Assembly: GCF_036844465.1 (NCBI RefSeq) | Contig: NZ_DAIUFW010000009.1 | Span: 4,839 to 68,838 of the forward strand | Length of the DNA stretch: 64,000 bases | Reading direction: 5' to 3' | From: Methylobacillus sp. | Lineage (GTDB): Bacteria; Pseudomonadota; Gammaproteobacteria; Burkholderiales; Methylophilaceae | In this document: piece after piece, positions 1 to 64,000 of the stretch | Numbering within the stretch: position 1 is the first letter of the stretch | How the letters are laid out: the number at the start of each line of letters is the position of its first letter | The notes under the pieces: model-generated | What the model saw: only the letters and a program-made list of their open reading frames with translations | The model's database searches: none | What the model was told of the DNA's origin: nothing | Position numbers and translations under genes: made by a program

Positions 1-258
1 GAGCCACGCTTGGACCCAAGCAAGGTTGCTGACGATCTGGGGATGGACCAATCCCTGACGGTTTGCACGAACGTCACGCAAAAGGTATTGGAGGTAGGCA
101 ATCCCTTTCCCAGTGCTGATATCGAGCAGCACGCCATCCTGAGGGTTGTCGCGAGCGATCCAAAGCGTTCGCGGCAACTGTTGCGCGTGAGCAGGGAGAG
201 GTAGCGCCGTGGCAACAGCAGCGCTGGCTGCAAATAACAGGAAATCTCGACGATTCAT
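1..258 (-). CDS. Partial CDS (N-terminus only): Tat-signal DUF882/YcbK(MepK)-like peptidase
   Basis: Own translation from ATG 258-256 gives MNRRDFLLFAASAAVATALPLPAHAQQLPRTLWIARDNPQDGVLLDISTGKGIAYLQYLLRDVRANRQGLVHPQIVSNLAWVQAWL, open to the window edge. It has a twin-arginine leader. The start overlaps the stop of the upstream ORF (TGATG). It is absent from the ORF track because there is no stop in the window. Confidence 0.5.
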   Translation of the reverse strand, partial: MNRRDFLLFAASAAVATALPLPAHAQQLPRTLWIARDNPQDGVLLDISTGKGIAYLQYLLRDVRANRQGLVHPQIVSNLAWVQAWL

Positions 259-1217
259 CACGCCGGAGTCCCAAAGTGGGCGGACCAATTCAGTCGGCCG
301 TACTTAGATAGATATCGTCTCCCCGCAGCAACGTCGTCTTGATGCGAGCGAACCGGGTTTTTCCCTGTGAGATACCAGTGACCGACGAAATCGCTGACGA
401 TGTACTCCTCGTCCAGCATCACCAGGCTCTTTTCCCAATCCTTCAACGTGATTGTCGGCTCCATATCGATTGCACGCCGGTAAAGCTCATGCACGTTGAG
501 TCCGGGGTGTGACCAGAGCAAATCGCAAATGATCGCTGCACTTTTTCCATTCAAGAAATATGCGTGATTTTCGATGAATGCTGGCACCGGGTCGATCAGA
601 AACGGAAACTCGTGTTGGAAGCGCAGTTGCCTTAGCCAGAACTCGTAGTGGAACCGAAGTCTTATTACATCAGGCCGGACATACTCTCCAATCGTCTCGC
701 AGCACAATGCAAAATTAATTCCTTCCCGTCCTTCACCCTCATGCTCTTCTCTGCCAAAGATGAAACGAACCGCCTGCATCACTCTTTCGTGCGAGTAGAC
801 GATGTTCTTCGGGCGCTTCGTTGGGTAGGCAAGCTCTGGCAACAGTGCAGTTGCGTAGTGCATGATGATCTGGAATGCCTGGCGTGGAGGGCCTTCCTCG
901 AAGTCTTCTGCCGTAACAACGCCCTCTGTGTCCTTGATATTCAGGGTACTAAGGGCCGCTTGAATCTTCTGACTTGCAGATGATTCAGCTTCCGCTTCCG
1001 CGAAGTCATCAAAACTGAAGTCTGCCGCGAAATCGTCAAGAGAATCCGCGACATCCAGTTCCTCAAGGTCGGTCCCTTCTGCAAAAAATTGCTCAAAGGG
1101 GGGAGGGTCACCTTTCAAGACTTCAAGACTATTCTCTTCAAGCCATTTATCGCTGAACACAACCTCGTCTGCAACTTCAATAGCCTCTTCAAGGGCATCC
1201 TTCTTGATTTTGCTCAC
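258..1217 (-). CDS. Hypothetical protein with acidic N-terminal half, last gene of the traD operon
   Basis: 319-aa ORF on the same strand as traD, 21 nt downstream of the preceding ORF. No motif recognised. Confidence 0.55.
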   Translation of the reverse strand: MSKIKKDALEEAIEVADEVVFSDKWLEENSLEVLKGDPPPFEQFFAEGTDLEELDVADSLDDFAADFSFDDFAEAEAESSASQKIQAALSTLNIKDTEGVVTAEDFEEGPPRQAFQIIMHYATALLPELAYPTKRPKNIVYSHERVMQAVRFIFGREEHEGEGREGINFALCCETIGEYVRPDVIRLRFHYEFWLRQLRFQHEFPFLIDPVPAFIENHAYFLNGKSAAIICDLLWSHPGLNVHELYRRAIDMEPTITLKDWEKSLVMLDEEYIVSDFVGHWYLTGKNPVRSHQDDVAAGRRYLSKYGRLNWSAHFGTPA

Positions 1218-1238
1218 GTCTCAATCCATCCTCATCGG

Positions 1239-1544
1239 TCAAGTCTTGATCTTCTCTTTTGCTGCCCCACCTATCTGGCTTTCATCGGGAGACAAAAAGA
1301 CTTGCTTTCTGCTATTAAAGAGATGCCAGATCAACGTAACGTGCGCCTTGTAAATTCCCTTTATCAGATAGATGACTGTATTGAAGACGCGAGTACCGGT
1401 CTCGCCCCCAACGACTCCGACAAACTTCATAAACATTTCACGAGTTGCCGGAATGAGCATCAAGATGAGGAATATCGCAAGACCGTAGAAAAGTGACTTG
1501 CGAATTCCGTCAACCAACATCTCTCCGAGTGACCATTCGTTCAT
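1239..1544 (-). CDS. Small inner-membrane protein encoded directly downstream of traD (same position as the small membrane gene after traD in SXT-like elements)
   Basis: 101 aa with two or three hydrophobic segments (LAIFLILMLIPAT, VFNTVIYLIKGIY). The start overlaps the traD stop by 4 nt. Confidence 0.55.
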   Translation of the reverse strand: MNEWSLGEMLVDGIRKSLFYGLAIFLILMLIPATREMFMKFVGVVGGETGTRVFNTVIYLIKGIYKAHVTLIWHLFNSRKQVFLSPDESQIGGAAKEKIKT

Positions 1545-3247
1545 GACATTTTCCGGGAGAGATATTTTTCCGCGTTCTTGAAGAAGTCTGCACCTTTGAC
1601 GGCACGCTTCCTGAATCTGTGCACACGTGGTTTTCCGAACTTCTTCGCTTCTTGAGAATCGAATTTCAGCATGGGTATTTTGAGGTGGTGCACCTGATCA
1701 CCGCCATAGAGCATCACGCACTCACCTTTCCCAAGCGCCTTGAGCTGATCGGCGCTAACCCGGTTTTCCTCTTGCTCCTTGTAGGTCACCGTCTCGCTGA
1801 GACCCTCGCTTTCGCTGGCTGCGGGGTCGAGACGAAGAAGCTGGGAGCTGGTCCCCTTATTTCGCGCCTCCGCAACTTGCCGTACGTTGACGATGTGCAT
1901 TCCCGCGACTTCCGCCATCTCTTCCGCAGACGCCTGCGTTCCGACCTTGAAAATCAGCTTCGTCCAGGTGTTTCCGATGACCATCTCGGCAAACTCTTCA
2001 CTGATCGCTTTGAAGTTCGCCATGGTCTGGGCGGCCGGACAGAGGATCACTCGGGCAGAGCGAGCTTGCTCAAAAGGCCTTGTCATGTTCATGGAAACGT
2101 ACCCGCCTGCTTCGTCCATGAAGAAGAAGTGAGGTATCTGAAGCTTGTTTTCTTCGGGTAGATCCTGAAGCCACGAGATCGACGTTCTAAAATCAGAGAT
2201 GAACATCTTGGCGAAGTTCATCGCTGCTTCGTTCTTCCCCATCGTAGGCAACTGAACATAGATGATCTTGTTGTTCATAATTGCTTCGAAGAGGTTCAAA
2301 TCTGGCGTGTACGAGTTCAGTACTTCACCGAATTTTCCTGTTCCCAACAGATACATGCGTTGCCCAATGCCACCGAACACTTCCTTCAGCCGTTTCATGT
2401 CGATGGTGGCATCTGCGCCAGGCTTAGCCGAATACCGAAACTGATCGACAAAAAGACTAAAGGCTCTAGCCTCATCGGAGTTTGGGGCGACCTCCATGAG
2501 CTTGCGCTCAAGCTCTTCAAGAGCCTTGGAGTTCATCAGCATGACCGCGAAGTCAATGAAGTTGTAGGCCAATCCGGCCTTTTTCATTGCTGAAACCAGA
2601 GTCACGATGCCTTGGTGCGCGGCCTTTCTGTAGTAGTCCGTTCCCGGATTGGAGTCATTCTGAGGAATGGTTGAGATCGGCCGGTCAGCAATCTCGTCTG
2701 GATCACCATAGAGCAACGGATTGTAGGTGTTGCTCATTTCGGGCCGGCCGGGGTTGATGATGAAAAGGTCACGCTCCCGACCGCACCAGGCGCACATCTG
2801 CCAGATTTTTTGCAGTTCCTCGTCCGTCATCTTGCCGTCGATGAACGTGAGCCCGCCCCCGCGTGCAATCTGCTGAAAGATCAGGTTGGCGCCCAGGACG
2901 GTCTTGCCAACGCCGCTTTGACCCAGAATGAACAGATGCCGCATGAGGTCTTCGTCCGGCACATACACGGGCCTTCCGTCCTCGACCTTGTAGCCAATAA
3001 GCATTCCCGCTCCTCCAGCCAGATCAGGGGTTTTGGCTGACGACGAGATCGCTACGTTCGAGTCGAACGCAGCCTTTGAGAAAGACACCTTCTCCAGCAC
3101 CCGATAGCCCAGCCACGTAGTACCGGCCATTGCCAGCGCAGCCGCATGCTGGGGATCGACCCCTACAAACGGAGTTGTTGCAGCGACTGCTGCGCCAAGA
3201 CTGCAAAGGGCAACCGCATCAGAGCATCCGCCAAGTCGTGGAAGCAT
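1541..3247 (-). CDS. traD: Type IV coupling protein TraD (SXT/IncA-C-like)
   Basis: 568 aa with Walker A GQSGVGKT, Walker B FFFMDEAG and hydrophobic N-terminal segments. Confidence 0.85.
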   Translation of the reverse strand: MLPRLGGCSDAVALCSLGAAVAATTPFVGVDPQHAAALAMAGTTWLGYRVLEKVSFSKAAFDSNVAISSSAKTPDLAGGAGMLIGYKVEDGRPVYVPDEDLMRHLFILGQSGVGKTVLGANLIFQQIARGGGLTFIDGKMTDEELQKIWQMCAWCGRERDLFIINPGRPEMSNTYNPLLYGDPDEIADRPISTIPQNDSNPGTDYYRKAAHQGIVTLVSAMKKAGLAYNFIDFAVMLMNSKALEELERKLMEVAPNSDEARAFSLFVDQFRYSAKPGADATIDMKRLKEVFGGIGQRMYLLGTGKFGEVLNSYTPDLNLFEAIMNNKIIYVQLPTMGKNEAAMNFAKMFISDFRTSISWLQDLPEENKLQIPHFFFMDEAGGYVSMNMTRPFEQARSARVILCPAAQTMANFKAISEEFAEMVIGNTWTKLIFKVGTQASAEEMAEVAGMHIVNVRQVAEARNKGTSSQLLRLDPAASESEGLSETVTYKEQEENRVSADQLKALGKGECVMLYGGDQVHHLKIPMLKFDSQEAKKFGKPRVHRFRKRAVKGADFFKNAEKYLSRKMS

Positions 3248-3309
3248 TTGATATCCTTCTGGGTGACAGTTACTATTCCATTTGTCTTTTCTTGTAAGGT
3301 TATCACACG

Positions 3310-4047
3310 ATGCTTTCGAAATTCGCTCGAACTCTGTCTGTTACCGCTCTGGCCGCCGCTTGTGTGGTGGGCAGTGCGTTTGCTGCAACCACCGAAGAGG
3401 CAGAACTTAAGGCCTACCTGGAGAAGACCTATCCCAACACTCCGATCGCTGAAGTCAAGCACTCTCCGGTGCCTGGGATCTTTCAAGTGACTATGGGGCG
3501 TACGGTCGCTTTCGCAGACAAATCGGGGCGTTACTTGATCTTTGGCCCGATGTTCGACATGAAGGAACAAGTCGACCTGACCGCAGAGGCCCGCAACAAC
3601 CTGTCACGCGCCAAGTGGGACTCGCTTCCGCTCGATCTTGCTTTCAAGGTGGTCAAGGGCGACGGAAGCAGGAAGTTCGCCGTATTCACCGACCCTGATT
3701 GTCCGTTCTGCAAGCGATTCGAGCAGGAACTCATGAAGCTGGACAACTACACCATGCATGTCTTCCTGAGTCCGATCGCGTCCTTGCATCCGAGCGCCAA
3801 AGAGAAGGCTGAATCCGTGTGGTGCTCCAAAGACAGAGCACAGGCCTGGACGGCAATGATGGTCGAAGGGGTGACGCCCCCCGTCGCGACGTGCGACAAC
3901 CCGCTTGAGAAGATCGAGCGCCTGTCACGCGAAATTGGTGTTTCCGGAACCCCGTCCTTGGTCCGCGACGACGGCACCTTCAAGGCCGGCTACATGCCCG
4001 TGGCCGCCATGGACGCATGGCTTAACGACTCGAGCGCGAAACGATGA
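3310..4047 (+). CDS. dsbC: Periplasmic thiol:disulfide interchange protein DsbC-like
   Basis: Signal peptide and CxxC motif DPDCPFCKRFE. About 245 aa, divergent from traD. Confidence 0.8.
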   Translation: MLSKFARTLSVTALAAACVVGSAFAATTEEAELKAYLEKTYPNTPIAEVKHSPVPGIFQVTMGRTVAFADKSGRYLIFGPMFDMKEQVDLTAEARNNLSRAKWDSLPLDLAFKVVKGDGSRKFAVFTDPDCPFCKRFEQELMKLDNYTMHVFLSPIASLHPSAKEKAESVWCSKDRAQAWTAMMVEGVTPPVATCDNPLEKIERLSREIGVSGTPSLVRDDGTFKAGYMPVAAMDAWLNDSSAKR

Positions 4048-4679
4048 ATCCAGTGCGGCCAGGAACCAAGATCCTGCTCGCCTGCTTGACCGCGCTAATG
4101 TGCTCCTCAGCTTCCGCCGAGCGCATCGGCTCAACGTATGGGCAAACATGGCCGATCGCTGAGCCAGACATGGTTGAACAGATCAAGGATCTCATCAAAC
4201 GGCTTCAGTCGAATGGCGAGATGAATGCAATGCAACGGCGCTTTCAAGAAGAAACGCTTGCGGCATTCTCTGACCCTCCCCCAGTTCCAGGGATCAGTTA
4301 CGCCACAGAGAACAAGACTTGGCACTTCGATCCGTCTGTCAGTTTTTCCGAGGATGTAGTCGACGAACAAGGGCGGGTCGTAGCAAAAGCGGGCGTCGTC
4401 TACAACCCCTTCAACTACATCGCCCTCTCCAAGTCACTCGTCTTTATCGATGCTCGGGATGAGAAGCAGGTTTCTATCGCTGCTCGCTACCTTGAGGAAA
4501 ATCCGCTCAATCGAGTGGTGCTGGTCGGAGGCTCCTGGCGTGAGCTCCAAGACCGCTGGAAAGTGAAGATCTACTACGACCAGCACGGAAAACTGACCCA
4601 GCACTTCGGTATCAAGCGCGTTCCAGCAGTCCTCTCTCAAGATGGAATGAAGATACGCGTCGATGAGGTAACCCAATGA
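4044..4679 (+). CDS. traW: F-type conjugative transfer protein TraW
   Basis: Collinear with F TraW as remembered: WPIAEPDM, PPVPGI, FDPSV, YYDQHG..GI..VPAV. Has a signal peptide. Confidence 0.8.
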   Translation: MNPVRPGTKILLACLTALMCSSASAERIGSTYGQTWPIAEPDMVEQIKDLIKRLQSNGEMNAMQRRFQEETLAAFSDPPPVPGISYATENKTWHFDPSVSFSEDVVDEQGRVVAKAGVVYNPFNYIALSKSLVFIDARDEKQVSIAARYLEENPLNRVVLVGGSWRELQDRWKVKIYYDQHGKLTQHFGIKRVPAVLSQDGMKIRVDEVTQ

Positions 4680-5731
4680 TCAAGCGTCTCTTGCCCCTCA
4701 TCGCATTCGTTCTTGCGCTGTTGACGCCTCTCCCGTCCTTCGCGCAAACCTGCCCCGGTAAATTTCCCAATCCACTAACGGATATCTGTTGGAGTTGCAT
4801 GTTTCCAATTCGCATCTTCAATGCAAACGTCCTTTCTATGGGACAAGAAGATGCTCTGACTCGAGACAGCTCTCTGCTATGCAGCTGTCTGGATAAAGGG
4901 GGTAGTACGGTTTTTGGCGTTCCAGTGGAATTCTGGGAGCAATCGCGCTTTGCAGAGGTCGTCAACGAGCCTTATTGCTACCCGATGCTTGGCGGTATGC
5001 AGTTGGACATCTCTTTTCGAGGCCTGATTGGCGGAACAACAGAAGAGATCACAACCGCTACAGACTATGACCAAGGTGCCATCCGTTCCGGCGAAAAGTC
5101 GTTCCGCAATATCAACTATTACGTCTCGCCCTTCATGTTCATCATGCAAACGGTGATGGACAACGATTGCATGGAGAAACTCAACTTCGACCTGGCCTAC
5201 ACATCGAACCTTGACCCTATGTGGGACGATCCGGAGCTCGCGGGAATCATCACCCCATACATGTATGCCTTCGCTGACACTGCTGCTCAAAATGCCTGCG
5301 CAGTCGACTGTGGGGCTGCCGCGGTGGGCTTTCCGATCTCCAGTCTGTTCTGGTGCGCAGGTTGCAACGGCGGAACATATCCACTGACAGGCGATAACAC
5401 ATCGCATCTTTCCGCCGAGCAAACGGGACGACTGCTGACTCAGCGGTTGCTGGCAAAGATGCATGCATCTGGAATGATCTGGGCCACACATGGTAGCGAC
5501 GCGATGTGCCGTGTAGGGTATCCGATGCTGATGATGGATAAGCGTGCCTATAAGGTGTCCCGCACCTTTTACATTCCCCAAAGAAAGGTTGCCGGCCGGT
5601 GTTGCGATCCTCTGGGCCGAATGACTGATCTTGCCGAAATAGGAGCAGAAGTTCCCGTCTATGGCAAAGACATGGGCTACACCATTTTCCGCAAACGTCA
5701 TTGCTGCCAGGGAGTTGTAGACCTGCAATGA
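4676..5731 (+). CDS. traU: F-type conjugative transfer protein TraU
   Basis: Signal peptide and the hallmark motif NPLTDICWSCMFPIRIF. Cys-rich. Confidence 0.85.
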   Translation: MIKRLLPLIAFVLALLTPLPSFAQTCPGKFPNPLTDICWSCMFPIRIFNANVLSMGQEDALTRDSSLLCSCLDKGGSTVFGVPVEFWEQSRFAEVVNEPYCYPMLGGMQLDISFRGLIGGTTEEITTATDYDQGAIRSGEKSFRNINYYVSPFMFIMQTVMDNDCMEKLNFDLAYTSNLDPMWDDPELAGIITPYMYAFADTAAQNACAVDCGAAAVGFPISSLFWCAGCNGGTYPLTGDNTSHLSAEQTGRLLTQRLLAKMHASGMIWATHGSDAMCRVGYPMLMMDKRAYKVSRTFYIPQRKVAGRCCDPLGRMTDLAEIGAEVPVYGKDMGYTIFRKRHCCQGVVDLQ

Positions 5732-6492
5732 AAAAACAACTCGCGACCTTATTTCTCTCAACGCTTTCTGCTTATGCGTTCTCAGAGAATCTCCATCCGA
5801 CATCTACCGAATACGACAGGATCAGAACGGAATCGAAAGAGCTTTTTGACAAAGCCGACGTAAAGCTTAAAGACGATGAAGCACAGCTTCGTGTCGAAGG
5901 CATGGACTCAATGAATAAGGCCATGCGGGCAGCACGGGCCCTCAAAGGCACGAATCAGCTCGGCGTTACAACCGACGCAGCAGCAAAGAAGGCTGCAGGG
6001 GAAAAGGATTTCTCTGACCTCAACGAACTCGTCAAGCGGTACGAGAGTGCACGCACCTCCGAGGCTGCGCCGACAAACTCCGACGGCACCCTCATGCTGT
6101 TTGTCTCGTTCTCAATGCCACCCGACGTTATCCGCGAGTACTCGCGGCAGGCACAAGCCGCTGGGGCAACGCTCGTGCTTCGAGGTAACTACAAGGGCGG
6201 GACGGTTCGACGCACCACGGAGCAGGCCGGCGCACTAAACGCCGGCGGTGCTGGGTGGATTATCAATCCCGAGGTGTTCACCGGCTACAAGATCGACGCT
6301 GTACCCGCGTTAGTCCTGTCCCGTGACAATCTGAATGTCGACGACGAAGGCTGTTTTCCAGTTGGCGAGTACGCCTCCGTTTTTGGAGATATATCGATCA
6401 TCGGTTCTCTCGAGAAAATATCCCAGAGCGCAACCAAGCCAGAGATTCGACAACTTGCAGCTAAGCGGCTTGCGATGATCAAGGAGAAATAG
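5728..6492 (+). CDS. trbC: F-type pilus assembly protein TrbC
   Basis: ATG 5728 overlaps the traU stop (ATGA). Signal peptide MKKQLATLFLSTLSAYA. Motifs LFVSFSMP...LVLRG...AVPALVL. Confidence 0.7.
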   Translation: MKKQLATLFLSTLSAYAFSENLHPTSTEYDRIRTESKELFDKADVKLKDDEAQLRVEGMDSMNKAMRAARALKGTNQLGVTTDAAAKKAAGEKDFSDLNELVKRYESARTSEAAPTNSDGTLMLFVSFSMPPDVIREYSRQAQAAGATLVLRGNYKGGTVRRTTEQAGALNAGGAGWIINPEVFTGYKIDAVPALVLSRDNLNVDDEGCFPVGEYASVFGDISIIGSLEKISQSATKPEIRQLAAKRLAMIKEK

Positions 6493-6494
6493 CC

Positions 6495-8708
6495 GTGTTC
6501 ATAGAGAGTGCTTTCTTCAAGTTCTTGGCAAGGTTCATGGCCTTCTGGGTTTGCTTCACGTCTGTTGTTTATGCAGTCGATCCATACTCGGAAGCAAGTA
6601 ACCTCTCGAATCTCGTCCGCCCCGGATCAACTTTTGACATCTATCAACAAGCCGAAGAAGCCCTGTCTTTTCCGGACGCAACAGCGGACGTACCGCAAGC
6701 CCTGAACTTTAGTTCGAACTTTGATCCGGGCCCTGGAGGACAAGCCCGTATCGACGCATGCGGCTCTGCAACACTCGACCCCAACAATCCCGCGCATATG
6801 GAGTGCTTTGCGGTAAATACCTCAACGCAAGCCAATATCGACATGTCTACAGGGCCGGCTCCAACCGATCCAATCTTTACGCAATCTAGGGTAATCCAAC
6901 AGAGTCCGAATTCGCAATTGAGCACGATGGGCTTCGGAATTACCGCTTCGCCGAACGCATGTGTTGCTGAGGATTTCGAACGAGCTACTTTCCGGACTGA
7001 GACATGTAATGAGGGGCGGATCGTTGATGAAGCCTGGTGCTCTTACAACCTGAATGTCACCGTGTCGAGCGTTAATCGTAGCTGCACCCGCCCTGTTGGG
7101 GGTTCATGCTCGATTACGCCCCCGGCCCCGATACAGGTATGCACGAACACGTGGCAAAAACCCCTTGAAACGACATGCCGTATGGAAAGCCCGGTTTGTA
7201 CCAAAACTGGCACGACCTGCGTTGGCGGCTATTGGGACCCGATCTACGAAACGCGCAACATCGTCGATCCGGAAACTGGCGCGGTTACCGGTACTGAACA
7301 AGTTCAAGTCGGCGAAACCTGGGTATGTACGACCGAGCAAGACACCTACGTTTGCAGGACTATCTCCTCCGAAACATGGGTGAATAATTGCGGCCACCTC
7401 GAGTCAAATCCACGGTGCGACTTTGAGAATGAGCCTGACCCGGATAACCCTGGCCTTGTCCCTGAGGCGCACTGCAGCGATTACGGCACACGAATTATCA
7501 ACGGCCGTGCAATAACACGGTGCTGGTCGCAATCGTTACCCTTCGGATGCATCACTGATCGATTCGAGGAAGGCTGCGGCGCGATGGAGGCGCTCTCTTG
7601 CCGGCAGCAAGGAGAGCGGACATGTGCCAAGACATTCCCCACGACGAAGCGTGGACTTGATGGAGTAATTGTCGCAAACCCATACGCGAGCCAGTGTGAA
7701 ACCTTCGCAAGGAACTATGAGTGCCCTCTTGATAGCGCATCTATTCCAGTCGACAACTGCTCATCACAGCAAGTTTGCGTTACTGATAACAATGGAGTTA
7801 CAAAATGCTGGGACTCCGGATACACATCTAACCAAGAAGATTTCCTGCAGGCTGCCGCAGCAATGGAGTTTGCAAAAGAGGCCGGCACTTATCTGAATCC
7901 AGACACGTTCCGCCTCTTTTCAGGAAGCTCTGAGCGATGCCGTTACCGTAACAAAGGCATCTCAATCAAATGTTGCCAAAGTTCAGGTGGAGCTCAAAGC
8001 AATAACGATGTTGTCTCTGAGTTCGTATCGGCGGCTACGGTATCAGCTGTAATGACGGGCATCGACTACGTCTGGTACAAGTCTGCGCCCTACGTTTATG
8101 ACTTCATGTACAGCTCGACTCAACCATTTCTTTCTGCGGTTGGTATGGAGGGATGGATTTCCAATAGCTGGACAAATGTCACTTTCAATCCGAGCTTCAG
8201 TTTCTATGGATTCACCTTTGCCTATAACATGCCGACCATTCCTCTTATCGGCGGGGCTATACCTGGCACAACGACATTGGCGACAAATATCGCTGGAACC
8301 AATTTCAATCTTTACTTCAACCCGTACCTCTTCGCCTTGATGGTATTGCTTTACATCTACTTCGAATTGACATCCTGCACAGAAGCCGAGCAGATGCTTT
8401 CAATGAAGAAAGGCGCGGGGCTATGTACTCAAGTCGGGAGGCGGTGTAGCGGTCGCATTCTAAAGACCTGCCGACGCAGCTACTGCTGCTACAACTCAGA
8501 GCTGGCGAAGATTATCGGTGACGCGGGCAGAGCACAGCTGGGAACTGGCGCAAGCTGCGCAGGCCTTACCGCTGCCCAGTTCCAGAGCCTTAACTTCGGC
8601 GCAATCGACTTCAGTCCTTTCTACGCCGATTTGATGAATTCGACGGGGCAGCCTGGGGCAGACTTCGCTCGCCAACGCGTAATTGAATCAATGAGCGGGT
8701 ACGACTAA
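6495..8708 (+). CDS. traN: F-type mating-pair stabilisation protein TraN
   Basis: 737 aa with a GTG start and a signal peptide. Very Cys-rich, with C-terminal CCQSSGG and SYCCYNSELAKII motifs. Confidence 0.8.
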   Translation: MFIESAFFKFLARFMAFWVCFTSVVYAVDPYSEASNLSNLVRPGSTFDIYQQAEEALSFPDATADVPQALNFSSNFDPGPGGQARIDACGSATLDPNNPAHMECFAVNTSTQANIDMSTGPAPTDPIFTQSRVIQQSPNSQLSTMGFGITASPNACVAEDFERATFRTETCNEGRIVDEAWCSYNLNVTVSSVNRSCTRPVGGSCSITPPAPIQVCTNTWQKPLETTCRMESPVCTKTGTTCVGGYWDPIYETRNIVDPETGAVTGTEQVQVGETWVCTTEQDTYVCRTISSETWVNNCGHLESNPRCDFENEPDPDNPGLVPEAHCSDYGTRIINGRAITRCWSQSLPFGCITDRFEEGCGAMEALSCRQQGERTCAKTFPTTKRGLDGVIVANPYASQCETFARNYECPLDSASIPVDNCSSQQVCVTDNNGVTKCWDSGYTSNQEDFLQAAAAMEFAKEAGTYLNPDTFRLFSGSSERCRYRNKGISIKCCQSSGGAQSNNDVVSEFVSAATVSAVMTGIDYVWYKSAPYVYDFMYSSTQPFLSAVGMEGWISNSWTNVTFNPSFSFYGFTFAYNMPTIPLIGGAIPGTTTLATNIAGTNFNLYFNPYLFALMVLLYIYFELTSCTEAEQMLSMKKGAGLCTQVGRRCSGRILKTCRRSYCCYNSELAKIIGDAGRAQLGTGASCAGLTAAQFQSLNFGAIDFSPFYADLMNSTGQPGADFARQRVIESMSGYD

Positions 8709-8759
8709 CCCTTGATGTGGAGCCTCATCCGACGATTAGGCTCCATTTTGGAGAAAATA

Positions 8760-9161
8760 ATGCAGAGACTGAAACTGAGCTTGATAGCGATTACTTTTCT
8801 TCTTCTCTCACCCTCTATCCAGGCTGGTGAGATTGCAGACCTGTTCGATATTGCATCGGAGAGGGGCAGGGCAGAAGGCGTAGTTACCGGCCGCTTTGAG
8901 CGCAATATTCGAGACTACACACAGGCAGTTGGTGATATTCACGCACTTGTCGTTGACGCCGGAAGAGAGGCCGGATGCCGAGTTTTTGATGTGCGCTTGA
9001 AGATGAGCGTGAAAACACAACAGGGTGGAGTTACCCCGTACGAGCAACCGATAAGGGTGCCCGTGTGCGAGAACGGCTTGCCGCCCCCAGGCTTTCTTCC
9101 GCCCGATATGTACAAGCGCCTCATGCAGAACTACGAAGAGACGAAGGGCGTCGCAGATTGA
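8760..9161 (+). CDS. Secreted hypothetical protein
   Basis: The internal ATG at 8760 has an SD (ggagaaaataATG) and a signal peptide MQRLKLSLIAITFLLLSPSIQA. Confidence 0.5.
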   Translation: MQRLKLSLIAITFLLLSPSIQAGEIADLFDIASERGRAEGVVTGRFERNIRDYTQAVGDIHALVVDAGREAGCRVFDVRLKMSVKTQQGGVTPYEQPIRVPVCENGLPPPGFLPPDMYKRLMQNYEETKGVAD

Positions 9162-9196
9162 GAAAATCGTAGCGCGTAGGGACGCCGGGGCGGTTT

Positions 9197-10153
9197 TTAG
9201 TAGGTTCGAGGCGGAAGGATCGCGGGCTGCTCCGCAAGCGTTCTCATGTACGACGTATCTTCGGGCTTTTTGAAGCGCTTGAACCAGTTCTGAGCAAAGC
9301 TCTGAGCCCTACGGGCTTCCTGAGTGGAAAGTCCAGCGAGGATCTGTGGAGTCTGTTTCGATCCGCTTCGCTCCATCCCCACTGCAATAAGACGGTACGC
9401 TCGGGATAGCATAAGGCTGTCTGCCGTTGATGCATCGTCATCATAGGTGGTGGCCACGATCCAGGCCGCATCTGAAATGTACGACTTCGCAGCATCCAGT
9501 AGGTATCCCCGAATCTGACGGCTCGATCCACCACTCGCCGTCCCTTCGTGAAGCATTTTCCCTGCGATATAGGCACCCATCGCCTCGCCTCGCGACGCTG
9601 CAAACTGCGCATTCTGCCAAGCGATACCGTACTCATTTCGCTTGTAATGATAAAGAGCCAAGTGGACGGCAGCTGCGGGTATCTGATCCTTGACGATGTT
9701 CATCGCGTACATCGCTCGCTTCTCATCGAACTGTATGCCTGACCCCTTCAGCTGCATGAGCGCGAAGTTGTATGTTCCCACCGCGTGCCCGGACTGAGCT
9801 GCCTGAGCGAAATAACGTGCGGCAATCGCAGCCACATCTTCCGCTTTCTTTTGGCGGCTAAGCCCCTCTGCATAAATGTGCCCCACGTAGTTCTGCGCGT
9901 CAGCGTTCCCTCGGTCGGCCAGCCGCTCGAGCCGCGCCAGTGCGTTCTTGTTGCGTCCCTTGAATGCCCTCCAGGCGCTTGTGGCTTCAGTGCTCTCAAC
10001 CCCTGTCGTCGCCCACGAACTTACAGAGCTCGCCGCATCGGCAGCGGCCTGTATTCCACGATCCACAAGACCCCTGGGCTCCTCGGCAATGACAGGAAAG
10101 CTCACTGTAAGCGCTGCAGCCAGTAGGGATGTCGGCAGTCTTCGTAGAAACAT
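9197..10153 (-). CDS. Secreted Sel1-repeat (TPR-like) protein
   Basis: Start trimmed to ATG 10153 (SD gggaga; signal peptide MFLRRLPTSLLAAALTVSFPVIA). Repeated A..G...A...LG..Y..G units. Confidence 0.7.
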   Translation of the reverse strand: MFLRRLPTSLLAAALTVSFPVIAEEPRGLVDRGIQAAADAASSVSSWATTGVESTEATSAWRAFKGRNKNALARLERLADRGNADAQNYVGHIYAEGLSRQKKAEDVAAIAARYFAQAAQSGHAVGTYNFALMQLKGSGIQFDEKRAMYAMNIVKDQIPAAAVHLALYHYKRNEYGIAWQNAQFAASRGEAMGAYIAGKMLHEGTASGGSSRQIRGYLLDAAKSYISDAAWIVATTYDDDASTADSLMLSRAYRLIAVGMERSGSKQTPQILAGLSTQEARRAQSFAQNWFKRFKKPEDTSYMRTLAEQPAILPPRTY

Positions 10154-10174
10154 TTGTGATTCTCCCTGCGTCGG

Positions 10175-10645
10175 TTGATAATCTTGTTTGAACGCATGAT
10201 AATGCAATCCGCAATGCTTAGTAATCCTAGCCGAACCGCTCTCACTCTCGCATCGCTCCTGCTCTACCTGTCGGGGCCGGCACATGCGTTTTGTTTTGAT
10301 GCTGCGGGACGCGAGTTCGGTGTGGATAGCCGGCTGTTGTGGGCAATTGCAAAGGTTGAGAGCGGTTTTGATCCCCAGGCGATCGGACCTGACGGTAAGG
10401 ATCTGGGCCTGATGCAAGTTCGAACGATCCACATCGACGACCTGAGATCGCGATTTGGGGTGCAGATCACTAGGCAGGATTTGTTCGATCCGTGTTTCAA
10501 CGTTCGAATGGGAGCGTGGGTGTTGGCAACAAAGATTCAGCGATACGGGCCTACATGGGAAGCCGTCGGAAGCTACAACGCGCGATCTCGAGATAAGCGT
10601 GACATCTACATCCGTAAGGTGTGGGTCGCGTACAGGTCATCCTGA
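10175..10645 (+). CDS. Lytic transglycosylase (SLT domain)
   Basis: Motif AIAKVESGFDPQAI...GLMQV...YN. Signal peptide present. The start is uncertain (10175, 10196 or 10202). Confidence 0.8.
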   Translation: MIILFERMIMQSAMLSNPSRTALTLASLLLYLSGPAHAFCFDAAGREFGVDSRLLWAIAKVESGFDPQAIGPDGKDLGLMQVRTIHIDDLRSRFGVQITRQDLFDPCFNVRMGAWVLATKIQRYGPTWEAVGSYNARSRDKRDIYIRKVWVAYRSS

Positions 10646-11034
10646 TGATTATCAAAAGTCTTCTTGGTGGTGCGGGCCTCGTCCTAACGGTTGGATGGTT
10701 TGTATGGGTAATCGTCCCGCAGGACTCGTGTGAACGTATCGAAAGATCTGGGAGTGTCATCAGAGGGATTGGGAACGTATTGCGCGACACGCTGGAGCCA
10801 AGAGTTAGCTCCGATACCAAGCTCGACATGATTCGATGGTCGATCCAAGCGGAGAACGGTTTCAAGGGTTTTGTCGCAAACCAGTTTTTCAACCGCCTCG
10901 ACTGTTCAACGTGGCATGGCCGAGATGAATTCAGGGAGCGTCTCTTGGAACTTCTTCAGGATTCTGCAGCGACGGACCTCGGCGCGAGTAATCAAGACGA
11001 TCGGAAGAAACAAGAACCGGAGCAGCAGCCGTGA
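10645..11034 (+). CDS. Membrane protein, unknown function
   Basis: ATG 10645 overlaps the SLT stop (TGATG). N-terminal TM segment MIIKSLLGGAGLVLTVGWFVWVIV. Confidence 0.5.
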   Translation: MIIKSLLGGAGLVLTVGWFVWVIVPQDSCERIERSGSVIRGIGNVLRDTLEPRVSSDTKLDMIRWSIQAENGFKGFVANQFFNRLDCSTWHGRDEFRERLLELLQDSAATDLGASNQDDRKKQEPEQQP

Positions 11035-12473
11035 AAGAGCCAGACAATTTCATCTCAAACAATCCGAATGAGCGCGAAGCAGTACAGGTACTGAACGATC
11101 TTTTTCTCGAAGCTGCGCTAACTCGATCTGCCGACGTTCATTTTCAGGAAGACTCTAGAGGTGTTCGCGTTAGGCGACGCGCGCCTGGCGGCGCTCTAAT
11201 GGAAATTGGGCAGTACTCGTCTTACTACGCAGGGGTCTTCGACCAGAAAGTGCGTAGTCGGTCCCGTCTTTCGCTGTCTGACCACCACACCCCTCTCGAT
11301 GGGCGCATGGGTCTTCGTTTCCCCGAAAACGGAAAAGTCATCGATATTCGCGTTTCGATTGTGCCGACAGTCGACGGGCAAAGCGTTGTCTGCCGGCTCC
11401 TGGATCAGGCGAACGTATCTATGGATCTTACGGAGCTCGCGCTCCCTCCCGCAGTTGACGAGGCGATGCGGGTAATCCTCCAAGAACCGCACGGGCTATT
11501 TGTCGTGACCGGTCCAACGGGGTCTGGAAAAACCACGACGCTGTACGCACTGGTCAACGAGATCAACGAGCACAGCCTGAACATCATCACGATCGAGAAC
11601 CCGGTTGAGTATCGACTTGCTGGCTTGAACCAGATCAACATCGATCCAATTCACATGCCTTACCCGGCCGCACTGCGAGCAGTTCTTCGTCAGGACCCGG
11701 ATGTGATCATGATCGGCGAGATTCGCGACGCTGAGACGGCGCGTATAGCCGTTGAAGCGGCGAATACGGGCCACCTCGTCATTGCATCGATGCACGCAAA
11801 CAACGCAGCGATGGGATGCACTCGACTGATAGAGCTCGGCGTCGATCCAGGTACGCTAGCTGCGTCATTGCGCGGAATCACTGCGCAACGGCTAGTTCGT
11901 CGAATTGATCCGGAGCTCAAGCCTTCATGGGGCTCGGCGAATGAGATCGAGCTCGAATGGATGCGAATCCATGGATTGCCGTTCGAGGGCGAATCGTTTC
12001 CCCGTGTTCCAAACGCCCTTTCCTACAAAGGGAACGTCCCACTTGTCGAGATGATTGTTGGCGACGAGGCCGTCCGGCGGGTTATTTCTCGCGGAGGGAG
12101 CCCAGAAGAGATCGTCGCAGCCGCTTCTCGTCAGCCCCAGTTCGAGTTACTCGCATTCGAAGCCGCTTCCAAAGCAACTCGGGGCTTGACGACGCTGGAT
12201 GAAGCTCGACGCGTCACCTCGTCGGCGGATGCATTGAAGCTTGAGTACAAACGCCTGGGCTATGCCCTGATTGAATCTGGTGTTGCCACTTCATCCGAAA
12301 TTGAACAGGCCATCAGCAGGCAGACTGAGTACAAGCGTAGCGGTGTTTTGCGCCCTATTGGTCGAGTACTCATTGAAATGGGCGTTTGCTCTGAAATAGA
12401 AATTCGTCGGGCCCTCGGTCACGACGATAAGCTTGAGGAGGTGAACTTTGAATCGTCGCCAATTTCTGTTTAA
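11031..12473 (+). CDS. GspE/PilB/VirB11-superfamily secretion ATPase with C-terminal MshEN-like motif pair
   Basis: Walker A GPTGSGKTTT, Asp box, Walker B DVIMIGEIRD and His box ASMHAN. The C-terminus carries RLGYALIESGVATSSEIEQAISRQ and PIGRVLIEMGVCSEIEIRRALGH. Confidence 0.85.
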   Translation: MKEPDNFISNNPNEREAVQVLNDLFLEAALTRSADVHFQEDSRGVRVRRRAPGGALMEIGQYSSYYAGVFDQKVRSRSRLSLSDHHTPLDGRMGLRFPENGKVIDIRVSIVPTVDGQSVVCRLLDQANVSMDLTELALPPAVDEAMRVILQEPHGLFVVTGPTGSGKTTTLYALVNEINEHSLNIITIENPVEYRLAGLNQINIDPIHMPYPAALRAVLRQDPDVIMIGEIRDAETARIAVEAANTGHLVIASMHANNAAMGCTRLIELGVDPGTLAASLRGITAQRLVRRIDPELKPSWGSANEIELEWMRIHGLPFEGESFPRVPNALSYKGNVPLVEMIVGDEAVRRVISRGGSPEEIVAAASRQPQFELLAFEAASKATRGLTTLDEARRVTSSADALKLEYKRLGYALIESGVATSSEIEQAISRQTEYKRSGVLRPIGRVLIEMGVCSEIEIRRALGHDDKLEEVNFESSPISV

Positions 12474-13086
12474 CGGTTCTATGGCTGCTACAGCTGCGCT
12501 TGCTGCGCCCACCTTGTTTGCTCAAGAAGCGCCTGTTGAACCGTTTCGTCGAATCGGCCCAAATCCGGAAGACAAGAACAAGATTCTTGCTTTCTTCCAG
12601 TTCAGTTGCCCTGCATGTCGTGCATCGCACGAGATGCTCCATCGTTGGGGTGCGACGGTCCCTAGTCCAATGACCTTCGAGTTTGTTCCGGTCATCTATC
12701 CTGACATGTCTGTCATTGCTTCCGCGAGAGCTTGGCTTGCAGCTTCTCTTCTTGACGCAGCATCGTTGAGAGCTTTTGAAACTGCGGCCTACAAGGCGTT
12801 GCAAAGCGGGGGGCTCGATCCAGTCAAGCCCGCTACCTGGTCTGTTGTTGCTCGAGACGCCGGTATCCCTCATGCGGCCTACGCTGCTGCGTGGGCAAAG
12901 ATCACCAAGGACAGCCTTGAGCCACTTGCCCACATCTTTTTCCGGAATCAGGTTCAGGCAACACCGTCGATCACGATCGGAGGCCAGTACCTCGTTACTC
13001 CCGACAACGCCAATGGGCATGAAGGGATCTTTATTCAACTGCTCAACGGGATCACTTCTGCTGTGATCGAAGGCAGAAAGCTGTGA
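12448..13086 (+). CDS. DsbA-like thioredoxin-fold oxidoreductase with twin-arginine signal
   Basis: Leader MNRRQFLFNGSMAATAALAAPTLFA and CxxC motif FSCPACR. Confidence 0.7.
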   Translation: MNRRQFLFNGSMAATAALAAPTLFAQEAPVEPFRRIGPNPEDKNKILAFFQFSCPACRASHEMLHRWGATVPSPMTFEFVPVIYPDMSVIASARAWLAASLLDAASLRAFETAAYKALQSGGLDPVKPATWSVVARDAGIPHAAYAAAWAKITKDSLEPLAHIFFRNQVQATPSITIGGQYLVTPDNANGHEGIFIQLLNGITSAVIEGRKL

Positions 13087-13688
13087 AACCCCAAGTACCT
13101 CTGAATATTCTGTTGGCTGCCGCGGCGTTCATCGGCGCGACATCGGTAATCGCACAAGACCGGCATAGCGTGTATCCGTTCGAGGCTACTGAATACGAAC
13201 CTAGCCAGTTCTCTTACGGCGTGGGCCAGGACACGGCAACAACTCTTATTAAGCGCCCCGTTCAGAAAGGTGAAACTCAGTGGGTCGAAATGGAGCGCAC
13301 TCCACTTCGTACCGCCTCGACATCAGCCAAGTCAGACGGGACTGGATCGAACCCGGGTGACTATGACCTCATTCCTGGAGCCACCGTTTTCTTTGCCTTT
13401 GACTCTACGGTTCCGTTGAACCCCGAGGTCATATCCAGCTTCCAGTTTGGGGATGACACCAAGATTCGTCTTATTGGGCGTACAGATCCGATCGGCACCA
13501 ACTCGTACAACGATCGTCTTGCCTACAAACGCGCGGCCTCAGTTGCCTCTCTCTTTAAGCTGAAAGGCATGAAGCAATCCCAGATGGAACTTGTTTCCTT
13601 GGGCGCACGGTCGCCAATTGCTCCAACTGATACCGAGTCTGGTCGCCAAAAGAATCGACAAGTTCTCATTGAATTGAGGAAGCAATAA
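13083..13688 (+). CDS. OmpA-C-like peptidoglycan-binding protein
   Basis: GTG start and signal peptide. C-terminal motif GRTDPIGTNSYNDRLAYKRAASV...NRQVLIEL. Confidence 0.75.
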   Translation: MKPQVPLNILLAAAAFIGATSVIAQDRHSVYPFEATEYEPSQFSYGVGQDTATTLIKRPVQKGETQWVEMERTPLRTASTSAKSDGTGSNPGDYDLIPGATVFFAFDSTVPLNPEVISSFQFGDDTKIRLIGRTDPIGTNSYNDRLAYKRAASVASLFKLKGMKQSQMELVSLGARSPIAPTDTESGRQKNRQVLIELRKQ

Positions 13689-13978
13689 TGGCGCTCGAGG
13701 TTGATATCCCCCGTTATGTCGATTCCCAACAACAGTTTTACGCATGGGAATTTGACGAATTTATTGTCGGGTTTACTCTGTTCTCTGTTGGCATTCTCTC
13801 GCGATCAACGATCGGCCTATTTCTCGGCGTTGCAGTGATGCTTATCTCTATTCGAATAATGAGGCGCTGGAAGGAAGGGGAACTCGAAGGCGCAATCATG
13901 CATGTCTTCTATGCAAAGGGTTTTGGCGGAATGAATAAAGTGTACACAGACGGGATGCGTCGGAGGTTCTGGCTATGA
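13688..13978 (+). CDS. traL: F-type TraL
   Basis: 96 aa with a central pair of TM segments. It is the first gene of the traLEKBV order and overlaps its neighbours. Confidence 0.65.
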   Translation: MALEVDIPRYVDSQQQFYAWEFDEFIVGFTLFSVGILSRSTIGLFLGVAVMLISIRIMRRWKEGELEGAIMHVFYAKGFGGMNKVYTDGMRRRFWL

Positions 13979-14595
13979 AAGTTCCGATGCTTTTTCGTAG
14001 CCTGCAGGCTGCAACAGCGATGGTCATCGTCCTTACCGTTGGATTGGTGATCGCTGTAGCAGTCGGCGGCATAGCCGTCACCCGGGCGATGGAACAACGC
14101 GAACGAATCATCCTCATTCCTCCGTACCTGGATCGACAAGTTCAGCTCGGTTGGTCGGCAGCGTCAGCCGACTACCTTAAATCGTTTGGGATGTACTTCA
14201 CGACTCTGGCTGCGAACGTAACCCCGAACAACATCGATTTCGTCGCTCAGAACCTCGAGCTCTTCGTGGATTCAAGAATCTTCCCGGACGTTCGTCGAAC
14301 ACTAAAAGCAACTGCCGAAAACCCTCAATTCAGAGGGACGGGCAGCTCGCTTGTATTCCAGCCGAACGAAATTCTCTTCGAACCCGAAACCATGAAGGTT
14401 TTCGTTGGTGGCACTGCAACTCACCGAGATGCTGCAGGGCGAAAGACAGATACCGAAATGATTTACGAGCTGGGCGTCGAGATGAGAACTGGCCGCCCAT
14501 GGATTACCAGCATTGAAACTTACGACGGCCGAGAAATGCGTACCCAGAAATGGAGACAACAGCATCCGAACTTCCGCGAGGAGGCTGGAAAATGA
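13975..14595 (+). CDS. traE: F-type TraE
   Basis: N-terminal TM segment. Size and position match TraE, and the pattern is collinear with F TraE. Confidence 0.7.
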   Translation: MKVPMLFRSLQAATAMVIVLTVGLVIAVAVGGIAVTRAMEQRERIILIPPYLDRQVQLGWSAASADYLKSFGMYFTTLAANVTPNNIDFVAQNLELFVDSRIFPDVRRTLKATAENPQFRGTGSSLVFQPNEILFEPETMKVFVGGTATHRDAAGRKTDTEMIYELGVEMRTGRPWITSIETYDGREMRTQKWRQQHPNFREEAGK

Positions 14596-15476
14596 AAAGA
14601 CTCGTACTGACTGCTGTTGCAACGCTGATTTCCTCATCGGTTCTTGCACAGACGACAATTCGTCCGCCGACTCCGGACCAGCCGCCCGCAGTTCCATTTG
14701 TGGCAGGGACAGTTCCGCCGCAACCGCGACTTGATGTACAGCCCCGCGCAACTGCGCCTTTGCCCATGCCGGGGTTCGGTTCGAGCCTCTCGGGCGACGT
14801 TAATGCGCTTAAAGCGCAGACAATCCGCGTAACGCCTGGGCAGAACGAAGTCGTCAACGTCTCAATGGTTCAGGCCAACCGAGTCGGCACTCCATTTGCC
14901 GCACCTAAGGCCGTTGGAATCATCCCCGAAGGGATGATCGTGGAGGCTGTCGGGCAGAGCCTCTACATTCAGATGCCCAGCACTAGCACGGACCCGCAGT
15001 CACTCTTTGTGACCGGATCTCGTCCGAACGATCCGGTTATCTCACTGATTCTGGTTCCCCAGGCGATCCCGTCACAGACAGCGATTCTTCAGTTCGATGT
15101 TCCGGAGCCTGGACTACAGCCAGATCAAAACAATGAACCCGACAACTACCAGCAGCGGCTGATCCAGATGATGCGCCAGGCTGCCGTCAATCAGGTTCCC
15201 GTCGGCATGTCCGAAGCAGCCCTGCCTCGCGCTGTGGGTCGCCGTGGCCCTTTATTGATCCGGCCGGAAATGCGGTACTCGAGCGCCACCATGGATCAAT
15301 GGCGTTACCGAGTTGAATCGATTAGTGACGAAGAAATCGAACTCGATGAAGCAGCATTTTGGGAACGAGGCGTTCGTGCTGTCGCCATCCTTCCGAGTAC
15401 GCGTCTTCGTAAAGGTGATCACGCCTACGTCTACGTGATTTCGGATAAAACCGCCTTCCAGAATGGTGCGCGATGA
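14592..15476 (+). CDS. traK: F-type TraK (secretin-like)
   Basis: ATG 14592 overlaps the traE stop (ATGA). SD ggaggctgg and signal peptide MKRLVLTAVATLISSSVLA. Confidence 0.7.
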   Translation: MKRLVLTAVATLISSSVLAQTTIRPPTPDQPPAVPFVAGTVPPQPRLDVQPRATAPLPMPGFGSSLSGDVNALKAQTIRVTPGQNEVVNVSMVQANRVGTPFAAPKAVGIIPEGMIVEAVGQSLYIQMPSTSTDPQSLFVTGSRPNDPVISLILVPQAIPSQTAILQFDVPEPGLQPDQNNEPDNYQQRLIQMMRQAAVNQVPVGMSEAALPRAVGRRGPLLIRPEMRYSSATMDQWRYRVESISDEEIELDEAAFWERGVRAVAILPSTRLRKGDHAYVYVISDKTAFQNGAR

Positions 15477-16735
15477 GTCTGAAAGAGAAATGGCAAGAGC
15501 TTCCATCGAACGCTCGGCTGGGCATTATGGTGGGCGGGATCTTTGTCAGCGTTATCGCGCTCGCCGCAGTTGTTCAATCAACTCGAGGCCCGACGCGAGA
15601 GATTGCTGGACAACCTATCGGTGCAAACAAGCCCGCGAACTTCCGTGTCCCTACTGCTCGGGAAACTGGCGTCGATGACCTCGCTGCGAAGCTCGAAAGT
15701 ATCGAGAAGAGCACCGTGGGCATGGATAACAGAGTCAAGAAGATGGAGGCCGATCGCCAGTTGCTGTTCCGTCAGCTTCAGGAGATGCGCGGCACTCAGG
15801 GTTCAAACGGTGTGACCGTAGACCTTGTGGATGAGGTCCAGCGGTTGAGCCGCGAGCTCGAAAGGCTGAAGTTTTCCGGTGGCGGCGCAGTGGCACAAGG
15901 CCTCGTGGGACCTGATGGCCTGCCTGTTGTTGGTGAGGATGGGAAACCGCTTTCTGCCGACAACCCTGCAGATGCTTTCTCGTCTGCAGCGCTTCCTCAA
16001 CCTTCAGTCAGTGCGGCGCCAGTGTTCGCACCACCGCCCCCAACTCTGCGTGTAGTAGGGGCAGCGACCCCCAAAGAGGAAAAGAAGTCAAAAGACGACA
16101 AGGAGCGGATTGCCTACCTGCCAATGGGAAGTCAGTTCGAAGGTTTCTTGCTCAACGGTATGGACGTTCCGACCTCCAACGCGAAGAGCAAAGATCCCGT
16201 TCCGGCAGTCCTTCGTGTGAAAACCGATGCAATTCTCCCCAATCACTTCACTCATGACGTTCGTGAGTGCTTCGTGATCATTTCCGGATTCGGTGACCTT
16301 TCGAGCGAACGAGCCGTTATGCGCACCGAAGGTTTCTCGTGCATCAAGGACGACGGTGCGGTTATCGAAGGTCCGATGGAAGGGTATGTCGTCGGTGACG
16401 ATGGTCGCGTAGGTATCAAAGGCGAACTGGTATCCAAACAAGGCCAGATGATCGCCCGATCACTCACTGCGGGATTCCTGGGCGGCATTGCGAAGGGTCT
16501 TCAGCCATGGGGTACCCCGGATCAATGGGCCAATACCCAAACGAGCGTCGGTCAGGCCGAGCGTTTTGAAATGGGTGACGTACTGACAGCTGGAGCAATG
16601 AGCGGTGCAAGTTCCGCGGCAAACCAGGTTGCCAACTTTTATCTGGAAATGGCTCGCGAGATGTTCCCTGTAGTTGAAATTGATGCAGCCCGACGCGCGA
16701 CGATCGTGCTGACGAAGGGTCTGGAGGTTAAGTGA
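15473..16735 (+). CDS. traB: F-type TraB (VirB10-like)
   Basis: 420 aa with an N-terminal TM segment, a coiled coil, a Pro-rich linker and a conserved C-terminal domain. Position follows traK. Confidence 0.8.
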   Translation: MSLKEKWQELPSNARLGIMVGGIFVSVIALAAVVQSTRGPTREIAGQPIGANKPANFRVPTARETGVDDLAAKLESIEKSTVGMDNRVKKMEADRQLLFRQLQEMRGTQGSNGVTVDLVDEVQRLSRELERLKFSGGGAVAQGLVGPDGLPVVGEDGKPLSADNPADAFSSAALPQPSVSAAPVFAPPPPTLRVVGAATPKEEKKSKDDKERIAYLPMGSQFEGFLLNGMDVPTSNAKSKDPVPAVLRVKTDAILPNHFTHDVRECFVIISGFGDLSSERAVMRTEGFSCIKDDGAVIEGPMEGYVVGDDGRVGIKGELVSKQGQMIARSLTAGFLGGIAKGLQPWGTPDQWANTQTSVGQAERFEMGDVLTAGAMSGASSAANQVANFYLEMAREMFPVVEIDAARRATIVLTKGLEVK

Positions 16736-17232
16736 TGATGAAGAAGTCCATTTTGGTCGCAATCGCAATTTCATCCTCCATTGTCGGAGCTTGCACTACT
16801 GCGACCCAAGTTCAAATCGAAGCTCCAACTCCGTGGGTGGCGAGCACGGTTTCCGAGCTTGGTACAAATCTCGGGCGACTCTACCTCAAGAACACGCCAA
16901 TGCCAGCAACTGTCGTTGTTGCACCGGCTGTTAAGCATGACGGACAGTTGCGCCCAAGCTATTACGGCGAAAGCCTTGCGACGCTCATCTCCGGCGCACT
17001 TGTCAATTCGGGTGTGCCGGTCGTGCAAACCGAGTCTTCCGGTTGGACTTCAGGCCACCCGGTTAATGCAGTTGTCAAACGACGCGCCGAAGCCGCAAAC
17101 GCTGGAGTGATCGCACTTGGCTCCTATCACCATCTGGGTGGCGAGACGGTGGTTTCCTATCGACTCGTCGATGCGCGGACGGGCGCAGTTCTGGCTGTCT
17201 CGGAAGGCCGGATTCCGGGGGGGATTCAATAA
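16732..17232 (+). CDS. Lipoprotein, unknown function
   Basis: Lipobox SSIVGAC. Translationally coupled between traB and traV. Confidence 0.55.
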   Translation: MMMKKSILVAIAISSSIVGACTTATQVQIEAPTPWVASTVSELGTNLGRLYLKNTPMPATVVVAPAVKHDGQLRPSYYGESLATLISGALVNSGVPVVQTESSGWTSGHPVNAVVKRRAEAANAGVIALGSYHHLGGETVVSYRLVDARTGAVLAVSEGRIPGGIQ

Positions 17233-17888
17233 TGAAACCCCATGCCTTGGCTATTGCTCTTTCGGTAATTGCACTAACCGGCTGCGCCTCCGCGCTTAAC
17301 ACTGCAGGCCGCGACTCTTCGTCCTGCCCTGGCATCGGTCCTGGGGCTTGCGCATCTCCTGGTGATGTTTATGCGATCACGAGCGGAAGCATTGATGAAT
17401 TCGAGGAGCGCATTGCCAATCACACAACCGAGAACAAGATCGATGTTGACGCCGTTATTCGCAAGCAGAAAGAAGGCGAAAGGCTTCCATCGGTTATTTC
17501 TTCTACGGCCACAAGCTCCTCTGTAGGGACAATGCCGCCTGAACTTGCAATCCATTCGGATGGCGTTGCACCGGTGCGGATGCCCGCTCAAGTAATGCGG
17601 ATTCGGGTATTCCCATGGACTGACAAGAACGACAATTTGCACTCGGGAGGGTATGTATATACAGAAATCGAGCAAAGAAAATGGACTTTTGGAGTGCACG
17701 AGGAAGGCACCTTGCGTAATGCAAGAATTCCTCACCGTGTAACTACCGGTGTTGCGCATTCGGGATCGCCAACTGGTGATGCGCAAAATGGTCAGTCTGC
17801 TGCATCGCAGACGATCACTCCCCCGACCCGGCCGCAGGCGTCACGTAACGCGCCTTCGACCGACCTCAGCACCTTAACCCTCGAGTAA
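17232..17888 (+). CDS. traV: F-type lipoprotein TraV
   Basis: Lipobox ALTGC, paired Cys (SSCPG...GAC), and VMRIRVFPWTDKNDNLHSGGYVYTEI, which resembles the F TraV C-terminus. Confidence 0.7.
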   Translation: MKPHALAIALSVIALTGCASALNTAGRDSSSCPGIGPGACASPGDVYAITSGSIDEFEERIANHTTENKIDVDAVIRKQKEGERLPSVISSTATSSSVGTMPPELAIHSDGVAPVRMPAQVMRIRVFPWTDKNDNLHSGGYVYTEIEQRKWTFGVHEEGTLRNARIPHRVTTGVAHSGSPTGDAQNGQSAASQTITPPTRPQASRNAPSTDLSTLTLE

Positions 17889-17904
17889 CGATAAGGAGTT
17901 TCAC

Positions 17905-18219
17905 ATGCAATACGCTCAAAACCTGTCCGCCGGCTTCGCCCGTTTCGAAAAGCAAGCCTACCTGCTGATCGCACTCGCTGCGTACGCCATTTTCGCGATG
18001 GCCGTTACCGACACCACGTTCGAGGTCGCATCCGAGCAGGTTCGTGACTGGACTGAAGGAACGTTCGGTCTGCTCGTCGCATTTGGGGTTCTGGCGACCG
18101 GCCTGGCTATGACCATCGTCAAGCACTCGCTGATGTGGTTGGTCCTGGCCGTCGGCGTTGCTCTGGCAGCCACCATGGGCCCGGGCATCCTCGACTCCAT
18201 GTTCACCGCCACCCTCTAA
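17905..18219 (+). CDS. Candidate propilin (TraA-like)
   Basis: 104 aa with two C-terminal hydrophobic helices. Positioned between traV and traC, with SD aaggag upstream. Confidence 0.5.
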   Translation: MQYAQNLSAGFARFEKQAYLLIALAAYAIFAMAVTDTTFEVASEQVRDWTEGTFGLLVAFGVLATGLAMTIVKHSLMWLVLAVGVALAATMGPGILDSMFTATL

Positions 18220-18233
18220 CACGGAGTTAGCCC

Positions 18234-20681
18234 ATGTTTGGCTTCACGAAGTCCTCGCAAACCCCTGTCCGCGGTACCGTTGCGGATCAGAGGCGCCTTC
18301 CTTGGCAATATCTTGGCGCAGAGGGTTTTGACGACGAAACCGGCCTGTTTTACTGCGTTTCGCCGTCTGGCGAAAGACATCTTGGAGCCACGTTCATGAC
18401 CACCCCGCTCCTTGGGGGCGGGGGGTCAGTTTTTGAGAAATTCAAAGCTGCATTAGCTTGCCCGCTTCCGGCAGGCTCCTTCGTACAAGTAGGTCTTCTC
18501 GGCTCTCCCGATATTGAGCCCTATCTTGACGCCTATACCGATGGGAAAGAACAGGCTTCGGGTCTTCTGGAGAAGCTCGTTCGCACCCGCGTCAAGATGT
18601 TCCAGGATGCCGTCCATAAGCCTCAATTCAAGACAAATGGCGTGCTCAACCGTGATTTCCGGTTGATCTTCACTGTCAAAATTCCGTGTTCTCAGTTTCC
18701 GGGTCTTGAGGAACGCCAGTCGGTCCGATCTGATGTCACACGTGTGATGGAAGGCTTTAGCTCCATTGGCTTCCAGTTCAGGATGCTTGACCCACATGGA
18801 TATCTGCACTTGATTCGGAAGTTCTACCACATGTGGGAGAAGCCTGAGTTCAGCTACGACGAACTTATACCAATTCGAGAGCAAGCCTTCTATCCGGGCG
18901 ACGATATTGAGTTCAAAGAAAAAGAGATCCTCTTTCACCAAGGGAGTGATCAAGAATTCTTTGTGCGTGTAATGAGCCCGAAGCTGTTTCCAAAACGAAC
19001 TGTTTTTGGTGTTGCCAATCTTCTGATCGGTGATCAGATGGGCGGAGCAAACCAAATCACTGAGCCATTTTTCTTTCAATTCACGGCCCACTATCCCGAC
19101 CAGGTCAAGAAGAAAGGTGAGGTTCGACAGCGTCACATGTGGATTACCCAGCAATGCATTGGAAACTCCGCAAACTGGTTCCCCATCCTCGGTTACAAGA
19201 AGGAAGGCATCGAGACCTTCATTCATGAAATTGACGGTCAAGGAGGGATGGCTCTCGAGGTCAACCTTAGCCTGATGATCTTCTCGAAGAACAGGGATCG
19301 ACTGGCACGTCAAACCGCTTCGTTGAACTCCTACCTTTCCACGCTTAGCTTCGACATGCGCGAAGACAAGCGCATTTTGGATTTCCTCTGGCACAACGCC
19401 CTGCCGATGAACGCGTCGGCTGATGCCATGACCCGGACCTTCCGCACCAACACCATGAGTGCGCGACAGGCTGCACCGCTGGTCCCGCTGTTCGCTGACT
19501 ACAAAGGCAGCGGCGCGAACGCTACGAGTCTCTTTGTAACGAGGCGTGGTCAGGTGTCCGCATTCTCGGTTTGGGACTCGAATACTGGATACAACGTAGT
19601 CGTTTTTGCTGGCACCGGCGGGGGTAAATCCTTCCTGGCACAGCTTCTGATCGTCGATAACCTTGCTGAAGGCTGCAAGGTGTGGGTCATTGACGTTGGC
19701 AAGTCATTTTTTAAGCTCAACCGTGCCCTCAAGGGGGATTACATCGAATTCTCCGAAGAGTCGCAGATCATCTTGAACCCTTTTACCTTCGTCAGCGAGA
19801 TTGATGAAGACATCGACATCATCAAGGCCACGATCGCCAAGATGGCTGCACCAGAGGACGGTCTTGATGACTATCAAATGGCGGCTCTCGAAGAAGGGAT
19901 CAAGGCCACGTGGGACCGATATGCCCATAACTCGACCGTGACCGCTGTCGCTCAATGGTGCATGCAACAGCCTGATCCGCGCGTTCGTGACCTTGGTCAG
20001 CAGCTTTACCCATTCACCGTTAGCGGCAGCTACGGGCGTTGGTTCGAGGGTGAGGCCACAATCGATGTCAGTAATCGCTTTACCGTTCTTGATCTCCTGC
20101 ATCTCAAGTCACGTCCGATTCTTCAAAAGGTCGTTCTCCTGCAACTGATGAACCGCATCGCGACCGAGATGTACACGACCCCGGGTCGTAAGATTCTCGT
20201 GCTGGACGAAGCATGGGAGCTTATGGATGACCCCCTGATGGCGAAAGCGATCGAAGCGCTTTATCGCAAAGTGCGGAAAAATTCAGGGGCAGTCATCTTC
20301 ATCACCCAGGACGTTGGCGATCTCTTCCAGTCACCGAACGGCCGAGCGATTTACGCCAATAGCGCATGGCAGATTGTTCTCGAGCAGCGTGCTGAATCCG
20401 TCGATGCGGCCGTTGCGTCCGGACAGTTTTCTATGGATGCGTTCGGGATTCATCAGGTCAAGTCTCTTCATGTTGTGCCTGGTGAGTATTCCGAATTGAT
20501 GATCAAACGCTCGGATTCAGACTATGGGATTGTTCGATTCAGGCCAGATCCATTCATGTTCACGTTGTTTGCAAGTAACGGTGAGGAACGTGATGAAGCA
20601 ATCGCAGCCATTGAACAAGGAGCCGACCCTGAAAAAGTAATTGATTTCTACACGCAGAAACGTCTCGAAAAAGGAAACTGA
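18234..20681 (+). CDS. traC: F-type T4SS ATPase TraC (VirB4 family)
   Basis: 815 aa with Walker A GTGGGKS and Walker B ILVLDEAW. Confidence 0.9.
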   Translation: MFGFTKSSQTPVRGTVADQRRLPWQYLGAEGFDDETGLFYCVSPSGERHLGATFMTTPLLGGGGSVFEKFKAALACPLPAGSFVQVGLLGSPDIEPYLDAYTDGKEQASGLLEKLVRTRVKMFQDAVHKPQFKTNGVLNRDFRLIFTVKIPCSQFPGLEERQSVRSDVTRVMEGFSSIGFQFRMLDPHGYLHLIRKFYHMWEKPEFSYDELIPIREQAFYPGDDIEFKEKEILFHQGSDQEFFVRVMSPKLFPKRTVFGVANLLIGDQMGGANQITEPFFFQFTAHYPDQVKKKGEVRQRHMWITQQCIGNSANWFPILGYKKEGIETFIHEIDGQGGMALEVNLSLMIFSKNRDRLARQTASLNSYLSTLSFDMREDKRILDFLWHNALPMNASADAMTRTFRTNTMSARQAAPLVPLFADYKGSGANATSLFVTRRGQVSAFSVWDSNTGYNVVVFAGTGGGKSFLAQLLIVDNLAEGCKVWVIDVGKSFFKLNRALKGDYIEFSEESQIILNPFTFVSEIDEDIDIIKATIAKMAAPEDGLDDYQMAALEEGIKATWDRYAHNSTVTAVAQWCMQQPDPRVRDLGQQLYPFTVSGSYGRWFEGEATIDVSNRFTVLDLLHLKSRPILQKVVLLQLMNRIATEMYTTPGRKILVLDEAWELMDDPLMAKAIEALYRKVRKNSGAVIFITQDVGDLFQSPNGRAIYANSAWQIVLEQRAESVDAAVASGQFSMDAFGIHQVKSLHVVPGEYSELMIKRSDSDYGIVRFRPDPFMFTLFASNGEERDEAIAAIEQGADPEKVIDFYTQKRLEKGN

Positions 20682-20683
20682 AA

Positions 20684-20902
20684 ATGTCCAAACAGAAAAC
20701 CCTGACCCAGAAAGACTTGATCCTGGTCTTTGCTCTTTATTGTGGTGCGATCCTTCTGATTCCGTTCTTCAGCAATTTTGATCCACTGGTTCTCATATCC
20801 GGCGTCTGCTTCGGTTCCGGGAGCATGTTCTTTTTCGGTCGTGCGCGTCGCCCGATTGAGCGTCCCGCTGGCGTAGAAGTCGCGGCCGAGGCATCGAAAT
20901 GA
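20684..20902 (+). CDS. Small membrane protein
   Basis: 72 aa with two TM segments, coupled to traC and trbI. Confidence 0.45.
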   Translation: MSKQKTLTQKDLILVFALYCGAILLIPFFSNFDPLVLISGVCFGSGSMFFFGRARRPIERPAGVEVAAEASK

Positions 20903-21288
20903 GCGACAGTACTGCTTCCTTAAAGACAGCTGACGGTTCCAACGTTGGCCCAGTCATCATGGCAGCAGTACTGTCTGCTGTCCTGACCGCTGGCACTTTG
21001 TTTGTAGCGAGCCCTTACCTTGCACCTCAGCAGAGCAGTGTTCCCTTCGTTGTCATCGACTCTGGAAAACTTGTTACTGCTTCCATGAACGACCTTCGAG
21101 GAAAGGGCCTCGACGAGAGTGCAGCAAGGGACGCGGCCATTAGGTTTGCTGACCAATTGAAGACCGCAACGCAGCGATACGTCGATGCAGGCTACGTCGT
21201 CGTACACCGGACGGCAGTTCTTGGTTACGCACCCCAGTTGGAAATCACACAGCTCGTCGCAGATGAACTCGGCCTCAATCTCGAATGA
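20899..21288 (+). CDS. trbI: F-type TrbI-like protein
   Basis: 129 aa with an N-terminal TM segment. Collinear with F TrbI (V.F....L......L.E..A......F...L......GYVVV...AVL.GAP..DIT). Confidence 0.55.
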   Translation: MSDSTASLKTADGSNVGPVIMAAVLSAVLTAGTLFVASPYLAPQQSSVPFVVIDSGKLVTASMNDLRGKGLDESAARDAAIRFADQLKTATQRYVDAGYVVVHRTAVLGYAPQLEITQLVADELGLNLE

Positions 21289-21829
21289 GACTACTCGCCC
21301 GGAAAAGGCCACTCTTTTTATAAGGGTGGTTTTCCTTGCGTCGGTACTCCTCGCTTTGCTTTTTGCAGCGACGTCACACGTCTCTGGAAAGTATCGCCTT
21401 CTTCTTCTGGTTGGTGATCTCAGCTGCATCCCTTACAAACTCGTTGTCGTCAAAATGACCCGTCCAGAGAACATTGATTTCGAGCGGGGTCAGCTACTCG
21501 CGTTCCTTCCATACGGAAGGCTAACTGATCAATTGAATCAACGCCTACTTGATGGAAACGGCTCGATACTTGTTGTTAAATATCTCGCAGGTGTCGCAGG
21601 CGACATCATCAAGGTAGAAAACGATGAAGTCACCGTAGCTGGGCGTAAATTCGGTGATCTCGATCTGCTGGAAAAGCTAAATCGCGCGCCAGGTAGCTAT
21701 GACCGGACCCAAGTATTGGTCGATGGACAGCTTGCAATGATGGGTACTGAGCCGAGAAGTTTCGATGCGAGATATTGGGGTCCAATCAATGTTGACGAGG
21801 TCGTCGGTGTCGTTTATCCGATCTGGTAA
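21263..21829 (+). CDS. S26-family conjugative signal peptidase (TraF/TrhP-like)
   Basis: TM segment followed by C-terminal SFDARYWGPI..VVGV. The start is uncertain (21185 or 21263). Confidence 0.7.
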   Translation: MNSASISNETTRPEKATLFIRVVFLASVLLALLFAATSHVSGKYRLLLLVGDLSCIPYKLVVVKMTRPENIDFERGQLLAFLPYGRLTDQLNQRLLDGNGSILVVKYLAGVAGDIIKVENDEVTVAGRKFGDLDLLEKLNRAPGSYDRTQVLVDGQLAMMGTEPRSFDARYWGPINVDEVVGVVYPIW

Positions 21830-22754
21830 GCCTGTACGGGCGATTCTTGTTTCTTTAGCGATCGTAGCCGCAACCTCGAGCGTTCACGCTCAAAGCTTCT
21901 TCAAGCGGGGAGGAGAAGGCTATTTCTGGTATGAGACCCCTCCCCCTCCGGCTGAACCCGTTCAATTGGAAAAAGAACCCGAACCTCCAGCTTCGGCCTC
22001 TCCAGCCACTGAAACAGCAGCTAATACGGGGACTCAGCCTTTCTCTACAGCGTGGCTCAGAGATAACTTGCCGGTTCTTCTTGAGAAAGCGATGGATTCA
22101 GGAAAGCGTGAAGACATGGAAGCGTATCTGTACGCCCAAAGAATCGCGCTCGACAAGGCGCAGAATTTTGCACATCTTCAACAACTCGTCGTCAAGACTG
22201 ACCCCATTCTCGATGAAAATAACCGGATGCCCCTTGATACGTTCATCAGGCAAACAGTACTTGCTACGAACAAGGAACAAAAAGACGAAGTAACGAAGCA
22301 CCTTGCATCAAAGGGTGGCATCTTCATGTTCTTCGACTCGTCCTGCTCTCATTGCGAGAAGCAGTTTCCTGTCATTGGCATGCTTAAAGAAAGGTATGGT
22401 TTTGAAACTCGGTTTGTATCTGTTGATGGCAAGCCCCTTCCAGGTATGGATAACTGGATACCAGACGCAGGGCAGTTTCAGTCACTCAACCTAAAACTCA
22501 CACCGACCGTTGTTTATGCTGTCCCGCCGAACAATTTTTACGTCGTTGCTCAAGGCGCCATGTCCGCAAGTGGGCTCGTTGATCGCCTTCTAGTTGTGGC
22601 TGAGTCTGAGAAGCTGATATCAGATGAAATGATCGCAGCGGTCAATCCTGCCATGCGGGGCGTCGCACGATTTGAAGACATGGTTGATGGTGCGTCTGAT
22701 GATCCAGCCGAATGGGTTAACTTGTTGAAAGAACGACTACAAGGGAGATACTAA
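21789..22754 (+). CDS. traF: F-type TraF/TrbB-like thioredoxin-fold protein
   Basis: Signal peptide and FFDSSCSHCEKQ CxxC motif. Positioned before traH. Confidence 0.7.
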   Translation: MLTRSSVSFIRSGKPVRAILVSLAIVAATSSVHAQSFFKRGGEGYFWYETPPPPAEPVQLEKEPEPPASASPATETAANTGTQPFSTAWLRDNLPVLLEKAMDSGKREDMEAYLYAQRIALDKAQNFAHLQQLVVKTDPILDENNRMPLDTFIRQTVLATNKEQKDEVTKHLASKGGIFMFFDSSCSHCEKQFPVIGMLKERYGFETRFVSVDGKPLPGMDNWIPDAGQFQSLNLKLTPTVVYAVPPNNFYVVAQGAMSASGLVDRLLVVAESEKLISDEMIAAVNPAMRGVARFEDMVDGASDDPAEWVNLLKERLQGRY

Positions 22755-22756
22755 AA

Positions 22757-24181
22757 ATGCCAAAGATTAAAATCGCCGCCCTTGCTGTCGGCTTGAGTCT
22801 TTACACCATGATGACTCCGACGCACGCGAGTCTGGGTGGAGCACTCGATGGAATGCTCATCAACGTAACAGATCCGGTAGCTTATCAATCACAAACGCGA
22901 CGCGGCTTCGTCGGAGGCAACGTTGCCATGAGAAGTCCTATTCGGAACGTTAACATCGTGTCCTTCGATCCGCCCCGAATGTCTGCCGGCTGTGGGGGAA
23001 TCGACCTATTTGCTGGAAGCTTCTCGTTCATCGACTCCGATCAGCTTATCGCGGTATTTCGGTCAATCGCACAAAATGCGCTCGGGCTCATTTTCATGCG
23101 CGCGCTCGCTGCGATTGATCCGAAGCTTCAAAGCCTCGTCAGCACAATTCAGTCGAAGCTTCAATCTCTTAACCAACTTAGCTCTAATACGTGTGCGATC
23201 GCAAAGCAGTCCGTAGACACCGTGTTCAATAGCGTTGAACGTGCGTCCACGAGCGCCGAAAGTGGAGCTGCTTTTTTTGAAGCGATTGCGGGGGGTGTTG
23301 GCGATCTGTTCGAGTCTCAAGAAGCAGTGAAAGCATCCCCTAAGGCAAAGATTAAGCAGGCTTGCGAGGCCGGCTCGATCGAGTTCTGCGGCAACGTTGT
23401 TTGGGATTTGATGGCCGACAACAGGGTTGGTGAACTTCTCGGGGGAGGATACTTCGCCGGCCTTTCAACGAAATACGCGGCAGAGCTTGTGATGACGATG
23501 ACGGGGACCGCAATCTACGACCCTGAGTCGGCTCCGAGTGCATCGGAGACTCCTCGCATGGCGCAAAGGCCAGGGAAAATTGATCTTCATGACCTCAAGA
23601 CAGGAAGGTCAAGCGGTGCCCAGAAGATCAAGTACTCGTGCAGTTCGGCGCCGGCCCGCGGCGGCTGCCGTTCGATGGATGAAGTCGCTTGGGACTGGGA
23701 GGGGACGGTTGGCTATACCAATCGTATGCTTTTTGGGTCAATTGATGGAACCAGTACCACGGCTGATTCGATCGTTGGAAAGATGAGCCCTGCATGCGCG
23801 GTTGATTGCACACTGTCTCCGACACAACAGAAATTCGTCAATGCGACCTCTGTTCCTTTCATCTCCATGATGCTCGAGGTTCAGAGTCAAGAAGGAGCAG
23901 CCTCGGCTGTTGCCGCACAAGCGGCCCCTTTGATTGCTGAGGAGCTGCACATCGTTCTATCGGAAGCGGTTTTGCGTGCAGCGAGGCAGGTTCTTTCAAC
24001 GAAAGGATCAACGACCATTCCGCGCGAGATCCATGATCGAGTGAGAGAGCTTGGCAATCAGTACTCGAGAATCGTCACTAACCGGAAGGCGAACGCTCAG
24101 GAATTTGTTGCGCTTGACGAATACGTCAGAACGATCGCCAGGCGCGACCCTTCGATTCTGACGTTCACGACCCCCCGTTAA
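22757..24181 (+). CDS. traH: F-type TraH
   Basis: 474 aa with a signal peptide and N-terminal GCGGIDLFAGSFSFI motif. Confidence 0.85.
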   Translation: MPKIKIAALAVGLSLYTMMTPTHASLGGALDGMLINVTDPVAYQSQTRRGFVGGNVAMRSPIRNVNIVSFDPPRMSAGCGGIDLFAGSFSFIDSDQLIAVFRSIAQNALGLIFMRALAAIDPKLQSLVSTIQSKLQSLNQLSSNTCAIAKQSVDTVFNSVERASTSAESGAAFFEAIAGGVGDLFESQEAVKASPKAKIKQACEAGSIEFCGNVVWDLMADNRVGELLGGGYFAGLSTKYAAELVMTMTGTAIYDPESAPSASETPRMAQRPGKIDLHDLKTGRSSGAQKIKYSCSSAPARGGCRSMDEVAWDWEGTVGYTNRMLFGSIDGTSTTADSIVGKMSPACAVDCTLSPTQQKFVNATSVPFISMMLEVQSQEGAASAVAAQAAPLIAEELHIVLSEAVLRAARQVLSTKGSTTIPREIHDRVRELGNQYSRIVTNRKANAQEFVALDEYVRTIARRDPSILTFTTPR

Positions 24182-24190
24182 GGAATAGCC

Positions 24191-27073
24191 ATGTCATCAT
24201 GGATGGTTTACACACTGGGCGACGCTGGCTTCTTTGCCGGGCTATTCAACGCCATCGCCATGATTTTTGGGTCTGGTGCATTCAGGGGCGATGCTGACGA
24301 CTTCGGTGGCACCCTCATCTACCTGGCCTTTCTGTTTGCTTTGATTGCCGTTCTGATGAATGGCCTGATGAGTCAATGGAGATCTGGTAACAACCCAACG
24401 ATGTTGCTCGTTCTGTTCATCGTATGGATGGTTGGGGGTTACACAAAGGCAACTGTGGTGATCGAGGACATCTACTCAGGTAGTTCTCGAGCTGTTGCCA
24501 ATGTACCTCTAATGGTAGCGGTACCCGCTTCGATCATCACCACTGTAGCAATGGACCTCGGCCGTCTTTCGCAGACCGCTTTTCAAGCAGCTGACGCCAA
24601 TGCTACGGAGCTGACGACGGATGGCTTTGTCAATCCGCTCAAGCTGATGCTTTCCGTTCGTCAGGCCGCATCCTACAGTCCCCACATGACGCAGAACTGG
24701 GGGGGCTTTGTCCGGAACTGCATGATTGGAGCCTCATCGCCGCAGCAACTGTTATCAAGTACCGACGGTGTTTATGGCGCTTTGACTAACGCCGCTAATT
24801 TGACTGCACATCGGCACACGAATTATTACGCAGCCAATGCGGTTAGTCCGACTGTCATGAGTTGCGCTGACGCAGGCCCTCAGATCCAATCTGATTTCAT
24901 CGCGTATTTCAATGAAACGAATCCGGCTTTGAACCGCGCTATGCGTGACGCTACCGGAAGGAACTCTACGTCGACCGATAAAACGTGGACTGATCTGTCG
25001 AATTTCTACGCCACGAACTCCACTCTTGCTGGCCTTAGCGCCCAGCGGACGAGCGCGAACATCATGATGCACCAAACGACAAATGATGTTTTCAAGTGTG
25101 GCAACAACTCTAGCGATCCGACTGCTTACTTCCAGTGCACCCAGGTGCTATCGGGCCAACAGCAAGCGTTCACGGTTGACTCAGCGGCTTCGGGCGCGGG
25201 TTTCACTCGTACAGTGATCACATCCATGGGGTTCTTGCTGGCGATCTTTATTGGGTTGGCACCGCTAGTAATCATCGTGGCACTGATGTCCGGTGCCAAT
25301 GCCCTTCCTCTCTTGGGTAAGTACATCCTCTTCGGTGCCTGGACGCAGAGTTGGCTGCCTGCGGCCTACATGGTGAATTACTTCATCGTGTACACCTGGA
25401 CGGAAAGCATGGCTAACCTGAAGAAAATGTTTCTTCCAGTTCCAGCTCCCGCTAACGCGGCCCTCCCCATCGAAGCGGTGCCGCTCTTCTTTTCCGAGAC
25501 GATGGATAAGATCGCGGTGGCTTCCGACTTGCTTGCGGCAGTACCGTTGATCACCCTGGCTGCCATGACAGGCTCGTATTTCGCCTTAGCCAAACTTGGT
25601 GAGCGCTGGAGTGGCAAGGATTATTCAGACGAGAAGATGGCCGCCCCCAGCCTATCGAATGTGGGTGCGGTTAGTAGCAACGCGGCAGTACGGGATTATT
25701 CGCTTGGTGCCGGCGGACAAATGACAGGCGCCGCACGCGTCAAGTACAACCTCCAAGATGGCCTCTCTCAGTCCGTCGCTGACAAGCAACAAGAAGCCCT
25801 TAGGGTGGGGTCTGAAGTTACGCAAGACTGGTCGAAAGGCGGTCGCTTTAGCAGCGGATGGGATCGCGCCGTACAAATCGCTAGATCAGATGTATCGCAG
25901 GTTGGTCAAACTTGGGCGCAAGCCGTTTCGTTTGCGGACAAGATGTCCCAGAACAGCGCTTTTGGTGACAAGGTGTCTGACGCTATCCGTAGCGAACTTG
26001 GTGCTCAGCTAAAGACTTCAGTAAATGGGGCCATTATGGGCACCGGCGTGACTGGGGTTGCAGCAGGAAACATGACTGGAGTAAGTCAGAAGGCGCGTGA
26101 GTGGGTTGAGAATACCCAGGAGGGTAAGGATTGGGCAAACGCGATTCGCAACGAATTCAGCAAACAACAGTACTCATCTCTTCAGGGTACCGACTCTCTT
26201 ACTACCAAAGCTGGGTACTCGGAGGATGAGGCAGCGGGGATTCGTGAGAGCGTTTCCCGCCAGGCTTCCACCGTTCGTGCCTATGAGGAGGCAACGCAAG
26301 TCGCATCGAGTATTTCCGGAACTTATTCTGGCCATGCGGGTGAAATCAATAGGAATTTGATGGCGGCCGGAATGTACGAAACAGTGATGGGAATGCATGC
26401 ATCGCTTTATAACGGTACAGGAGAGGCGTCCGATCGATACCGTGAGGCCTACAACAAAATCGAAGGCCATGAGAAAGGTCTTGGCGTGCAAGCATTCGAT
26501 GCTCAACTTGGCTGGGTGATGGGTGCGATGCTTTCGTCCGGCCAGTACGACAACGTTATGAGCGTAGGACAACAGATCACGGGGGCCCAAGGTCTCGATA
26601 CGCCTGAGCTTGGCAGCAACAAGGGTGTTGGCAGTCCTGTTACAACCCTTGAAGGAAAATCAGTAGAAGAACTCAAGGCACGGCATGGAACTGCCCCTGC
26701 AGGCCCGTCTGCACCGCAGGTTAATCCTACTTTTGCAAAAATGGCATCTGGAGAGATGCCTGCACCGATCGATGAAATTCCTTCAAGACCTGCGAATGAA
26801 TCCCCCGCTAAGCCTGAGGGCGCACGCGTATTTACAGCAGAAGAGGCCCGCGTTTTTGCTCACGGTGCAGATATTAATGCTACTCAAGCTGCGTTGGGCG
26901 TTGGAGGTTATATGGTAGACGAGACGTTGAGCCTGCCTGAACGAGCAATCAAATCTGCGGCTGACGCCTACAATTCGAATATCGGTGTGCCGTTTTCCAA
27001 CTTCGTCAACGATTTTTTCACAAACACACGCGTGAATAACGAATCGTCGCCATCAGGAAATACTGACCGCTAA
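24191..27073 (+). CDS. traG: F-type TraG (mating-pair stabilisation / entry-exclusion target)
   Basis: 960 aa with a polytopic N-terminal half and a large soluble C-terminal half. It is the last gene of the tra block. Confidence 0.85.
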   Translation: MSSWMVYTLGDAGFFAGLFNAIAMIFGSGAFRGDADDFGGTLIYLAFLFALIAVLMNGLMSQWRSGNNPTMLLVLFIVWMVGGYTKATVVIEDIYSGSSRAVANVPLMVAVPASIITTVAMDLGRLSQTAFQAADANATELTTDGFVNPLKLMLSVRQAASYSPHMTQNWGGFVRNCMIGASSPQQLLSSTDGVYGALTNAANLTAHRHTNYYAANAVSPTVMSCADAGPQIQSDFIAYFNETNPALNRAMRDATGRNSTSTDKTWTDLSNFYATNSTLAGLSAQRTSANIMMHQTTNDVFKCGNNSSDPTAYFQCTQVLSGQQQAFTVDSAASGAGFTRTVITSMGFLLAIFIGLAPLVIIVALMSGANALPLLGKYILFGAWTQSWLPAAYMVNYFIVYTWTESMANLKKMFLPVPAPANAALPIEAVPLFFSETMDKIAVASDLLAAVPLITLAAMTGSYFALAKLGERWSGKDYSDEKMAAPSLSNVGAVSSNAAVRDYSLGAGGQMTGAARVKYNLQDGLSQSVADKQQEALRVGSEVTQDWSKGGRFSSGWDRAVQIARSDVSQVGQTWAQAVSFADKMSQNSAFGDKVSDAIRSELGAQLKTSVNGAIMGTGVTGVAAGNMTGVSQKAREWVENTQEGKDWANAIRNEFSKQQYSSLQGTDSLTTKAGYSEDEAAGIRESVSRQASTVRAYEEATQVASSISGTYSGHAGEINRNLMAAGMYETVMGMHASLYNGTGEASDRYREAYNKIEGHEKGLGVQAFDAQLGWVMGAMLSSGQYDNVMSVGQQITGAQGLDTPELGSNKGVGSPVTTLEGKSVEELKARHGTAPAGPSAPQVNPTFAKMASGEMPAPIDEIPSRPANESPAKPEGARVFTAEEARVFAHGADINATQAALGVGGYMVDETLSLPERAIKSAADAYNSNIGVPFSNFVNDFFTNTRVNNESSPSGNTDR

Positions 27074-27076
27074 ATC

Positions 27077-27113
27077 AAAACGAGGCCGCCATTCCAATTG
27101 GCGGCCTCGTTTC
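27077..27113. terminator. Bidirectional intrinsic terminator between traG and the convergent small gene
   Basis: Hairpin aaaacgaggccgcc / ggcggcctcgttt with a 9-nt loop, flanked by an A-run and a T-run. Confidence 0.75.
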
Positions 27114-27360
27114 AGAGGTCATCATCGTCAGTGGTGAGGGTAAATGCGCCAACCCCCAGCTTTGTTACGTGACGCGTGTCGTAAAAAGCTTGGTTTTCTG
27201 GGGTTTCGCCGACGTAATGTGTCCAGTGTTTGGGCTTTCGATTGGTTGCGCCGAGAATAAGATCACCTACCCACGTGTTCGAAAGAGCGATTAGCACTTT
27301 AGCGATCAAGTAGTAAAACAGCGCAATAGCGCCAATGGACAAAACCGTGCTTAGTTCCAC
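27112..27360 (-). CDS. Small membrane protein convergent on traG (entry-exclusion candidate)
   Basis: 82 aa with an N-terminal TM segment VLSIGAIALFYYLIAKVLIAL and an acidic tail TDDDDL. Confidence 0.5.
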   Translation of the reverse strand: MELSTVLSIGAIALFYYLIAKVLIALSNTWVGDLILGATNRKPKHWTHYVGETPENQAFYDTRHVTKLGVGAFTLTTDDDDL

Positions 27361-27498
27361 TTAAAGTCTCCTCACCGAACCTGCCCTTGATTGTTCGGAG
27401 TCGAGATGATCCCGAGGCAGCATTTCCCGTGGCTCCTCGGTGTACGAAGTTAGTTCTAACCGAAGGAAGGATGCTAGTCAAATTTTAGGAGGAAAGTT

Positions 27499-27999
27499 AT
27501 GGATTCGTCAGTGATCGACGGGCGTTTTCTTGCCCTACGGGTCGCCAATCGGTCGATCTACCCGCTGTGGGCGCTTTTACTGGCAGGCCTGGCCATGCTC
27601 GCGGTCGCCGTTGTGCTTTTCCTGCCTGCGCTGTCCGAGGCATCGGATGTTGAGGCCTCCGTCCTCGCTGCAGCTGGCTTTGCTTGCGTAGGGTTCGCGG
27701 GACTCAGGATCGCTTACCTGAAGTTTTCGGCGCTCTACACGGTGACGCCCGATGCGATCACCGCTCGATACGGCCTCATCGCACGCAAATCTCACCAGAT
27801 CCAAGTCGCCCATGTACGCTCGATCTCCGTTACGCAGTCTCTAGTCGGCCGGCTCTTTGGCTACGGCGATCTGGAATTTTCTTCGGCAGGCAGCGACGAG
27901 TCGGAGATCGTTTTCAAGTCCGTTAGCCGTCCCATGCAGACAAAGGAGTTGGTCTCCAAGATGCTTGGCAAAGACCGATCTCGAACCATCCACGACTAA
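27499..27999 (+). CDS. Membrane protein with bacterial PH (bPH_2/YdbS-like) domain
   Basis: Two TM segments, then ITARYGLIARKSHQIQVAHVRSISVTQSLVGRLFGYGDLEF. SD aggaggaaa upstream. Confidence 0.65.
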   Translation: MDSSVIDGRFLALRVANRSIYPLWALLLAGLAMLAVAVVLFLPALSEASDVEASVLAAAGFACVGFAGLRIAYLKFSALYTVTPDAITARYGLIARKSHQIQVAHVRSISVTQSLVGRLFGYGDLEFSSAGSDESEIVFKSVSRPMQTKELVSKMLGKDRSRTIHD

Positions 28000-28011
28000 A
28001 CAGAATCGACT

Positions 28012-29916
28012 ATGCGCCTGTACATCGCCGAAAAGCCGTCCCTGGGCAAGGCAATCGCAGAGAATCTTCCTGGCGTAAAGTCCCGCGACGACGGATTCAT
28101 ACGGGTAGGCACCGACGTGGTTACGTGGGCGCACGGGCACATCCTCGAGCTTGCGCCTCCAGAAGCATATAACCCCGCGTGGAAGAGCTGGAACACCGCG
28201 GTCAATGTCCTGCCCTACCCTATCGAGTGCTTCAAGCTCCTGCCCAAGCCGGACTCAAAGGCGCAGCTCCGCGTCATCCAATCGTTGCTCTCTCAGGCTA
28301 CCGAGGTCGTCAACGCTGGCGACCCCGATCGCGAAGGCCAGATGCTCATCGACGAGATTCTCGAGTCGAGCGCGTGGAAGGGGCCGACGTTGCGCCTGCT
28401 GATCAACGCAACAGACCCGGTAACCGTGAAGAAGGCGTTGAGCTCGATGCGGCCGAACTCGGAGTTCTTCAATCTTTACCAGGCAGCAAAATGTCGGTCC
28501 GAGGCAGACTGGATCATAGGCATGAACCTGACCGTTGCCGCGACTAAGCTCCTGGCGAATGACGAGCTCGTCTCTGTAGGGCGTGTTCAAACACCGACTC
28601 TCGCACTGGTCGTCCGCCGGGATGAAGCGATCGAGAAATTCGGCGCCCGCCAGTTCTTTTCACTTGAAGTGACCCTCGAAACACCTCAAGGCCCGATCGT
28701 TCTGACCTACAACCCTTCAGACGAGAGCAAGCGGATCTGGAGCGAGGTTGACGCAAAGCGGATTGTCGAGGAGGTCAAGAAAAGACAATCCGTTACCGTA
28801 ACGGTAACTACAGGCATTAAAAAGGAGAGCCCTCCGAGGTTGTTCATGCTCAGAACCTTCCAGGGCGAGTGCAACTCGCGCTATGGCTGGTCAGCCTCCA
28901 AAGCACTCGAACTTGCTCAGTCGCTCTACGACTCAAAGCACCAGTTGGCCAGCTACCCACGGACCGACTGTGAGTACATGCCGGCAGGGCAGGCAAACGA
29001 CGCGCTGACAATCGCTCAACACATCGTCAAGCAGACTTCGTTCACTGCCTTCGCTCCCCTGCTTTCTCTTGCAGTACCGAGAGCGTCGATTTACGACTCA
29101 TCGAAAGTCACGGAACATCACGCGTTAACCCCGACCGTGAAATCGGCCGACTTCAAAACGCTCACCGCCGACGAACAGAAGGCCTGGCTGCTCCTGGCTG
29201 AACGGTTCCTCATGAGCCTGCTTCCTTCGCACCAAATCGAAGAGACAGTGGTGTCGTTCTCTCACGGTGAGATCGAGTTCTCCGCCAAGGGCGAGGTGTC
29301 GCTCAACATGGCGCAGAGCTGGCGAGCACTGGCCCCTCATACGTATAAGCCGCTGCCTCAGGTCGCGGATGGCGCAACGCTGCAGATGGCTGGCCTCCGG
29401 GTAGTGAAGGGGAAAACGACCCCTCCGAAGCGCTACACCGAGAAGACATTACTCGACGACATGAGCTCCGTGGCCAAGTACGTCGAGGACCCCAAGCTCA
29501 AGGCGATTCTGAAGGAAACCTCAGGGATCGGGACCGCTGCGACTCAGGCGAAGATCATCGAGACGCTCAAGGAACGGGGCTACGTCGCAGTGAAGAACCG
29601 AGAACTCATCTCGACCCCATTTGGCCGTGCCGTGGTTCATGGTCTCCCCGAGCGTTTGACGGACCCTTGCCTGACAGCGCTCTGGGAAGATGCGCTCGGC
29701 TTGATTGCGGCCGGAGGGATGAAGCCGGGCGACTACATGCTGCGCGTCAGGGGTATGTGCAAGCAGCTCGTCGACGACGTGCGTGACTCCGTAGGGAAAA
29801 AGGCGATCGTCGGCGACAAGGAGCTCGTGAAGAACAAACGGGCGAAGCTGCTCGAGCAACGCAGATCCCAACAGTCGTCCAGTAGGGCAAGCGCTACTGC
29901 AGGACTGCCACTCTGA
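28012..29916 (+). CDS. topB: DNA topoisomerase III
   Basis: N-terminal Toprim MRLYIAEKPSLGKAIA and DPDREGQ. The type IA core is collinear over 634 aa. Confidence 0.9.
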   Translation: MRLYIAEKPSLGKAIAENLPGVKSRDDGFIRVGTDVVTWAHGHILELAPPEAYNPAWKSWNTAVNVLPYPIECFKLLPKPDSKAQLRVIQSLLSQATEVVNAGDPDREGQMLIDEILESSAWKGPTLRLLINATDPVTVKKALSSMRPNSEFFNLYQAAKCRSEADWIIGMNLTVAATKLLANDELVSVGRVQTPTLALVVRRDEAIEKFGARQFFSLEVTLETPQGPIVLTYNPSDESKRIWSEVDAKRIVEEVKKRQSVTVTVTTGIKKESPPRLFMLRTFQGECNSRYGWSASKALELAQSLYDSKHQLASYPRTDCEYMPAGQANDALTIAQHIVKQTSFTAFAPLLSLAVPRASIYDSSKVTEHHALTPTVKSADFKTLTADEQKAWLLLAERFLMSLLPSHQIEETVVSFSHGEIEFSAKGEVSLNMAQSWRALAPHTYKPLPQVADGATLQMAGLRVVKGKTTPPKRYTEKTLLDDMSSVAKYVEDPKLKAILKETSGIGTAATQAKIIETLKERGYVAVKNRELISTPFGRAVVHGLPERLTDPCLTALWEDALGLIAAGGMKPGDYMLRVRGMCKQLVDDVRDSVGKKAIVGDKELVKNKRAKLLEQRRSQQSSSRASATAGLPL

Positions 29917-29958
29917 CCTTGATCAAGGTCGCCCTGCTAACATTCACTTAGAAGGTAT

Positions 29959-29987
29959 TTGCATCAAGTCTCGATTTTGGCTATAAA
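29959..29987 (+). promoter_or_regulatory. Sigma70-like promoter of parA
   Basis: TTGCAT, a 17-nt spacer, then TATAAA. It is flanked by the 6-bp inverted repeat TTGCAT/ATGCAA and lies 33 nt upstream of the parA ATG. Confidence 0.55.
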
Positions 29988-30019
29988 TGCAACCATAGTT
30001 CAACGACAACAAACACACC

Positions 30020-31174
30020 ATGAGCCAACCTCGAGACACTTTTGCAGACATCGGAAGCGTGACCTATCGGATTCGACAGGCGGCAGCGATGCTTGGCGTC
30101 ACAGATGTCACGCTCCGGGGTTACTCGGAGAACTTCGACATTCGGAGAGCTTCCGATACGAACCCTGGGGCACCCCCCATCCGGATCTATGAGCCCTCGC
30201 AGATTTTCGAGATTGCGCTCTGGCGACGGATGCAGGGTTATCTCAAGGTTCCTCAGACTCATGGAAAGCCGTTCGTCATTGCTGTGACCGTGTGCAAAGG
30301 CGGGACAGGCAAAACAGTCACCTCTGTTGAGCTGGCCGTTGAGCTTCAACTACTGGGCTTTCGGACGCTGCTGATCGACCTTGACTCTCAGGCCTCCGCA
30401 ACACAAATCATGGGTTACGAACCTGACATCATGATGGAGGAAGCCGAAAGTTTCGGCTTGAGTGAGAAGGCAGTGGTCCGCGAAACGCTCGCGAATGTCC
30501 TTGAGGCATACGTGAGCTCGCAGCAAGGCGGCCGCGTTAGGCAGATGCCCTATGACCTGAAAAGTCTCATCAAAAAGCCCTTTGGGGAACACGGGCCTCA
30601 TCTCGTCCCCGCCGACACATTCCTGAGCAGCATCGAACGGACTCTTCTTGTCGCGACAGGAAACCGTGAGCGGTTCTTGCGCAACATGCTCGATGAAGCT
30701 GCAAAGGGTGCGATCCCCGGTTTTGACACCAGCATCTATGACGCAATCATTCTCGACTGCCCACCTACCGTTTCGACTACCACATCCTCGGGAATGGTCG
30801 CCGCTGACCTGCTGATTGCGCCGATACGGATGGATGTTTTTTCGATCAAGGGCATCAGCAAGATGATTTCCGAGATTCATGTGTTTAAGGATGAATGGAG
30901 CTTGAAGCCTGAACTCATCATTCTCCCGACGCACTACTCTACAAATGTCGGTCGGATCAGCCGCATGCGGCGTGAGCTCGAGACTTACAGCGACAGCGTT
31001 TCGCCCTACGTGATCTCTGTAAGTGAAGACCTGCCAAACTCTCAAGAGCGCAGCATGCCGCTCTCTATCACGAAACCGACATCAACATCGGCTTGCGAGT
31101 ACAGGGCGTTCGCGGCTTACATCCGCGAAAAGATTGTCGACAGGCTCTCGAAAACCAAAGGGGATAGGAAATGA
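30020..31174 (+). CDS. parA: ParA partition ATPase (type Ia, with N-terminal HTH)
   Basis: N-terminal HTH YRIRQAAAMLGVTDVTLRGY and deviant Walker A KGGTGKT. Confidence 0.85.
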   Translation: MSQPRDTFADIGSVTYRIRQAAAMLGVTDVTLRGYSENFDIRRASDTNPGAPPIRIYEPSQIFEIALWRRMQGYLKVPQTHGKPFVIAVTVCKGGTGKTVTSVELAVELQLLGFRTLLIDLDSQASATQIMGYEPDIMMEEAESFGLSEKAVVRETLANVLEAYVSSQQGGRVRQMPYDLKSLIKKPFGEHGPHLVPADTFLSSIERTLLVATGNRERFLRNMLDEAAKGAIPGFDTSIYDAIILDCPPTVSTTTSSGMVAADLLIAPIRMDVFSIKGISKMISEIHVFKDEWSLKPELIILPTHYSTNVGRISRMRRELETYSDSVSPYVISVSEDLPNSQERSMPLSITKPTSTSACEYRAFAAYIREKIVDRLSKTKGDRK

Positions 31175-32052
31175 AAACGCGGCAACGCGATCCAGTCGGC
31201 CTGGTGCTTCGCACTATGCCCGCCGATAGCGAGTTCGGAAGGCCCGCGGAAGGACTCCCTGCCGTAACCGCAAAGGTCAGCCTGGACCTCCTGGAAGAAG
31301 TGCCCGGCCGACGCAGGAAGCTCACCGACGAGCAGTACCAGCAACTCGTGGAGAACCTGGCGAACAATCCTCTTGCGACGCCGGTAACTGTCCGCGCAAT
31401 CGATAACGGCCGTTTCGAGATCATCGCCGGCCACAACCGTGTGGCCGCATACCGAGAGCTCGAGCGCACAGAGATCGACGTTCACGTCGTCGATCTCGAT
31501 GATGACGGCGTCGAGCGGGCAGCCTTCTACTCGAACCTGCTATCGAACGAACTCCCTGACTACCACAGATATCTTGGGTTCAAGGGACGGATGGCATCGA
31601 CAGGCAAGAATCAAACGGAGATTGCTGAAGAGGCCGGGATCAACAAAAGTATTGTTTCTCGCCTCATGGCGTTCGCATCACTACCGTCTTTGGCATTGAA
31701 TGTCATTGAGAGGAACCCAGAGAAATTCGGCGTCAACGCGATTTCGGAGCTGTCGAAGCTCGTTGAAAGCCATCCCCCTGAGGCGATCGCACAAGCCCTT
31801 GAAAAAGTCGCCTCTGAAGAGATCACGATGAAACATGCGATCTCTCTGATCAAGGCTTCAGGGAAGATCAAAGAAAATAAGAAAGCAGACCCAGAGATCA
31901 TCACGATTCGAAGAGGCAATACAACATTCTGCTCTGTTCGGAGGGCCGGATCTTCGCTTCGACTGGACTTCGCTAATGGATCAGTCACGGAGGCGCTGAT
32001 GGCCGAGATCGAAGATCTGATCAAAAGACACGCAAAAGCCACTGGTGACTGA
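31171..32052 (+). CDS. parB: ParB-like partition / DNA-binding protein
   Basis: ParB N-terminal domain (EIIAGHNRVAAYREL) and HTH (QTEIAEEAGINKSIVSR). Overlaps the parA stop. Confidence 0.75.
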   Translation: MKTRQRDPVGLVLRTMPADSEFGRPAEGLPAVTAKVSLDLLEEVPGRRRKLTDEQYQQLVENLANNPLATPVTVRAIDNGRFEIIAGHNRVAAYRELERTEIDVHVVDLDDDGVERAAFYSNLLSNELPDYHRYLGFKGRMASTGKNQTEIAEEAGINKSIVSRLMAFASLPSLALNVIERNPEKFGVNAISELSKLVESHPPEAIAQALEKVASEEITMKHAISLIKASGKIKENKKADPEIITIRRGNTTFCSVRRAGSSLRLDFANGSVTEALMAEIEDLIKRHAKATGD

Positions 32053-32271
32053 GTTGCTACTAGCAACTGCATGATAATTAACGATTTTTTATTTTTAGGT
32101 TAGCAGAGATGGTAAATCGGATACTACGGCGCCCCCCAGCGGACGCCCGCATCACCCGGCCTCTAAAGTCCTGCTGACCATCACGCAACCCCGCCCCCGA
32201 GCGGGGTTTCGCACGTTTATAGACTGGAGATCGCGATGTAGCGACCAAAACAAAGACACATCCTGCTGACA

Positions 32272-32384
32272 AAAGAAAAACCCGGTCTCGGGGCCAACCG
32301 AGCCGGGCTTTCTTGAAAAGGGTGATGCTTTTCTGGTGTCTGATACCAAACCGGGGCCAACCGGTCAGACCTCACCGCCAACTG
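32272..32384 (-). ncRNA. Predicted counter-transcript (antisense RNA) to the leader/start region of rep-like gene 1
   Basis: Minus-strand promoter TTGACG-16-TACCAT (32418-32391). Two hairpins with UUGGCC loops. Intrinsic terminator at 32307-32272, with a tttttctttt tail. Confidence 0.35.
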
Positions 32385-33805
32385 AGGTGAATGGTATCAA
32401 ACAGCCGGGAAACGTCAAGGGATTCTATTGCCTTGAAAAAGGCGAACCCGGACTTTTTCACGTGACTACTCCAATTCGCCTCAATGCGGGCCGAGGGGAC
32501 TGCGACGGACCACGTCCGCGCTTTCTCCCTGCCCCCCTGATCAACGCACGAGCCGCGGTGATGAACCGCCTGTACTGCCAGGACCTGTCGCAGACCGCGC
32601 GCCAGGTGCTTTACGGTGTGCTGGCCTTTTTTAAGCTTGGCCATCCTGAGCAACCTGTTTTTGCCTTTCGTGACACGCTTCAAGCTGAAACCCTGCTCAG
32701 TAGTCGCTCCAAACTTTTTCGTGGCCTTCAGGAAGCCGAAGACAAGGGCTACATCCGTCGTGAGCAAGTCCGCAACTGGGGCCGTCGATCCTATGGGCAG
32801 TTCAGTCGAAGTCACATCTACGTCCTCGACAAGACATTGTTGATGCTCGGGCTGGCAGGCTCTCGGATACTCTCGACCTCGCCCGCATCAACGCAGGCCT
32901 CCTCGATTGAGGACGAACAGCACACAGAAGTTGGAGTACCCCCATCCTCCTCCGCTGAGTTCGACGCCCTCCCCTCCTCTGTCGATTCACTCTCCAGTGC
33001 CGCCGGACTGCTCGAGATCGATGCTTCGCTTGAAACCTGCGAGGCACAGCACCAGGCAGAGATCCTCGAGGCGTGGGAAGACGGTCGCGCCGACTGGGAG
33101 GATGACGAAACAGGCTGGGAAGCAGACACGCCCCCCCGGGAGCCAACGACCGTCACCCCGTACGCCACTTATCCACAGGAGCCGTGTCTCACAGTGACAC
33201 ACGGTATACAAGAGAGTGAACCTACCCTTGATCTACAGCTAAAAGGACAACTTCCCACGCGCGAATCCCTACCCGACCCGTCGTCGCTGAAGGATTCTTC
33301 TGAAAACATCGATCCCCACACCCGTCTGCCCCACGACGTGACGCCACTCATGAAGCTTGGTGTCTCCAAGACGCTGATCTGCACCCTGATGGCCCACGCC
33401 AAGCGCCAAGGTCAGCAAGGTGCGCTTGGCGCAGCAGTGAAGCTCTTCTGGCAGCACATCCATGGGCTAAGAGGCAGATCGGTCTTTGCCTATCTGCGCA
33501 AAGTCCTCAGCCAGAAACGCGACTACGCCTACCTGCTCAAGCAGCAGTACGCGAACGAAATCGATGGCGTACTCACTGCCTCAGCCACTGCGCGGCTGTC
33601 GGAGAAGCTGGCGGTCTTGCTTGCACGCGGGGACGGCTTCCAGGTTCGCAACGCCGAAGGTCAATCAATTGGGACGCTGCGCGCAAACGGTGAAACTGGA
33701 TACGTGGAGGGGTTTGATCCCAAGCGCGGCCGCGTTGCGCTGCCGGCTAACCTGCGCTTTATGCAGGCAGTGGAAGAAGGTCGCTTGCATCTGCGCCCGT
33801 GCTGA
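32336..33805 (+). CDS. Rep-like winged-helix protein, paralog 1 (putative replication initiator)
   Basis: Homologous along its full length to the 34217-35521 ORF. GTG start with no good SD; an alternative GTG lies at 32462. Positioned directly after parAB. Confidence 0.45.
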   Translation: MSDTKPGPTGQTSPPTEVNGIKQPGNVKGFYCLEKGEPGLFHVTTPIRLNAGRGDCDGPRPRFLPAPLINARAAVMNRLYCQDLSQTARQVLYGVLAFFKLGHPEQPVFAFRDTLQAETLLSSRSKLFRGLQEAEDKGYIRREQVRNWGRRSYGQFSRSHIYVLDKTLLMLGLAGSRILSTSPASTQASSIEDEQHTEVGVPPSSSAEFDALPSSVDSLSSAAGLLEIDASLETCEAQHQAEILEAWEDGRADWEDDETGWEADTPPREPTTVTPYATYPQEPCLTVTHGIQESEPTLDLQLKGQLPTRESLPDPSSLKDSSENIDPHTRLPHDVTPLMKLGVSKTLICTLMAHAKRQGQQGALGAAVKLFWQHIHGLRGRSVFAYLRKVLSQKRDYAYLLKQQYANEIDGVLTASATARLSEKLAVLLARGDGFQVRNAEGQSIGTLRANGETGYVEGFDPKRGRVALPANLRFMQAVEEGRLHLRPC

Positions 33806-33819
33806 TCCAACTCGAACTA

Positions 33820-34137
33820 TCAGGCGATGGCTTGAATTCCATTTTTCTTGACGACTGTGAGCAGCCGCAGCGCCGGTCCACCCGGCTTCTTGACGCCACG
33901 CTCCCAGTCCGAAATCAAATTCTTACTGACATTCAGGTAGCGGGCAAAAACCGGCTGAGACAGGTGCTCACGCTCGCGCAACGCACGAATCTCATCGGGC
34001 GACAAAGCCTCAACGGACGTGAGGCACGCTTCGTCAAACTCGCGCATGGTGCGCTTGTCGACTGCGCCAATCTCGGAGAGCGCTTCCATTGTCTCGTGGA
34101 TAGCGCCGAGTGCTTCACTGCGGTAGTTCTTCGTCAT
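33820..34137 (-). CDS. XRE-family HTH protein of the MqsA/HigA/YiaG antitoxin-like type (no toxin partner)
   Basis: LSQPVFARYLNVSKNLISDWERGVKKPGGPALRLL. SD ggaga upstream. Confidence 0.65.
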   Translation of the reverse strand: MTKNYRSEALGAIHETMEALSEIGAVDKRTMREFDEACLTSVEALSPDEIRALREREHLSQPVFARYLNVSKNLISDWERGVKKPGGPALRLLTVVKKNGIQAIA

Positions 34138-34216
34138 TTAACTGTGTCTCCGAAAACTGGCCTTTATCGATCAACTCCGCCACATAGATTCATGCATGAG
34201 GCTTATTGGCTCTCAA

Positions 34217-35521
34217 TTAAGCCGCTACGATCCGACGTAAGTGCCCGGCTGCAAGTGCTTCGAGAAACTCTGCGTTCATCCGGCCGTATCGCACCACGTC
34301 TCCCGGCCTATGAACACGCAGAAGTCCGTTTGCTTCGACTTGAATCATCGTCCCTCCTTCGCCCCTGAAAAGCTGCCCCTCGAGCTCGTCGCACTTGATC
34401 TCAACGTGTCGCGCAGCTTCAGACTGCGCCCGCTTGATCGCTTCAGTTTGGGCCTTATTCGACGCGACCCGTGCGAAGTCAGTTGGCTTGTTGATCATGG
34501 CACGAAGGTATTTGAAGACAGATCTGCCTTGCAGTTTCAGCGCATCGATTCGAGACTTCGCAAGCTTCCAGATCGACCCAAGGGCTCCAGTCTTGTCGGC
34601 CTCTCTGGCAAGTCGCATGAGATAAGCAATGGTCGGCTTGTTCAAGCCATAGTCAAACAAGGCGGTCAGCTCGACTGGTAAACGGCTTGACGGGTCTATC
34701 TGGTTTTGAAGTTTTTCAGAAAAGTCCCCTGATGACCTGCCGGTTGATCTTGCACTGGCGGTTCTGGGTTGTTCTCTTATGAGTTGAGGTTTAGTGGGAC
34801 GTTCACTCTCATGTATACCGAGGGTCAAATTGACCGACGGCGCCTGTGGATAAAATTTTTCGAGGGAATGTGCGTCGCTGTCGTCGCGCACTTCCGTGGC
34901 AAAACGCGATTCTGGGGCGGCTAGCGCCTCGAATGGTTCGTCGGGATAGGGTGGGCTGTCTAAATGCTTTTCGTCGTCTCCTGCGCCTTCTTCTGCGTCC
35001 AGAATCAGATCGGTGACGGGGACTGCTGCTTGGATGGCCTCCCATGCCTCGATAGCATCAAGCTGGTCTTGCGAGGGGTCGATCTGTGGGGCAGGGCAGA
35101 TGAGGTCAAGTTCAAGCAGGCAACGATTCGTCAGCCATGTTTTGGAATAAGCGAACTGTCCATGGCGAGCTGCGTCGCGTCGTCGCCATTGCTCTCTGAC
35201 CAGGTAGCCGCGATCGGAGAGTTCTCGAATGCCGCGACTTAGCGTTTCAACGCTGCCCAGATGGCACTCCTTGCGTAGGACTTCTCTTTCAGGCCACAAA
35301 GGCTGATCGAGCTTCCTGATATTCAGGAAAGTGAGGAGCCCCGACAGCGTGCGCCGGGCAAGGGTGCTCAGGTCTAGAAATTTGAGCGAATCGAAGACGC
35401 GCGCTTTAGCGTCGACGAGGAGCTTGGGAAGCCGCCGTGGCTGTGAAGACAGCGGGGCAGCAGAGTATGAGGAGGCCACAAAAGACGGTCCAAGAGTTCG
35501 ACTTTTCCCTTTTTCTGGCAA
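34217..35521 (-). CDS. Rep-like winged-helix protein, paralog 2
   Basis: TTG start. Shares blocks with paralog 1: PRRLPKLLVDAKARV, GYLVREQ, LGIHESERPT, IDPSSRLP, GALGS, GRSVFKYLR. Confidence 0.45.
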   Translation of the reverse strand: MPEKGKSRTLGPSFVASSYSAAPLSSQPRRLPKLLVDAKARVFDSLKFLDLSTLARRTLSGLLTFLNIRKLDQPLWPEREVLRKECHLGSVETLSRGIRELSDRGYLVREQWRRRDAARHGQFAYSKTWLTNRCLLELDLICPAPQIDPSQDQLDAIEAWEAIQAAVPVTDLILDAEEGAGDDEKHLDSPPYPDEPFEALAAPESRFATEVRDDSDAHSLEKFYPQAPSVNLTLGIHESERPTKPQLIREQPRTASARSTGRSSGDFSEKLQNQIDPSSRLPVELTALFDYGLNKPTIAYLMRLAREADKTGALGSIWKLAKSRIDALKLQGRSVFKYLRAMINKPTDFARVASNKAQTEAIKRAQSEAARHVEIKCDELEGQLFRGEGGTMIQVEANGLLRVHRPGDVVRYGRMNAEFLEALAAGHLRRIVAA

Positions 35522-35538
35522 AAAGTCGACAGAAGCCC

Positions 35539-35566
35539 TTGACGCGTAATTTGCACTTGCTAAGAT
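35539..35566 (+). promoter_or_regulatory. Sigma70-like promoter divergent from rep-like gene 2
   Basis: TTGACG (35539-35544), a 16-nt spacer, then TAAGAT (35561-35566). Confidence 0.45.
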
Positions 35567-35572
35567 AGCTCC

Positions 35573-35708
35573 ATCGTTGTGGGATTGGATTTATCGGCGC
35601 CAACCGATTTTTCTTAGCAAGTACAGATCACGTATCACACGTAATCGCAAGTTGTACACATAAGCCCTGGGCTCGAGTTCGTACCTCGATCCCAGGGCTT
35701 TGTGTTTT
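35573..35708 (+). ncRNA. Predicted small RNA antisense to the upstream leader of rep-like gene 2
   Basis: Lies downstream of the promoter above. Hairpin 35593-35608 has loop CGCCAA. A strong terminator (35662-35700, 16-bp stem with 1 mismatch) is followed by tgtgtttt. Confidence 0.35.
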
Positions 35709-35868
35709 CAATGTCTGATTTTCTTCGCTAGATGGTTTCTCGCAGAAATTCTAATCGGTCTGATTTTCTGTATTCTTTTGGCCTAAGAAGGCGCGTTACC
35801 GATTCTATCAGTTAGCTTATGTCGACGGAATCCTTTTACAAAGCAATCTTCTTTGAAGGAAATTGAAT

Positions 35869-36312
35869 CTATTTTGCGTCGATAACGACTTTGGTTTGCA
35901 CCTTTTCGCGAAGTAGGGACCGGTCAGCATTTTTGTGATGTGCATAGCCATTCAGGATCGCACCATCGTGTATCACAATCGTGCCGTAGCTCACTTCCCC
36001 AGTGACGTTGGCAGTCCCGTACAGGTGAACTTCCCGAGCGCGAATGTCACCTTGAACTGTTCCGGCCACAAATACGCGCTCAGCGAGGATTGAACCAAAG
36101 ACCTCTGATTCTGCGTGCAACAGAACGACGCCTGATCCGTCCGCGATCGTGACGTCGCCCAGCACGCGGCCGTGAATCTTGATTCCCGCCTGGAGGTCCA
36201 TAGCTCCCTTGACGGTCACACCCTTCGCGATCAGAGAAGTGATGCCAAGACCTTGGGCTGTCTCATGAGAAGTTTGCTTACGGTCTTTCCCTTTGCCTGG
36301 AAGTTTGAACAT
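35869..36312 (-). CDS. Bactofilin
   Basis: Repetitive beta-helix pattern (VTVKGAMDL.AGIKIHGRVLGDVTI..., VFGSILAERVFVAGTVQGDIRAREVHLYGTANVTGEVSYGTIVIHDGAILNG). ATG 36312 has SD gagg; an alternative GTG at 36324 overlaps the upstream stop. Confidence 0.8.
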   Translation of the reverse strand: MFKLPGKGKDRKQTSHETAQGLGITSLIAKGVTVKGAMDLQAGIKIHGRVLGDVTIADGSGVVLLHAESEVFGSILAERVFVAGTVQGDIRAREVHLYGTANVTGEVSYGTIVIHDGAILNGYAHHKNADRSLLREKVQTKVVIDAK

Positions 36313-36320
36313 GGGGCGCC

Positions 36321-37121
36321 TCACTCGAGTACGTAGATTCGTTGGTCGGTGATGACCAAGCCTTCTTCTGGGCTGATTCGTAGGACCTTTCCGTCGAGAC
36401 CTGCTGCAGTCTGCCCAGCTCGTACGGACTTGCCACTCGAGTCCATAATCTCGCTTTCTCCCTTGAATTGAATGCCAGCAGCCTGTTTGCTGATGACGCG
36501 CATCGGCAGCGAGGTCTCGTCGATTGTTGAGGTCTGCGTTGGTGTAGGGGCGATGGGCGGCACGACCGTTTGAGCCGGGCGCGGGGGAGGAGGAGCGATT
36601 GTGGCTACGGACGGTTGAGGAGCTGCTTGTCTGGCAGGCATCGCTACTTGCGGTTTTTTTTCAACAGGTTTCTGAGGTGTTGTTTTCGTCGCGGCTTCGG
36701 AGCGTGGAGACTCCTCAATCGCACTCATTGCGTTCCCGATCAGCGGCAGCAGAGCGGCAAGCGCGGTTTCAAGTTGCTTCGTGCGTGCCTCGAGGCTTGA
36801 GACGCGATCCTGGTTGGCTTCGAACAGGGCCTTGTATGTTTCTTCCCGGTCATCAATTGAGGCGTGTAGCGCATCAAATGCATCCTGACGAACCACATCA
36901 ACAAGGGGTTGCGAGGACTGATGGACAGCACTCTGCTCTGCTGGCCGAGTCGTGGCGACGGCTGCAAACCATGCAGCGGTAGCCACAGCTACCATGGAGA
37001 TGACCAACGATGCAATCGTGATCAGCCTCAGTCGCCCGGGTGATACGAGCTCGGCATCGATAACGCGATCACTGTCCTCAGAGCCTACCCCTAGCGAACG
37101 CTCAATTTCGTCGTACCTCAT
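36321..37121 (-). CDS. Bitopic membrane protein with coiled coil, Pro-rich linker and C-terminal beta-rich domain
   Basis: TM segment LITIASLVISMVAVATAAWFAAV and Pro-rich stretch PPPPRPAQTVVPPIAPTP. ATGA overlap with the upstream gene. Confidence 0.6.
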   Translation of the reverse strand: MRYDEIERSLGVGSEDSDRVIDAELVSPGRLRLITIASLVISMVAVATAAWFAAVATTRPAEQSAVHQSSQPLVDVVRQDAFDALHASIDDREETYKALFEANQDRVSSLEARTKQLETALAALLPLIGNAMSAIEESPRSEAATKTTPQKPVEKKPQVAMPARQAAPQPSVATIAPPPPRPAQTVVPPIAPTPTQTSTIDETSLPMRVISKQAAGIQFKGESEIMDSSGKSVRAGQTAAGLDGKVLRISPEEGLVITDQRIYVLE

Positions 37122-38098
37122 CAGTCCTGCTCCTTACGTTCCGGTGTGTTATTTGCTGTCCTAAGCGACCCGATCAAGGCCTCAATGCTTGATAGCGCTG
37201 TAATTTTTCCATTGGCTTCCGCAAGCTGTTCTCTCAGTCCGGCGCTCTCCTTGCGGCAATCTCGCAGTTCTTCCCGTGCTTTTTTCTCATTTATTTGAGC
37301 GCCTTCAAGCGCTTGTTTAAGCGAGCTTTCTTTCCTGACGAACTCCTGTCGAAGGTCGTCTGTTTGCTTCAAAAGATGCTTTCGGTCGCCGTCTGCTCGG
37401 TCATCGGCAAGCTTCATCTGCCGCTCGGCTTCCGCCCTTAGCTCGGCAACCAAGGCTTGGTGACGCTCAGTCAGGGAGGCGAGCGCGACCTCGTGACGTT
37501 CCGTCGCTGATGCGAGCAAGCGATCACCACGCTCGCGTTCAGCCTGGACGCTGCCCTCAAGTTCGCCAATCCGTCTCTGGTAATGGGCGATCTCGGCGTG
37601 CAGGTTCTCGTTGCGCTCCGTGAGGTGCTGGACCTCTTCTGTGAGCGCCTGGATGCGCTCTGTGCGCTCAGCACACATACGCTCGAGGCCGGCAAGCTCC
37701 TTCTGCAGCAGTAGAGCCTTCTGTACGAAGTCATCTGCGGTCGCCCGTAGGGCCTTGTTTTCTTCCTCGAGCGCGTCTTCCTTACGCTCCAGGTCAGCCC
37801 GAGCTGCCTCGAGATTCTTGGTGGCTCCGTCCAGGGCCAGATCCCATGATGTACGCGCGAACTCATTGAGCAGATCGACCAAGGGGTCAGGCACTCCTGG
37901 CATGCGTGAGAGCGTGAGCTTTTCGTGCAGGTTTGCCGCTTCTGTCTTGACCTCGGCAATGAGCTTCCTGACCACATCTGCGCCGCCTCTGCGGCCGATT
38001 TTGGTGTAGATCGCCTCGAATGTTGGATTTCCTCCTTCGGCGAGAACTTCGAAGAAGGCGTTCCGAACGTCCTCGAAGGAAACTGCGGTGGCTCTCAT
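37121..38098 (-). CDS. KfrA-like DNA-binding coiled-coil protein
   Basis: KfrA_N-like N-terminus (VSFEDVRNAFFEVLAEGGNPTFEAIYTKIGRRGGADVVRKLIAEVK) followed by about 250 aa of heptad-rich coiled coil. Confidence 0.65.
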   Translation of the reverse strand: MRATAVSFEDVRNAFFEVLAEGGNPTFEAIYTKIGRRGGADVVRKLIAEVKTEAANLHEKLTLSRMPGVPDPLVDLLNEFARTSWDLALDGATKNLEAARADLERKEDALEEENKALRATADDFVQKALLLQKELAGLERMCAERTERIQALTEEVQHLTERNENLHAEIAHYQRRIGELEGSVQAERERGDRLLASATERHEVALASLTERHQALVAELRAEAERQMKLADDRADGDRKHLLKQTDDLRQEFVRKESSLKQALEGAQINEKKAREELRDCRKESAGLREQLAEANGKITALSSIEALIGSLRTANNTPERKEQD

Positions 38099-38538
38099 CG
38101 AGTGGCCCCTTTCGAGCGAATGGCGAGGTGCCCTGAGACAAGGCAGGCCATCGAGGTGAGGAGTACTACCGCACAGAAGGGCAGGTTGGTACGCGGGGCG
38201 ATCTCGGGCGCGTAGTGCGGCATCAGGATCAGGGCCAAAGCGCCGATGGCGATCACTCCTGTAAGGATGTGGCTCAGGCCTACCGCCCAGCGCTTCCTCT
38301 GTTGCAGGCCGTAGCCCGCAAAGGCGCTTAGGACGGTGGTCCCGAGGAACGCAGCAGAGAGGCTACCGCTCAGGAGCGGGGCGTAACCGCGCACGGCCAT
38401 CGCCGCCAGCATCGTGCTCAAGAAGACGAATACGGTGGCTGCCACGAAGTGCCATGTCACGGTGAGGCCGCTATAGGTGTTTGCTGTCTGTTCAGAGGTC
38501 ATGGCTTGGGTCCTTGTCCTTGAGTTTTTGGAGTTCAC
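38095..38538 (-). CDS. Polytopic membrane protein
   Basis: 147 aa with about 4 TM segments. Overlaps its neighbours. Confidence 0.55.
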   Translation of the reverse strand: MNSKNSRTRTQAMTSEQTANTYSGLTVTWHFVAATVFVFLSTMLAAMAVRGYAPLLSGSLSAAFLGTTVLSAFAGYGLQQRKRWAVGLSHILTGVIAIGALALILMPHYAPEIAPRTNLPFCAVVLLTSMACLVSGHLAIRSKGATR

Positions 38539-38968
38539 GTATTTGCTGCGGCAGCCGGGTGAGGGCCAATGCCGTCAGCAGCGGAGAGACTGATGCGCCG
38601 AGCGCTGACGAGATCGTTTCGATCGTCGTGGCAGGGAGGAGCGTGAGCAGGAGCAGCCATGAAGCGCCATCGCTCAACGCGGAGCTGCCTGCCAGGTAGC
38701 GACACAGGTACTCGCATAGGCGAACGCACGCCACCAGGAACAAAGCTGCGAGCAGGACTGTGGCCACCAGCTGCATCACCGTCAGGGGCCAGGATCGAAG
38801 GGCTGAGCCAAGTGCGAGCGTCAGCACGTTGAGCGTGAACAGGTGGATGAACAGGCCTCGGTGAGCGGTCGGTGGACGCCTCGAGACCGCACGGCCAGCC
38901 AAAAGCAGGGCGCCGTGATGCAGGAAGGCTCGCACTAGCCTGAGCCAAGCGGAAAAAGCGCTGCGCAC
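38492..38968 (-). CDS. Polytopic membrane protein, first gene of the operon
   Basis: 158 aa with about 4 TM segments. Preferred over the Arg/Pro-rich alternative frame 38535-39074. Confidence 0.45.
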   Translation of the reverse strand: MRSAFSAWLRLVRAFLHHGALLLAGRAVSRRPPTAHRGLFIHLFTLNVLTLALGSALRSWPLTVMQLVATVLLAALFLVACVRLCEYLCRYLAGSSALSDGASWLLLLTLLPATTIETISSALGASVSPLLTALALTRLPQQIRELQKLKDKDPSHDL

Positions 38969-39179
38969 GTCCCGTTGTCCTCAGATTTGTGTGGATAAGT
39001 GTGTGGGAAAGGGCCGGCAGCCCTTGTCGCCCCTTGGGTTCGTCGGTTGCTGCATTTTGCGTCAGTGCGCTCACTGGATTCTCGATCTGATTGTAGTGCT
39101 AAGGACTCTGATTGTATCGGATTTTTCCAAACGTTTTTCGGACGTCAAACGTCCAAAACTTATTAGTTATGGTCAGTTG

Positions 39180-39206
39180 GTTCCCATAACCCCCCATTAT
39201 GGGAAC
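39180..39206. repeat. Perfect 10-bp inverted repeat with 7-bp spacer (candidate tyrosine-recombinase core site)
   Basis: GTTCCCATAA-cccccca-TTATGGGAAC. A G8 tract follows at 39214-39221. Confidence 0.5.
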
Positions 39207-39341
39207 TTTGGAAGGGGGGGGCATGGAAGATGGCGGTTCTAAAACACTTAAGGCGGTGGCCTTTGATTGCCCATGAATCAATTAAAATCAAATGTTTAAG
39301 TTTGTATTAATAGACGCCGATGTCTAAAATAGAGGCCTAGA

Positions 39342-39389
39342 TTTCAAGATTCAGTGACACAGATGGCCGTAAGTTCAGAATTCAGTGAC
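39342..39389 (+). repeat. Two 17-nt direct repeats, start-to-start spacing 31 bp, upstream of the HTH-recombinase operon
   Basis: tTTCAaGATTCAGTGAC (39342-39358) and gTTCAgAATTCAGTGAC (39373-39389). Confidence 0.55.
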
Positions 39390-39406
39390 CCGCGGGTTGA
39401 TCGCCG

Positions 39407-39949
39407 ATGATCAGAGAGCGCACGCAACGGTTGGCCAGGAACGAACTGCGCGAAGCAGCTTCCGCGAAAGGCTGGTCGCTCTCGAACCTTGCGTATCGAT
39501 GGGGGGTTACGGTCCGTCATCTGAGCCGCGTCTTCACGGGAGATGAAGTTGAGCAGCGATGGGTCGATGCGGTTAATGGGTTGCCTGTTCTTACGCGGGC
39601 CGAAGCGCGGTTCATGAAGATCAGTCGGCTTGCACAGCAGAAGACCAAGCCCGATCTCGAGGTGGGCCCAGGTGCCACTGGGATCTTCGAGGATGAACCG
39701 GCTGAGGAAACAGTTTCTGGCGAGCCGCTCTACTCATTCCTTTGTCCAGGAGCGATCCTGATTGCCACGGAGTCGAGAGGGGAGATCGAGGAGGGTGAGG
39801 AGTGGGTCGTTGCGGAAGTAAAAAAACTCTTCGCCGGCGGGTGCATGGTGGCTGTGCGACGATGGGATGGTGACGATCTGGTCTGGTTCGAATCGGAAGA
39901 GGATTTGTGGTCCTGCATGGTCGAAACCGGCCGGGAGGAAGGTGCTTGA
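39407..39949 (+). CDS. HTH DNA-binding protein (possible recombination directionality / regulator)
   Basis: GWSLSNLAYRWGVTVRHLSRVF. The stop overlaps the recombinase ATG (TGATG). Confidence 0.5.
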   Translation: MIRERTQRLARNELREAASAKGWSLSNLAYRWGVTVRHLSRVFTGDEVEQRWVDAVNGLPVLTRAEARFMKISRLAQQKTKPDLEVGPGATGIFEDEPAEETVSGEPLYSFLCPGAILIATESRGEIEEGEEWVVAEVKKLFAGGCMVAVRRWDGDDLVWFESEEDLWSCMVETGREEGA

Positions 39950-41067
39950 TGATCGGTGATGTGGATCTGGTTCAGAAGGGGCAGGTTACAAGGCTGGAGG
40001 AGGCCGCTCCCGATCGTCTGCCTCGAGCCTTGGTACGCGCCAACAGCGACGAAGAGCTAATTCGCCTCTGGCTCGACGCCGTAGGCGCCGCCTCTGAAAA
40101 CACCATGGCTGCGTACAAGGCAGAAACACTGCGCTTTCTGGCATGGATGAAGACGCGGTCAATTTCGCTTGATGGACTTGTCTATGAAGATCTCCAGGAT
40201 TTCGAAGAGTGGCTCCGGAACCCTCCTGCCGATCTGATCGGTCCTCGACGGCCGATTGGCTCGCCAGATTGGCGTCCCTTTGCCAGCGCAGGGCTTTCCT
40301 CTACCTCGGTGGAGAGGGCGCTGAGCGTGATCGCGAACCTTTACTCGTTCCTGCATGAAAGCAGGCGAGTCAGCATGAACCCGGTTAAGTTCTACCGTGC
40401 TTGGCAGAAGAACGCGCGCAAAAAAAACCGTAGCCAGCGAACGCGGAAGCAGTTGGAGTCGTCTGTCGAAAGCGCGGTCAGGCAGTGGCTCGATGATGAA
40501 GCAGGAGCCAGTATTTCCGATCGATGGTCTGTTGGGGCCTTGTATTTTCTCGGGTTGCGTGTAAGCGAACTGTGCTCAGCCAGGATGAGCGATCTCTTTG
40601 TGTCAGACGGTGCCTGGTTCTTGGCGGTGGTCGGGAAAGGGCTTAAGCGGCGCGACGTTGCAGTGAGCAAGGTCTGTTTGAGGTTGCTTGCCGCGTACCG
40701 CTTGGACGTCGGGTTGAGTCCCGAGCCCAGGGGTGAAGACTGGCCGCTTGTAGGTTCGAAATGGGACCCTAAAAAACCCATCACGCGACGGGCTATGCAT
40801 AAGCGGATCGTTGCGGCGGGCCTTGATGCTGTATTCGATGAAAATAGCCCGAGGGGACTGTCGGCGAATCTGCACCCTCACCTGTATCGTCACGCCGCCG
40901 CGAGCCGGTGGATTCGCCAGGGAGCTAACTTGATTTCAGTGCGAGACCAGCTTGGCCATAGTTCTGTGACAACAACGGAGATCTATGCGCATCGACCTGA
41001 CGCAGCTCGACATGCAGATACAGCAGGGGCCGATGACATCGAGAGCGCGAAGGAGATAGGGCGCTAA
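39949..41067 (+). CDS. Tyrosine recombinase (XerC/D-like)
   Basis: C-terminal HPHLYRHAAAS...GHSSVTTTEIYAH (H-x-x-R ... Y). The N-terminal SAM-like domain has a phage-integrase core-binding pattern. Confidence 0.85.
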   Translation: MIGDVDLVQKGQVTRLEEAAPDRLPRALVRANSDEELIRLWLDAVGAASENTMAAYKAETLRFLAWMKTRSISLDGLVYEDLQDFEEWLRNPPADLIGPRRPIGSPDWRPFASAGLSSTSVERALSVIANLYSFLHESRRVSMNPVKFYRAWQKNARKKNRSQRTRKQLESSVESAVRQWLDDEAGASISDRWSVGALYFLGLRVSELCSARMSDLFVSDGAWFLAVVGKGLKRRDVAVSKVCLRLLAAYRLDVGLSPEPRGEDWPLVGSKWDPKKPITRRAMHKRIVAAGLDAVFDENSPRGLSANLHPHLYRHAAASRWIRQGANLISVRDQLGHSSVTTTEIYAHRPDAARHADTAGADDIESAKEIGR

Positions 41068-41068
41068 C

Positions 41069-41398
41069 TCACTTCTTGGGCAGGTGAGCGGTCTTCGTTG
41101 CCTTGAAGAGGGGAAGAGAGCGCTTGCCTGTGAAAAAAACGCCTTCCTCTGCAACCAACCCGGAGTGGCTCAGTTTTCTGACCTCTGCTGCGGCCACTTT
41201 GACGCTGACTTTCAACTCGTCAGCGAGCTCCGGCACCGTAAGCGGCTGTTCTGTTAAAACGCGAAGAACAGTGTCTCTGAAACTTGCCCGAGCTGGACTG
41301 GGCGGGGTGCGGACGGCATCTTCAACGAGGATTCTTCGAACTGGAGCTGCGGAGGGGCGCTGCGGAAGTGGTGTCAGGCCCAAGAGATGAGCAATCAT
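41069..41398 (-). CDS. Winged-helix DNA-binding protein
   Basis: DTVLRVLTEQPLTVPELADELKVSVKVAAAEVRKLSHSGLV. Confidence 0.5.
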   Translation of the reverse strand: MIAHLLGLTPLPQRPSAAPVRRILVEDAVRTPPSPARASFRDTVLRVLTEQPLTVPELADELKVSVKVAAAEVRKLSHSGLVAEEGVFFTGKRSLPLFKATKTAHLPKK

Positions 41399-42369
41399 CA
41401 GGCAAGAAAGACTTCAAAACGCTCAACCAGCTTATTGAACTCATCCGTCTGAAGGGATGTTATTGGCTCTTTGCCGGACTCGATCGCCTTCAGGCGCTCA
41501 ACGGTGATCCCAAGTGCTGCTGCAAGCTTCACATCATCGTTCGGAGTGATCGACAAGCGATGACGCCAGTCTGAAAACAGGGTCTTGATCTTCTGAGGGT
41601 AATCGGAGTTTGCGCTGCTGGCATATCGCAGTTCCCGAGCAGAGATGAGCACCTCAGCAGGAACATTGGCTCTGCCATACAAGTAGCTCGTCAAGCGATC
41701 ACGCGGGATGTTCAGGGCGAGAGCGTAGTCGTCAATCTTGATACCAAGTTCGCCGCGGATAGCCGCTAGTTCCGCCTGCTCAGGGGAGAGGTCGGTTCTT
41801 GGTTTTTTCTCGCTCGTTTCGACTTTGATGACGCCTTGTTGGACGCTATTAGAGACAAAGCCGACGACTTGTCGAGGCTTCTTGGTCTTGGTGGTCATTG
41901 CGACGATTTCCCTGTGCAAGAGGTCTTCCGCAAGTTTTTCAGAAAACTTGGAGCGCGCGAAAGCTGTTGCGCTGCCTTCGTCAAGCGGCAAAAGGCTTGT
42001 ATCAGCCTCTTCGGCGCTGATTCTATCCTCTTCCCCTGGTTCTTGGTTCTCGCTTCGTTGGGAGTCAAGGATCTCGCGGCTGGGGTAAAGGCGCCGTATC
42101 GTCTGGGATGAACGCCATGCGATGGTGTACCAGAAGCTGTAGAAGCCTTCAGGCTCGTCGATCTTGTCAAGGAGCTTGTAGATGACCAGAACTGACTCTT
42201 GGAACAGTTCTTCGGAGAGCGATGGTCGCACTCCGGTTTTACGTACGACTACTTTGACGATGTAACGAGCGCGGGAATCCTGATAGAGGTAGCAGAGAAA
42301 ATTGTCTGCAGTAAGGCTTCCCGCGCGATAGGCCTTGATCGCATCTACTGCTGTGAGAAATTTCGGCAT
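41398..42369 (-). CDS. Sigma-70 region-2-like domain fused to two XRE-type HTH modules
   Basis: N-terminus: SEELFQESVLVIYKLLDKIDEPEGFYSFWYTIAWRSSQTIRR. C-terminus: LAAIRGELGIKIDDYALALNIPRDRLTSYLYG and LAAALGITVERLKAIESGKEP. Confidence 0.45.
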   Translation of the reverse strand: MPKFLTAVDAIKAYRAGSLTADNFLCYLYQDSRARYIVKVVVRKTGVRPSLSEELFQESVLVIYKLLDKIDEPEGFYSFWYTIAWRSSQTIRRLYPSREILDSQRSENQEPGEEDRISAEEADTSLLPLDEGSATAFARSKFSEKLAEDLLHREIVAMTTKTKKPRQVVGFVSNSVQQGVIKVETSEKKPRTDLSPEQAELAAIRGELGIKIDDYALALNIPRDRLTSYLYGRANVPAEVLISARELRYASSANSDYPQKIKTLFSDWRHRLSITPNDDVKLAAALGITVERLKAIESGKEPITSLQTDEFNKLVERFEVFLA

Positions 42370-42375
42370 CTCTGT

Positions 42376-42648
42376 TTAGTGTGAGCAGTTGGCCTTTTTG
42401 GTCCAGACACGCCCCAGGGATTCGGCCATCTCGCGGAACTTGCTGTGCTCATCTGCGTCAAGGCTGCGATTCGAGAGGCAGGAGATCACTGTGATCAGTA
42501 GATCGACAGCTTCAACAGGTTCAGAAACAGACTCGAGCGCAGTAACGCTCCTGGTGCAGAGCGTGCCGAAGTCCATTTCGGTCTGCCCTGGCTCAAAGCC
42601 AAGGAGGGCTTTGCCGATAGCGTCAGTGAGCGATGCTTCTTGATGCAT
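42376..42648 (-). CDS. Hypothetical protein
   Basis: 90-aa ORF, 6 nt upstream of the next gene on the same strand. Confidence 0.4.
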   Translation of the reverse strand: MHQEASLTDAIGKALLGFEPGQTEMDFGTLCTRSVTALESVSEPVEAVDLLITVISCLSNRSLDADEHSKFREMAESLGRVWTKKANCSH

Positions 42649-42844
42649 GGTCGTCCTCTTGTGGTTTTACTATGAAATTCTGTGTGCACAATTCGTACCT
42701 AGTAAAAGGAATTTTACATGCGCAGAGGATTTCGTCCAGCAAACACAAGGGCATTTTTGCAGCGCAGCGCAACGCCTCCTTTCTTGACTTGCGCGCAGTG
42801 CTTTGGTAGGAAAGTGTTATATAAAGTACTGCTAGAACAGTAGC

Positions 42845-43675
42845 TTATATGACTTTCGTCATAGAGACGATGCGTTTTGAGATCATTGCGGCGCGGTAGA
42901 GGCCAAGCCGCTCTGCTGTGACCGCTGCGTCTTGCCTAGAGCGCGTACCAAGTTTTTCGTTGGCTCTGCGGAAGATGTTGTTCACGGTGGTTGTAGTCAT
43001 TTTCTGCATGGCCGCGATGTCTTTCGTAGAGAACCCCCTCCGTGCGAGGCTGAGAAGCTCAAGCTCAGTTTCCGTTAGGGGAAGAACTCGATTTCGTTCT
43101 TCAGCTTCCCTTTGCGCCTCCAGCCAGATCGCAGCCTCCTGCCCGATTGCTGCAACGATCGGTACCGCCTCTTCGAGAGTCTTGCGTGATAGCTCTTGGT
43201 TGTTCCCAGCGTACAAGAGGGCCAGACGGTCCTGAGCAAGATGAATCGGGACGACCACTCCGTAGGGGAACAGGGAACCGTAGAACTCCTTCAAGAATTC
43301 TTTCTGGCCAGTTGACACACCATCAACGTCGTACGGCACAAAGATTGGGGTGTTTGAGTGCTGAGTATGCAGAACGAACGGATCAATGAGCGCCCAGTTG
43401 TTCTTCGCGTACCGGGGCATCCATCCGGTCGCGTCTGAACTCATGGCTAGGACGCTGGTTCCACCGAACAGGCCATCTGTTTCCTTGGACCCAATCATCA
43501 AGAACCATGAACGCATTCCGGCGACTGTCAGCGCAGCAGAAACCAATACCTCAACCTCCGCCTCGGACTGCATGTACCGCAGTTTGCGAAGGGCACTCAT
43601 GAATGGGTCGGTGCGCCGACGCGCCTGGGCTGGATGCATCAGTATTTTGGTGTCATTTTTACTGAATTTTACCAT
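42845..43675 (-). CDS. LuxR-family regulator (autoinducer-binding-like N-domain plus LuxR HTH), solo
   Basis: C-terminus: LTETELELLSLARRGFSTKDIAAMQKMTTTTVNNIFRRANEKLG. N-terminus: W..Y....W..IDP pattern. Confidence 0.75.
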   Translation of the reverse strand: MVKFSKNDTKILMHPAQARRRTDPFMSALRKLRYMQSEAEVEVLVSAALTVAGMRSWFLMIGSKETDGLFGGTSVLAMSSDATGWMPRYAKNNWALIDPFVLHTQHSNTPIFVPYDVDGVSTGQKEFLKEFYGSLFPYGVVVPIHLAQDRLALLYAGNNQELSRKTLEEAVPIVAAIGQEAAIWLEAQREAEERNRVLPLTETELELLSLARRGFSTKDIAAMQKMTTTTVNNIFRRANEKLGTRSRQDAAVTAERLGLYRAAMISKRIVSMTKVI

Positions 43676-43761
43676 TGCTTGTTTTTGCTATCTGTGAACT
43701 GTTTCTCACCTCTAGCGGCCGTGGTCGCCAACACACCTGTCGAGTTCTTATCGTTGAGGTC

Positions 43762-43805
43762 GCATTACCTTCGTGCAGATCAACGCCTGAATAAGGAGAT
43801 GAAAC
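43762..43805 (+). promoter_or_regulatory. Conserved leader module upstream of primase gene
   Basis: GCATTACCTTCGTGCAGATCAAC. Pairing 43763-43771 / 43793-43801 gives 8 of 9 bp against the SD. Confidence 0.55.
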
Positions 43806-44816
43806 ATGTACGAAGAAGTCAGGAAGCAAGTTCCGCTGTCGTCGTTCTTGGCATCAATACTGGGGGAGCCGGTGGAGACAAGAACTGGGCCTCGCTGGTC
43901 CAGCTGCCCTCACTGCGGTCCAAGTGAGCACGATTCCAGAAAGACGACTCTTTCTGGGAAAGGAGAGTTTTTTCGGTGCTTCGCGTGTGGGTCACATGGA
44001 GATGTGATTGAGGCAGCGGCTTTGTACTACCGCTGCTCTCACAAGGAAGCAGCAGCTAAGCTTGCCGGAGACGCACGGGTTGTTGTCCCGTTTCGCCATA
44101 GTAGGAGAGCGGCCATTCCTTCGTCTCCGGACGCTGGCTTGGTTGCTGAGGCAATGCAGAAGCTACTGGATGCTCAGGCTGGATACTGGGACTACAACGT
44201 AGTCACCTACCTCACTCAGGAGCGAGGGCTGCCAATGCCACTGTTGAGGGAGGCTCACGATAAAGGGTATCTCCGGATGCTCTCGTCCGATGTGGGAATC
44301 GCAGCAAGCCAGGTGGCCCGCACTGTCGGGAATAAACTGTTGTTGGCAAGCGGGTTGCTTAGTCCGGAAAAGAAGCTCCCTGCTATCGTCTATCGACCGA
44401 TCATGTTCGGGTTTCCCGGTAATGATGCGGTTGAATTCCGTCGCCTCCCTGGTGAGTCATACGGGCCAAAGGCGCTGCGACATGGGAGCGTACTCATGCC
44501 GTGGCGATGGAACGAAGGCAGGGGTACGGTTGCGCTGGTGGAAGGTCTGATAGACCTGTTGTCACTTGTGGCAATGGGGTACGAGGACGAGGTGATTGCT
44601 GTTCCAGGTTGCCGGCAGTGGAACCATGCATGGAATCCGCTCCTTGCAGATCGGACTGTAATCATCAAGTTCGACCCTGATGGACCAGGTCAGACTGCAG
44701 CAGCAGACCTATCAAGTGAACTTCAGTCTGAGGGAATTCGTGCATGGGTCGATTGCCCCAAGGACGGAGATATCAATGACGTGCTGCTGGCTTCGTTGCG
44801 ACGGAGGGTGGCATGA
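43806..44816 (+). CDS. DNA primase-like protein (CHC2 zinc finger plus Toprim)
   Basis: CPHCG...FRCFACGSHGDVIEAA zinc finger. C-terminal Toprim acidic motifs (VEGLIDLLS, FDPDGPG). Confidence 0.7.
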   Translation: MYEEVRKQVPLSSFLASILGEPVETRTGPRWSSCPHCGPSEHDSRKTTLSGKGEFFRCFACGSHGDVIEAAALYYRCSHKEAAAKLAGDARVVVPFRHSRRAAIPSSPDAGLVAEAMQKLLDAQAGYWDYNVVTYLTQERGLPMPLLREAHDKGYLRMLSSDVGIAASQVARTVGNKLLLASGLLSPEKKLPAIVYRPIMFGFPGNDAVEFRRLPGESYGPKALRHGSVLMPWRWNEGRGTVALVEGLIDLLSLVAMGYEDEVIAVPGCRQWNHAWNPLLADRTVIIKFDPDGPGQTAAADLSSELQSEGIRAWVDCPKDGDINDVLLASLRRRVA

Positions 44817-45142
44817 AGGTGAAGTTCAGCAAGGGCTACAAGATGGCCTCGAGCTCGGTAGCCACTGCCGGATACGACGTCCTCAAGCAAAGGCTGGGTG
44901 TTGTGTTCTCAAGCGGCAGCGGCTACGTCTACGATGGTGTATCTCAAAACGTATGGGCCGCTTGGAAGAAGTCCTCCAGTAGGGGGAAGTACTTCAGCGA
45001 GAACATCCGCTCGAACTATGCTGGCACCGAGGCGGAGATCTCCTTTTCCACCTTGCGGAACCTGGATGAGTCATCAGTGATTCAGTACACGGCAGAGGAC
45101 TATATGCTGCCAGAAGATGCTGTGTCCGAAGCCTGGTTCTAG
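44813..45142 (+). CDS. KTSC-domain protein
   Basis: GYVYDGVSQNVWAAWKKSSSRGKYFSENIRSNY. Confidence 0.65.
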   Translation: MKVKFSKGYKMASSSVATAGYDVLKQRLGVVFSSGSGYVYDGVSQNVWAAWKKSSSRGKYFSENIRSNYAGTEAEISFSTLRNLDESSVIQYTAEDYMLPEDAVSEAWF

Positions 45143-45150
45143 CACCCACT

Positions 45151-45190
45151 CGCCCGCCCTCACAAACCACATTGTGAGCGGCGGGCTTTT
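45151..45190 (+). terminator. Intrinsic terminator
   Basis: cgcccgccctcaca / tgtgagcggcggg followed by ctttt. Confidence 0.65.
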
Positions 45191-45205
45191 CATTACTGGC
45201 CTTTG

Positions 45206-45240
45206 ACATCTCTCCTGTGCAGTCTCAACAGGAGCGAAAA
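45206..45240 (+). promoter_or_regulatory. Conserved leader module
   Basis: ACATCTCTCCTGTGCAGTCTCAAC. CUCCUGU (45212-45218) pairs with ACAGGAG (45228-45234). Confidence 0.6.
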
Positions 45241-45504
45241 ATGGAAAACAAGGGCGACACCTATTCGGAAGACTTCAGGCACGTCTGCGAGTGCAAGTCG
45301 TGGGCAAAGAAGGCGCTTCGTCTCAAGAACGAGGGGCAAGTGGATGTTCAGGCATGGTGGGTATCGACTTTCGAGCTCATCAAGAGGTACAGAGGGGGCG
45401 CGGCTGCCGTGCGCCTGGAGAAAGGCGTTCAGGAGTGGCTGCTGACTCGTAAGCAGCAGCTGATGGAGGAGATCGCGAAAGAGCAAAGCCTTGAGGGTGC
45501 CTAG
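45241..45504 (+). CDS. Hypothetical protein
   Basis: ATG 45241 has SD caggag. 87 aa. Confidence 0.5.
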   Translation: MENKGDTYSEDFRHVCECKSWAKKALRLKNEGQVDVQAWWVSTFELIKRYRGGAAAVRLEKGVQEWLLTRKQQLMEEIAKEQSLEGA

Positions 45505-45585
45505 CTCGGTTGTACATTCTGATAGGATTAAAGTAGGTTCATGCAGCGTTGCATGTGAAATTCAATTTTTACCAATCGACGGACT

Positions 45586-45627
45586 GCATCTCACTCGTGC
45601 AGTCCAACTACCTACTAGGAGAATATT
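45586..45627 (+). promoter_or_regulatory. Conserved leader module
   Basis: GCATCTCACTCGTGCAGTCCAAC. Alternative 8-bp hairpin 45581-45588 / 45598-45605. Confidence 0.6.
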
Positions 45628-46164
45628 ATGAGCATCATCACCATCACTTCGGCCCTTCAGGGCGCCATGTTCACCCTCAATGCTGAGGAGAAATCCAAGG
45701 CCCGCGAGATCCCTGTCGGTAAGGGCGTCAAAGCCGCTGTTGTTCTGGCTGGACATTTGTCGGCTCAGGACGTGAGGCAGCAGGACGGATCTTACGCGCC
45801 GGGTGCTTTTGGTCGGCTCCCAATCGAATGTGCCGTCCATGACGGCCGCTACATTATTTCGGTCGCAGGCGGGCTTCGTGGAACCCTTTTCAAGATGACT
45901 GAAGAGGAACGATCGAAAGCGAAGGAGCGTCTCGAGAAGGCGCGCAACAAGGCAGTGCCTGACTCCGACGTGCCGTATTACAACGGCGACCTTGAGGTCG
46001 GCGGCGGCCGCAAAGTCTGGCTTTCCGGCTTCGTTCGCGAAGTTGGCGCCGGCAAAGAGCGTCCCCAGGGCGAGAAGTTCATCAGTCTTCAGACTGGTGA
46101 AGAGAAGGCTGAACGCCAAGGTGGTGCAAAGCAGCAAGTTGCTGCTGATTCACTTCCGATGTAA
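45628..46164 (+). CDS. Hypothetical protein
   Basis: 178 aa with SD taggag. Confidence 0.55.
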   Translation: MSIITITSALQGAMFTLNAEEKSKAREIPVGKGVKAAVVLAGHLSAQDVRQQDGSYAPGAFGRLPIECAVHDGRYIISVAGGLRGTLFKMTEEERSKAKERLEKARNKAVPDSDVPYYNGDLEVGGGRKVWLSGFVREVGAGKERPQGEKFISLQTGEEKAERQGGAKQQVAADSLPM

Positions 46165-46170
46165 TAACCA

Positions 46171-46210
46171 AAACGCACATGCTCATTCTTTGAGTGTGTG
46201 CGTTTTTTTT
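46171..46210 (+). terminator. Intrinsic terminator
   Basis: aaacgcaca / tgtgcgttt followed by a T8 run. Confidence 0.7.
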
Positions 46211-46227
46211 CGTCTGGAGATTTTGAG

Positions 46228-46683
46228 ATGCAGCAGAAAATGAAAATTAAGGTCACAGCGGCTCTGGCTTTAGCCTTGGCTGCGCTTGCTATGGGGTGCG
46301 CTTCGATGACCAAAGACACACAAGGCCGCGACCTGGTCTATCTGCAAGAGGTGAAATTCGACGTAAGTAACCCTGATCTCGGACTGTTTGTTCCCTGGTT
46401 CAAGGTGCCGGTTGATGCGGTCGTCAAGGTTGGAGTCGGTGCGTTTGCTGGGACAAAAGTCGCGTCGGCGCTTGAGGCGAAGAAGGAAGTTCCTGAGGTG
46501 TTCATCACCTATTCGAAAAAGGAAGGTGAGATCAGCCTCGCCAATGTGGGACATAACTTCTCTCGGCCTGTCTGGGAGGGGATGCCCGAGCTCCAGACAA
46601 AACGGTGGTACATCCTTGCCAAAGACGATAAGGGAAAATACCTCATTCCGTGCGATGCCTCCTGCCAGCCTGCAGCGCGTTGA
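46228..46683 (+). CDS. Lipoprotein, unknown function
   Basis: Lipobox LAMGC after MQQKMKIKVTAALALALAA. Confidence 0.6.
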   Translation: MQQKMKIKVTAALALALAALAMGCASMTKDTQGRDLVYLQEVKFDVSNPDLGLFVPWFKVPVDAVVKVGVGAFAGTKVASALEAKKEVPEVFITYSKKEGEISLANVGHNFSRPVWEGMPELQTKRWYILAKDDKGKYLIPCDASCQPAAR

Positions 46684-46715
46684 CGCCTCCCGCACGTTTT
46701 CTTCCTTTAGTACCC

Positions 46716-46759
46716 GCATTTCCTCCCCGCATCACTGACCTTAATAGGAGGAAATCGTT
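46716..46759 (+). promoter_or_regulatory. Conserved leader module (variant with CGCAT)
   Basis: GCATTTCCTCCCCGCATCACTGAC. Perfect 9-bp pairing of AUUUCCUCC (46718-46726) with GGAGGAAAU (46747-46755). Confidence 0.55.
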
Positions 46760-47764
46760 ATGAAGATCGTTAAACTCGACCAGCGTAGCCAGGAGTGGCA
46801 CGACTGGAGGGCAGGAAAGGACATTGACGGCCCGCGAATCACTGCAAGCAACATCGCCGTGATCGCCGGCATCTCGCCCTTCAAGTCGAGGTATCAGTTG
46901 TGGGAAGAGATGACCGGCCGCAGGGAGCCAGACAAGATGAACCCTGCTATGGCGCATGGCGTAGAGACGGAAGATGAGGCTTTGGCTGCCTGGATTCAGG
47001 ATCATGGCGATTATGCCCAGCCGTGCTGCATCGAACATGATGGCATTCCGTGGGTTGCTGCCAGTCTCGATGGTTTGACCTTGACGGGCACAAAAGCCGT
47101 TGAGATCAAGTGCCCATACTCCCGCTACGGGGATGCGCCGAAGCTATGGGTTTCCGCGCAAGCCGGTGAAATCCCTGCTTACTATCTCGCCCAGATGCAG
47201 TGGCAGATGTTTGCATCGAATGGCGAGATCCTCTCGATGGACTTCTGGGTCTATTGGGCGGGGAAGGGGATCAAGATCCCCGTGCAGTCTGATCCGCTGG
47301 AGCAGCAGCGTTTGTACGCTGAAGCAAAGACTTTCAGGGAGGCTGTCATCAACGATGACATCCCTGCGACCGATGCTTGGATCGATGCAGCAAGTGCATG
47401 GCGTCAAGCGAAGCTTGAGTACGACATGGCAAAAGAAACCCTCGATGCGCGTGCAAAAGACATCGAGAACCTTCTTGCAGCTAATGGAGAGTCGTCGTAC
47501 GAAGGTTGCGGCATCGTCGCCACCAAGTACTCAAGCAAGGGAGCGGTGGATTACGGCGCGCTTTTCGAGAGCGTGAAGGAGCACCACGGCATCGATCTCG
47601 TTATGCTTGCTGAGCAGTTCCGCAAGGATGACTCTGAGCGATTCAAGATCACTTTGCAGAAGAAGGCTCCTGCGGCAAAAGCTTCTACGAAGCGAACGAC
47701 AGAGGCTGAGATTGAAATCGCTGATGCAATGCTTCAGAGTGCAGCAGAGGAAGCTTGGTTCTAG
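46760..47764 (+). CDS. YqaJ-like (lambda Exo-type PD-(D/E)xK) exonuclease
   Basis: RSQEWHDWRAGKDIDGPRITASNIAVIAG...YQLWEEMTG...ASLDGL...VEIKCP. Confidence 0.8.
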   Translation: MKIVKLDQRSQEWHDWRAGKDIDGPRITASNIAVIAGISPFKSRYQLWEEMTGRREPDKMNPAMAHGVETEDEALAAWIQDHGDYAQPCCIEHDGIPWVAASLDGLTLTGTKAVEIKCPYSRYGDAPKLWVSAQAGEIPAYYLAQMQWQMFASNGEILSMDFWVYWAGKGIKIPVQSDPLEQQRLYAEAKTFREAVINDDIPATDAWIDAASAWRQAKLEYDMAKETLDARAKDIENLLAANGESSYEGCGIVATKYSSKGAVDYGALFESVKEHHGIDLVMLAEQFRKDDSERFKITLQKKAPAAKASTKRTTEAEIEIADAMLQSAAEEAWF

Positions 47765-47770
47765 AAACCT

Positions 47771-47811
47771 AACCCCGTCACAAGCCTGTATTGCTTGTGA
47801 CGGGGTTTTTT
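47771..47811 (+). terminator. Intrinsic terminator
   Basis: aaccccgtcacaagc / gcttgtgacggggtt followed by a T-run. Confidence 0.8.
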
Positions 47812-47859
47812 GTTGCTCTGCGGGTATCTCGTTGCACCGCGATAAAAACTATATGCGGT

Positions 47860-48387
47860 TCATTCGCCGGAAGAGCTCTGTTCTGCGTCGGCGTCTTTCT
47901 TCTTCGTCCGAGATCTCTTTGTCTTGGGCTCTTCAATAACCCACTCTTTTCGCTGTATCTTTCTAAGTATCTCAGTTTCGTACATTCTTTCGTAGATCAT
48001 GCAGATAAAGAATTTTGTTCTGTCCGAAAGGATGTCCCACTCGTCCTTGCTTGGAGCAAACTGACTTACGGTTGGGTCTTCACTTATCTTTTGAATAGTA
48101 AGACGCATCCGATCCCCAAGATCCTGCTCAATCAGGAAGTCGTTGGGTTCCAAAATCTCGGCCAGGATATAAACATCGACCGTACTTACTCCAAGCCATT
48201 CCGCAAGAAGGCGCTTGGCTTCATCAGACATGCTCTGAATCGGCCTTGTTCCTGAAAGCATTGCTTGGAAATAAGGCGGAGAAAGATTGATTGCAGCTGC
48301 GGCGTCTTGTGTTGTTACGCCCAACTCCCATTTACGTTTATGAATGGCGTCAATCAGCGGCTTCCCCTTGGGGATATCCTTGGTCAT
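47860..48387 (-). CDS. XRE-family HTH regulator with C-terminal domain
   Basis: WELGVTTQDAAAAINLSPPYFQAMLSGTRP. Start trimmed to ATG 48387. Divergent from the 48776 gene. Confidence 0.6.
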   Translation of the reverse strand: MTKDIPKGKPLIDAIHKRKWELGVTTQDAAAAINLSPPYFQAMLSGTRPIQSMSDEAKRLLAEWLGVSTVDVYILAEILEPNDFLIEQDLGDRMRLTIQKISEDPTVSQFAPSKDEWDILSDRTKFFICMIYERMYETEILRKIQRKEWVIEEPKTKRSRTKKKDADAEQSSSGE

Positions 48388-48775
48388 GTTATTTCCGATG
48401 TTAAGTCTTTGGGTCGAATTCTCTCTTGGTGGATTGGGATGCATGTAGTACCGATGCAAAAAAACAGGCTCCCGTCCGGAAACGGCCTGTACGGTCTTGC
48501 ATTGGTTCCTTGTTTTCCATCACACCTTGCGTTCTGCATGGTCATTGTATGCGCAAAAAAGGCGCTCTGTGCTTCCTTCCTTCGTCTGAAAGGAAGGATT
48601 TTTCTTCAGCTTGTAGCGTTTGGTTACGACGTCGGCGCCGATCCGATTATCACAGATACGCACAGTTTGCAACTGGTTCCTGCGAGTATGCCCTGGATTG
48701 CTTGCAATCTGGTGGCGTCGAGTTATCATCTATCCTAGATGTAACACTTCCGATGCCACGAAATAGGGAATCATC

Positions 48776-49735
48776 ATGCTTTCACAAGAGCGCAGACGTA
48801 TCGCAGCCCTGTACCAGTACCCTGACGGCTTCTTGAATGTGGGGTGGTTCGCTGGGTATCTGCGACGCAAGGCAGGAGATGGTCGTCACTTCCAGATCCA
48901 GCAGACCAACCTGGATAACCATAACCTCGACCTTGTTCTGCGAAAGAACGACGAGATCCCGCCTCAGTTTCACGATCTGAAGCCGCTTCGAGCGATCTGC
49001 AACCTGACCGGTAAGATCATCGGCGAAGACCCTGTGACGAAGGAGCCGATTCGGACTGTTGTTGCGACCGCAGTCGGCTTCGATGTGGCAACCGTTCTCG
49101 ACATGCCGATCGATTCGGCGTTTGACAAGATTCCAGTGGCAGGTGCCCCGACGACGAACTTCGAGGACCACGGCGTCAAGCTCTTTAGCGGCAGGGACGA
49201 CAAGCTTTCTGACTCGAGCAATATGGTCCGTCTGGCCGGCATCATCGCTGCGACACGCTTCCGGGCCCCGAACCCTGAAAAGGGAATTCGAGCGCGATGC
49301 GAGATTCTGCTCAGACAAAAAGAGGATGAGTCTCAACTGATCCCGGTTCGCTACTACGGGCGTTTGGCATCGGCTGTGTATGAGCGCGTGATGCGCGGCG
49401 CCGCATGTGAGATCGTTGGCCGGCTACTGGCCGACGTGAAAAGGACGGGAGAGCCGATTGATCCTGAAACGGGCATTGAGCCCGTACGGAAAATCCATTT
49501 CATTGAATGTACAACCGCGCCTGGGGTAACGACCAAGAATGAAATCAAGGTCACTCCGGAGTGGATGGTCAAGATGCGCCAAGAGCTTCAGGACTCCCAG
49601 CGCCAACGCGCGGAAGCGCGAGCTCGCCGGATTGAGCAACAGAAGGCAGCCTTGTTGGCCGGGGGCGGTTCGAAGCAGTCTCCGGTGGCCGAAGTGAGTG
49701 ACGCAGAGGCGCAAGCGCTTTTCGATACGCTTTGA
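48776..49735 (+). CDS. Putative ssDNA-binding protein with SSB-like OB-fold pattern(s)
   Basis: VRLAGIIAATRFR...IPVRYYGRLASAVYERVMRGAACEIVGRLL resembles an SSB OB fold. Coiled-coil and acidic C-terminal tail. Confidence 0.4.
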   Translation: MLSQERRRIAALYQYPDGFLNVGWFAGYLRRKAGDGRHFQIQQTNLDNHNLDLVLRKNDEIPPQFHDLKPLRAICNLTGKIIGEDPVTKEPIRTVVATAVGFDVATVLDMPIDSAFDKIPVAGAPTTNFEDHGVKLFSGRDDKLSDSSNMVRLAGIIAATRFRAPNPEKGIRARCEILLRQKEDESQLIPVRYYGRLASAVYERVMRGAACEIVGRLLADVKRTGEPIDPETGIEPVRKIHFIECTTAPGVTTKNEIKVTPEWMVKMRQELQDSQRQRAEARARRIEQQKAALLAGGGSKQSPVAEVSDAEAQALFDTL

Positions 49736-49754
49736 GAAAGGTTGGTTTTGAGAC

Positions 49755-49790
49755 AAGGGGGCGCCGGTTTATCGGCTAGGCCCCCTTTTT
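49755..49790 (+). terminator. Intrinsic terminator
   Basis: aagggggc ... gccccctt followed by a T-run. Confidence 0.6.
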
Positions 49791-49810
49791 CATTTTTCGG
49801 GTTGTGTGGA

Positions 49811-51940
49811 ATGCGCTACAAACTTGTCCAGTCCGTTGCCTTGGTGACTTCATTCTGGTGGTTTTGCCTAACGCTCTATGGGCTATTTGATGGCTCATGG
49901 AATGGAACAGAAGAACTGTCTAGCTACGTGCTAGAGGCAGGGTCTTCCATCAGTCTTGCCATCTTCATCGCCATTGGCATAGTCGTTTCTGCCTACATCA
50001 TTAACGAATATCTTTTGAGCAAGTATTTAAAGGGGAAAAGGGTTCGTGGTTTGAGCTGCTCCCTTGGGGCACCTCCCATTCCTCCATATCACATCCCCAT
50101 GGCGCAGAACGTTCCACAAAAAACGGGGAGGGATTCAGTTGATCGGTGGCTTTCATATCTCAAGAGAGCGCACCCCGAACATTACCGTCTCGCAAAGCAG
50201 ATTCTTCGCATCCTGCTATCTGACCCGAAGATGCCTGCGTCTCACGTTCGCGGAGGTCATGGAGGAAAAACTCTGTGGGAACATTCGCTGTTGGTCTGCG
50301 AAAGAGCGATCGTTATCGCGCCTACTTGGACCTATGAGGGATTGAAGACGCCGAAGGGTGATTTGGTGACAGCCCTCCGGGACACCAGCTACACCTTTGA
50401 TCCCGCGGACCCCCTAGTAGGTATCATCGCGCTCGCTCATGATATTGGGAAGCTAAAAACCTTCCTGCGCGATCCCAAGACGGGTGAAGTCCTTAAAGAA
50501 ACTCACGAGCACGATAGCGTCTCAGCGCTTATGGTGACAAAACTCGACGAGTTTTGGCAGATCCCACGAAGCGACCAGGAGGCAATTCTTGGAGCTGTCG
50601 GGTACTACCATCGGCCCCAGTCTTTCCCGCTCGATAAGGGGCAGCGTGCATATGACGACCGTACGCACGCCTTGATGGAGCTACTGATTGCGGCAGATCG
50701 GTCCGCAGGCCAAATCGAATCTGGCATAGCTCCATCGGTTCAAACCGGACAGCAAACGGTGGAATTCATGACTCGCCTTTGGGCGGCTTTTCAGGAGCTT
50801 ACTTCCGAACCTGGTCGCGTCAATGGGAGTAACAAGGCGCAAACTATAGGCCAGAAGAGAGGTGAGATCGTTGTTTTCAAAGAGCGTGAACTTCTCCGGT
50901 TTCTCGGCCAAAAGCTGGCCGTCAATCCAACTGAAGACCTGAAGAGGGCTCTCCTCGAAGTGCTTGCTGACCAGGAAGTTTTGTTCGACCCTAACCCGAA
51001 CATGCGTTCCTCATCAAATCCTGCGCCTCCGCTCAGAACCTATTCGGTTTCGTTCTTTAATGCTTCGAACGGGAAGCATGTGGCAACGTGGCGTGGTGCT
51101 GTTGTGATCATGCCAAAACACATCCTCCCCGGGCTCTCCAGCCTGTTCGACCACCCTGCGCTTTTTGAGGTCCACACTGAAGATGCGCATCTTCCCGCTG
51201 AGGGCATCGGGCAAGACAACTCGGCTGTAGCTCAAGTCAATGACGGCGGCGCACAAGATCAAGCGCCTGCGGAGGCTTCCTCTCCTGCGGCTGAAGTGAA
51301 GCCAAACAATGCCCAGGAAAAGGTAGCACCAGACGGGGCATCATCCCTTTCTGAAGAACCCGCTGAACAAACATCTGCCGCTGTTAGTGCAGCTCTCGAC
51401 AATTTCATCTCAGGTGAAAGAGGTGCCATTCAGAACGAAAGCTTTGAGAACGATCTTGAGATGACTGACGAGGAAGGTGGCCTCTCTGGGGCCAACGAGG
51501 CTTCTGATCAACCTGGAAGCGATGATGTCCTCGATGAGGATGTGATGCATGAGCTTTCGAAAGTCATCGAAAAGCAGGCTGAAGAAAAAGCGGTAATGAT
51601 CGTTGAAAAGGAAGATGAGATGGATCGCGAGCGCAAAGAAAAGCAGTTGAAAAAACTACGAAAAAAAGATAAAGAAAAACTAAGTGCGTTCGCAGAAGAG
51701 TGTCAAGGCAATATTAAAGATCAGCCGGAGGCGCTTGCTTTGGTTCTCAAAGCGATGCAAGGTAAGCCGTATTTAGAAAAGCGCGGATTAAAATGGTACA
51801 AAGCGGCTGATTTGGGTTTAACGGACGAACAGTTTTCTGTGTTAGCAGAAAATGCAGCGCCGGGTTTTATTGAGTTGGGTAAGAACAAAGACGGTCAGTT
51901 AGTTTGGATTGCTGTTTCGGAGGCCTTATGCGCAAGCTAG
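49811..51940 (+). CDS. traI: MobH-family (HD-domain, SXT/PFGI-1 TraI-like) relaxase with N-terminal TM segments
   Basis: HD-domain signature HGGKTLWEHSLLV, ALAHDIGK, HEHDS. Acidic and lysine-rich C-terminal region. Start set at ATG 49811. Confidence 0.75.
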   Translation: MRYKLVQSVALVTSFWWFCLTLYGLFDGSWNGTEELSSYVLEAGSSISLAIFIAIGIVVSAYIINEYLLSKYLKGKRVRGLSCSLGAPPIPPYHIPMAQNVPQKTGRDSVDRWLSYLKRAHPEHYRLAKQILRILLSDPKMPASHVRGGHGGKTLWEHSLLVCERAIVIAPTWTYEGLKTPKGDLVTALRDTSYTFDPADPLVGIIALAHDIGKLKTFLRDPKTGEVLKETHEHDSVSALMVTKLDEFWQIPRSDQEAILGAVGYYHRPQSFPLDKGQRAYDDRTHALMELLIAADRSAGQIESGIAPSVQTGQQTVEFMTRLWAAFQELTSEPGRVNGSNKAQTIGQKRGEIVVFKERELLRFLGQKLAVNPTEDLKRALLEVLADQEVLFDPNPNMRSSSNPAPPLRTYSVSFFNASNGKHVATWRGAVVIMPKHILPGLSSLFDHPALFEVHTEDAHLPAEGIGQDNSAVAQVNDGGAQDQAPAEASSPAAEVKPNNAQEKVAPDGASSLSEEPAEQTSAAVSAALDNFISGERGAIQNESFENDLEMTDEEGGLSGANEASDQPGSDDVLDEDVMHELSKVIEKQAEEKAVMIVEKEDEMDRERKEKQLKKLRKKDKEKLSAFAEECQGNIKDQPEALALVLKAMQGKPYLEKRGLKWYKAADLGLTDEQFSVLAENAAPGFIELGKNKDGQLVWIAVSEALCAS

Positions 51941-52425
51941 TCTATTTTGCCGGTCCCGACTTATTCTTTGCGGGCTATCGAAGGAAGAAAGAGTTTTTAA
52001 GGGAGGTGTGTGAGGCGAAAAATATATACCCTCTTTTTCCCGGCGATGATGAGATCAGCGATCCGAATGTTATTTTCAGGGAAAATGTAGCGAAAATACG
52101 CGAAGCCCATGTGGTGATTGCAAACCTGAAGCCCTTCAGAAGCTCAATCGAACCGGATTCCGGAACTGCTTTTGAGTGCGGACTTGCCTGGAGTTCTGGT
52201 ATCCCTGTGATTGGGATATGTCAGGATCGGCGACCAATGATGTTGAGAATTGACCCGTCTACCCATCTTTGCAATGACGAGGGGTTGTTGACCTGCTCGG
52301 ATGGCGCAGTGATCGAAAACTTTGGCTTTCCCGTGAACCTGATGCTGGCTACGTGTGCGACCGCCATCGTTACGACTGTAGTAGACGCGATTAACTTGGC
52401 TGCTCGTCTCGAGTTGCCTTCATAG
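51928..52425 (+). CDS. Nucleoside 2-deoxyribosyltransferase-like protein
   Basis: VYFAGPDLFF ... EPDSGTAFECGLAW. The start overlaps the relaxase 3' end by 13 nt. Confidence 0.7.
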   Translation: MRKLVYFAGPDLFFAGYRRKKEFLREVCEAKNIYPLFPGDDEISDPNVIFRENVAKIREAHVVIANLKPFRSSIEPDSGTAFECGLAWSSGIPVIGICQDRRPMMLRIDPSTHLCNDEGLLTCSDGAVIENFGFPVNLMLATCATAIVTTVVDAINLAARLELPS

Positions 52426-52435
52426 AACGCTCGCC

Positions 52436-52474
52436 GCATCTCGCTCCTGCAGCCGTAACCAACAGGAGTCTGAA
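52436..52474 (+). promoter_or_regulatory. Conserved leader module
   Basis: GCATCTCGCTCCTGCAGCCGTAAC. CUCCUG (52444-52449) pairs with CAGGAG (52463-52468). Confidence 0.6.
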
Positions 52475-54379
52475 ATGCTCAAGCAGAACCGTAAGGAGGC
52501 GCTTCGCCTCGTAGCAACCATGTTGGGGCGTCGCTTCGGCGTCCAGGTCGTCTTCGGCAACATTAAAACAGCAGCGACGACGGGCAAGGTGATCTATCTG
52601 CCCAACCTCGCAACGACTGGCTCAGAGGAGGACATGATCCTTCTGTACGGGCTGGTCGCGCATGAGGCGGCGCACTGCCGCTTTACCGAGTTCAAGGACA
52701 GCTCGAAAGGGAACGTCCTTGTTCGCGCCCTCGATAACGTGTTCGAGGACATACGGATCGAGTTGGCATTGGCCAGGATCTTTCCTGGGGCGGCTCGAAT
52801 GCTCTTCGATGCGGCCAACGGTCTCGCAGCGCGGGGCATCCTTGATGCTCCACAGCAAGACGAGGAGTATCAGCCGGCCGACATCTTGTGCAGGGCGCTT
52901 GTGATGGGGCTTCGCAGTCGGCACCTGAAGCAGCACTGCTTAGATGAAATGGCTGGCCAGTGGCGGACTCTTGCCGAGGACGTGTTTGGTGACGAGCTGA
53001 TCGAGGCGGTTTTCGAACTTGCTGACCGCTCTGCAACGCTCACATCCACGGACGAGGCTTCGGCCTTGGCGTGGGAAGTCTATGAGCTACTGGAGACTTC
53101 TGCCGAGGAGAAGGAAAAGCAGGAGGAACAACAGAAGCAAAAGCAGCAGTCCAAGTCATCGCAAGATGAGGAGGACGAATCCCATGTCCCCTCTCAGGCA
53201 GGGCAGGACGAAGATGAGGGTGATTCGTCGCCGTCGTCTGGGGCAGGTGATGAGGAGGAGCAGGATTCGTCCTCGTCGGGTTCTGGTGAGGAAGATGAGA
53301 ATGGGGAGGATTCGTCGCCGGGATCGTCTGACGATCGGGGCGAAGATGATTCCTCTAACTCAGATGAGTCTCAGGGCGACCAGGGTGATTCTGAGGCAGG
53401 TGACTCTGACGAAAGGGGGGAGGCGGACGCTGGCGATTTTTCCTCTCAAGGGGAAGAAGGTGACTCGGGCGAGCAAGCTGCTGCGATGCGCCAGGCGCTC
53501 AAGGCGCAGTCGGTCAGTTCGGTCAGCATGGAAGACATGCTGAGGCAACAAATGGGTGCCAATCAGGTTATGGGCGCCGGTGCTCGGACGCAACACGCAA
53601 GTCGAACCAATGGCGTCAAGGACCAGGGGCAGGTCAGGGCGTATCTGAAGCGGCACGAGCTCAAGGCGAAGCTGGGCACCCGCCTTGCAAGCCTGATCGA
53701 GTCGACCGTGGAAGAATCGTTGTGGGACGGTTACACCGGGCGCAAGCTCTCTCACAGTGCACCGGAGAGGCTTTCGCGTGGTGACCTGAAAATCTTCCTC
53801 AAGAAGGAAGAAACCGCAGGCACCAACACTGCGGTCGCCCTGTTGGTCGATTACTCGGGGTCGATGTGGACAACGATGCCGCTCACCGAGGGGGGCTCAA
53901 GGGCTGCGGGCGGGCAAACGACCGCACAGGAAGCCGCCTATGAGACGCACTTCGCGCTAGCTTCAGTGCTGTCGACCTACGAGGTGCCGTTCCTCTCGAT
54001 CGCGTTCGCCAATCACGTGTGCGTGCTCAAGGAGTTCGATGAGCCGCTCTCTGCTCACCGTTGGGATGATGGTTCTTCGGGCGACACCGCGACGGGCGAT
54101 GCGGTTGAAGAAGCTCTTATCCGTATGACGGAGCGCGAGGAGGAAAAGCGCATCCTGGTTGTCGTCACAGATGGCGAGCCCAACGATCACGATTCGCTGA
54201 TGGCTGGGTGCAGGTTTGCCCGCCAGAACGGAATCCAGATCGCGGTCGTGTTCATTGGCTCAATGGGCCACGCCCTCGAATCAATGCTCAACGAAGAGGA
54301 GGTTGCCTTTGACCGGGCAATGAGTGCTGACCGGCTTTCGCAAGCGGTCTTTGGTGCTGTCGCGAAAGCGGTAGCCTGA
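52475..54379 (+). CDS. CobT-like protein with acidic repeat linker and C-terminal vWA domain
   Basis: N-terminal CobT-like region, a D/E/S-rich linker (aa ~215-335), and a vWA MIDAS motif LLVDYSGSM...TDGEPND. Confidence 0.75.
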   Translation: MLKQNRKEALRLVATMLGRRFGVQVVFGNIKTAATTGKVIYLPNLATTGSEEDMILLYGLVAHEAAHCRFTEFKDSSKGNVLVRALDNVFEDIRIELALARIFPGAARMLFDAANGLAARGILDAPQQDEEYQPADILCRALVMGLRSRHLKQHCLDEMAGQWRTLAEDVFGDELIEAVFELADRSATLTSTDEASALAWEVYELLETSAEEKEKQEEQQKQKQQSKSSQDEEDESHVPSQAGQDEDEGDSSPSSGAGDEEEQDSSSSGSGEEDENGEDSSPGSSDDRGEDDSSNSDESQGDQGDSEAGDSDERGEADAGDFSSQGEEGDSGEQAAAMRQALKAQSVSSVSMEDMLRQQMGANQVMGAGARTQHASRTNGVKDQGQVRAYLKRHELKAKLGTRLASLIESTVEESLWDGYTGRKLSHSAPERLSRGDLKIFLKKEETAGTNTAVALLVDYSGSMWTTMPLTEGGSRAAGGQTTAQEAAYETHFALASVLSTYEVPFLSIAFANHVCVLKEFDEPLSAHRWDDGSSGDTATGDAVEEALIRMTEREEEKRILVVVTDGEPNDHDSLMAGCRFARQNGIQIAVVFIGSMGHALESMLNEEEVAFDRAMSADRLSQAVFGAVAKAVA

Positions 54380-54389
54380 TCCAACCACG

Positions 54390-54422
54390 AGGGCTCAAGC
54401 GAAATCGCTTGGGCCCTTTTTT
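54390..54422 (+). terminator. Intrinsic terminator
   Basis: gggctcaagcg / cgcttgggccc followed by a T6 run. Confidence 0.75.
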
Positions 54423-54435
54423 ATCACCGTGCTAC

Positions 54436-54474
54436 GCACATCTCTGAGGGCAGACCTAACCCAAGGAGATTGAC
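54436..54474 (+). promoter_or_regulatory. Conserved leader module (variant GGCAG)
   Basis: GCACATCTCTGAGGGCAGACCTAAC. Confidence 0.5.
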
Positions 54475-54894
54475 GTGTCATTACTCAGTTTTGTAGTCAT
54501 CGGTGCCCTCGCGCTCTTGTCGCTTCGTCTTTTCATGACATCGCGCAGAGACAGGAAGCGTGCTCAGCTTCGCGAGCTGCAGCAAGCTCTTCGGAGGAAT
54601 CTCGACGGAGACAAAGAGAAGCGCCAACCGACAGCTAATCGTCGCGAGGCCCCTTCAGCAGATGAACGGCGTATCGCCGAGCTCGAGCGCACCGTAAGGC
54701 GCGCAGAAGAAGAGAGCAAGAAGCTTGCTCTCGCTCTTGAGCAGCTTCAGCTTGCTCATGACAAACCGATCATGTCCAGGGCTCGTAAGAGCCAACGGAA
54801 AATCGAGCCGGTTGTTGCTCCTCAAGCATCATTGCTCCCTGCAGTGATGAGGAGTGGTCGCACTGGTGAGCCTATCGCCAGGAGCTTGCACTGA
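54475..54894 (+). CDS. Bitopic membrane protein with basic coiled coil
   Basis: GTG start with SD aaggag. TM segment LLSFVVIGALALLSLRLFM. Confidence 0.5.
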   Translation: MSLLSFVVIGALALLSLRLFMTSRRDRKRAQLRELQQALRRNLDGDKEKRQPTANRREAPSADERRIAELERTVRRAEEESKKLALALEQLQLAHDKPIMSRARKSQRKIEPVVAPQASLLPAVMRSGRTGEPIARSLH

Positions 54895-54916
54895 TTAACA
54901 TCAGTGTCACCCCTCG

Positions 54917-54948
54917 CACCCTCTCGCTTCGGCAGAGGGTGTTTTTTT
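54917..54948 (+). terminator. Intrinsic terminator
   Basis: caccctct / agagggtg followed by a T7 run. Confidence 0.75.
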
Positions 54949-54979
54949 CGCGCACGTTCAGTTTTCACTTCACCTTCTT

Positions 54980-55018
54980 GCCATCTCTCCTTGCAGCCCT
55001 AAACACAAGGAGATTCAA
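54980..55018 (+). promoter_or_regulatory. Conserved leader module
   Basis: GCCATCTCTCCTTGCAGCCCTAAAC. UCUCCUU (54986-54992) pairs with AAGGAGA (55007-55013). Confidence 0.6.
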
Positions 55019-56011
55019 ATGTCACAAACGACAGCAGTAACGGAGAAGCTTGGCAACATCTTTGGGTCTGCCTTCAAGGACCCCCAGGCAGCTCAAAGGG
55101 CGGTTCCTGTAAGGACATCGGGGCCGTTCACGCCCGCAGATAACCCGTCCCATAGCTTCACCGAAGCTCATGCACGCCTGTTGGTGGCATGGGTGTGGGC
55201 CGGGGTGAGCAAGAATCTGATGCTGACTGGTCCTACTGGATCTGGGAAGTCCTCGATGGTCGAGGTCTTCGCGGCTCGCACCGGGTGGCCGCTCTTTCGT
55301 GTTGCTTGCCACGGGCGAATGGAGTTTCAGGAGCTCGTCGGCGCCTGGCGCATGGCGTCCGTACCTGGTGGCGGCCAAGAGTGGAAGTGGGCTGACGGCC
55401 CACTACTGGCAGCCATGAAGGTAGGGGGTATCCTGCTTCTGGATGAAGGCAACTTCCTCCATCCAGCCGTAGTCGGTGGCTTGAACACGATCCTGGATGG
55501 GGCGCCGCTCTTGGTGCCTGAAACGGGTGAAATGGTTCAGCCGCACCCGGATTTTCGGGTCGCATTCACGGCTAACGCTGTGGCGCACGACATGGATGCC
55601 GCTAACTACCGGGGCATTCAGCGGCAGAGCATTGCTTTGCTAGATCGCTTCCTTGTGGGGACGGTGGACTACCTGACCCCGATGGAGGAAAGCAAGATTC
55701 TGCACGCGAAGTGCAAGCATCTTGCCGGTCCTTTCATCCAGCTCCTCGTTGAGGTGGCTGGGGACGTTCGGGAAGCCTTCAAGCAGGGCGAAATGACCAC
55801 TACCATCTCGACCCGCGGCCTCATCCGCTGGGGAAAGATGTTGCTGGCGAATGGTCGTTCGCTTGCGGATGCCAGTGCTCGAGGCGCCACGGAAGAAGTG
55901 TTGGCTTGCCTCAACGGAGCCCTCCACGCCGCTGTTACGGCGCGATCACCGGAAGCTGAGCGGGAAGCCATCGAGAAGATCGTCTCTGCTCGATACGCCC
56001 CTGTGAAGTGA
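55019..56011 (+). CDS. MoxR/CbbQ/CobS-like AAA+ ATPase
   Basis: Walker A GPTGSGKS and Walker B ILLLDEGN. AAA_5-like architecture. Confidence 0.85.
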   Translation: MSQTTAVTEKLGNIFGSAFKDPQAAQRAVPVRTSGPFTPADNPSHSFTEAHARLLVAWVWAGVSKNLMLTGPTGSGKSSMVEVFAARTGWPLFRVACHGRMEFQELVGAWRMASVPGGGQEWKWADGPLLAAMKVGGILLLDEGNFLHPAVVGGLNTILDGAPLLVPETGEMVQPHPDFRVAFTANAVAHDMDAANYRGIQRQSIALLDRFLVGTVDYLTPMEESKILHAKCKHLAGPFIQLLVEVAGDVREAFKQGEMTTTISTRGLIRWGKMLLANGRSLADASARGATEEVLACLNGALHAAVTARSPEAEREAIEKIVSARYAPVK

Positions 56012-56024
56012 TGATGTAACACCG

Positions 56025-56060
56025 CCGCCTCAGAAAGTCATTTTCTGAGGCGGTTTTTTT
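56025..56060 (+). terminator. Intrinsic terminator
   Basis: ccgcctcagaaa / tttctgaggcgg followed by a T7 run. Confidence 0.8.
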
Positions 56061-56086
56061 GTGCCCGTTTTCCCTGCCCGTGCTTC

Positions 56087-56128
56087 GCATTCCCTCCCTG
56101 CACATCAACCACAAGGAGGTAATCGGTC
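56087..56128 (+). promoter_or_regulatory. Conserved leader module (variant TGCAC)
   Basis: GCATTCCCTCCCTGCACATCAAC. CCUCC pairs with GGAGG. Confidence 0.55.
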
Positions 56129-56521
56129 ATGTCATCAGTCGTTACTTTTGGAAAATTCAAGGGGCAGTCTTACGCGGAGCTCCCTTATTGGTACCTGCGT
56201 TGGATGGTGCTTGAGAAGCACACCAAGGCAGATCTTGCCGAGCAGGAGATGCAAAGGCGCATGGCGTTGCAAAGCGACGTGCTCATCGAGCCGAAGGTGC
56301 TCGCGAGGCTTGAGCGCTATCACAAGGCCTCGTGGCAGCGGACTCGGAAGCCTAGAGAGTCGTTCTTGCCTTGGCTCAACCGGTTGGCCAGCGCTGCACT
56401 ACGAACGAGCCCGATCCATGGTGGGCGGTATGCGCTGCCTGGGTTCGTTTTTGTTTTTGATGAGGATGGAGCTGTACCCAAGCTCGTCGACGTCGTTCAG
56501 CAGCGTCAGTACGTGCCCTGA
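56129..56521 (+). CDS. DUF3820-like protein
   Basis: N-terminal FGKFKGQSYAELPYWYLRWM motif. Confidence 0.5.
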   Translation: MSSVVTFGKFKGQSYAELPYWYLRWMVLEKHTKADLAEQEMQRRMALQSDVLIEPKVLARLERYHKASWQRTRKPRESFLPWLNRLASAALRTSPIHGGRYALPGFVFVFDEDGAVPKLVDVVQQRQYVP

Positions 56522-56539
56522 TTTCTCATGGTTCAAACG

Positions 56540-56575
56540 GCATAGCTCAGTGCAGTTCTAACCAAGGAGAAAGAA
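56540..56575 (+). promoter_or_regulatory. Conserved leader module
   Basis: GCATAGCTCAGTGCAGTTCTAAC. The anti-SD pairing is weak here. Confidence 0.45.
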
Positions 56576-56812
56576 ATGTCACGCGTTCTTGTATTTGCCT
56601 CGATTGCGGCTCTTTCGATTTGTCCCGAAGGAATGAGGCGTAAGGGGCTTGCGAGGCTGGAAAGGGCTCTGTGCTTTGGCGATATCGGCATGGCGCCGGC
56701 GAGTAGATTCAGGGCTATCACCCTGATCAGGAAGCAAAGGATGTCTGGTCTCGGACAAGACGTGCTTGGGTGGTTGATTGTCGGCTTCGTGGCCGCTTTC
56801 ATCCTCTACTGA
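56576..56812 (+). CDS. Small protein with C-terminal TM segment
   Basis: 78 aa with strong SD aaggag. C-terminus VLGWLIVGFVAAFILY. Confidence 0.4.
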   Translation: MSRVLVFASIAALSICPEGMRRKGLARLERALCFGDIGMAPASRFRAITLIRKQRMSGLGQDVLGWLIVGFVAAFILY

Positions 56813-56859
56813 TACCAAACCCGTAGATTTCGATTCAATTCGAGACTGCGGGTTTTTCA

Positions 56860-57096
56860 TTGAGTTCGAATATGGATTTCGGAAAAGAGGTCTTGGCTGG
56901 CGTGTTCGTTGAGCTGGTTCAGGAGGGCCGGTGGCTTGTCCGTTCCTCCTTGAAAAGCAGCAAGACACCTGAGCGTGTGGGTGAAGTGATGGGGCGCCCG
57001 GGGAAATACGTGGCCTTCACGATGAAGGGACAGCGTGTCTGTGTGTCGAAGACGCTCAAGGGGGCGGCTTTGAAGATTTCAGAAGAGGAGCTTTGA
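56860..57096 (+). CDS. Hypothetical small protein
   Basis: 78-aa ORF with a TTG start (ATG at 56872) and no clear SD. Coupled to the next gene. Confidence 0.3.
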   Translation: MSSNMDFGKEVLAGVFVELVQEGRWLVRSSLKSSKTPERVGEVMGRPGKYVAFTMKGQRVCVSKTLKGAALKISEEEL

Positions 57097-57097
57097 A

Positions 57098-58093
57098 ATG
57101 GTTCGGCTATTGAGTTTGCGGGCTGATCTGCCTGCCGTGGTTGCGGTGAATGTTGTGTCCACCATGCGGGAAGAAAATGATGCGGAGGAGTGGGATTTCT
57201 ATGCCTGGAGCGCCCTTCATATTGCTTTCAACATGTGGTGCAGGGAGGTCATTCATCAAGGGGTTCTCAGTTCAGAAAGTGCTGCTAAACGAGGCGTTGT
57301 AGATCTGTTCCGAGAAGCTTCGTGCACCGCAACTTTTCGCGATGCTTTTAAGCTGAAGGGAGCAGAACTTCTGGGCATGGATGTTCTTGATCTGTCCACT
57401 GAAATGACTTCGGCCCTACCTGCGCCGAGGATGGGAATGAGGCCATTTTCTGTTACAAGGCTTGATAAGCTGCCACCTCCCAATCTGCGGTTCACGTCAT
57501 GTCGCCCTCCAGCCATGAAAGTGCAGCTGACTGTGTCTGATCTTGCAGATGAGTATGGAGAGGGGATGCCGATCGCGTGGGAAACGACGTATGAGGATCT
57601 GATCGAAGGTCGTGTGCGTGTGAAATCCGGTTATGGTCAATATACGCAGGGCATCGTTGAGTTTGCTGATGACGATGGGGCCTTTGCTACTCAGGTTCCT
57701 GATGGGATGAGCGTGATGTACGCCCCCGTCGTGGACGAGCTTGATCATGTGACCCTTCTCGAGACTTGCATCTTTGAAACCCGAGAGTCCGTTGAAGCCC
57801 GGATTCGCTCGGCCGTAGAGGCCTACGCAAGGGTGGCAGTGCTTGCAAGGATCACTTACGACCGCGAATGCCTTGGAATCCCAGCGGATCTGGAGCCCGC
57901 TTCCGTTACGGTAACGCAAGAGGGCAATGGGGCCAAATCTGTTGTTCAAGTTGCATTTTCGGGTAAAGGCGAGCAGATGGTCCGTAAGGCGAACTGGTGG
58001 TGCAACGCCATCTTTGGCGATCGGGCGAACCAGTTGGCGTTGGAAGCAGCGAATCGGTTGGCACAAAGTCTGAAGGTGCCGTTCTTGATCTAA
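57098..58093 (+). CDS. Hypothetical protein
   Basis: 331 aa with SD gaagaggag. Confidence 0.55.
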   Translation: MVRLLSLRADLPAVVAVNVVSTMREENDAEEWDFYAWSALHIAFNMWCREVIHQGVLSSESAAKRGVVDLFREASCTATFRDAFKLKGAELLGMDVLDLSTEMTSALPAPRMGMRPFSVTRLDKLPPPNLRFTSCRPPAMKVQLTVSDLADEYGEGMPIAWETTYEDLIEGRVRVKSGYGQYTQGIVEFADDDGAFATQVPDGMSVMYAPVVDELDHVTLLETCIFETRESVEARIRSAVEAYARVAVLARITYDRECLGIPADLEPASVTVTQEGNGAKSVVQVAFSGKGEQMVRKANWWCNAIFGDRANQLALEAANRLAQSLKVPFLI

Positions 58094-58096
58094 ATG

Positions 58097-58132
58097 AAAG
58101 GCCGGCTGACGTCATTGTCACCGGCCTTTTTT
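58097..58132 (+). terminator. Intrinsic terminator
   Basis: aaaggccgg(c)tgac / gtcaccggccttt followed by a T-run. Confidence 0.75.
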
Positions 58133-58147
58133 CTATGGTGCCTCCCT

Positions 58148-58189
58148 GCATGTCATTCCATGCAGTTCAACAACAAACAGGAGAGCATC
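58148..58189 (+). promoter_or_regulatory. Conserved leader module
   Basis: GCATGTCATTCCATGCAGTTCAAC. Alternative 7-bp hairpin 58146-58152 / 58159-58165. Confidence 0.55.
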
Positions 58190-58699
58190 ATGAAGATCGA
58201 TAGCGAAGAGTTCGCCCTTGCGCTGGAGTGTAAGAGCGAGGGCGACCGCGGCGTCGCAGCGCTGCTGTTGCAGGCAGCCAGAAGAAGGGCGCAGAACCGC
58301 AGTCTGGTGGAGCGCCTCATGCGGGATAGGGGCGGTGCGGAGGGGATGGAACTCTCCAATGTTCCTGAAGGTGCCACCCAGAAAGAGCCTGCCTATGTGG
58401 CGATCCTTCCCGAGCCGGACGGGAGCGGTAAGAGTCGGCTCGTGAGCTTTCGCCAGAACGGCTTTCATGGGCATCAGGTGTTCGCAACCCCGGAGGCCGC
58501 GCTCGAAGAGGCGGTCCGGGACGGCTACCGCTGGCCCGTCCAGGTGCTTGATCAATTGGCCCTTCAGCCACTCTTCCAGAAGGGGCAGCGGTTCGTTGAG
58601 CTGGTCTACGCCTACAACATCGGAAAGCTCGATGCTGCGGCGTTTCATGCGGCAGTTGATGCGCTCGATCGTGAGTATGACTTGAAGGAGGCAGCGTGA
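58190..58699 (+). CDS. Hypothetical protein
   Basis: ATG 58190 has SD caggagag. 169 aa. Confidence 0.55.
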   Translation: MKIDSEEFALALECKSEGDRGVAALLLQAARRRAQNRSLVERLMRDRGGAEGMELSNVPEGATQKEPAYVAILPEPDGSGKSRLVSFRQNGFHGHQVFATPEAALEEAVRDGYRWPVQVLDQLALQPLFQKGQRFVELVYAYNIGKLDAAAFHAAVDALDREYDLKEAA

Positions 58700-58893
58700 T
58701 GGAACGGTTGCCAGTAAAGGTGGGCTGCGGTGTGCTTGAAAAGCCCATGACGCGTAGCCAGGCAGAGCGGTGGGGGCGTCAGAACATGCCGTCGGACCTG
58801 CGAAAGGCAGGCTTCGTGGTTGATGTCTATCGAACGGACCCCGTGATCAACGGCGGCGATTGGTTTCGCGTGAACTACGTGAAGCGCTACTAA
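58696..58893 (+). CDS. Hypothetical small protein
   Basis: 65 aa with a GTG start overlapping the upstream stop. Confidence 0.4.
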   Translation: MMERLPVKVGCGVLEKPMTRSQAERWGRQNMPSDLRKAGFVVDVYRTDPVINGGDWFRVNYVKRY

Positions 58894-58903
58894 GGAGAAA
58901 GCG

Positions 58904-59020
58904 ATGATCGATGACGAGGAGCCAGGGTTCGATCTCTTCGATCACGGCCTGCATGCGTTTGAGGCCTTCGACAGCCTGCTCGAGGACTTGCTTTCATGGT
59001 TCTGTTGGTGGCGACACTGA
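58904..59020 (+). CDS. 38-aa small ORF (not in ORF track)
   Basis: Strong SD taaggagaaagcgATG. Translation MIDDEEPGFDLFDHGLHAFEAFDSLLEDLLSWFCWWRH. Followed by a terminator. Confidence 0.4.
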   Translation: MIDDEEPGFDLFDHGLHAFEAFDSLLEDLLSWFCWWRH

Positions 59021-59038
59021 CCTGATCCGAGTTTCCTG

Positions 59039-59067
59039 CGCCCCTCCACCGTTGGAGGGGCGTTTTT
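59039..59067 (+). terminator. Intrinsic terminator
   Basis: cgcccctcca / tggaggggcg followed by a T5 run. Confidence 0.8.
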
Positions 59068-59108
59068 ACGTATAGCACCACATGGATCGGATTCCGATTG
59101 ATGTCACT

Positions 59109-59148
59109 GCATCTCTAGCCTGCAGATCCAACTCGCAGGAGAAGGGCA
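59109..59148 (+). promoter_or_regulatory. Conserved leader module
   Basis: GCATCTCTAGCCTGCAGATCCAAC. Hairpin CUGCA (59107-59111) / UGCAG (59121-59125). Confidence 0.55.
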
Positions 59149-59164
59149 ATGACAGGAGAAGAAA

Positions 59165-59500
59165 ATGGCAAGTTTTTCGCACATCAGATCCACCGGAGTA
59201 TGCTTGAACCCGAAGGAGGGTTTGATCATGCCAACTGTTTTCACTGTGACGTTCTCCGACAACGAGACGACGCCGGAGCACATCGAGTCGAGGGCGGCCG
59301 AACTGGGAATCACGCCCGAGATGCTAATCCGACGCGCCATTGCGGAGCATCTTGGGGACTACGGCCTGAAGGAAGTGCCAGAGGGAGCCAAGATCAACTC
59401 CATCACGGAACTCCTAATTCACTCGGGAGTGTTCAAACCTGGAGCAGGGGAGGATGAGCTATGTCTCAACTTGAATCCCCCTGCCCGGGGGAAGTCGTAG
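59165..59500 (+). CDS. Ribbon-helix-helix (CopG-like) antitoxin candidate
   Basis: TVFTVTFSDNETTPEHIESRAAELGITPEMLIRRAIAEHL. An alternative start at ATG 59228 has SD aaggaggg. Confidence 0.55.
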   Translation: MASFSHIRSTGVCLNPKEGLIMPTVFTVTFSDNETTPEHIESRAAELGITPEMLIRRAIAEHLGDYGLKEVPEGAKINSITELLIHSGVFKPGAGEDELCLNLNPPARGKS

Positions 59501-59838
59501 GGGCTTGGATGCCCGAGACTGAGGAGGTTTGCAGTCCCGGCAGCAAGTTCCGGCCTGTGCTCGTGATGGCAGTCGATGAGCACGACGGTCAAATCGATGT
59601 GCTCTGTGCCTACGGGACGAGTCAGAACGTCGATCGTGTCGGCAGAGGGGAGTTTGTGGTGACGCCTGCTGATCTTCGGCTCGAAAAAACGACGAAGTTC
59701 TGCCTCCGGAAGATGTATTGGTTGCCACTCGAGGCGAGCTACTTCGCCCGGGGTGGCGCTCAGGAAGTGGCAGGGCGTTTGTCTTCCAAGCTTCTCAGCA
59801 AACTCGCGTTTGCCGCCAAGGAGGTGGGGCTGAAGTAG
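59461..59838 (+). CDS. PemK/MazF-like toxin candidate
   Basis: PGEVVGAWMPE....GSKFRPVLVMAVDE...CAYGTSQ. Overlaps the RHH gene by 40 nt. Confidence 0.5.
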   Translation: MSQLESPCPGEVVGAWMPETEEVCSPGSKFRPVLVMAVDEHDGQIDVLCAYGTSQNVDRVGRGEFVVTPADLRLEKTTKFCLRKMYWLPLEASYFARGGAQEVAGRLSSKLLSKLAFAAKEVGLK

Positions 59839-59869
59839 TCTTTCTGGACCACAACCTCCCTCGATACTC

Positions 59870-59908
59870 AAAGCCCGCATCCTCACAGGACGCGGGCTTT
59901 AGTTTTTT
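59870..59908 (+). terminator. Intrinsic terminator
   Basis: aaagcccgc / gcgggcttt followed by agtttttt. Confidence 0.7.
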
Positions 59909-59922
59909 ACGAGCCCGTCAGC

Positions 59923-59970
59923 GGTATCCCCTTCAGTGCAGCACAAACCCATTCACTGAGGAGTTACACC
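59923..59970 (+). promoter_or_regulatory. Conserved leader module
   Basis: GTATCCCCTTCAGTGCAGCACAAAC. 8-bp pairing 59931-59938 / 59954-59961. Confidence 0.55.
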
Positions 59971-60522
59971 ATGAAGGCACTGAAGTTTGTCACCGATGTC
60001 CGTTCCGATGCCGATTATGCGGACATCCCTGAGCAGGCCATTTTCGAGATCGACGAGAAGGCTGCGGCCAGGATCGCCGCCTTGTCGCGCATGGTCAGCG
60101 CTTCCGAAGCGCACAAGATCGAGGTCTTTGACGCGCGCACGGTCTGGCTCAAGGAGGAGGCGAAATCCGATGAGGAGGCCGACGACCCCGAGAACCAGGA
60201 ACGTGTGGAGCTCGATTCACTGGTCGTGAGCAATGAGGAGTTCTGGTTCGCTGGATACCTCAAGCACACCAACGTGCGGATTTTCACGGCACGTCAGCGG
60301 ATCGACTCGCTGCTGAACTACTTTGGCGTCAAGGCAAGCGAGACCGCCGAGGTCCGCGCCCGCCAGTTCATCGAGTCCATGGCACGGCTGAGCCTGTGGG
60401 ACTGGTCGAACGAAGCCGGTGAGCCGGTCAACGAGTGCTCTTCGCCTTCGGACGGCTACGAGGATTCGCATGCTGCGCTTATGACGCTGATCGAAGAGGC
60501 TCGCGCCTTGTCCGTGAGTTGA
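59971..60522 (+). CDS. Hypothetical acidic protein
   Basis: 183 aa with SD gaggag. Confidence 0.55.
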   Translation: MKALKFVTDVRSDADYADIPEQAIFEIDEKAAARIAALSRMVSASEAHKIEVFDARTVWLKEEAKSDEEADDPENQERVELDSLVVSNEEFWFAGYLKHTNVRIFTARQRIDSLLNYFGVKASETAEVRARQFIESMARLSLWDWSNEAGEPVNECSSPSDGYEDSHAALMTLIEEARALSVS

Positions 60523-60575
60523 TCTCAGACCCCCAACCGTCGATGCGAGGGCGGTTTTTTTCGCATGTGCCCCGT

Positions 60576-60623
60576 GTCATTCCTCTGGTGCAGTTCTTTC
60601 TCATACGAAAAAAGGAGTTGATC
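60576..60623 (+). promoter_or_regulatory. Conserved leader module (lacks YAAC)
   Basis: GTCATTCCTCTGGTGCAGTTCTTTC. Confidence 0.45.
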
Positions 60624-61244
60624 ATGTTTTTTGTGATGGAAAACGGTGGCCTGTACAGCGAGTTTGTTGCGCTTGAGGCCGCGGTGGACATGGCCGAGAT
60701 GGTCTTTGGCTATGTCGATCCTCAAGGGGAAGCGACTGTATCGGTCGAAAATGCGGAGGGTAAGTGCGTTGCTGTGTTCACGAACCGCAAGATCATCGGC
60801 AGCTTCACAAAACAGGCATGGGGCGGTCGAAAGGGCGACGACGCAATCTATGTCGGTACGGAGGAGTTTGATGCAACCGACCATGTTCTGTTGCTCGATC
60901 ACGCCGAGCTAGTCGCCCTGGTCGACGGAGAGGAGCGTACGGACGAGGTCGGCCTGGCGCACTTCGACTGGCGTGGCCCCAGCGAAACTGCTGTGTGCGA
61001 GTCGATCTGCGATTACTTCGGCGTGCAGGAGCTCGAACAGATCTCACCCGAAGCGCTCTCGTTTGCACGTGCCCGCAGGAGCCCGAAGCCGGCCGTTGAG
61101 CAGACGCTGACGTTGAGCATCAAGGTCGATGTCTCGATGATCGGCGATGCGACCCTTGAGGATTTCGTCGAAAACCTCGACTACAGCGTGATCTCGAACA
61201 CCCCTGGGGTTCGGGTTCGCATGACTGAGCTGGTCGACGCCTAG
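60624..61244 (+). CDS. Hypothetical protein
   Basis: ATG 60624 has SD aaggag. 206 aa. Confidence 0.55.
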   Translation: MFFVMENGGLYSEFVALEAAVDMAEMVFGYVDPQGEATVSVENAEGKCVAVFTNRKIIGSFTKQAWGGRKGDDAIYVGTEEFDATDHVLLLDHAELVALVDGEERTDEVGLAHFDWRGPSETAVCESICDYFGVQELEQISPEALSFARARRSPKPAVEQTLTLSIKVDVSMIGDATLEDFVENLDYSVISNTPGVRVRMTELVDA

Positions 61245-61262
61245 ACGTTCACCGCCCATCCC

Positions 61263-61305
61263 AAAGCCCGCTTTGCCTCTGTTTTCAGGGGCTGGCGGGC
61301 TTTTT
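61263..61305 (+). terminator. Intrinsic terminator
   Basis: aaagcccgc ... gcgggcttt followed by ttt. Confidence 0.7.
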
Positions 61306-61319
61306 ACATTCAGCTTGAT

Positions 61320-61359
61320 GCATCTCCCGGTTGCAGCACTAACCAACCAGGAGAAGGAA
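61320..61359 (+). promoter_or_regulatory. Conserved leader module
   Basis: GCATCTCCCGGTTGCAGCACTAAC. Pairing 61321-61330 / 61347-61356 gives 8 of 10 bp. Confidence 0.6.
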
Positions 61360-63033
61360 ATGCAAACCGTTCAGATCTCGGAAATTGTCGTTGGCAACAA
61401 CCCGCGGAAGTTCTTTGACCCTGCGGAGATGGAGGAGCTGACCGCTTCGATCCGCGAGAAGGGGGTCATCCAGCCGATTCTCGTTCGTCCCTTGCTGGAC
61501 GGCGGGTACCAGGTTGTCGCTGGTGGTCGCCGCTACGCGGCAGCTAAGGCGGCACATGGGGATGACTACCCCATGCCCGTTGTCATCAAGGATCTGGACG
61601 ACGATGAAGCCGAAGAACTGGCGCTCATCGAAAACGTTCAGCGGGCGGACATGTCGCCAGCAGAGGAAGCTGAGGCGGCCGCGAAAATCCTGGCTCGCTC
61701 AGAAGGTGATCGGGACGATGCAGCGCGGCGCCTTGGCTGGAGTCGGGCCACCCTCGACAAACGCCTGGGCCTGATGAACGCCACGGACGCAGTTCGCTCT
61801 GCGCTCGCTGAGCGTCGCATCAAGTTGGGCCACGCCGAGTTGTTGGCGGGTCTTCCGCGACCAAAGCAAGACGCTGTTCTTGGGGCACTTCTCAAGGCTC
61901 CCGAGCTTGTCGGTGTCGGTGAGTTCAAGCAGCAAATCCAGAAGCTCGCCAACGCGTTGTCGACGGCGGTATTCGACAAGACGGAGTGTGCGCAATGCCC
62001 CCACAGCAGCGGGAATCAGCAAGCGCTCTTTGGGGAGGCCGTCGAAGATGGCCATTGCACCAACCGTGAGTGCTGGGACGGAAAGACCGAAGCGGCGCTC
62101 GACGAGATTCGCAAAGGGCTTATCGAGGACTTTCCTGAAGTCAGGATTGTTCGCCCCGGTGAGAACTTCACCGTCATCAAGCTCGTCGCCGAAGGTGGTT
62201 CTGGCGTCGGTGATGTTCAGGCTCAGGCCTGCCGTTCCTGCGGCAAGTTTGGGGCGGCCATCAGCGCGGTGCCCGGCAAGGTGGGCAAGGTCTTCAAGGA
62301 CTTGTGCTTCGACTCTGCATGTAACGCCGAGAAGGTGAAGGCGAATCATCAGGCGATCGTTGCAGCCGCTCAACCGGCTCAACCCGCTGCGCCTACCCCG
62401 GGAGCAACAACGACTGGCTCAGCGAGCAACACATCGCCCGCTGCGAAACCTGTAACTCAGAAGAAGGCTGCTGAGGTGCAGGACTCCACGCGGGTCAAGG
62501 AGTATCGGGCGAAGGTCTGGCGATCTGCATTGGCCAAGCACCTCTACATGAATCCCGAAGTTGGGGAGCGTGTTCTGCTTGCCCTTTGCATGAGTGGGGA
62601 TGCGCGTCACATCAGCGCAACTCAGCTTGGCAAAGCGTTCGCCAAGCTCACTCAAGGGACGTCGTCCAGTCTGTCTTTGACAGTGGCGCTGACCCAGGTC
62701 GGTGAAGCAAGCGACGAGGTTGTCTCCAAGCTGAAGGTCATGTTGCCGGCCGCAACCGCAGAGGGGCTCGAGGAGCACAAGGTGGTCGCGCTGCTCAACG
62801 AGCTGAAGGTGAACCTCGCGGATCACTGGACGCTTAACGCCGACTACCTGGGGTTGCTCACCAAGAGTGAGATCAAGGTCGTGGCCGAGCAAATCGGGCT
62901 TGCCGCACATATGGGCAAGGATCTGGACAAGGCTCTCGGGGAGAAGAAGGACGAGTGCGTCAAGAAGCTGTTGGCCGTATCGGGCTTTGACTATGCCGGG
63001 AAGCTTCCGGCGAACGTGATGTGGAAGGCGTAA
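61360..63033 (+). CDS. ParB-family protein (PRTRC-associated type)
   Basis: ParB N-domain IQPILVRP...YQVVAGGRRYAAAKAA. A Cys cluster sits mid-protein. Followed by PRTRC E- and C-like genes. Confidence 0.8.
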   Translation: MQTVQISEIVVGNNPRKFFDPAEMEELTASIREKGVIQPILVRPLLDGGYQVVAGGRRYAAAKAAHGDDYPMPVVIKDLDDDEAEELALIENVQRADMSPAEEAEAAAKILARSEGDRDDAARRLGWSRATLDKRLGLMNATDAVRSALAERRIKLGHAELLAGLPRPKQDAVLGALLKAPELVGVGEFKQQIQKLANALSTAVFDKTECAQCPHSSGNQQALFGEAVEDGHCTNRECWDGKTEAALDEIRKGLIEDFPEVRIVRPGENFTVIKLVAEGGSGVGDVQAQACRSCGKFGAAISAVPGKVGKVFKDLCFDSACNAEKVKANHQAIVAAAQPAQPAAPTPGATTTGSASNTSPAAKPVTQKKAAEVQDSTRVKEYRAKVWRSALAKHLYMNPEVGERVLLALCMSGDARHISATQLGKAFAKLTQGTSSSLSLTVALTQVGEASDEVVSKLKVMLPAATAEGLEEHKVVALLNELKVNLADHWTLNADYLGLLTKSEIKVVAEQIGLAAHMGKDLDKALGEKKDECVKKLLAVSGFDYAGKLPANVMWKA

Positions 63034-63095
63034 CGCCTTTTTCAATGCAGGAAGGCCTGGTTGCAGGCCAGGCCCTTAAATCAAGGAGAAATGGG

Positions 63096-63572
63096 ATGTT
63101 TGAAACGTTGAAGTCGTTCCTGGCGAGCAATACCGCCACCCTGATGCTGACGTCAGAGGGTGACCAGATCACCGTCACGGTGATCCCAAAACCCAAAGCG
63201 GAAGGTGATCCGGCGCTGAAGACGCCCCTGGTGATCTCCGGCACCACTGCGGAGCTCGACGAGGGCTTTGCCGGTGTGCTGGCGGGCTACGTGAGTGCTC
63301 ACAAGAGCCTTGCAGAGCAGCTGGCCGAAACCCAAGCGGTCCTGGATCGCGCAAAGAAGGAAAGCGCGGCCAAGGCGGTCAAGGGGGCACCCAAGGCAGC
63401 AGGGCCCAAAGCGGTGACGCTCGATGAGCTCACTGACGAAGGCGATGAGGACGTCGATGGTGATGCTGAGGAAGTGGGTGAGGCGCAAGCCAAGCCTGCG
63501 GCTGTTCAACAACCAGTTGCCAAGGCCAAGACGGAAGTCTCTTCCGCGCTTGACCTGGCCAGCCTGCTTTAA
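63096..63572 (+). CDS. PRTRC system protein E-like (by position and composition)
   Basis: 158 aa with SD aaggag and a Lys/Ala/acidic C-terminal half. Sits between ParB and the protein C-like gene. Confidence 0.45.
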   Translation: MFETLKSFLASNTATLMLTSEGDQITVTVIPKPKAEGDPALKTPLVISGTTAELDEGFAGVLAGYVSAHKSLAEQLAETQAVLDRAKKESAAKAVKGAPKAAGPKAVTLDELTDEGDEDVDGDAEEVGEAQAKPAAVQQPVAKAKTEVSSALDLASLL

Positions 63573-63581
63573 GGGGGCGTC

Positions 63582-63791
63582 ATGGCGATCCAAGTTGAAG
63601 AAGCCGTTCGCGAGTTCCACTACAACGGAACCTGTCTTGGTGATCCGGGTAAGGGGATGTCGGTAAATCAGGTTCGGGATCTTTACTCCGCAACCTTCCC
63701 GGAGCTCACAAGCGCGGTGGTCGAAGGGCCGACGCGAAAGGGGAACAGGTTGATCTACGAATTCCGGCGTGCAGCAGGCACAAAGGGGTGA
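63582..63791 (+). CDS. PRTRC system protein C-like (small ubiquitin-like)
   Basis: 69 aa. The pattern F.Y.G..L.DP...MS..QV...YS..FPEL...V ... Y.F and the size match my memory of PRTRC protein C. Confidence 0.55.
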   Translation: MAIQVEEAVREFHYNGTCLGDPGKGMSVNQVRDLYSATFPELTSAVVEGPTRKGNRLIYEFRRAAGTKG

Positions 63792-63850
63792 TTTATGAGT
63801 TCGCTGAAGGATAGGCTTGAGGCCATCTCCAAAGGCGAAATCATCGAGAC

Positions 63851-63881
63851 GGGAAGCACAGTTTCTGTGCTTCCCGTTTTT
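63851..63881 (+). terminator. Intrinsic terminator
   Basis: gggaagcaca / tgtgcttccc with a 5-nt loop, followed by gttttt. Confidence 0.8.
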
Positions 63882-63901
63882 AATGATAAGGAGATGACGA
63901 A

Positions 63902-64000
63902 ATGCGTTGCCGCACTTTTGCAGTTAGTCGAAAGCTCACAGAGGAGTTCGGCGTCAGCGGTTCGGCTCCGGCCCCCGTCCAACGCCATTCACATGATCCT
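63902..64000 (+). CDS. Partial CDS (5' end), possibly the next PRTRC gene
   Basis: SD aaggag 8 nt upstream of ATG 63902. Translation MRCRTFAVSRKLTEEFGVSGSAPAPVQRHSHDP, open to the window edge. Confidence 0.3.
   Translation, partial: MRCRTFAVSRKLTEEFGVSGSAPAPVQRHSHDP

Follow-up and report, generated by a model that had tools for sequence, protein, structure and literature searches.

A putative repABC-like locus with two mirror-oriented replication modules in Methylobacillus

The repABC replicons encode the partition proteins RepA and RepB and the initiator RepC, and carry their oriV inside repC. Copy number is controlled by antisense RNA in plasmids of the IncFII/R1 (CopA-CopT), pT181, pIP501 and ColE1 types, and several replicons may share one molecule, as in IncF plasmids with FIA, FIB and FII replicons and in rhizobial plasmids with two repABC cassettes. 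The repB-repC spacer encodes a small terminated counter-transcript, and RepC has been described as unique to the Alphaproteobacteria (PMC7610768).

The 64-kb stretch of Methylobacillus sp. DNA analysed here (the window) contains a locus that we read, with a probability of roughly two in three, as two complete, mirror-oriented and repABC-like replication modules of one undescribed family, called X below; these modules look like a betaproteobacterial counterpart of the alphaproteobacterial repABC replicons. Each would comprise an initiator-type X gene, a long 5' leader, a terminated antisense RNA of ~115-140 nt, and an intragenic DnaA box, inverted repeat and A+T-rich stretch. The X1 (32336-33805, plus strand) and X2 (34217-35521, minus strand) open reading frames converge and can be aligned along almost their full length (BLASTP 30% identity, 438 columns, E 8e-38). 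This bears out an earlier note on this DNA, which had claimed convergent paralogs homologous along their length, and all seven of the shared blocks that it listed are present in the alignment. Purifying selection acts on both genes (dN/dS 0.21-0.26 for X1 and 0.26-0.27 for X2), and the twin arrangement is found in six loci (the window, L001 and L010-L013), where the convergent paralogs are 411-1413 bp apart and have been retained despite a synonymous divergence (dS) of 0.3-0.55 between loci.

The first gene of the cassette, parA (30020..31174, plus strand), encodes a partition ATPase (Pfam AAA_31 8e-31 and CbiA, with a weak NCBIfam partition RepA match), and the second, parB (31171..32052, plus strand), a partition protein (Pfam ParB_N; NCBIfam parB_part 1.8e-20). 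A perfect 15-bp palindrome, GTTGCTACTAGCAAC (32053..32067), abuts the parB stop codon, occurs as a single exact copy in the window and is a candidate parS. The mirror unit had been placed directly after parAB, and the pair and palindrome do immediately precede X1, which would thereby occupy the position of repC after repA-repB. As in repABC, ParA, ParB and the initiator are encoded on one strand and the antisense RNA on the opposite one, and a small terminated counter-transcript is predicted in the parB-initiator spacer. The Aromatoleum relative has another palindrome at the position of GTTGCTACTAGCAAC, and homology between the two plasmids begins just 3' of it. The spacer also contains a G+C-rich hairpin, CCCCGC...GCGGGG (32187..32209, plus strand, read from the sequence), which is kept in relatives and whose equivalent in L006 is flagged as a plus-strand terminator; it is possibly a parAB terminator or an attenuator. 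Unlike repABC, the X unit is duplicated around variable cargo, here an orphan XRE/MqsA-like helix-turn-helix gene (33820..34137, minus strand, Pfam HTH_3) that lies 80 nt downstream of X2. Its match to the NCBIfam MqsA family (1.5e-9) is below cutoff and no toxin ORF was found near it; Aromatoleum has a DUF1778/GNAT toxin-antitoxin pair and YggL at this position instead.

The order parA-parB-antisense RNA-X recurs in plasmids of Burkholderia, Mycetohabitans and Aromatoleum and in metagenomes. All but two of the loci with sufficient upstream sequence show the parA-parB-X linkage, a ParA gene precedes X wherever the flank is long enough, and ParB directly adjoins X on its upstream side in L001-L004, L008-L013, L019, L020, L022-L025 and L027. 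The family comprises 414 representative clusters, and the named hosts of complete plasmids that carry it are all Betaproteobacteria, a difference from repABC. In Mycetohabitans plasmids it belongs to a set of four single-copy core genes (PMC12696581).

The translation starts assumed in the earlier note are displaced downstream by comparison with homologs. For X1, the Aromatoleum plasmid, which is 95% identical, has CTG in place of GTG 32336, and GTG 32462 is conserved among homologs, with ATG at the same position in relatives, giving a likely coding region of 448 aa (32462..33805, plus strand). The X2 frame reaches back to TTG 35521, and its most likely start is GTG 35479, which gives 420 aa (34217..35479, minus strand); database homologs are called at 420 aa, and L011 and L013 allow no other start. 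Both antisense promoters (below) then lie upstream of the coding regions, so the antisense RNAs would target the 5' leaders and not the coding starts.

AlphaFold models give X1 an N-terminal winged helix, an acidic disordered linker, a helical domain and a small beta domain. Neither X1 nor X2 has a match reaching threshold in Pfam or NCBIfam, to a Rep family or otherwise (RP-C and RP-C_C included, unlike RepC), and sequence search of the PDB and Foldseek returned nothing beyond generic winged helices. Profile comparison with hhalign aligns X to RepC at the N-terminal winged helix only (probability 91.5%, 72 columns, RepC residues 43-119); the C-terminal two thirds show no relationship to RepC, and no fold relative of the C-terminal domain was found in the PDB. 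Thus, of the earlier suggestion that these proteins are rep-like, HHpred/Foldseek-type comparison upholds a RepC-like N-terminal winged helix and yields no direct match to a known Rep family. Among 103 distant family members, 44 match HTH_36, 13 RP-C and 8 RepL, and database annotators label some members "replication protein O" or "replication protein"; the former name reflects the N-terminal helix-turn-helix only, X1 and X2 themselves fall below all Pfam/NCBIfam thresholds, HTH_36 included, and no relation to the lambda O origin repeats was seen. The comparisons argue, indirectly, for X as an undescribed initiator-type family with a role in replication. The best structural and sequence matches of X are nevertheless regulators of the MarR, CodY and CRP types, as would be expected if X were a winged-helix transcription or partition-accessory regulator, its DnaA box a regulatory or roadblock site, and the plasmid's origin and initiator located elsewhere. 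We regard this as improbable, in part because the N-terminus aligns specifically with the DNA-binding domain of RepC.

A scan of positions 31800-36000 for sigma-70-like promoters gave two sites only, TTGACG-16-TACCAT for antisense RNA 1 (32418..32391, minus strand) and TTGACG-16-TAAGAT for antisense RNA 2 (35539..35566, plus strand), with 0.1-0.6 promoter-like sites expected by chance per region; no sense promoter for X1 or X2 reached the scan threshold. Both sites have a TG extension ahead of the -10 hexamer, point away from the gene and share the context CCCTTGACG, and the RNA 2 promoter also has the flanking sequence AGAAnCCCTTGACG in common with that of RNA 1. In 23 of 25 homologous copies of the gene, a single antisense promoter precedes the conserved RFLP motif by 82-123 nt (101 nt in X1 and 102 nt in X2), and the promoter is also found in L008, L009, L023 and L024. 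The earlier note had described, for each paralog, an outward near-consensus promoter with shared -35 context, followed by hairpins and an intrinsic terminator, and all of these are found at both genes.

Antisense RNA 1 (32270..32390, minus strand; ~115 nt; covariance model match 107.9 bits) is predicted to fold into a hairpin at 32351-32364 and a terminator hairpin at 32279-32304 (minus 32304..32279), both with the loop UUGGCC, the latter followed by the U-run of TTTTTCTTTTGT. Antisense RNA 2 (35573..35712, plus strand, with inferred ends; inverted repeat I8) would be ~140 nt long, possibly with an additional ~43-nt form; it has a weak hairpin at 35593-35608 (loop CGCCAA) followed by TTTTTCTT, and a terminator with a 16-bp stem (35662-35700) followed by TTTGTGTTTTC, and its fold z-score is -4.4 (0 of 200 shuffles as stable). 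The RNA 1 covariance model matches the antisense strand in 15 distinct loci. In an alignment of these made with, and so fitted to, the model's own structure, 93.4% of cells are paired, against 76.8% in shuffles (0 of 500 as good) and 30-55% in slid controls, and 17 of 22 pairs show changes on both sides. The X2 antisense RNA is not recognised by this model and lacks covariation support because only near-identical relatives are available. The proposal of one counter-transcript per paralog thus gains support from conserved promoter position, from covariation for RNA 1 and from fold stability for RNA 2, and both RNAs are predicted to be transcribed. It is very unlikely, in our view, that they are non-functional, the hairpins being bidirectional terminators or protein-binding palindromes and the hexamers operators or chance occurrences. 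An A-run as well as a T-run flanks the terminator hairpin, so that sense transcription could end there too, and the loops of the two hairpins do not differ within a replicon, which would also suit protein sites; against this, the hexamers, their 16-nt spacing and their distance from the gene are kept in those 23 copies as well as in distant Burkholderia-type loci, helix 2 consists largely of G-U pairs that are valid on the antisense strand only, and stem variation is compensatory whereas the loops stay conserved, a pattern of RNA rather than of operators.

Functional counter-transcripts in the X leaders would resemble those of the IncFII/R1, pT181, pIP501 and ColE1-type plasmids in having a constitutive promoter within the initiator leader and a short, highly structured RNA with apical recognition loops and an intrinsic terminator, and dose-dependent negative feedback would be expected by analogy. 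They differ in that they have no sequence or Rfam relationship to those RNAs (nor, unlike the repABC counter-transcripts, do they match any Rfam ctRNA family), bear the same hexaloop on two hairpins, and have their target at least ~80 nt 5' of the start codon. In the mechanism we propose, the concentration of antisense RNA would mirror plasmid copy number, and its apical loops would kiss the complementary loops of the X leader. The resulting duplex would free a leader segment (32392-32417 in X1) otherwise paired with 32323-32348, and less X would be made, probably through occlusion of the translation start or through attenuation. In 19 modelled leaders, predicted unpairing of the start region drops by ~0.1 or more in ten, rises in three, and is slightly down or flat in most of the others, which supports translational occlusion weakly; inspection of the X leader revealed neither a leader peptide nor a clear attenuator.

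X1 and X2 each contain a perfect DnaA box in sense orientation. In X1 the box TTATCCACA (33169-33177) is followed by the inverted repeat CCGTGTCTCAC-A-GTGACACACGG (33182-33204) and TATACAAGAGAGTGAAC (element 33169..33221, plus strand), and in X2 the box (34853-34845) is followed by the inverted repeat CCGTCGGTCAA-T-TTGACCCTCGG (34840-34818) and TATACATGAGAGTGAAC (element 34801..34853, minus strand). The inverted-repeat sequences of X1 and X2 differ. Every locus of the X1/X2 clade has kept the box, which is also present in another reading frame in L023 and L024; it is translated as YPQ (frame 2) in one subfamily and as VIHK (frame 1) in another. Identity at third codon positions is 0.72-0.83 in the top 20 windows, compared with a gene-wide mean of 0.44 (sd 0.11), and all 20 span the DnaA box, the inverted repeat and a TATAC motif; the inverted repeat is 90% paired, with changes on both sides in five of its ten pairs, and six genes have a local peak in A+T content directly 3' of the box. 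Selection acts on the box and inverted repeat at the DNA level. An origin-like element within the initiator gene is a further likeness to repABC, and the consensus DnaA box that belongs to it is a difference. In the proposed mechanism each X protein, probably in dimeric form, would bind the inverted repeat of its own gene, and X and host DnaA, the latter at the neighbouring box, would jointly open the DNA within the X gene. Two observations speak for a regulatory role of X: no iterons were found at the locus, and the box is missing from part of the family, since the box plus inverted repeat (≤1 mismatch) is absent from the Burkholderia, Mycetohabitans and pHG1 members and from L021, and the corresponding peptide signature is present in only ~69 of 164 family representatives.

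The replicon context bears on the same question. The cumulative GC-skew minimum of the window is at 34470, within the locus and between the two DnaA boxes, with an amplitude equalled in 1 of 2000 block shuffles, GC skew being also influenced by gene orientation. No classical Rep family was found among the 31 scanned window ORFs of at least 230 aa, and the complete 80.6-kb Burkholderia glumae plasmid p81s4p has no other annotated rep gene besides its X homolog. Some plasmids do have a classical gene beside X, as would suit an initiator other than X: a Rep_3 gene is directly upstream of parA-parB-X in L024 and L025, and a classical rep gene adjoins the X homolog of pHG1. The skew minimum and the two Rep surveys count against a purely regulatory X, as do its structured, strongly promoted leader antisense RNA, which is typical of initiator-gene control, and a gene order like that of repABC (PMC7610768). 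The literature we searched contains no replication test of any X-family member.

If X is indeed the initiator, the two modules might still differ in activity. The replicons may have been fused or duplicated, with a single origin still working; the remaining paralog, most probably X2, would then regulate, act in incompatibility or handcuffing, or serve as a backup, without firing as an origin in the present host; we think this rather unlikely, though the least so of the alternatives. X1-type genes also occur singly after parAB, whereas X2-type proteins (two clusters) are known only from twin loci; X2 is preceded not by parAB but by a kfrA-bactofilin operon on the other strand; and the X1-type RNA model misses the X2 RNA. 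The X2 upstream leader or promoter region (35713..35815, minus strand, with the direct repeat GTCTGATTTTCT at 35713 and 35758) is ~99% identical to that of Aromatoleum until ~35815, beyond which an IS1380 element is inserted in Aromatoleum, just upstream of the X2 leader. X2 nevertheless retains every feature of the module, including the promoter distance, the perfect DnaA box and an inverted repeat of its own, its dN/dS matches that of X1, and the pair has been kept over the divergence given above.

Two complete modules, the reading we prefer, would resemble the multi-replicon plasmids in having two initiator genes with separate control elements on one plasmid, and the X1 and X2 modules would be compatible through the divergence of their control RNAs and binding sites. 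They differ from such plasmids in that the replicons are closely spaced convergent paralogs, inherited as one unit in the six twin loci, and in that the hairpin loops of the X1 and X2 antisense RNAs are complementary to each other. Because both the inverted repeats and the antisense loops differ, the two modules should not cross-inhibit, and if this reading is true, one plasmid would carry two compatible origins 1.7 kb apart.

The window is plasmid-like: its gene content includes F-type transfer genes, topoisomerase III, a tyrosine recombinase and a primase. Two convergent replication-type genes in it, X1 and X2, correspond to ORFs 32336-33805 (+ strand) and 34217-35521 (- strand), which the earlier note had read as rep-like paralogs under antisense-RNA control. 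Their paralogy is borne out; BLASTP aligns the two proteins over 438 columns with 30% identity (E 8e-38), and all of the sequence blocks originally put forward for it are present in the alignment. X1 comes after parA (30020-31174, +) and parB (31171-32052, +), both identified by Pfam and NCBIfam, and X2 follows, on the opposite strand, an operon (35869-38098, -) that encodes a KfrA-like DNA-binding coiled-coil protein (37121-38098, -), a Pro-rich unknown protein (36321-37121, -) and a bactofilin (35869-36324, -). This kfrA-bactofilin operon points toward X2, mirroring the arrangement of parAB and X1, and perhaps forms a second maintenance system. A perfect 15-bp palindrome, GTTGCTACTAGCAAC (32053-32067), starts at the first base past the parB stop, is present in a single copy in the window and can be regarded as a candidate parS centromere; at the equivalent place in the Aromatoleum relative the palindrome has another sequence. 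We note that the window also encodes a second ParB-like protein of 586 amino acids with ParB_N and HTH_ParB domains (61273-63033, +); no ParA gene is found beside it among the large ORFs, and genes for a CobT/VWA protein (52475-54379) and a MoxR-like AAA_5 ATPase (55019-56011) are nearby.

The proposal that the unit is duplicated in mirror image after parAB also stands, as X1 lies behind parA-parB and the convergent pair recurs in relatives, namely on plasmid 1 of Aromatoleum aromaticum EbN1 and in four metagenomic contigs. The stop-to-stop spacers in these twin loci are 411-1413 bp, X2-type proteins are known solely from them, and both X1 and X2 are under purifying selection (dN/dS 0.21-0.27, dS up to 0.55). 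X1 matches a Methylobacillus sp. protein at 100% identity and the product of a gene on EbN1 plasmid 1 at 95.5%, and both leaders are about 99% identical between the window and that plasmid, a conservation above that of X1 itself. The DNA between the paralogs contains here an XRE/MqsA-like orphan HTH gene (33820-34137, -), 80 nt downstream of X2 and with no toxin ORF partner between the paralogs, and in EbN1 plasmid 1 a DUF1778/GNAT toxin-antitoxin pair and YggL, so we take the inter-paralog space to be a cargo slot. The EbN1 plasmid has in addition an IS1380 element beyond the X2 leader. Upstream of the X2 leader in the window, an exact 12-nt direct repeat, GTCTGATTTTCT (35713-35724 and 35758-35769, 45 nt apart), sits in a conserved A+T-rich region; the repeat may be the X2 promoter or an operator.

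The overall interpretation in the earlier note is supported, but its start codons and its family assignment needed correcting. The GTG at 32336 that begins the open X1 frame is CTG in EbN1. In the homologs, the first in-frame start past the antisense promoter is 57 nt before a conserved landmark, the RFLP motif; this codon is ATG in the related loci L003 and L020 and GTG in X1, L015 and L017. Because this start position is common to the homologs, the X1 coding region is predicted to be 32462-33805. For X2, the GTG at 35479 is the sole candidate start in L011 and L013 and agrees with 420-amino-acid database entries. The revised starts put both antisense promoters upstream of the coding regions, so that the antisense RNAs would pair with the leaders and stop about 80 nt short of the start codons.

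A promoter scan of 31800-36000 gave exactly two sigma-70-like sites, each antisense to the neighbouring paralog: TTGACG-16-TACCAT at 32418..32391 (-) for antisense RNA 1, opposite the X1 leader, and TTGACG-16-TAAGAT at 35539..35566 (+) for antisense RNA 2, opposite the X2 leader, both with a TG extension and the common context AGAAnCCCTTGACG. No sense promoter for X1 or X2 was found at the scan threshold. The terminator of RNA 1 (32304..32279, -) has a 9-bp stem followed by TTTTTCTTTTGT; RNA 2 has a weak hairpin with a U-run (35593-35608, +) and a 16-bp stem (35662-35700, +) followed by TTTGTGTTTTC. The scan and a repeat search thus agree with the first description of outward-facing promoters with a shared TTGACG context, hairpins and terminators. 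Relative to shuffled sequence, the predicted fold is far more stable for RNA 2 (z = -4.4) and modestly so for RNA 1 (z = -1.7). Among related loci drawn from collections of plasmids, genomes and metagenomes, 23 of 25 gene copies have a single TTGAC[GA]-16-TAnnnT antisense promoter 82-123 nt from the RFLP motif (101 nt in X1 and 102 nt in X2). Distant loci of Burkholderia glumae, Mycetohabitans and metagenomes have the promoter too, 39-40 nt before the ATG.

Past the promoter the RNA runs through a variable first hairpin, a hairpin of the CCGG-UUGGCG-CCGG type and a terminator hairpin followed by a U-run, and the loop of the terminator hairpin is usually the same hexamer as that of the hairpin before it. 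We note that these two loops, usually identical within a replicon, change in concert between replicons. A covariance model built on ten X1-clade sequences recovers the element from 15 distinct loci, the distant ones among them, and does so on the antisense strand. In the alignment of these 15 loci, which is fitted to the model and made up of related sequences, 93.4% of cells pair vs 76.8% in shuffles, and 17 of 22 pairs have changed on both sides; none of 500 shuffles reaches any of the five measures, and slid controls are 30-55% paired. One helix is largely of G-U pairs, which are possible on the antisense strand alone. Rfam gave no relevant match in 31500-36500 at E values up to 10 and none at the gathering score in the whole window; its known plasmid antisense families (ctRNA_p42d, CopA, RNAI and others) were ruled out by the lack of a covariance-model match. 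Judged by this covariation, the antisense RNA 1 type is a conserved structured RNA family. The relatives of RNA 2 are near-identical only, so the case for it comes from promoter homology, position and fold stability. A counter-transcript for each paralog, as first proposed, is thus predicted from the conserved promoter position together with covariation (RNA 1 type) and fold (RNA 2), and the sequence features general to antisense-RNA replicons, a promoter on the opposite strand of the leader and a predicted short terminated RNA with stable stem-loops, are present.

X1 and X2 had no match in Pfam, NCBIfam or PDB sequence searches, and the direct assignment to a Rep family gives way to a RepC-like N-terminus only. 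A profile search places 414 representative clusters in the X family, whose usual length is 320-340 amino acids; X1 and X2 have an expanded acidic linker. AlphaFold models X1 as a winged helix (residues 61-175), a disordered linker, and a confident helical domain with a small beta domain (pLDDT 61.7 for the full-length protein and 87.8 for the C-terminal model), and the N-terminus resembles the winged helices of MarR, CRP and CodY. Foldseek found only generic MarR, CodY and RTP winged helices with the full-length model (E about 0.02) and no credible PDB match with the C-terminal domain model, so the structure search proposed earlier recovers a winged helix but no Rep initiator, and leaves the C-terminal domain without a PDB fold relative. 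In profile-profile comparison the X N-terminus aligns with RepC residues 43-119 (72 columns, 91.5% probability). Full-length RepC homology was rejected since this alignment is limited to the N-terminal winged helix, the remainder of X being unrelated to RepC; X therefore lies outside the RepC family, and by these alignments it shares a RepC-like DNA-binding head, not family membership. Weak matches to HTH_36, RP-C, RepL and DnaD_N occur among 103 distant members (RP-C weakly in 13 of the 103), and some members are annotated "replication protein" or "replication protein O".

Both paralogs contain an origin-like element in mid-gene. A perfect DnaA box, TTATCCACA, is present in sense orientation in X1 (33169-33177, +) and X2 (34845-34853, -), and 4 nt past it is an inverted repeat with 11-bp arms (33182-33204 in X1 and 34818-34840 in X2), different in sequence in the two genes and followed by TATACAAGAG. 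All X1/X2-clade genes have kept the box, which they read as YPQ, and it occurs in another reading frame in the VIHK subfamily, named by its peptide (perfect in L023, one mismatch in L024); since it is kept across two frames, the DNA and not the peptide is what is conserved. The symmetry of the inverted repeat is maintained by compensatory changes (90% paired, 5 of 10 pairs changed on both sides), and the top 20 windows of third-codon-position identity among 27 distinct genes all cover the box and inverted repeat, with values of 0.72-0.83 vs a gene mean of 0.44 (sd 0.11). A local A+T maximum lies just 3' of the box in each of six genes, and the cumulative GC-skew minimum of the whole window, at 34470, falls between the two boxes. 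A third perfect copy of TTATCCACA is found outside the twin at 38990-38998 (-), near the start of a strongly positive GC-skew arm. The Burkholderia, Mycetohabitans and pHG1 members and L021 have neither the box nor the inverted repeat; a family-wide intragenic DnaA box is rejected on account of these absences, and peptide signatures suggest it for the closer clades only. In Mycetohabitans plasmid pBRH02 (L008, 4385-4575) the parB-X spacer has two copies of a ~40-nt unit (CAACTCATTGATTTTTAACGATTCCCC.CTGGGGA), and in the window TTAACGATT occurs at 32079-32087, within an A+T-rich stretch. The CAACTCATTGATTTTTAACGATTCCCC units are possible centromere or origin repeats in members that have no intragenic DnaA box.

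In all loci with enough flanking sequence except L005 and L014, parA-parB lies directly upstream of X on the same strand, and across loci ParA and ParB have diverged to 24-30% identity; L005 and L014 are also without the antisense RNA. The cassette is at the conventional record start in many complete plasmids, no other rep gene is annotated on the complete 80.6-kb B. glumae plasmid p81s4p, and the four single-copy core genes of Mycetohabitans plasmids include X (PMC12696581). The same succession of ParA, ParB, counter-transcript and initiator is found in repABC, in which a ctRNA lies between repB and repC and the cognate oriV is included with repC (PMC7610768). The likeness in gene order holds for X1 only, X2 following the kfrA-bactofilin operon, and the predicted counter-transcript in the parB-X1 spacer is analogous and not homologous, there being no Rfam ctRNA match. 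The repABC initiator is RepC, with RP-C (PF03428) and RP-C_C (PF11800), whereas X1 and X2 have neither. RepC replicons have been described as unique to Alphaproteobacteria (PMC7610768), whereas all typed X-plasmid hosts are Betaproteobacteria (Aromatoleum, Burkholderia, Cupriavidus, Mycetohabitans, Paraburkholderia, Thauera, Caballeronia and Sulfuricystis). Rep_3/RepA iteron replicons differ as well, in that their initiators have Rep_3 (or RepA_C/TrfA) and X1 and X2 have no such Pfam match; Rep_3, RepA_C and TrfA are absent from the 25 commonest families among the 103 X members. A search of 31900-36000 for iterons (17-22 bp direct repeats) found only short repeat families of two or three copies, and the inverted-repeat half-sites have no further copies.

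Several relatives have other neighbours. A Rep_3 gene is directly upstream of parA-parB-X in metagenomic loci L024 (1-368) and L025 (1-368), and in Cupriavidus necator pHG1 (L007, 6459-7826) an X homolog with neither antisense RNA nor DnaA box faces a classical replication initiation gene in convergent orientation. L005 (4505-7215) contains an X1-like gene with 83% identity, next to genes for RlmM, a solute-binding protein and a polyprenyl synthase; the context looks chromosomal, parAB, the antisense promoter and the antisense RNA are missing and the DnaA box is kept, and this gene may be an integrated remnant.

The X loci, with the paralogy, gene order, conserved antisense promoter, covarying RNA structure and intragenic element under selection established here, point to a betaproteobacterial replicon type, apparently undescribed, that would work much as repABC does and is not a member of it. 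No description of the X family, its antisense RNA or the twin was found in the searchable literature, largely outside subscription journals. The antisense RNA would act as copy-number sensor, its pairing with the leader inhibiting X synthesis. Folding suggests that the free X1 leader leaves its start codon open, with 32323-32348 paired to 32392-32417, and that with the antisense target masked the freed segment would pair across the start region. Across 19 leaders, fold prediction gives a modest and inconsistent drop in start-site accessibility when the target is masked, and inhibition could therefore also proceed by attenuation or cleavage. X would then bind its own inverted repeat and, with DnaA, open the adjacent DNA.

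The inverted-repeat sequence and the antisense loops differ between the X1 and X2 modules, as would be expected of compatible replicons. The loops suggest a second way of reading the twin, as a coupled double origin as against two independent replicons. Three copies of CGGnGCCAACCG (32289-32300, 32352-32363 and 35595-35606) form apical parts of the antisense-RNA hairpins; the loops are UUGGCG or UUGGCC twice in RNA 1 and the complementary CGCCAA in the homologous hairpin of RNA 2, so that all three copies have the same absolute orientation, an arrangement seen in 0 of 100 shuffles and in which the X2 copy is flipped relative to its gene. Exact complementarity between RNA 1 and RNA 2 extends over 14 nt in L011-L013 and 9 nt in the window. 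Through these loops, mutual titration of the control RNAs and kissing between the leaders would be possible; each initiator would be de-repressed through the other module's RNA, and the facing origins, 1.7 kb apart, would be locked into joint firing or a switch, for example between different hosts. The duplex energy of the whole RNAs is not above that of shuffled sequence, so the argument for cross-talk comes down to loop and hairpin complementarity, and we know of no description of antisense-antisense cross-talk between paralogous replicons. We think a coupled double origin improbable and favour two independent replicons.

No replication initiator is recognised on many large betaproteobacterial plasmids, for example those of Burkholderia glumae, B. 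gladioli, Mycetohabitans, Aromatoleum and Thauera, and there are possibly further plasmids whose authors reported that no repA was found. If the reading of X as initiator is true, such plasmids use an initiator family that Pfam does not include and that comprises about 400 representative clusters, with a gene wired like the alphaproteobacterial repABC cassette (partition genes, counter-transcribed RNA, initiator); the X1/X2 and VIHK clades also have an origin-like element within the initiator gene. Plasmid typing and incompatibility prediction would gain a new replicon type, Rfam would gain a new family of structured antisense RNA, and candidate single-copy vector backbones would become available for Betaproteobacteria. 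The DnaA box, kept in two reading frames within a protein-coding gene, is a clean case of a DNA element constraining protein sequence, and the conserved twin is a natural test case for related replicons coexisting on one molecule.

Follow-up and report, generated by a model that had tools for sequence, protein, structure and literature searches.

A conserved plasmid operon linking a bactofilin to a KfrA-type protein and three membrane proteins, a possible membrane-anchored scaffold for plasmid maintenance

Introduction

The characterised cytoskeletal systems of plasmids are ParM, TubZ and ParA and, more tentatively, the filaments of KfrA. Bactofilins are chromosomal scaffolds for cell-wall enzymes, for flagella and, in Myxococcus, for the chromosomal ParABS system. 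In the last case it is BacNOP-PadC that organises ParABS (PMC5703909). The membrane-targeting consensus of bactofilins is MFSKKKK (PMC12448750), and bitopic client proteins bind bactofilins by their N-terminal tails (PMC12448750, PMC10945521, PMC9507126). KfrA forms DNA-dependent filaments and regulates its own expression, and its gene adjoins incC-korB (PMC7821693, PMC8124265); autoregulation proceeds via inverted repeats at its own promoter (PMC7821693). KfrC, the co-worker of KfrA, contacts membrane proteins, KorB and T4SS proteins (PMC7821693, PMC8124265).

Here we analyse a locus in which these two kinds of protein meet. On the minus strand at positions 35869-38968 of the window, i.e. the whole 64-kb stretch of DNA that was analysed, the ORF list and the sequence give five closely packed genes, g1 to g5, encoding two small polytopic membrane proteins, a 325-aa protein with a KfrA_N domain and a coiled coil, a 266-aa bitopic protein and a bactofilin. 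The original prediction, made from the sequence, knew of no described plasmid bactofilin module, and our literature search likewise found no account of a plasmid-borne bactofilin/KfrA module.

Results

The coordinates and the conservation of the five minus-strand reading frames agree with their earlier description as one compact unit: g1-g5 is one conserved, closely packed unit, with a Shine-Dalgarno-like motif at every start and gaps of at most 8 nt or overlaps at all junctions. The translational coupling that had been predicted with it stays part of our best explanation. Read from the sequence, the g2/g3 junction is ATGA (38098-38095) and the g3/g4 junction TGATG, with the A at 37121 shared, both as predicted. 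The third predicted junction, GTGA at 36324-36321 between g4 and g5, is a candidate that fared less well, as the bactofilin probably starts at ATG 36312 (147 aa) rather than at GTG 36324 (151 aa). This ATG is preceded by a Shine-Dalgarno-like motif (GAGTGAGG-N6-ATG), is used by both the EbN1 RefSeq annotation and the gene calls of Logan contigs, and gives an N-terminus that resembles a membrane-targeting sequence, so that an 8-nt gap, still tight, is likelier than an overlap. Similarly, g2 may start at 38538 (147 aa) or at ATG 38502 (135 aa); the latter also follows a Shine-Dalgarno-like motif, is the start used in the same annotations and implies an 11-nt overlap with g1. Inspection of the sequence upstream of the alternative GTG starts of g2 and g5 revealed no such motif.

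The bactofilin gene g5 (35869..36312, minus strand; 147 aa) closes the operon, and its earlier identification as a clear bactofilin holds: it matches Pfam Bactofilin (PF04519) with an E-value of 7e-20 and 71.5 bits against a cut-off of 27.9, positions 1-96 of 98 being covered by residues 30-127 (GTG-start numbering), and Caulobacter crescentus BacA (2n3d) with an E-value of 2e-9 over residues 24-123 (ATG-start numbering). Its N-terminus, MFKLPGKGK, has M1, F2 and lysines at positions 3, 7 and 9, and, judged by eye, is like MFSKKKK; orthologues begin with MLRMLGKGQ or MLNLLRKKE. The C-terminal tail is about 25 aa long and carries no BacP-type motif of the KKKVVVKK kind.

The product of g3 (37121..38098, minus strand; 325 aa) had been predicted to join a KfrA_N-like N-terminus to a long coiled coil, and the Pfam scan agrees. 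Residues 8-123 form a KfrA_N DNA-binding head (PF11740, E-value 2.8e-19, 70.3 bits, cut-off 26.1, profile positions 2-108 of 113), and the same scan also returns coiled-coil families. A coiled-coil tail of about 200 aa is indicated by composition, with not a single proline and 68% E/K/R/Q/L/A in residues 91-310, and by hits below threshold against crescentin-rod and SMC coiled-coil models. Identity to the closest KfrA-type proteins of other plasmids is only about 25%. As is typical of this group, the protein is plasmid-encoded and near a type I partition operon, with ParA and ParB about 4-7 kb away.

The three remaining genes encode membrane proteins, of the types that had been foreseen. For g1 (38492..38968, minus strand; 158 aa) and g2 (38095..38502, minus strand; 135 aa, 3-4 TM segments, sharing 11 nt with the end of g1 and an ATGA with the start of g3), the 2-4 hydrophobic segments per protein indicate small polytopic membrane proteins; neither matches a known family and homologues of both were found only inside this five-gene module. 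The g4 protein (36321..37121, minus strand; 266 aa) is bitopic according to TM and structure predictions, which give an acidic N-terminal tail (1-31), a TM segment (33-51), a long coiled-coil helix (74-136), a disordered Pro-rich linker (138-199) and a C-terminal beta domain of about 60 aa (~205-266) modelled with a pLDDT of about 88 and a pTM of 0.72. It has zero matches in Pfam, NCBIfam and PDB, and a Foldseek search with the confident domain model returned no PDB match with E < 1. M23 peptidase, SH3 and PBP domains, sought in the C-terminus by Pfam, NCBIfam and Foldseek, are absent, and relatives form only 5 clusters among 1.84 billion representatives. The TM segment is flanked by three K/R residues on its N side and one on its C side, and by the positive-inside rule g4 and its plasmid analogues would be oriented N-in, with a cytoplasmic tail and a predicted periplasmic C-terminal domain. 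Apart from this domain, no part of the protein is as conserved as the N-terminal tail.

The window is 97-99% related to plasmid 1 of Aromatoleum aromaticum EbN1, an F-type conjugative megaplasmid with a full F-type transfer gene set. The element had been described as plasmid- or ICE-borne; the first part stands, and an ICE as host element is ruled out by this relatedness. Four relatives (L006, L007, L025 and L028) have all five genes in identical order, a fifth (L026) stops within g4, and the full set recurs at 51-66% amino-acid identity in L009 and L027; fragments of the module are present in L010, L017 and L019. Co-occurrence in related elements, one of the proposed tests, is thus seen down to this level of divergence. 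Gene order, tight junctions and reading frames are all kept at 51-66% identity, with g3 and g4 overlapping by 11 nt in clade B, and all five genes are under purifying selection (dN/dS 0.08-0.31: g1 0.20-0.22, g2 0.25-0.31, g3 0.11-0.14, g5 0.08), which together argue that the operon is more than a chance arrangement.

The flanks are constant across relatives as well: TopoIII-ParA-ParB-X489 (ParA 30020-31174, ParB 31171-32052) at one end and, at the opposite end, a divergent HTH/tyrosine-recombinase pair. In L017 and L027, which belong to divergent clades, a single gene separates the bactofilin or module from ParB. The locus had been placed between a rep/par region and a recombinase: ParA/ParB and the tyrosine recombinase are there, and the rep identity of the neighbours is at best putative, with no family matched by X434 or X489 and their sole plasmid homologues annotated as hypothetical. 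In EbN1 a DUF1778/GNAT toxin-antitoxin pair lies nearby.

Upstream of g1, a consensus scan found a sigma-70-like promoter candidate, TTGACG-16-AAAAAT (39121..39148, minus strand), from which the operon may be transcribed; both hexamers are kept in clade A and clade B relatives despite near-saturated coding synonymous sites (dS > 1.2). Its -35 hexamer is overlapped by an inverted repeat, TTTCGGACGT-N3-ACGTCCAAAA (39136..39158), which is conserved in L027 and whose core, GGACGT-N3-ACGTCC, occurs once in the window; because KfrA autoregulates via inverted repeats at its own promoter (PMC7821693), this is a candidate operator that g3 may bind. A second candidate operator, GTTCCCATAA-N7-TTATGGGAAC (39180..39206), is unique in the window (chance expectation 0.03), and in L027 both of its arms have changed in step (GTGCCCATAA...TTATGGGCAC), keeping the palindrome. 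Directly downstream of the promoter candidate, a direct repeat on the minus strand (TACAATCAGA twice, 21 nt apart; 39086..39116) is largely kept in L027, and a perfect DnaA-box consensus (TTATCCACA; 38990..38998, minus strand), 21 nt 5' of the g1 start, is kept in every relative that was aligned, those of clade B included. A candidate for the operon end is a hairpin (35662..35700; 16-bp stem, no T-tract on the minus strand) that lies about 170 nt beyond the g5 stop; EbN1 has an ISAzo40 insertion at about 35810-35814, which separates g5 from the hairpin.

Few plasmids carry a bactofilin gene, but this one is not alone: tblastn found 17 PLSDB records, representing 11 contexts, of which 10 were inspected. 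The five-gene set is confined to this single plasmid lineage, where alone we found the adjacency of KfrA and bactofilin genes that the original prediction proposed to survey; the KfrA relatives on three other plasmids that we inspected have no bactofilin alongside. A cassette of the last two genes recurs on unrelated beta-proteobacterial plasmids, where the g4 C-terminal domain forms the extreme C-terminus of a bitopic protein encoded directly upstream of a bactofilin (pairwise E-values of 2e-8 for Methylovorus pMsip01, 2e-7 for Cupriavidus pMTS3 and 2e-6 for an Azonexus plasmid; pOS401 is marginal). The order is ParA-like, a 138-aa protein, g4-like, bactofilin, ParB_N in Azonexus, adjoining a Rep3 initiator, and ParA, ParB, HerA/FtsK-like ATPase, g4-like, bactofilin in pMsip01. 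The Azonexus plasmid, pMTS3 and pOS401 are typed non-mobilizable, with no mating-pair formation type listed; the genes around the cassette there are for ParA/ParB, HerA-like ATPases, HU and topoisomerase rather than for cell-wall enzymes. In the pMsip01 g4-like protein the TM segment lies at the very start of the ORF, leaving apparently almost no cytoplasmic tail.

Discussion

The gene context leads us to propose, with a probability of roughly 45%, that the operon encodes a membrane-anchored bactofilin scaffold tied to plasmid DNA via KfrA, which aids ParABS-based maintenance or positioning. By the same context, the most likely function, plasmid anchoring or positioning, is a bactofilin role not previously described on plasmids. 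The contacts between proteins and with DNA, the membrane topology and the phenotype that we infer would be as follows. The five genes would be co-transcribed and translationally coupled on a low-copy conjugative megaplasmid, giving a cytoskeletal tether at the membrane, where g5, attached by its N-terminal MFKLPGKGK to the inner face of the cytoplasmic membrane, would polymerise with no need for nucleotide. With g4 in an N-in/C-out orientation, its conserved cytoplasmic tail would couple to the bactofilin polymer, like the tails of PbpC, LmdC and Csd5, and on the periplasmic side the coiled coil, Pro-rich spacer and C-terminal beta domain would fix the patch to an envelope structure. The g3 head would bind plasmid DNA, probably at the conserved palindromes of its own promoter region with autoregulation as a further effect, and its coiled coil of about 200 aa would link the plasmid or the ParB segrosome to the scaffold; g1 and g2 may be lineage-specific membrane anchors or assembly factors.

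A scaffold that positions the element or its transfer machinery had been suggested before. The positioning part gains indirect support from g4-like/bactofilin pairs inside or beside the par operons of unrelated plasmids, and the occurrence of the cassette on plasmids typed non-mobilizable as well weakens a specific link with the transfer machinery. Several observations speak against a tether. Most characterised pairs of a bactofilin and a bitopic client act on the cell wall, not on DNA (PMC12448750, PMC10945521, PMC9507126), the seemingly near-tailless g4-like protein of pMsip01 is at odds with a general rule of bactofilin binding through the tail, the short tail of g5 has no BacP-type motif and the operon no PadC-like adaptor, and the plasmid already carries ParA and ParB. 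Moreover, since KfrA-bactofilin adjacency is limited to one backbone lineage, synteny may partly reflect shared ancestry, not functional coupling.

It is conceivable, though we consider it rather doubtful, that the last two genes constitute an undescribed plasmid-specific cytoskeletal cassette, made up of a bitopic protein with a periplasmic ...(I/V)TDxR(I/V)... beta domain followed by a bactofilin, which large beta-proteobacterial plasmids join to one or another DNA-handling protein (KfrA in this operon, ParA/ParB on the Azonexus plasmid, HerA/FtsK-like ATPases on pMsip01 and pMTS3), anchoring the plasmid to a fixed envelope site.

Two other explanations are both unlikely, to a similar degree. 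The bactofilin and its client g4, with g1 and g2, might act on the cell wall or envelope, perhaps creating or marking sites for the F-type T4SS or pilus or altering host shape or division, g3 being a mere autoregulator of the operon as KfrA proteins are. The bitopic clients PbpC, LmdC and Csd5 with the same layout (N-tail, TM, periplasmic coiled coil, C-terminal domain), the transmembrane bactofilin partner Csd7, the predicted periplasmic location of the g4 C-terminal domain and the full transfer gene set would all suit such a function, but this domain resembles neither M23, SH3 or PBP nor any PDB fold, and the cassette persists on the non-mobilizable plasmids, next to DNA-handling genes. Alternatively, one promoter may serve two independent units, a standard kfrA stability or regulatory gene, to which g1 and g2 may belong, and the g4-g5 cassette as a unit of its own, with no physical link between KfrA and bactofilin. 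The occurrence of the cassette without KfrA on other plasmids, of KfrA-type genes without a bactofilin elsewhere and of the combination in one lineage only is what would be expected of such units, each of which is, however, independently tied to partition loci; furthermore, g3 and g4 share a nucleotide here and overlap in clade B, and order and tight spacing are kept despite the near-saturation of synonymous sites. A membrane-disrupting or entry-exclusion system for defence, exclusion or addiction, built of small membrane proteins and a polymer, is very improbable: three of the five products are membrane proteins without a known family and the region holds other maintenance genes, the EbN1 toxin-antitoxin pair among those nearby, but PADLOC matches are coiled-coil noise alone, PHROG gives none, toxin-like or nuclease domains were not found and a KfrA and bactofilin make-up has no precedent among known defence systems.

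If the KfrA-linked tether is correct, plasmid biology would gain a new kind of filament, a plasmid bactofilin scaffold connected both to the envelope and to a DNA-binding protein of the KfrA type, and KfrA, whose role in segregation is still unclear, would acquire a concrete partner. It may help to explain how low-copy plasmids of 200-300 kb are held in place. If the two-gene cassette is what matters, it would represent an accessory class of systems for plasmid partition or positioning that is built on bactofilins. The small conserved cassette is testable in a tractable host, and genetics exist for Aromatoleum and Azoarcus.

Among known systems, the kfrA and kfrA-kfrB-kfrC operons of IncP-1 (RK2, R751) and IncU (RA3) plasmids are similar in the KfrA_N head and long coiled-coil tail of g3, in being plasmid-borne near a ParA/ParB (IncC/KorB-type) locus and in the palindromes at the promoter, candidates for operators like those of KfrA. 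In RA3, the accessory protein KfrC connects KfrA with membrane proteins, KorB and T4SS proteins, and it is this role that we propose for g4, g5, g1 and g2. The operon differs in gene order, the kfrA-type gene being third, not first, and in its other products: a bactofilin, a bitopic protein and two small polytopic membrane proteins. Pfam and NCBIfam scans place none of g1, g2, g4 and g5 in a Kfr-named family; it is by these family scans, not by KfrB/KfrC sequences, that they are set apart from alpha-helical KfrB/KfrC partners, g1, g2 and g4 having no family and g5 being beta-helical.

As in the BacNOP-PadC-ParABS system of Myxococcus xanthus, a bactofilin is genetically linked to ParABS and DNA positioning is proposed, and the Azonexus cassette even has a ParB_N gene directly after the bactofilin. 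In Myxococcus the system is encoded on the chromosome, is cytoplasmic and comprises three bactofilins together with a ParB-like adaptor, whereas here there is a single short-tailed bactofilin, a KfrA-type DNA binder, three membrane proteins and no PadC-like gene, a Pfam search of g1-g5 for a ParB_N domain being negative. As with BacA-PbpC (Caulobacter), BacA-LmdC (Hyphomonas, Rhodospirillum) and CcmA-Csd5/Csd7 (Helicobacter), the g4 gene adjoins the bactofilin gene; LmdC and Csd5 share the layout predicted for g4, a short cytoplasmic N-tail followed by a TM segment, a periplasmic coiled coil and a globular domain at the C-terminus, and the additional transmembrane partners in the operon resemble Csd7. 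In contrast to LmdC, Csd5 and PbpC, to which g4 has no sequence similarity, its C-terminus is not an M23, SH3 or PBP domain, and unlike those bactofilin-client pairs it lies in a context of plasmid maintenance genes rather than cell-wall genes.

Gene organisation and conservation

The five minus-strand open reading frames were found as described in the original prediction: g1 (38492-38968, 158 aa), g2 (38095-38502, 135 aa), g3 (37121-38098, 325 aa), g4 (36321-37121, 266 aa) and g5 (35869-36312, 147 aa). The first two genes overlap by 11 nt, g2 and g3 by an ATGA, and g3 and g4 through a TGATG with one nucleotide common to both. The predicted ATGA between g2 and g3 and the overlap at 37121 thus stand, while the GTGA proposed for the g4/g5 junction is less likely than an 8-nt gap before the ATG at 36312. 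For g2 and g5 we prefer the ATG starts because a Shine-Dalgarno-like motif lies in front of both but not of the alternative GTG starts, because independent gene calls also use them, and because the N-terminus of g5 read from its ATG (MFKLPGKGK) is similar to MFSKKKK, the consensus of bactofilin membrane-targeting peptides (PMC12448750).

Relatives drawn from public assemblies and metagenomes comprise clade A (L006, L007, L025, L026 and L028; 82-95% amino-acid identity per gene), clade B (L009 and L027; 51-66% amino-acid identity), clade C (fragments L010 and L017) and a further fragment, L019, whose g3 homologue is 62% identical. All relative contigs of sufficient length keep the five genes, their order and the tight junctions, in line with the expectation of a single unit. 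Pairwise dN/dS lies between 0.08 and 0.31 for each gene, with synonymous sites near saturation against clade B, and therefore all five are protein-coding and under purifying selection.

Plasmid setting

The window aligns collinearly with Aromatoleum aromaticum EbN1 plasmid 1 (NC_006823.1, 207 kb, circular), with an identity of 99.4% across the operon and 97-99.4% across 24.5-51.4 kb. According to the RefSeq annotation of that record, the operon is surrounded by F-type transfer genes (TraC, TraB, TraK, TraV, TraN, TraU, TraW, TraH and TraG), by topoisomerase III, ParA and ParB, and by a tyrosine recombinase, a sigma-70-family sigma factor, a LuxR regulator and a PRTRC system. Collinearity with a circular plasmid record of such transfer, partition and topoisomerase gene content identifies the element as a conjugative megaplasmid and not the ICE that had been considered as an option. 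Two segments of EbN1 plasmid 1 are missing from the window, namely 1.17 kb with a DUF1778/GNAT toxin-antitoxin pair and yggL (window 33806-33971) and a 1.69-kb copy of ISAzo40 (IS1380 family) that lies ~55 bp past the EbN1 bactofilin stop (window about 35810-35814). Since both are absent and identity elsewhere is 97-99.4%, the window comes from a sister plasmid and not from EbN1 itself.

Across relatives the module is fixed between TopoIII-ParA-ParB-X489, which lie on the side of the bactofilin, and, on the side of g1, a divergent gene for a 180-aa HTH protein together with a tyrosine recombinase. The neighbour gene X489 stands alone between bactofilin and ParB in clades B and C, and the more divergent relatives have the X489 type alone; the window lineage carries an extra paralogue, X434, between X489 and the bactofilin gene. 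X489 (32336-33805, plus strand) and X434 (34217-35521, minus strand) are convergent and similar at an E of about 1e-37. Neither matches any family in Pfam, NCBIfam, PHROG or PADLOC, and their PLSDB homologues are confined to two Aromatoleum plasmids. Family scans and homologue searches gave no support for a Rep identity of either protein, and the 'rep' label earlier attached to this region is at most putative. A perfect TTATCCACA 9-mer occurs inside both genes, in the same orientation relative to each.

Proteins of the operon

The family predictions for g3 and g5 were upheld. KfrA_N matches g3 with 70.3 bits (cut-off 26.1), and its tail of ~200 residues, proline-free and rich in charged and helix-favouring residues, matches models of coiled coils, among them the crescentin rod and SMC. 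Its domain, its architecture and its location make g3 a member of the KfrA-type family. The Pfam Bactofilin match (71.5 bits, cut-off 27.9) and the similarity to C. crescentus BacA (2n3d, E 2e-9) identify g5 as a bactofilin.

AlphaFold2 and hydropathy analysis reproduced the layout foreseen for g4, i.e. a bitopic protein with a coiled coil, a Pro-rich linker and a C-terminal beta domain. A conserved acidic N-terminal tail precedes a single TM helix (33-51), a long helix (74-136), a disordered Pro-rich stretch (138-199) and a compact all-beta domain (domain-only model pLDDT 88, pTM 0.72), and the positive-inside rule predicts an N-in/C-out topology. The protein is without a family match. Foldseek searches of the PDB with the full-length and domain-only models returned no significant neighbour for the beta domain; the candidates, L24/NusG KOW and DnaJ fragments, had best E values of 1.9-10 and no fold was assigned. 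Profiles of g3 and g4 searched against PDB sequences gave coiled-coil or noise matches only. The small polytopic membrane proteins g1 and g2 have no family match, are not paralogues, lacking mutual similarity, and had no relatives outside the plasmid lineage in iterative searches.

Promoter region and repeats

Within the 440 bp that separate the operon from its divergent neighbour, clades A and B share conserved blocks, among them a promoter candidate (TTGACG-16-AAAAAT), a palindrome over its -35 hexamer and a direct repeat directly downstream of the promoter. A second palindrome, GTTCCCATAA-N7-TTATGGGAAC, has arms that co-vary in clade B. Each palindrome is found only once in the window, and for this reason we reject the operator of a global regulon; local regulation, possibly through KfrA, would fit. 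A perfect DnaA-box consensus, TTATCCACA (38990-38998, minus strand), sits 21 nt ahead of the g1 start, and all aligned relatives have kept it. The 64-kb window holds three perfect copies, all between 33.1 and 39.0 kb, for which an oriV and DnaA-dependent regulation are possibilities.

GTCACTGAATyyTGAA is present as two direct copies with a spacing of 31 nt (39343-39389, minus strand); they are conserved in clade B and adjoin the start of the divergent operon that encodes the 180-aa HTH protein and the tyrosine recombinase. With three matches in the window against 0.15 expected, the pair is a candidate operator or recombinase-related site. Rfam detected no RNA families across the whole window.

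A rare module and a recurrent cassette

The five-gene combination is rare. We found five g4 clusters among 5.8 billion proteins and five among 1.84 billion representatives, all of the same module (P0012 being distant); a profile search of the latter set added only the protein P0010 and the distant P0012. In the large-database searches g3 had four close clusters and g5 three, all belonging to the module. A scan of GTDB genomes with an alignment of bactofilins yielded only two distant Pseudolabrys loci, without the module, and tblastn against PLSDB with g4 and the Azonexus cassette proteins returned only their own records. The same search with g5 found a bactofilin in 17 records representing 11 contexts (10 of them inspected). 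Co-occurrence of KfrA_N and bactofilin genes held among relatives of the operon's own lineage but not on EbN1 plasmid 2 or the Azonexus and Marinobacter adhaerens plasmids, where the KfrA-type relatives inspected have no bactofilin beside them. The genes of the operon have been in GenBank for years as 'hypothetical', 'DNA-binding protein' or 'polymer-forming cytoskeletal protein', and a full-text literature search retrieved nothing on bactofilins encoded by plasmids or on a connection between KfrA and bactofilin, which agrees with the original view of the module as undescribed.

An HMM built from the C-terminal domain of g4 (consensus ...G.x.L.x.I.P....(I/V)(I/V)TD.R(I/V)...) placed this domain on four other plasmids, at the extreme C-terminus of a membrane-anchored protein directly upstream of a bactofilin: Methylovorus pMsip01 (pairwise E 2e-8), Cupriavidus pMTS3 (E 2e-7), an Azonexus hydrophilus plasmid (E 2e-6) and, marginally, Comamonadaceae pOS401 (E 0.013). 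Therefore, g4 and g5 form a cassette that recurs. It is found among genes for DNA handling: a ParA/MipZ-like ATPase, a 138-aa protein, g4-like, bactofilin and a ParB_N protein with a Rep3 initiator nearby in Azonexus; ParA, ParB, a HerA/FtsK-like ATPase, g4-like, bactofilin and a KorA/TrfB-type regulator in pMsip01; and g4-like, bactofilin, a HerA-like ATPase, HU and topoisomerase in pMTS3. Three cassette plasmids are classed as non-mobilizable and have no mating-pair formation type on record, which argues against a T4SS-specific role.

In the Azonexus partition operon (plasmid NZ_CP151407.1, L015 3486-7523) the g4-like protein is a 352-aa bitopic protein, the gene of the 274-aa bactofilin lies inside the operon and is abutted by the ParB_N gene, and Rep3 follows 2 kb downstream; this arrangement recalls BacP-PadC and appears to be uncharacterised. 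On pOS401 (L013 4914-7303) a gene for a 143-aa protein with one predicted TM segment separates two bactofilin genes, and the protein upstream of the pair, with the marginal domain match, is a 298-aa bitopic one. The distant P0012, a protein of 332 aa, has two tandem g4-type domains (...VVTDRRVIVL... and ...IVTDRRVIYL...), which shows that the domain is an independent module.

Bactofilins also occur in a second plasmid lineage, formed by Burkholderia pBcp895-1 and plasmids of Cupriavidus pauculus and Paraburkholderia (pBC201), with a common backbone of DUF4400, an ATP-dependent helicase and a DNA-repair exonuclease; the g4-type domain was not detected there. On the latter two a bitopic protein of 209-292 aa is encoded upstream of the bactofilin, preceded in C. 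pauculus by a weakly AcaB-like protein, and on pBcp895-1 a gene annotated as AcaB precedes the bactofilin at a distance of about 1 kb. In six records of E. coli IncF plasmids (L005 5371-6931) the bactofilin has two N-terminal TM helices. Two small proteins whose N-termini look like those of lipoproteins flank it, and an EAL-domain gene comes after.

Possible function and comparison with known systems

We consider a membrane-anchored tether assisting plasmid maintenance the best-supported reading, with a probability of about 0.45; its support is the gene context, and we infer all contacts and the phenotype. The bactofilin would polymerise on the membrane, g4 would be its bitopic client or anchor extending into the periplasm, the KfrA-type g3 would bridge the scaffold and plasmid DNA or the segrosome, and g1 and g2 may be additional anchors. 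For every element there is a precedent: in Myxococcus, ParABS is organised by bactofilin (PMC5703909), KfrA forms filaments, is encoded next to the par operon and regulates its own expression (PMC7821693), bitopic clients bind bactofilins via their N-terminal tails (PMC12448750, PMC10945521, PMC9507126), and KfrC links KfrA to the membrane, KorB and T4SS proteins (PMC8124265). The pMsip01 homologue fits the tether poorly since it seemingly lacks a cytoplasmic tail: its gene, annotated with 201 aa (L002 5309-6004), probably begins earlier than annotated, and the in-frame upstream stretch AFNFLVIGCGIMISVGAAAFFYG is a TM or signal-anchor segment that would leave almost no tail.

That g3 is merely a regulator, the other genes serving envelope remodelling, seems improbable to us. 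We give similarly little credence to two unrelated units under one promoter, a reading for which the KfrA-type genes that lack a bactofilin neighbour speak and against which the five-gene order kept across clades does. A role in defence or exclusion is very improbable and was set aside, PADLOC and PHROGs giving no meaningful match.

Compared with known systems, g4 is alike in architecture to Csd5/LmdC-type clients but fails the C-terminal-domain test that defines them, and we do not place it there. The module also differs from BacNOP-PadC in having neither PadC nor a long bactofilin tail and, judged by its gene content, is not such a system. Its composition is unusual and testable, and its reach is widened by the recurring par-linked cassette of a g4-like protein and a bactofilin.

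Follow-up and report, generated by a model that had tools for sequence, protein, structure and literature searches.

In the 64,000-nucleotide stretch of conjugative-plasmid DNA analysed here (the window), copies of one sequence element precede 14 plus-strand genes, each copy 30-48 nt 5' of a start codon equipped with a Shine-Dalgarno (SD) sequence, and all 14 lie where the initial annotation had placed them. A minus-strand operon encoding a sigma-like protein and a LuxR-family regulator adjoin this array:

41398..42369, minus strand: 323-aa sigma-like protein, candidate cognate factor of the element (from Pfam, NCBI ortholog annotation, AF2 and synteny)
42376..42648, minus strand: conserved 90-aa gene, directly 5' of the sigma-like gene, same operon
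42845..43675, minus strand: LuxR-family regulator with autoinducer-binding domain, divergent from the array
43742..43778, plus strand: copy 1, toprim/primase-like gene, ATG 43806; GAGTTC-N14-GCATTACC-N4-TGCAG
45186..45222, plus strand: copy 2, DUF7696 gene, ATG 45241; CTTTTC-N14-ACATCTCT-N4-TGCAG
45566..45602, plus strand: copy 3, 178-aa gene, ATG 45628
46696..46732, plus strand: copy 4, YqaJ exonuclease gene, ATG 46760; GTTTTC-N14-GCATTTCC-N4-CGCAT
52416..52452, plus strand: copy 5, VWA/CobT-like gene, ATG 52475
54389..54418, plus strand: intrinsic terminator, 13-bp stem, an example of terminator-promoter fusion (with copy 6)
54418..54453, plus strand: copy 6, 139-aa gene, GTG 54475; T-box is the T-tract of terminator 54389-54418
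54961..54996, plus strand: copy 7, AAA/MoxR-CbbQ-like ATPase, ATG 55019; complement TCTCCTTG/CAAGGAGA, 8 bp
56067..56103, plus strand: copy 8, 130-aa DUF3820 gene, ATG 56129; terminator 56024-56054 lies 13 nt 5'
56520..56555, plus strand: copy 9, 78-aa gene, ATG 56576; GCATAGCT
58128..58165, plus strand: copy 10, 168-aa gene, ATG 58190; T-box is a terminator T-tract; no anti-SD pairing
59089..59125, plus strand: copy 11, ATG 59149/59165; T-box GGATTC, the weakest
59904..59941, plus strand: copy 12, 183-aa gene, ATG 59971; GTATCCCC variant
60557..60593, plus strand: copy 13, 206-aa gene, ATG 60624; T-box is the T-tract of terminator 60535-60556
61300..61336, plus strand: copy 14, PRTRC-system ParB-family gene, ATG 61360

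The recurrence first described is real, but the element is larger than the ~25-nt consensus given there, in which an upstream T-rich box had been overlooked. In full (~45 bases), it reads tTTTT(C/A)-N14-GCATnTCY-N4(3-5)-TGCAG-N2-3-CYAAC, followed by the SD and ATG. The T-rich box, tTTTT(C/A), lies exactly 14 nt 5' of GCAT, and the gap to TGCAG is 4 nt in 41 of 54 copies. An unbiased motif search by dyad analysis of the regions upstream of 95 SD-preceded ORF starts recovered the element as its top dyads, with GCAT-N8-TGCA leading (p=7e-13) and TTTT-N15-GCAT also among them. The exact degenerate pattern TTH-N15-CATNT-N7-GCA was matched 6 times against 0.34 expected and in 0/100 shuffles. Zero copies were detected in positions 1-43,000 of the window (tra, par and regulator genes), consistent with the earlier description of the tra and par regions. 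A degenerate copy previously proposed near 63050 was rejected because it lacks the CAT box, has the wrong spacing, and was missed by the position weight matrix (PWM). Across 37-54 aligned copies, information was highest at TT, CAT, T and GCAG, with the pyrimidine tract less conserved than these positions and the N14 and N4 spacers uninformative.

The element recurs beyond the window. On the nearly identical plasmid 1 of Aromatoleum EbN1, ~45 copies were found plasmid-wide, each facing an SD and ATG, and among these none stood 5' of the tra genes. A PWM made without TGCAG detected 7 new copies in the EbN1 locus (L001), with TGCAG correctly placed in most. In lineages at ~66-73% protein identity the boxes are kept and the spacers have diverged: in a phylogenetic footprint of nine orthologous pairs between the window and lineage L012, identity was 83% in the T-box, 85% in the -10 box, 48% in the N14 spacer and 34% further upstream. 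Copy 1, which serves the first gene of the array, lies in the divergent intergenic region shared with the luxR-type gene and forms the sole conserved block of that region in the four lineages compared.

Judged from sequence, the element is built like a promoter, with two parts at a fixed spacing and a -35/-10/+1 geometry. The T-rich box would lie at about -32..-27, GCATnTCY would be a -10-like box with its CAT adenine at about -11, and the start region would be T(-1)G(+1)CAG; after it would come a leader that is CA-rich and unstructured (CYAAC..), and then a strong SD. Here we infer the +1 position from the geometry alone. From T-box to CAT, the distance falls 1-2 nt short of that in canonical ECF promoters, and a comparison with known sigma consensus sequences gave no match. 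Conservation of GCAG (+1..+4) equals that of the -10 box, an unusual feature among bacterial promoters, and another factor could bind there.

The genomic setting of the copies also points to autonomous promoters. In 20 of 49 copies (~40%), a GC-rich terminator hairpin extends precisely up to the T-box, its T-tract doubling as that box; in copy 2 a terminator hairpin abuts the T-box. At least six copies lie in divergent intergenic regions without a co-directional gene upstream, and no sigma70-like promoter was detected in those regions or in the intergenic region of copy 1. A scan of 20 kb for sigma70-type -35/-10 pairs returned 5 sites against 6.2 expected, none of them 5' of array genes.

The likeliest reader of the element would be RNA polymerase carrying the 323-aa protein. 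Residues 1-97 of this protein resemble ECF sigma region 2, residues 98-191 are disordered, and the C terminus holds two XRE-type HTH_3 domains; no sigma-4 domain was recognisable. Similarity to sigma region 2 is weak at the sequence level (E 0.005-0.4): Pfam returned a weak Sigma70_r2 match together with HTH_3, and the PDB profile matches were also weak. In NCBI's annotation, the EbN1 ortholog belongs to the sigma-70 family. In an AF2 model of medium quality (pLDDT 67, from a 5-sequence alignment), the N-terminal domain matched sigmaE region 2 (4lup_C, TM 0.67; 5or5, TM 0.70), with 1or7 as top match. The family is very rare, with only 4 close clusters among 5.8e9 proteins, yet the gene and the motif stand side by side in 5/5 lineages (the window, EbN1, L012/L011, L002 and L003). 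Its synteny with the array is kept in every lineage, at a distance of ~1.4 kb from gene to first copy. The adjacent 90-aa product had no family match. Among more distant relatives, a 26%-identical homolog is encoded on plasmid pBVIE01, where GTGTGnnGCATCTC stands 5' of 4 genes (0.08 expected). This protein family is not generally tied to the promoter, because the repeated box beside remote homologs (24-32% identity, L026/L027) is another one, the palindromic TATGATAC, and the motif is absent from pMOL30. A host sigma factor may also be the reader, the scan having covered plasmid sequence.

The palindromic repeats beside the remote homologs are operator-like and overlap sigma70-type -10 boxes, which favors an alternative: GCAT..(N8)..TGCA(G) could be an operator on a host-sigma promoter, with the 323-aa protein as a transcription factor and not a sigma factor. 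Candidate binders would be its tandem XRE-HTH part, an ArsR protein or the LuxR-type protein. The two conserved GCA-containing boxes ~13 bp apart and the two HTH_3 domains fit this proposal, and there is precedent in p576, where establishment genes are preceded by repeated repressor-controlled promoters (PMC6294495). However, the element is not accompanied by a sigma70-type -35/-10, its orientation depends strictly on the gene, and the dyad stops at GCA/TGC, the base 5' of GCAT being unconserved. The fixed-spacing T-box, and an N-domain that structurally matches sigma region 2, also suit a sigma factor better, and we consider the operator unlikely.

The complementarity between the pyrimidine tract and the SD, on which the first interpretation was built, exceeds chance but is strong and individually significant in only ~1/3 of copies. 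Duplex energies were more favorable with a gene's own SD than with those of other genes (p=2e-5, 30 copies), although some own-gene bias was seen in control regions too. When SD flanks were shuffled with GGAG held fixed, z was about -5.6. Among 27 CTCC/GGAG-anchored copies, 69.8% of cells were paired versus 62.8±1.4 when shuffled, and covariation was likewise detected (score 0.203 versus 0.100; 0/500 shuffles); the pair flanking CTCC/GGAG was UA in 17 copies, CG in 7 and unpaired in 1. Examples include the 7-bp complement CTCCTGT/ACAGGAG of copy 2, the idiosyncratic match CCTTTTGTG/CACAAAAGG at L023 30463, and the 9-bp complement ATTTCCTCC/GGAGGAAAT of copy 4 (YqaJ), which shows a compensatory change in its L012 ortholog (TACCTCCG/CGGAGGTA). 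Excess complementarity was seen independently in both diverged lineages. Pairing is zero at 56541, 58149 and 60578, copy 9 lacking the pyrimidine tract altogether, and among orthologs it has been gained or lost between lineages. The three alternative CTGCA..TGCAG hairpins are present in the window but not retained in the diverged lineage L012.

These observations bear on the proposal that the element lies in the mRNA leader, where the tract would base-pair with the SD of its own gene to form a sequestering hairpin, and a shared protein or RNA would bind the loop GUGCAG..YAAC to control translation. The gene-specific excess, the YqaJ change and the T-A/C-G covariation favor it, as does the predicted probability that the SD is unpaired, which falls from 0.49 in own-start RNA to 0.20 in read-through RNA (0.33 with the upstream part shuffled); the strongly conserved GCAG and CYAAC would fall in the loop. 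However, a hairpin leaves the T-box TT, CAT and the fixed 14-nt spacing unexplained, and TT, CAT, T and GCAG are unpaired in most copies. Terminators ending 14 nt 5' of GCAT and copies without a co-directional upstream gene or a visible promoter 5' of the arm also argue against it, as do unpaired copies and pairing turnover. Enrichment is seen for Watson-Crick pairs but is absent for G·U (13 observed versus 16.8 expected, with the G·U:A·C ratio at expectation), and common ancestry as promoter-plus-SD modules may inflate covariation counts. Neither an Rfam family nor, within the window, an antisense partner of the loop was detected. We therefore regard this proposal as very unlikely and the element as probably not an RNA switch; the "unusual promoter" that the initial annotation listed as a rival is the better-supported reading.

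Taken as a promoter, the element would place its pyrimidine tract in the -10/discriminator segment (-8..+1), and transcripts initiated at the element would therefore lack the left arm and be translatable. RNA entering from upstream would fold onto the SD because the tract resembles an anti-SD, in ~1/3 of copies extended to the gene's own SD flanks. A hairpin would thus be possible only in read-through RNA, either as insulation of the IS10/IS200 type or as a by-product. The complementarity could also be functionless on an otherwise correct promoter, differing from our reading only on fold-back; we find this plausible though on balance doubtful. It might stem from the resemblance of CATCTCC(TT) to the 16S anti-SD, from co-copied promoter-plus-SD modules, or from template-switching "correction" of quasi-palindromes. 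In its favor, consensus CATCTCCTTG and consensus SD CAAGGAGATG are reverse complements of each other, control regions share the own-gene bias, the wobble signature is absent, and ortholog pairing turns over. Complements are also long (10-11 bp at L020 39425, for example) in stand-alone copies without an upstream gene, where least read-through is expected. The flank and covariation shuffles, the idiosyncratic matches, the YqaJ change and the independent excess in both lineages speak against it. Against our own reading, the excess complementarity is unexplained if read-through is irrelevant, and it extends to these stand-alone copies.

Together, these data suggest that the elements probably form one family of promoters, served by an alternative sigma-like factor that the plasmid encodes. 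The ~45 units would cover primase, YqaJ exonuclease, AAA+/VWA proteins, the PRTRC system, helicases and many unknowns, with the tra genes outside. An intrinsic terminator would close many units, its T-tract serving again as the upstream box of the next promoter. The LuxR-family regulator is the probable upstream switch: because the 323-aa gene lies in an operon downstream of it, a plasmid signal would turn on the ~45 dispersed units together.

The recurrent leader element is real, and it is bigger than the initial annotation described. All 14 main copies lie where that annotation had placed them. When the copies are anchored on CAT, a T-rich box that had been overlooked, tTTTT(C/A), stands always 14 nt upstream of GCAT. 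From 37 to 54 copies drawn from several lineages, the full consensus reads tTTTT(C/A)-N14-GCATnTCY-N4-TGCAG-N2-3-CYAAC(C)...AAGGAG...ATG. Information peaks at the two T's of the T-box, at every base of CAT, at the T that follows three bases later, and at the G, C, and A of GCAG; it is near zero in the N14 and N4 spacers, and the CTCC tract originally emphasized is a weaker-conserved part. Spacing to TGCAG is 4 nt in 41 of 54 copies, 3 nt in 8, and 5 nt in 5. Recurrence is far above chance: a strict degenerate pattern gave 6 matches versus 0.34 expected, and GCAT-N8-TGCA (7e-13) and TTTT-N15-GCAT headed the list when dyads were counted without bias upstream of all 95 ORF starts in the window that are preceded by a Shine-Dalgarno sequence (SD). 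A leave-one-out weight matrix from 13 training sites, of only moderate specificity, ranked each copy within the top 0 to 40 of 128,000 positions, with the exception of 59110 (rank 192). As first reported, no copy was found in the tra and par part of the window, nor in its regulator part. The degenerate copy proposed near 63050 has neither the spacing nor a CAT box and was excluded from the count; the sequence in question (63060-63085, plus strand, between PRTRC ParB and PRTRC-E) is a short hairpin, GGCCTGG..CCAGGCC, with a TGCAG.

The window closely matches plasmid 1 of Aromatoleum aromaticum EbN1 (NC_006823.1), with 92.9% identity over the array (43,700-63,200) and 97% over the rest (1-43800, tra/par), a difference that suggests faster cargo turnover in the array. 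Genes have also been replaced there, for example, at 59923-60520. A scan matrix trained only on the T-box-to-octamer segment, with TGCAG left out, recovered from the EbN1 locus the 14 orthologs and seven further copies downstream, most with TGCAG at the expected distance. Across all 207 kb of the EbN1 plasmid, we counted ∼45 copies, with none before tra genes; the block runs on for ∼50 kb, and isolated copies precede a DUF4942 gene, a DUF1071 gene, and several small genes of unknown function. Good copies with T-box, GCAT box, and GCAG and without an SD or ORF within ∼60 nt occur at 43782 (+) of the EbN1 locus and at 17503 (+) and 18898 (+) of L012; these could drive long leaders or noncoding RNAs. 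L012 and L011 represent a diverged lineage with ∼66 to 73% protein identity to that of the window. Nine orthologous elements compared with this lineage retain 83% identity in the T-box and 85% in the octamer, versus 48% in the N14 spacer and 34% in upstream DNA. Across four lineages, the element is the sole conserved block in the luxR-toprim intergenic region. Our literature searches returned no description of the motif or of a factor for it.

An F-type mating apparatus occupies window 1 to about 30 kb, and the plasmid also encodes ParA/ParB, a topoisomerase, and an integrase. From 43.8 kb on, a co-directional block encodes a primase-like toprim protein, KTSC, YqaJ exonuclease, HD, and nucleoside deoxyribosyltransferase proteins, followed by VWA/CobT-like and AAA/CbbQ-like proteins, many unknowns, and then PRTRC ParB. 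In EbN1, the block continues with the remaining PRTRC system, a PAPS-reductase-like gene, DUF3150, and helicases. A phage origin of this DNA was rejected, as megablast gave no match to the window in the phage collection. The array is broken at 47771-52425, where a minus-strand 175-aa gene follows the YqaJ terminator (47771-47807), and then an element-free operon encodes a 319-aa protein, an HD-domain protein, and a nucleoside 2-deoxyribosyltransferase. This operon has a sigma70-like site, TTGCAA-16-TATCAT (48702-48729), and the interval may correspond to a module that was inserted here and has host-type expression. A 151-aa gene starting about 46228 has no promoter copy, yet only ∼14 nt before it lies a hairpin that strongly resembles a terminator (46170-46206, plus strand; 16-bp stem plus T8); either read-through is needed to express this gene, or the hairpin acts in processing or stability and not as a terminator.

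We consider it probable, from the sequence comparisons, that the recurrent element is the promoter family of a plasmid-encoded alternative sigma-like factor. An "unusual promoter" had been listed as a competing reading and is now the best supported, by geometry, terminators, stand-alone copies, conservation footprint, and unpaired conserved bases. With the A of CAT set at -11, the T-box falls at -32 to -27, the G of TGCAG at +1, and a pyrimidine or G at -1, a bipartite short-spacer layout like that of extracytoplasmic function (ECF)-type promoters. The +1 at this G is placed by geometry alone, as are all start sites that we infer here; in sigma70-family promoters, transcription begins 6 to 8 nt past the -10. 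All copies are oriented toward an SD and ATG 30 to 50 nt downstream. In 20 of 49 copies, the T-box is itself the T-tract of a terminator, a GC-rich hairpin ending exactly there. Examples in the window are the following:

54389-54418, terminator fused to the T-box
60535-60556, terminator fused to the T-box

In several more copies, a terminator lies 8 to 20 nt further upstream. Transcription from the preceding gene would thus be mostly stopped 14 nt before GCAT, so that the next gene needs its own start. Other copies, before the first gene of the block and in at least five isolated cases, sit in divergent intergenic regions with no co-directional gene upstream. No terminator supplies the T-box of these stand-alone copies, and TT(C/A) is nevertheless kept at the same distance. 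No sigma70-like promoter was found at the stand-alone copies or before any array gene.

The element was compared with known promoter classes. ECF (group 4) promoters, such as those of Escherichia coli sigmaE, consist of a pair of short boxes separated by a short fixed spacer, and sigma-2 reads the -10; typical consensuses are GGAAC-N16-17-CGT for ECF factors, CTTGAAA-N13-14-CCCCATnT for sigma32 (RpoH), and TAAA-N15-GCCGATAA for sigma28. The element shares with ECF promoters the two boxes, the short fixed spacer, and a regulon-type distribution. However, TTTTC-N14-GCATnTC matches no known ECF group (GGAAC..CGT type), its spacer is 1 to 2 nt shorter, and positions +1 to +4 are strongly conserved. 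With sigma32 promoters, it has an identical -10 core, CATnT, and a spacer that is short in that notation, but the upstream box is TTTTC rather than TTGAAA, TT-to-CAT spans 16 nt versus about 20 to 21, and no CCC precedes CAT. Membership in the sigma32, sigma28, and canonical ECF classes was therefore rejected. In sigma54 promoters, GG (-24) and GC (-12) are separated by exactly 10 nt (TGGCAC-N5-TTGCA). The element does not fit this class, as GCAT-N8-TGCA exceeds that spacing by 2 nt and no conserved G stands before GCAT. The latter position is equally unconserved for the operator with GCA-N11-TGC dyad symmetry suggested earlier, and that dyad does not extend. Single-strand promoters of the Frpo/ssi type are long (>100 nt) imperfect hairpins with the -35 and -10 boxes in the duplex stem; here the inverted repeat covers only 5 to 11 bp over -8 to +1 and the SD, with T-box and CAT outside it. 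GCAG (+1 to +4) is conserved as strongly as the -10 box, and CYAAC (∼+8 to +12) is conserved too, which exceeds the usual preference at start sites. Possible explanations are a second DNA-reading head (the candidate factor has two helix-turn-helix domains [HTHs]), a repressor site, or a 5′-leader function.

The initial annotation had read the element as an RNA hairpin in which the pyrimidine tract sequesters each gene's own SD. The gene-specific complementarity behind this reading is genuine, as energies and shuffles bear out, although only about one-third of copies are individually significant, and several show no pairing at all. In the window, duplex energy of the -13 to -1 segment was -8.9 kcal/mol with the gene's own SD region versus -7.1 kcal/mol with those of other genes (p = 7e-4); the same comparison gave p = 0.026 in L012 and p = 2e-5 for 30 copies combined. 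Control segments showed own-gene bias as well (arm versus coding sequence, p = 6e-4; N14 spacer versus SD, p = 0.017), so part of the signal is local composition. Shuffling of the SD flanks with GGAG fixed yielded a summed energy of -213.6 ± 10.8 and a summed longest match of 130 ± 4.8, versus -274.6 and 157 for the actual sequences. Among 27 copies aligned on CTCC/GGAG, 69.8% of cells were paired versus 62.8 ± 1.4 when shuffled (43 to 50% in slid registers), and covariation was 0.203 versus 0.100 (0/500 shuffles). Next to the core, 17 copies have a U-A pair, 7 have C-G, and one has a mismatch. Striking individual cases include a 9-bp complement at 46717, in which T-A has become A-T in L012 by compensatory change, CCTTTTGTG/CACAAAAGG at 30463 of L023, and 10 to 11 bp at 39425 of L020, and stems have been gained and lost between orthologs. 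Watson-Crick pairs are enriched (105 versus 78) and G·U pairs are not (13 versus 16.8); the G·U:A·C ratio equals expectation and hence carries no RNA-strand signature. The consensus CATCTCCTTG is the reverse complement of a good SD, CAAGGAGATG, and the copies may descend from shared promoter-plus-SD modules.

Genuine as the complementarity is, a riboregulator that sequesters the ribosome-binding site is very unlikely to be the main explanation of the element. It calls for both arms in the gene's own transcript, but the left arm, at -8 to +1, would fall outside RNA begun at the element's own start, and the terminators end 14 nt upstream of GCAT. In the hairpin fold, moreover, the best-conserved bases, TT and CAT, are unpaired in most copies. 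The shared trans RNA proposed to read the loop fared no better, since complementary minus-strand matches in the window occur only at chance level. The alternative CTGCA/TGCAG hairpins, extended in three copies, are not kept in L012, and a known RNA family was rejected after a search of Rfam 15 gave no match at E ≤ 1 in window 41000-64000.

If the element is a promoter, the left arm would be its -10/discriminator segment and would be present only in RNA reading through from upstream. Partition-function folding supports this confinement: on average, the SD core was unpaired at 49% in own-start RNA, at 20% in read-through RNA, and at 33% when the upstream part was shuffled (Wilcoxon, 4.6e-5). Fold-back of this kind could insulate each gene from outside transcription, a function that we regard as possible but doubtful on these folding models; that the complementarity is a by-product is rated about equally likely or slightly more so.

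Divergent from the first gene of the block lies a small regulatory operon that encodes the candidate factor for the promoter:

42845-43675, minus strand, LuxR-type protein with an autoinducer-binding domain
42376-42648, minus strand, 90-aa protein
41398-42369, minus strand, 323-aa protein whose EbN1 ortholog (WP_011254847) bears the annotation "sigma-70 family RNA polymerase sigma factor"

The gene that follows the sigma-like gene in EbN1 encodes an ArsR-family regulator. Just past the luxR-type stop codon, upstream of the 90-aa/sigma-like operon, AGCTACTGTTCTAGCAGTACTT (42823-42844, minus strand) contains the inverted repeat TACTG-N6-CAGTA; the LuxR-type regulator might bind this repeat, which is spaced differently from classical lux boxes.

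The assignment of the promoter to the 323-aa protein is one that we favor with some reserve. The protein is rare, with 4 close clusters in 5.8 billion proteins and 87 remote representatives in 1.8 billion. Pfam detected Sigma70_r2 (E = 0.005, below the cutoff) plus HTH_3 domains, and a profile of 44 relatives gave weak matches to ECF sigma structures in the PDB over residues about 40 to 155 (E, 0.06 to 0.4). The AlphaFold (AF2) model has a pLDDT of 67, with 75 to 87 in the N- and C-domains and disorder at residues 98 to 191. E. coli sigmaE was its best Foldseek match, at E > 0.05; in this model (pLDDT 67), the N-domain superposes on isolated sigmaE region 2 with a TM score of 0.67 to 0.70 and a probability of about 1.0, a likeness to ECF factors, whose region 2 serves core binding and -10 recognition. 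Structures 1or7, 4lup, and 6jbq were among those in the comparison. The C-terminal half matches XRE-type repressors. The predicted layout thus runs from an N-domain resembling ECF sigma-2 through a disordered linker of ∼90 residues to two XRE-type HTH_3 domains; no Sigma70_r4 match was found, the C-terminal half being the two HTH_3/XRE domains. By this model, the protein resembles a sigma-2 domain joined to a pair of XRE HTHs that replace region 4. In contrast to ECF systems, sigma-4, which recognizes the -35, is missing and no anti-sigma of a recognizable family is adjacent.

The sigma-like gene is always preceded by a ∼90- to 105-aa gene. In every lineage where it was found (the window, EbN1, the Halothiobacillaceae MAG L007, L009, L010, L011/L012, L002, and L003), the luxR-type/90-aa/sigma-like arrangement and the motif stand beside the array. 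Further sigma-like loci in the genomes and metagenomes searched came just from close relatives and one 73% lineage, so the number of independent lineages behind the covariation is small. The motif is absent upstream of the sigma-like protein's own operon, and autoregulation through the motif was therefore rejected.

Remote homologs of the protein gave mixed results. In pBVIE01 of Burkholderia vietnamiensis G4 (L024), a 26%-identical homolog lies near GTGTGnnGCATCTC, which has the GCATCTC-type octamer of the window and a different upstream box. This sequence stands 45 to 70 nt upstream of four genes (4 matches versus 0.08 expected), at the following sites:

12895, plus strand of L024, GTGTGnnGCATCTC site
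18009, plus strand of L024, GTGTGnnGCATCTC site
23524, plus strand of L024, GTGTGnnGCATCTC site
23499, minus strand of L024, GTGTGnnGCATCTC site

The 94-aa genes beside this homolog showed no similarity to the 90-aa partner. With similar homologs, pMOL30 had no repeated motif of the element's kind, and a Pseudomonas plasmid had no convincing motif. Two metagenomic contigs (L026 and L027; homologs 24 to 32% identical) have a different palindromic box, TATGATAC/GTATCATA, upstream of genes. A general link between protein and promoter across remote homologs was thus rejected, and the assignment in the window lineage stays one that we infer. The TATGATAC/GTATCATA boxes overlap sigma70-type -10 hexamers, and the backbone genes of L026 and L027 are similar (ParM-like, VWA, HD, DUF3150, and F-type tra). 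Another box, ACGTGTTATGTATC, recurs in pMOL30 (L006 9803, 19409, and 30138, the last on the minus strand), pBVIE01 (L024 1618), and a Pseudomonas megaplasmid (L025 10263); a backbone regulator common to these plasmids probably uses it as an operator, and it is unrelated to the element.

In a more far-reaching reading, the plasmid would consist of modules in the order terminator, dedicated promoter, fold-back trap, SD, gene. The terminator T-tract would serve as the promoter upstream box, and the -10/discriminator would double as an anti-SD that silences read-through RNA. All modules would be fired by an ECF-like sigma-2 domain with tandem XRE HTHs instead of sigma-4, itself under the control of a LuxR-type sensor. 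The whole scheme, ∼45 self-insulated modules and a new, LuxR-controlled sigma firing them all, is unlikely to hold in every part.

Transposase genes offer a precedent for such a trap. Those of IS10 and IS50 are shielded from outside transcription, in IS10 by what Davis, Simons, and Kleckner reportedly termed "fold-back inhibition" in 1985. In IS200, a terminator plus an SD-sequestering stem guards the transposase gene from outside transcription (PMC4513863). As in these elements, a terminator lies just upstream here, and the SD would pair through an inverted repeat with sequence at or before the promoter, a logic by which only foreign or read-through transcripts are silenced translationally. 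Unlike in them, the device would serve ∼45 ordinary plasmid genes, its left arm would be the -10/discriminator of a specialized promoter, and a convincing stem is present in just ∼1/3 to 1/2 of copies; any such function here is putative.

The closest functional analogue appears to be SigN (ZpdN) of the Bacillus subtilis plasmid pBS32, a divergent plasmid-encoded sigma with an essentially plasmid-confined regulon, whose consensus -35/-10 promoter is repeated before plasmid genes, including those for nucleotide metabolism and DNA replication; SigN is a complete sigma, autoactivating and LexA controlled (PMC6751061). Both systems would pair a plasmid sigma-family protein with one dedicated promoter type before many plasmid genes, here as predicted from sequence. 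Unlike SigN, the 323-aa protein has only a sigma-2-like domain and two XRE HTHs, without region 4, and its own operon lacks the motif; the neighboring regulator is LuxR type, the host is proteobacterial, the consensus is unrelated, and the ∼45 promoters are often terminator fused and overlap an anti-SD. In p576, establishment genes have repeated host-sigma promoters with a dual TTATCCC operator for the ribbon-helix-helix repressor Reg576 (PMC6294495). Promoters of one design likewise precede DNA-metabolism or anti-defense-type plasmid genes in both cases, pointing to coordinated and probably transient expression; in contrast to p576, no host-type promoter is visible here, and the repeated sequence would itself be the promoter.

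Many phages are known to encode a sigma factor that serves a private set of promoters. Very few plasmids with such a mobile-element sigma factor have been documented (SigN of pBS32), and for proteobacterial conjugative plasmids, none is known to us and none came up in the literature searched. If the promoter reading is true, a sigma-like protein would have XRE HTHs in place of region 4, and terminator, promoter, and anti-SD trap would overlap in a compact design. The module is short (about 60 bp) and orthogonal looking and has natural variants, making it an attractive synthetic-biology part. The element would give a direct handle on the timing of expression of the enigmatic PRTRC system, and a large F-type conjugative plasmid would express ∼45 genes, for accessory functions, DNA metabolism, and PRTRC, as a regulon independent of its host.
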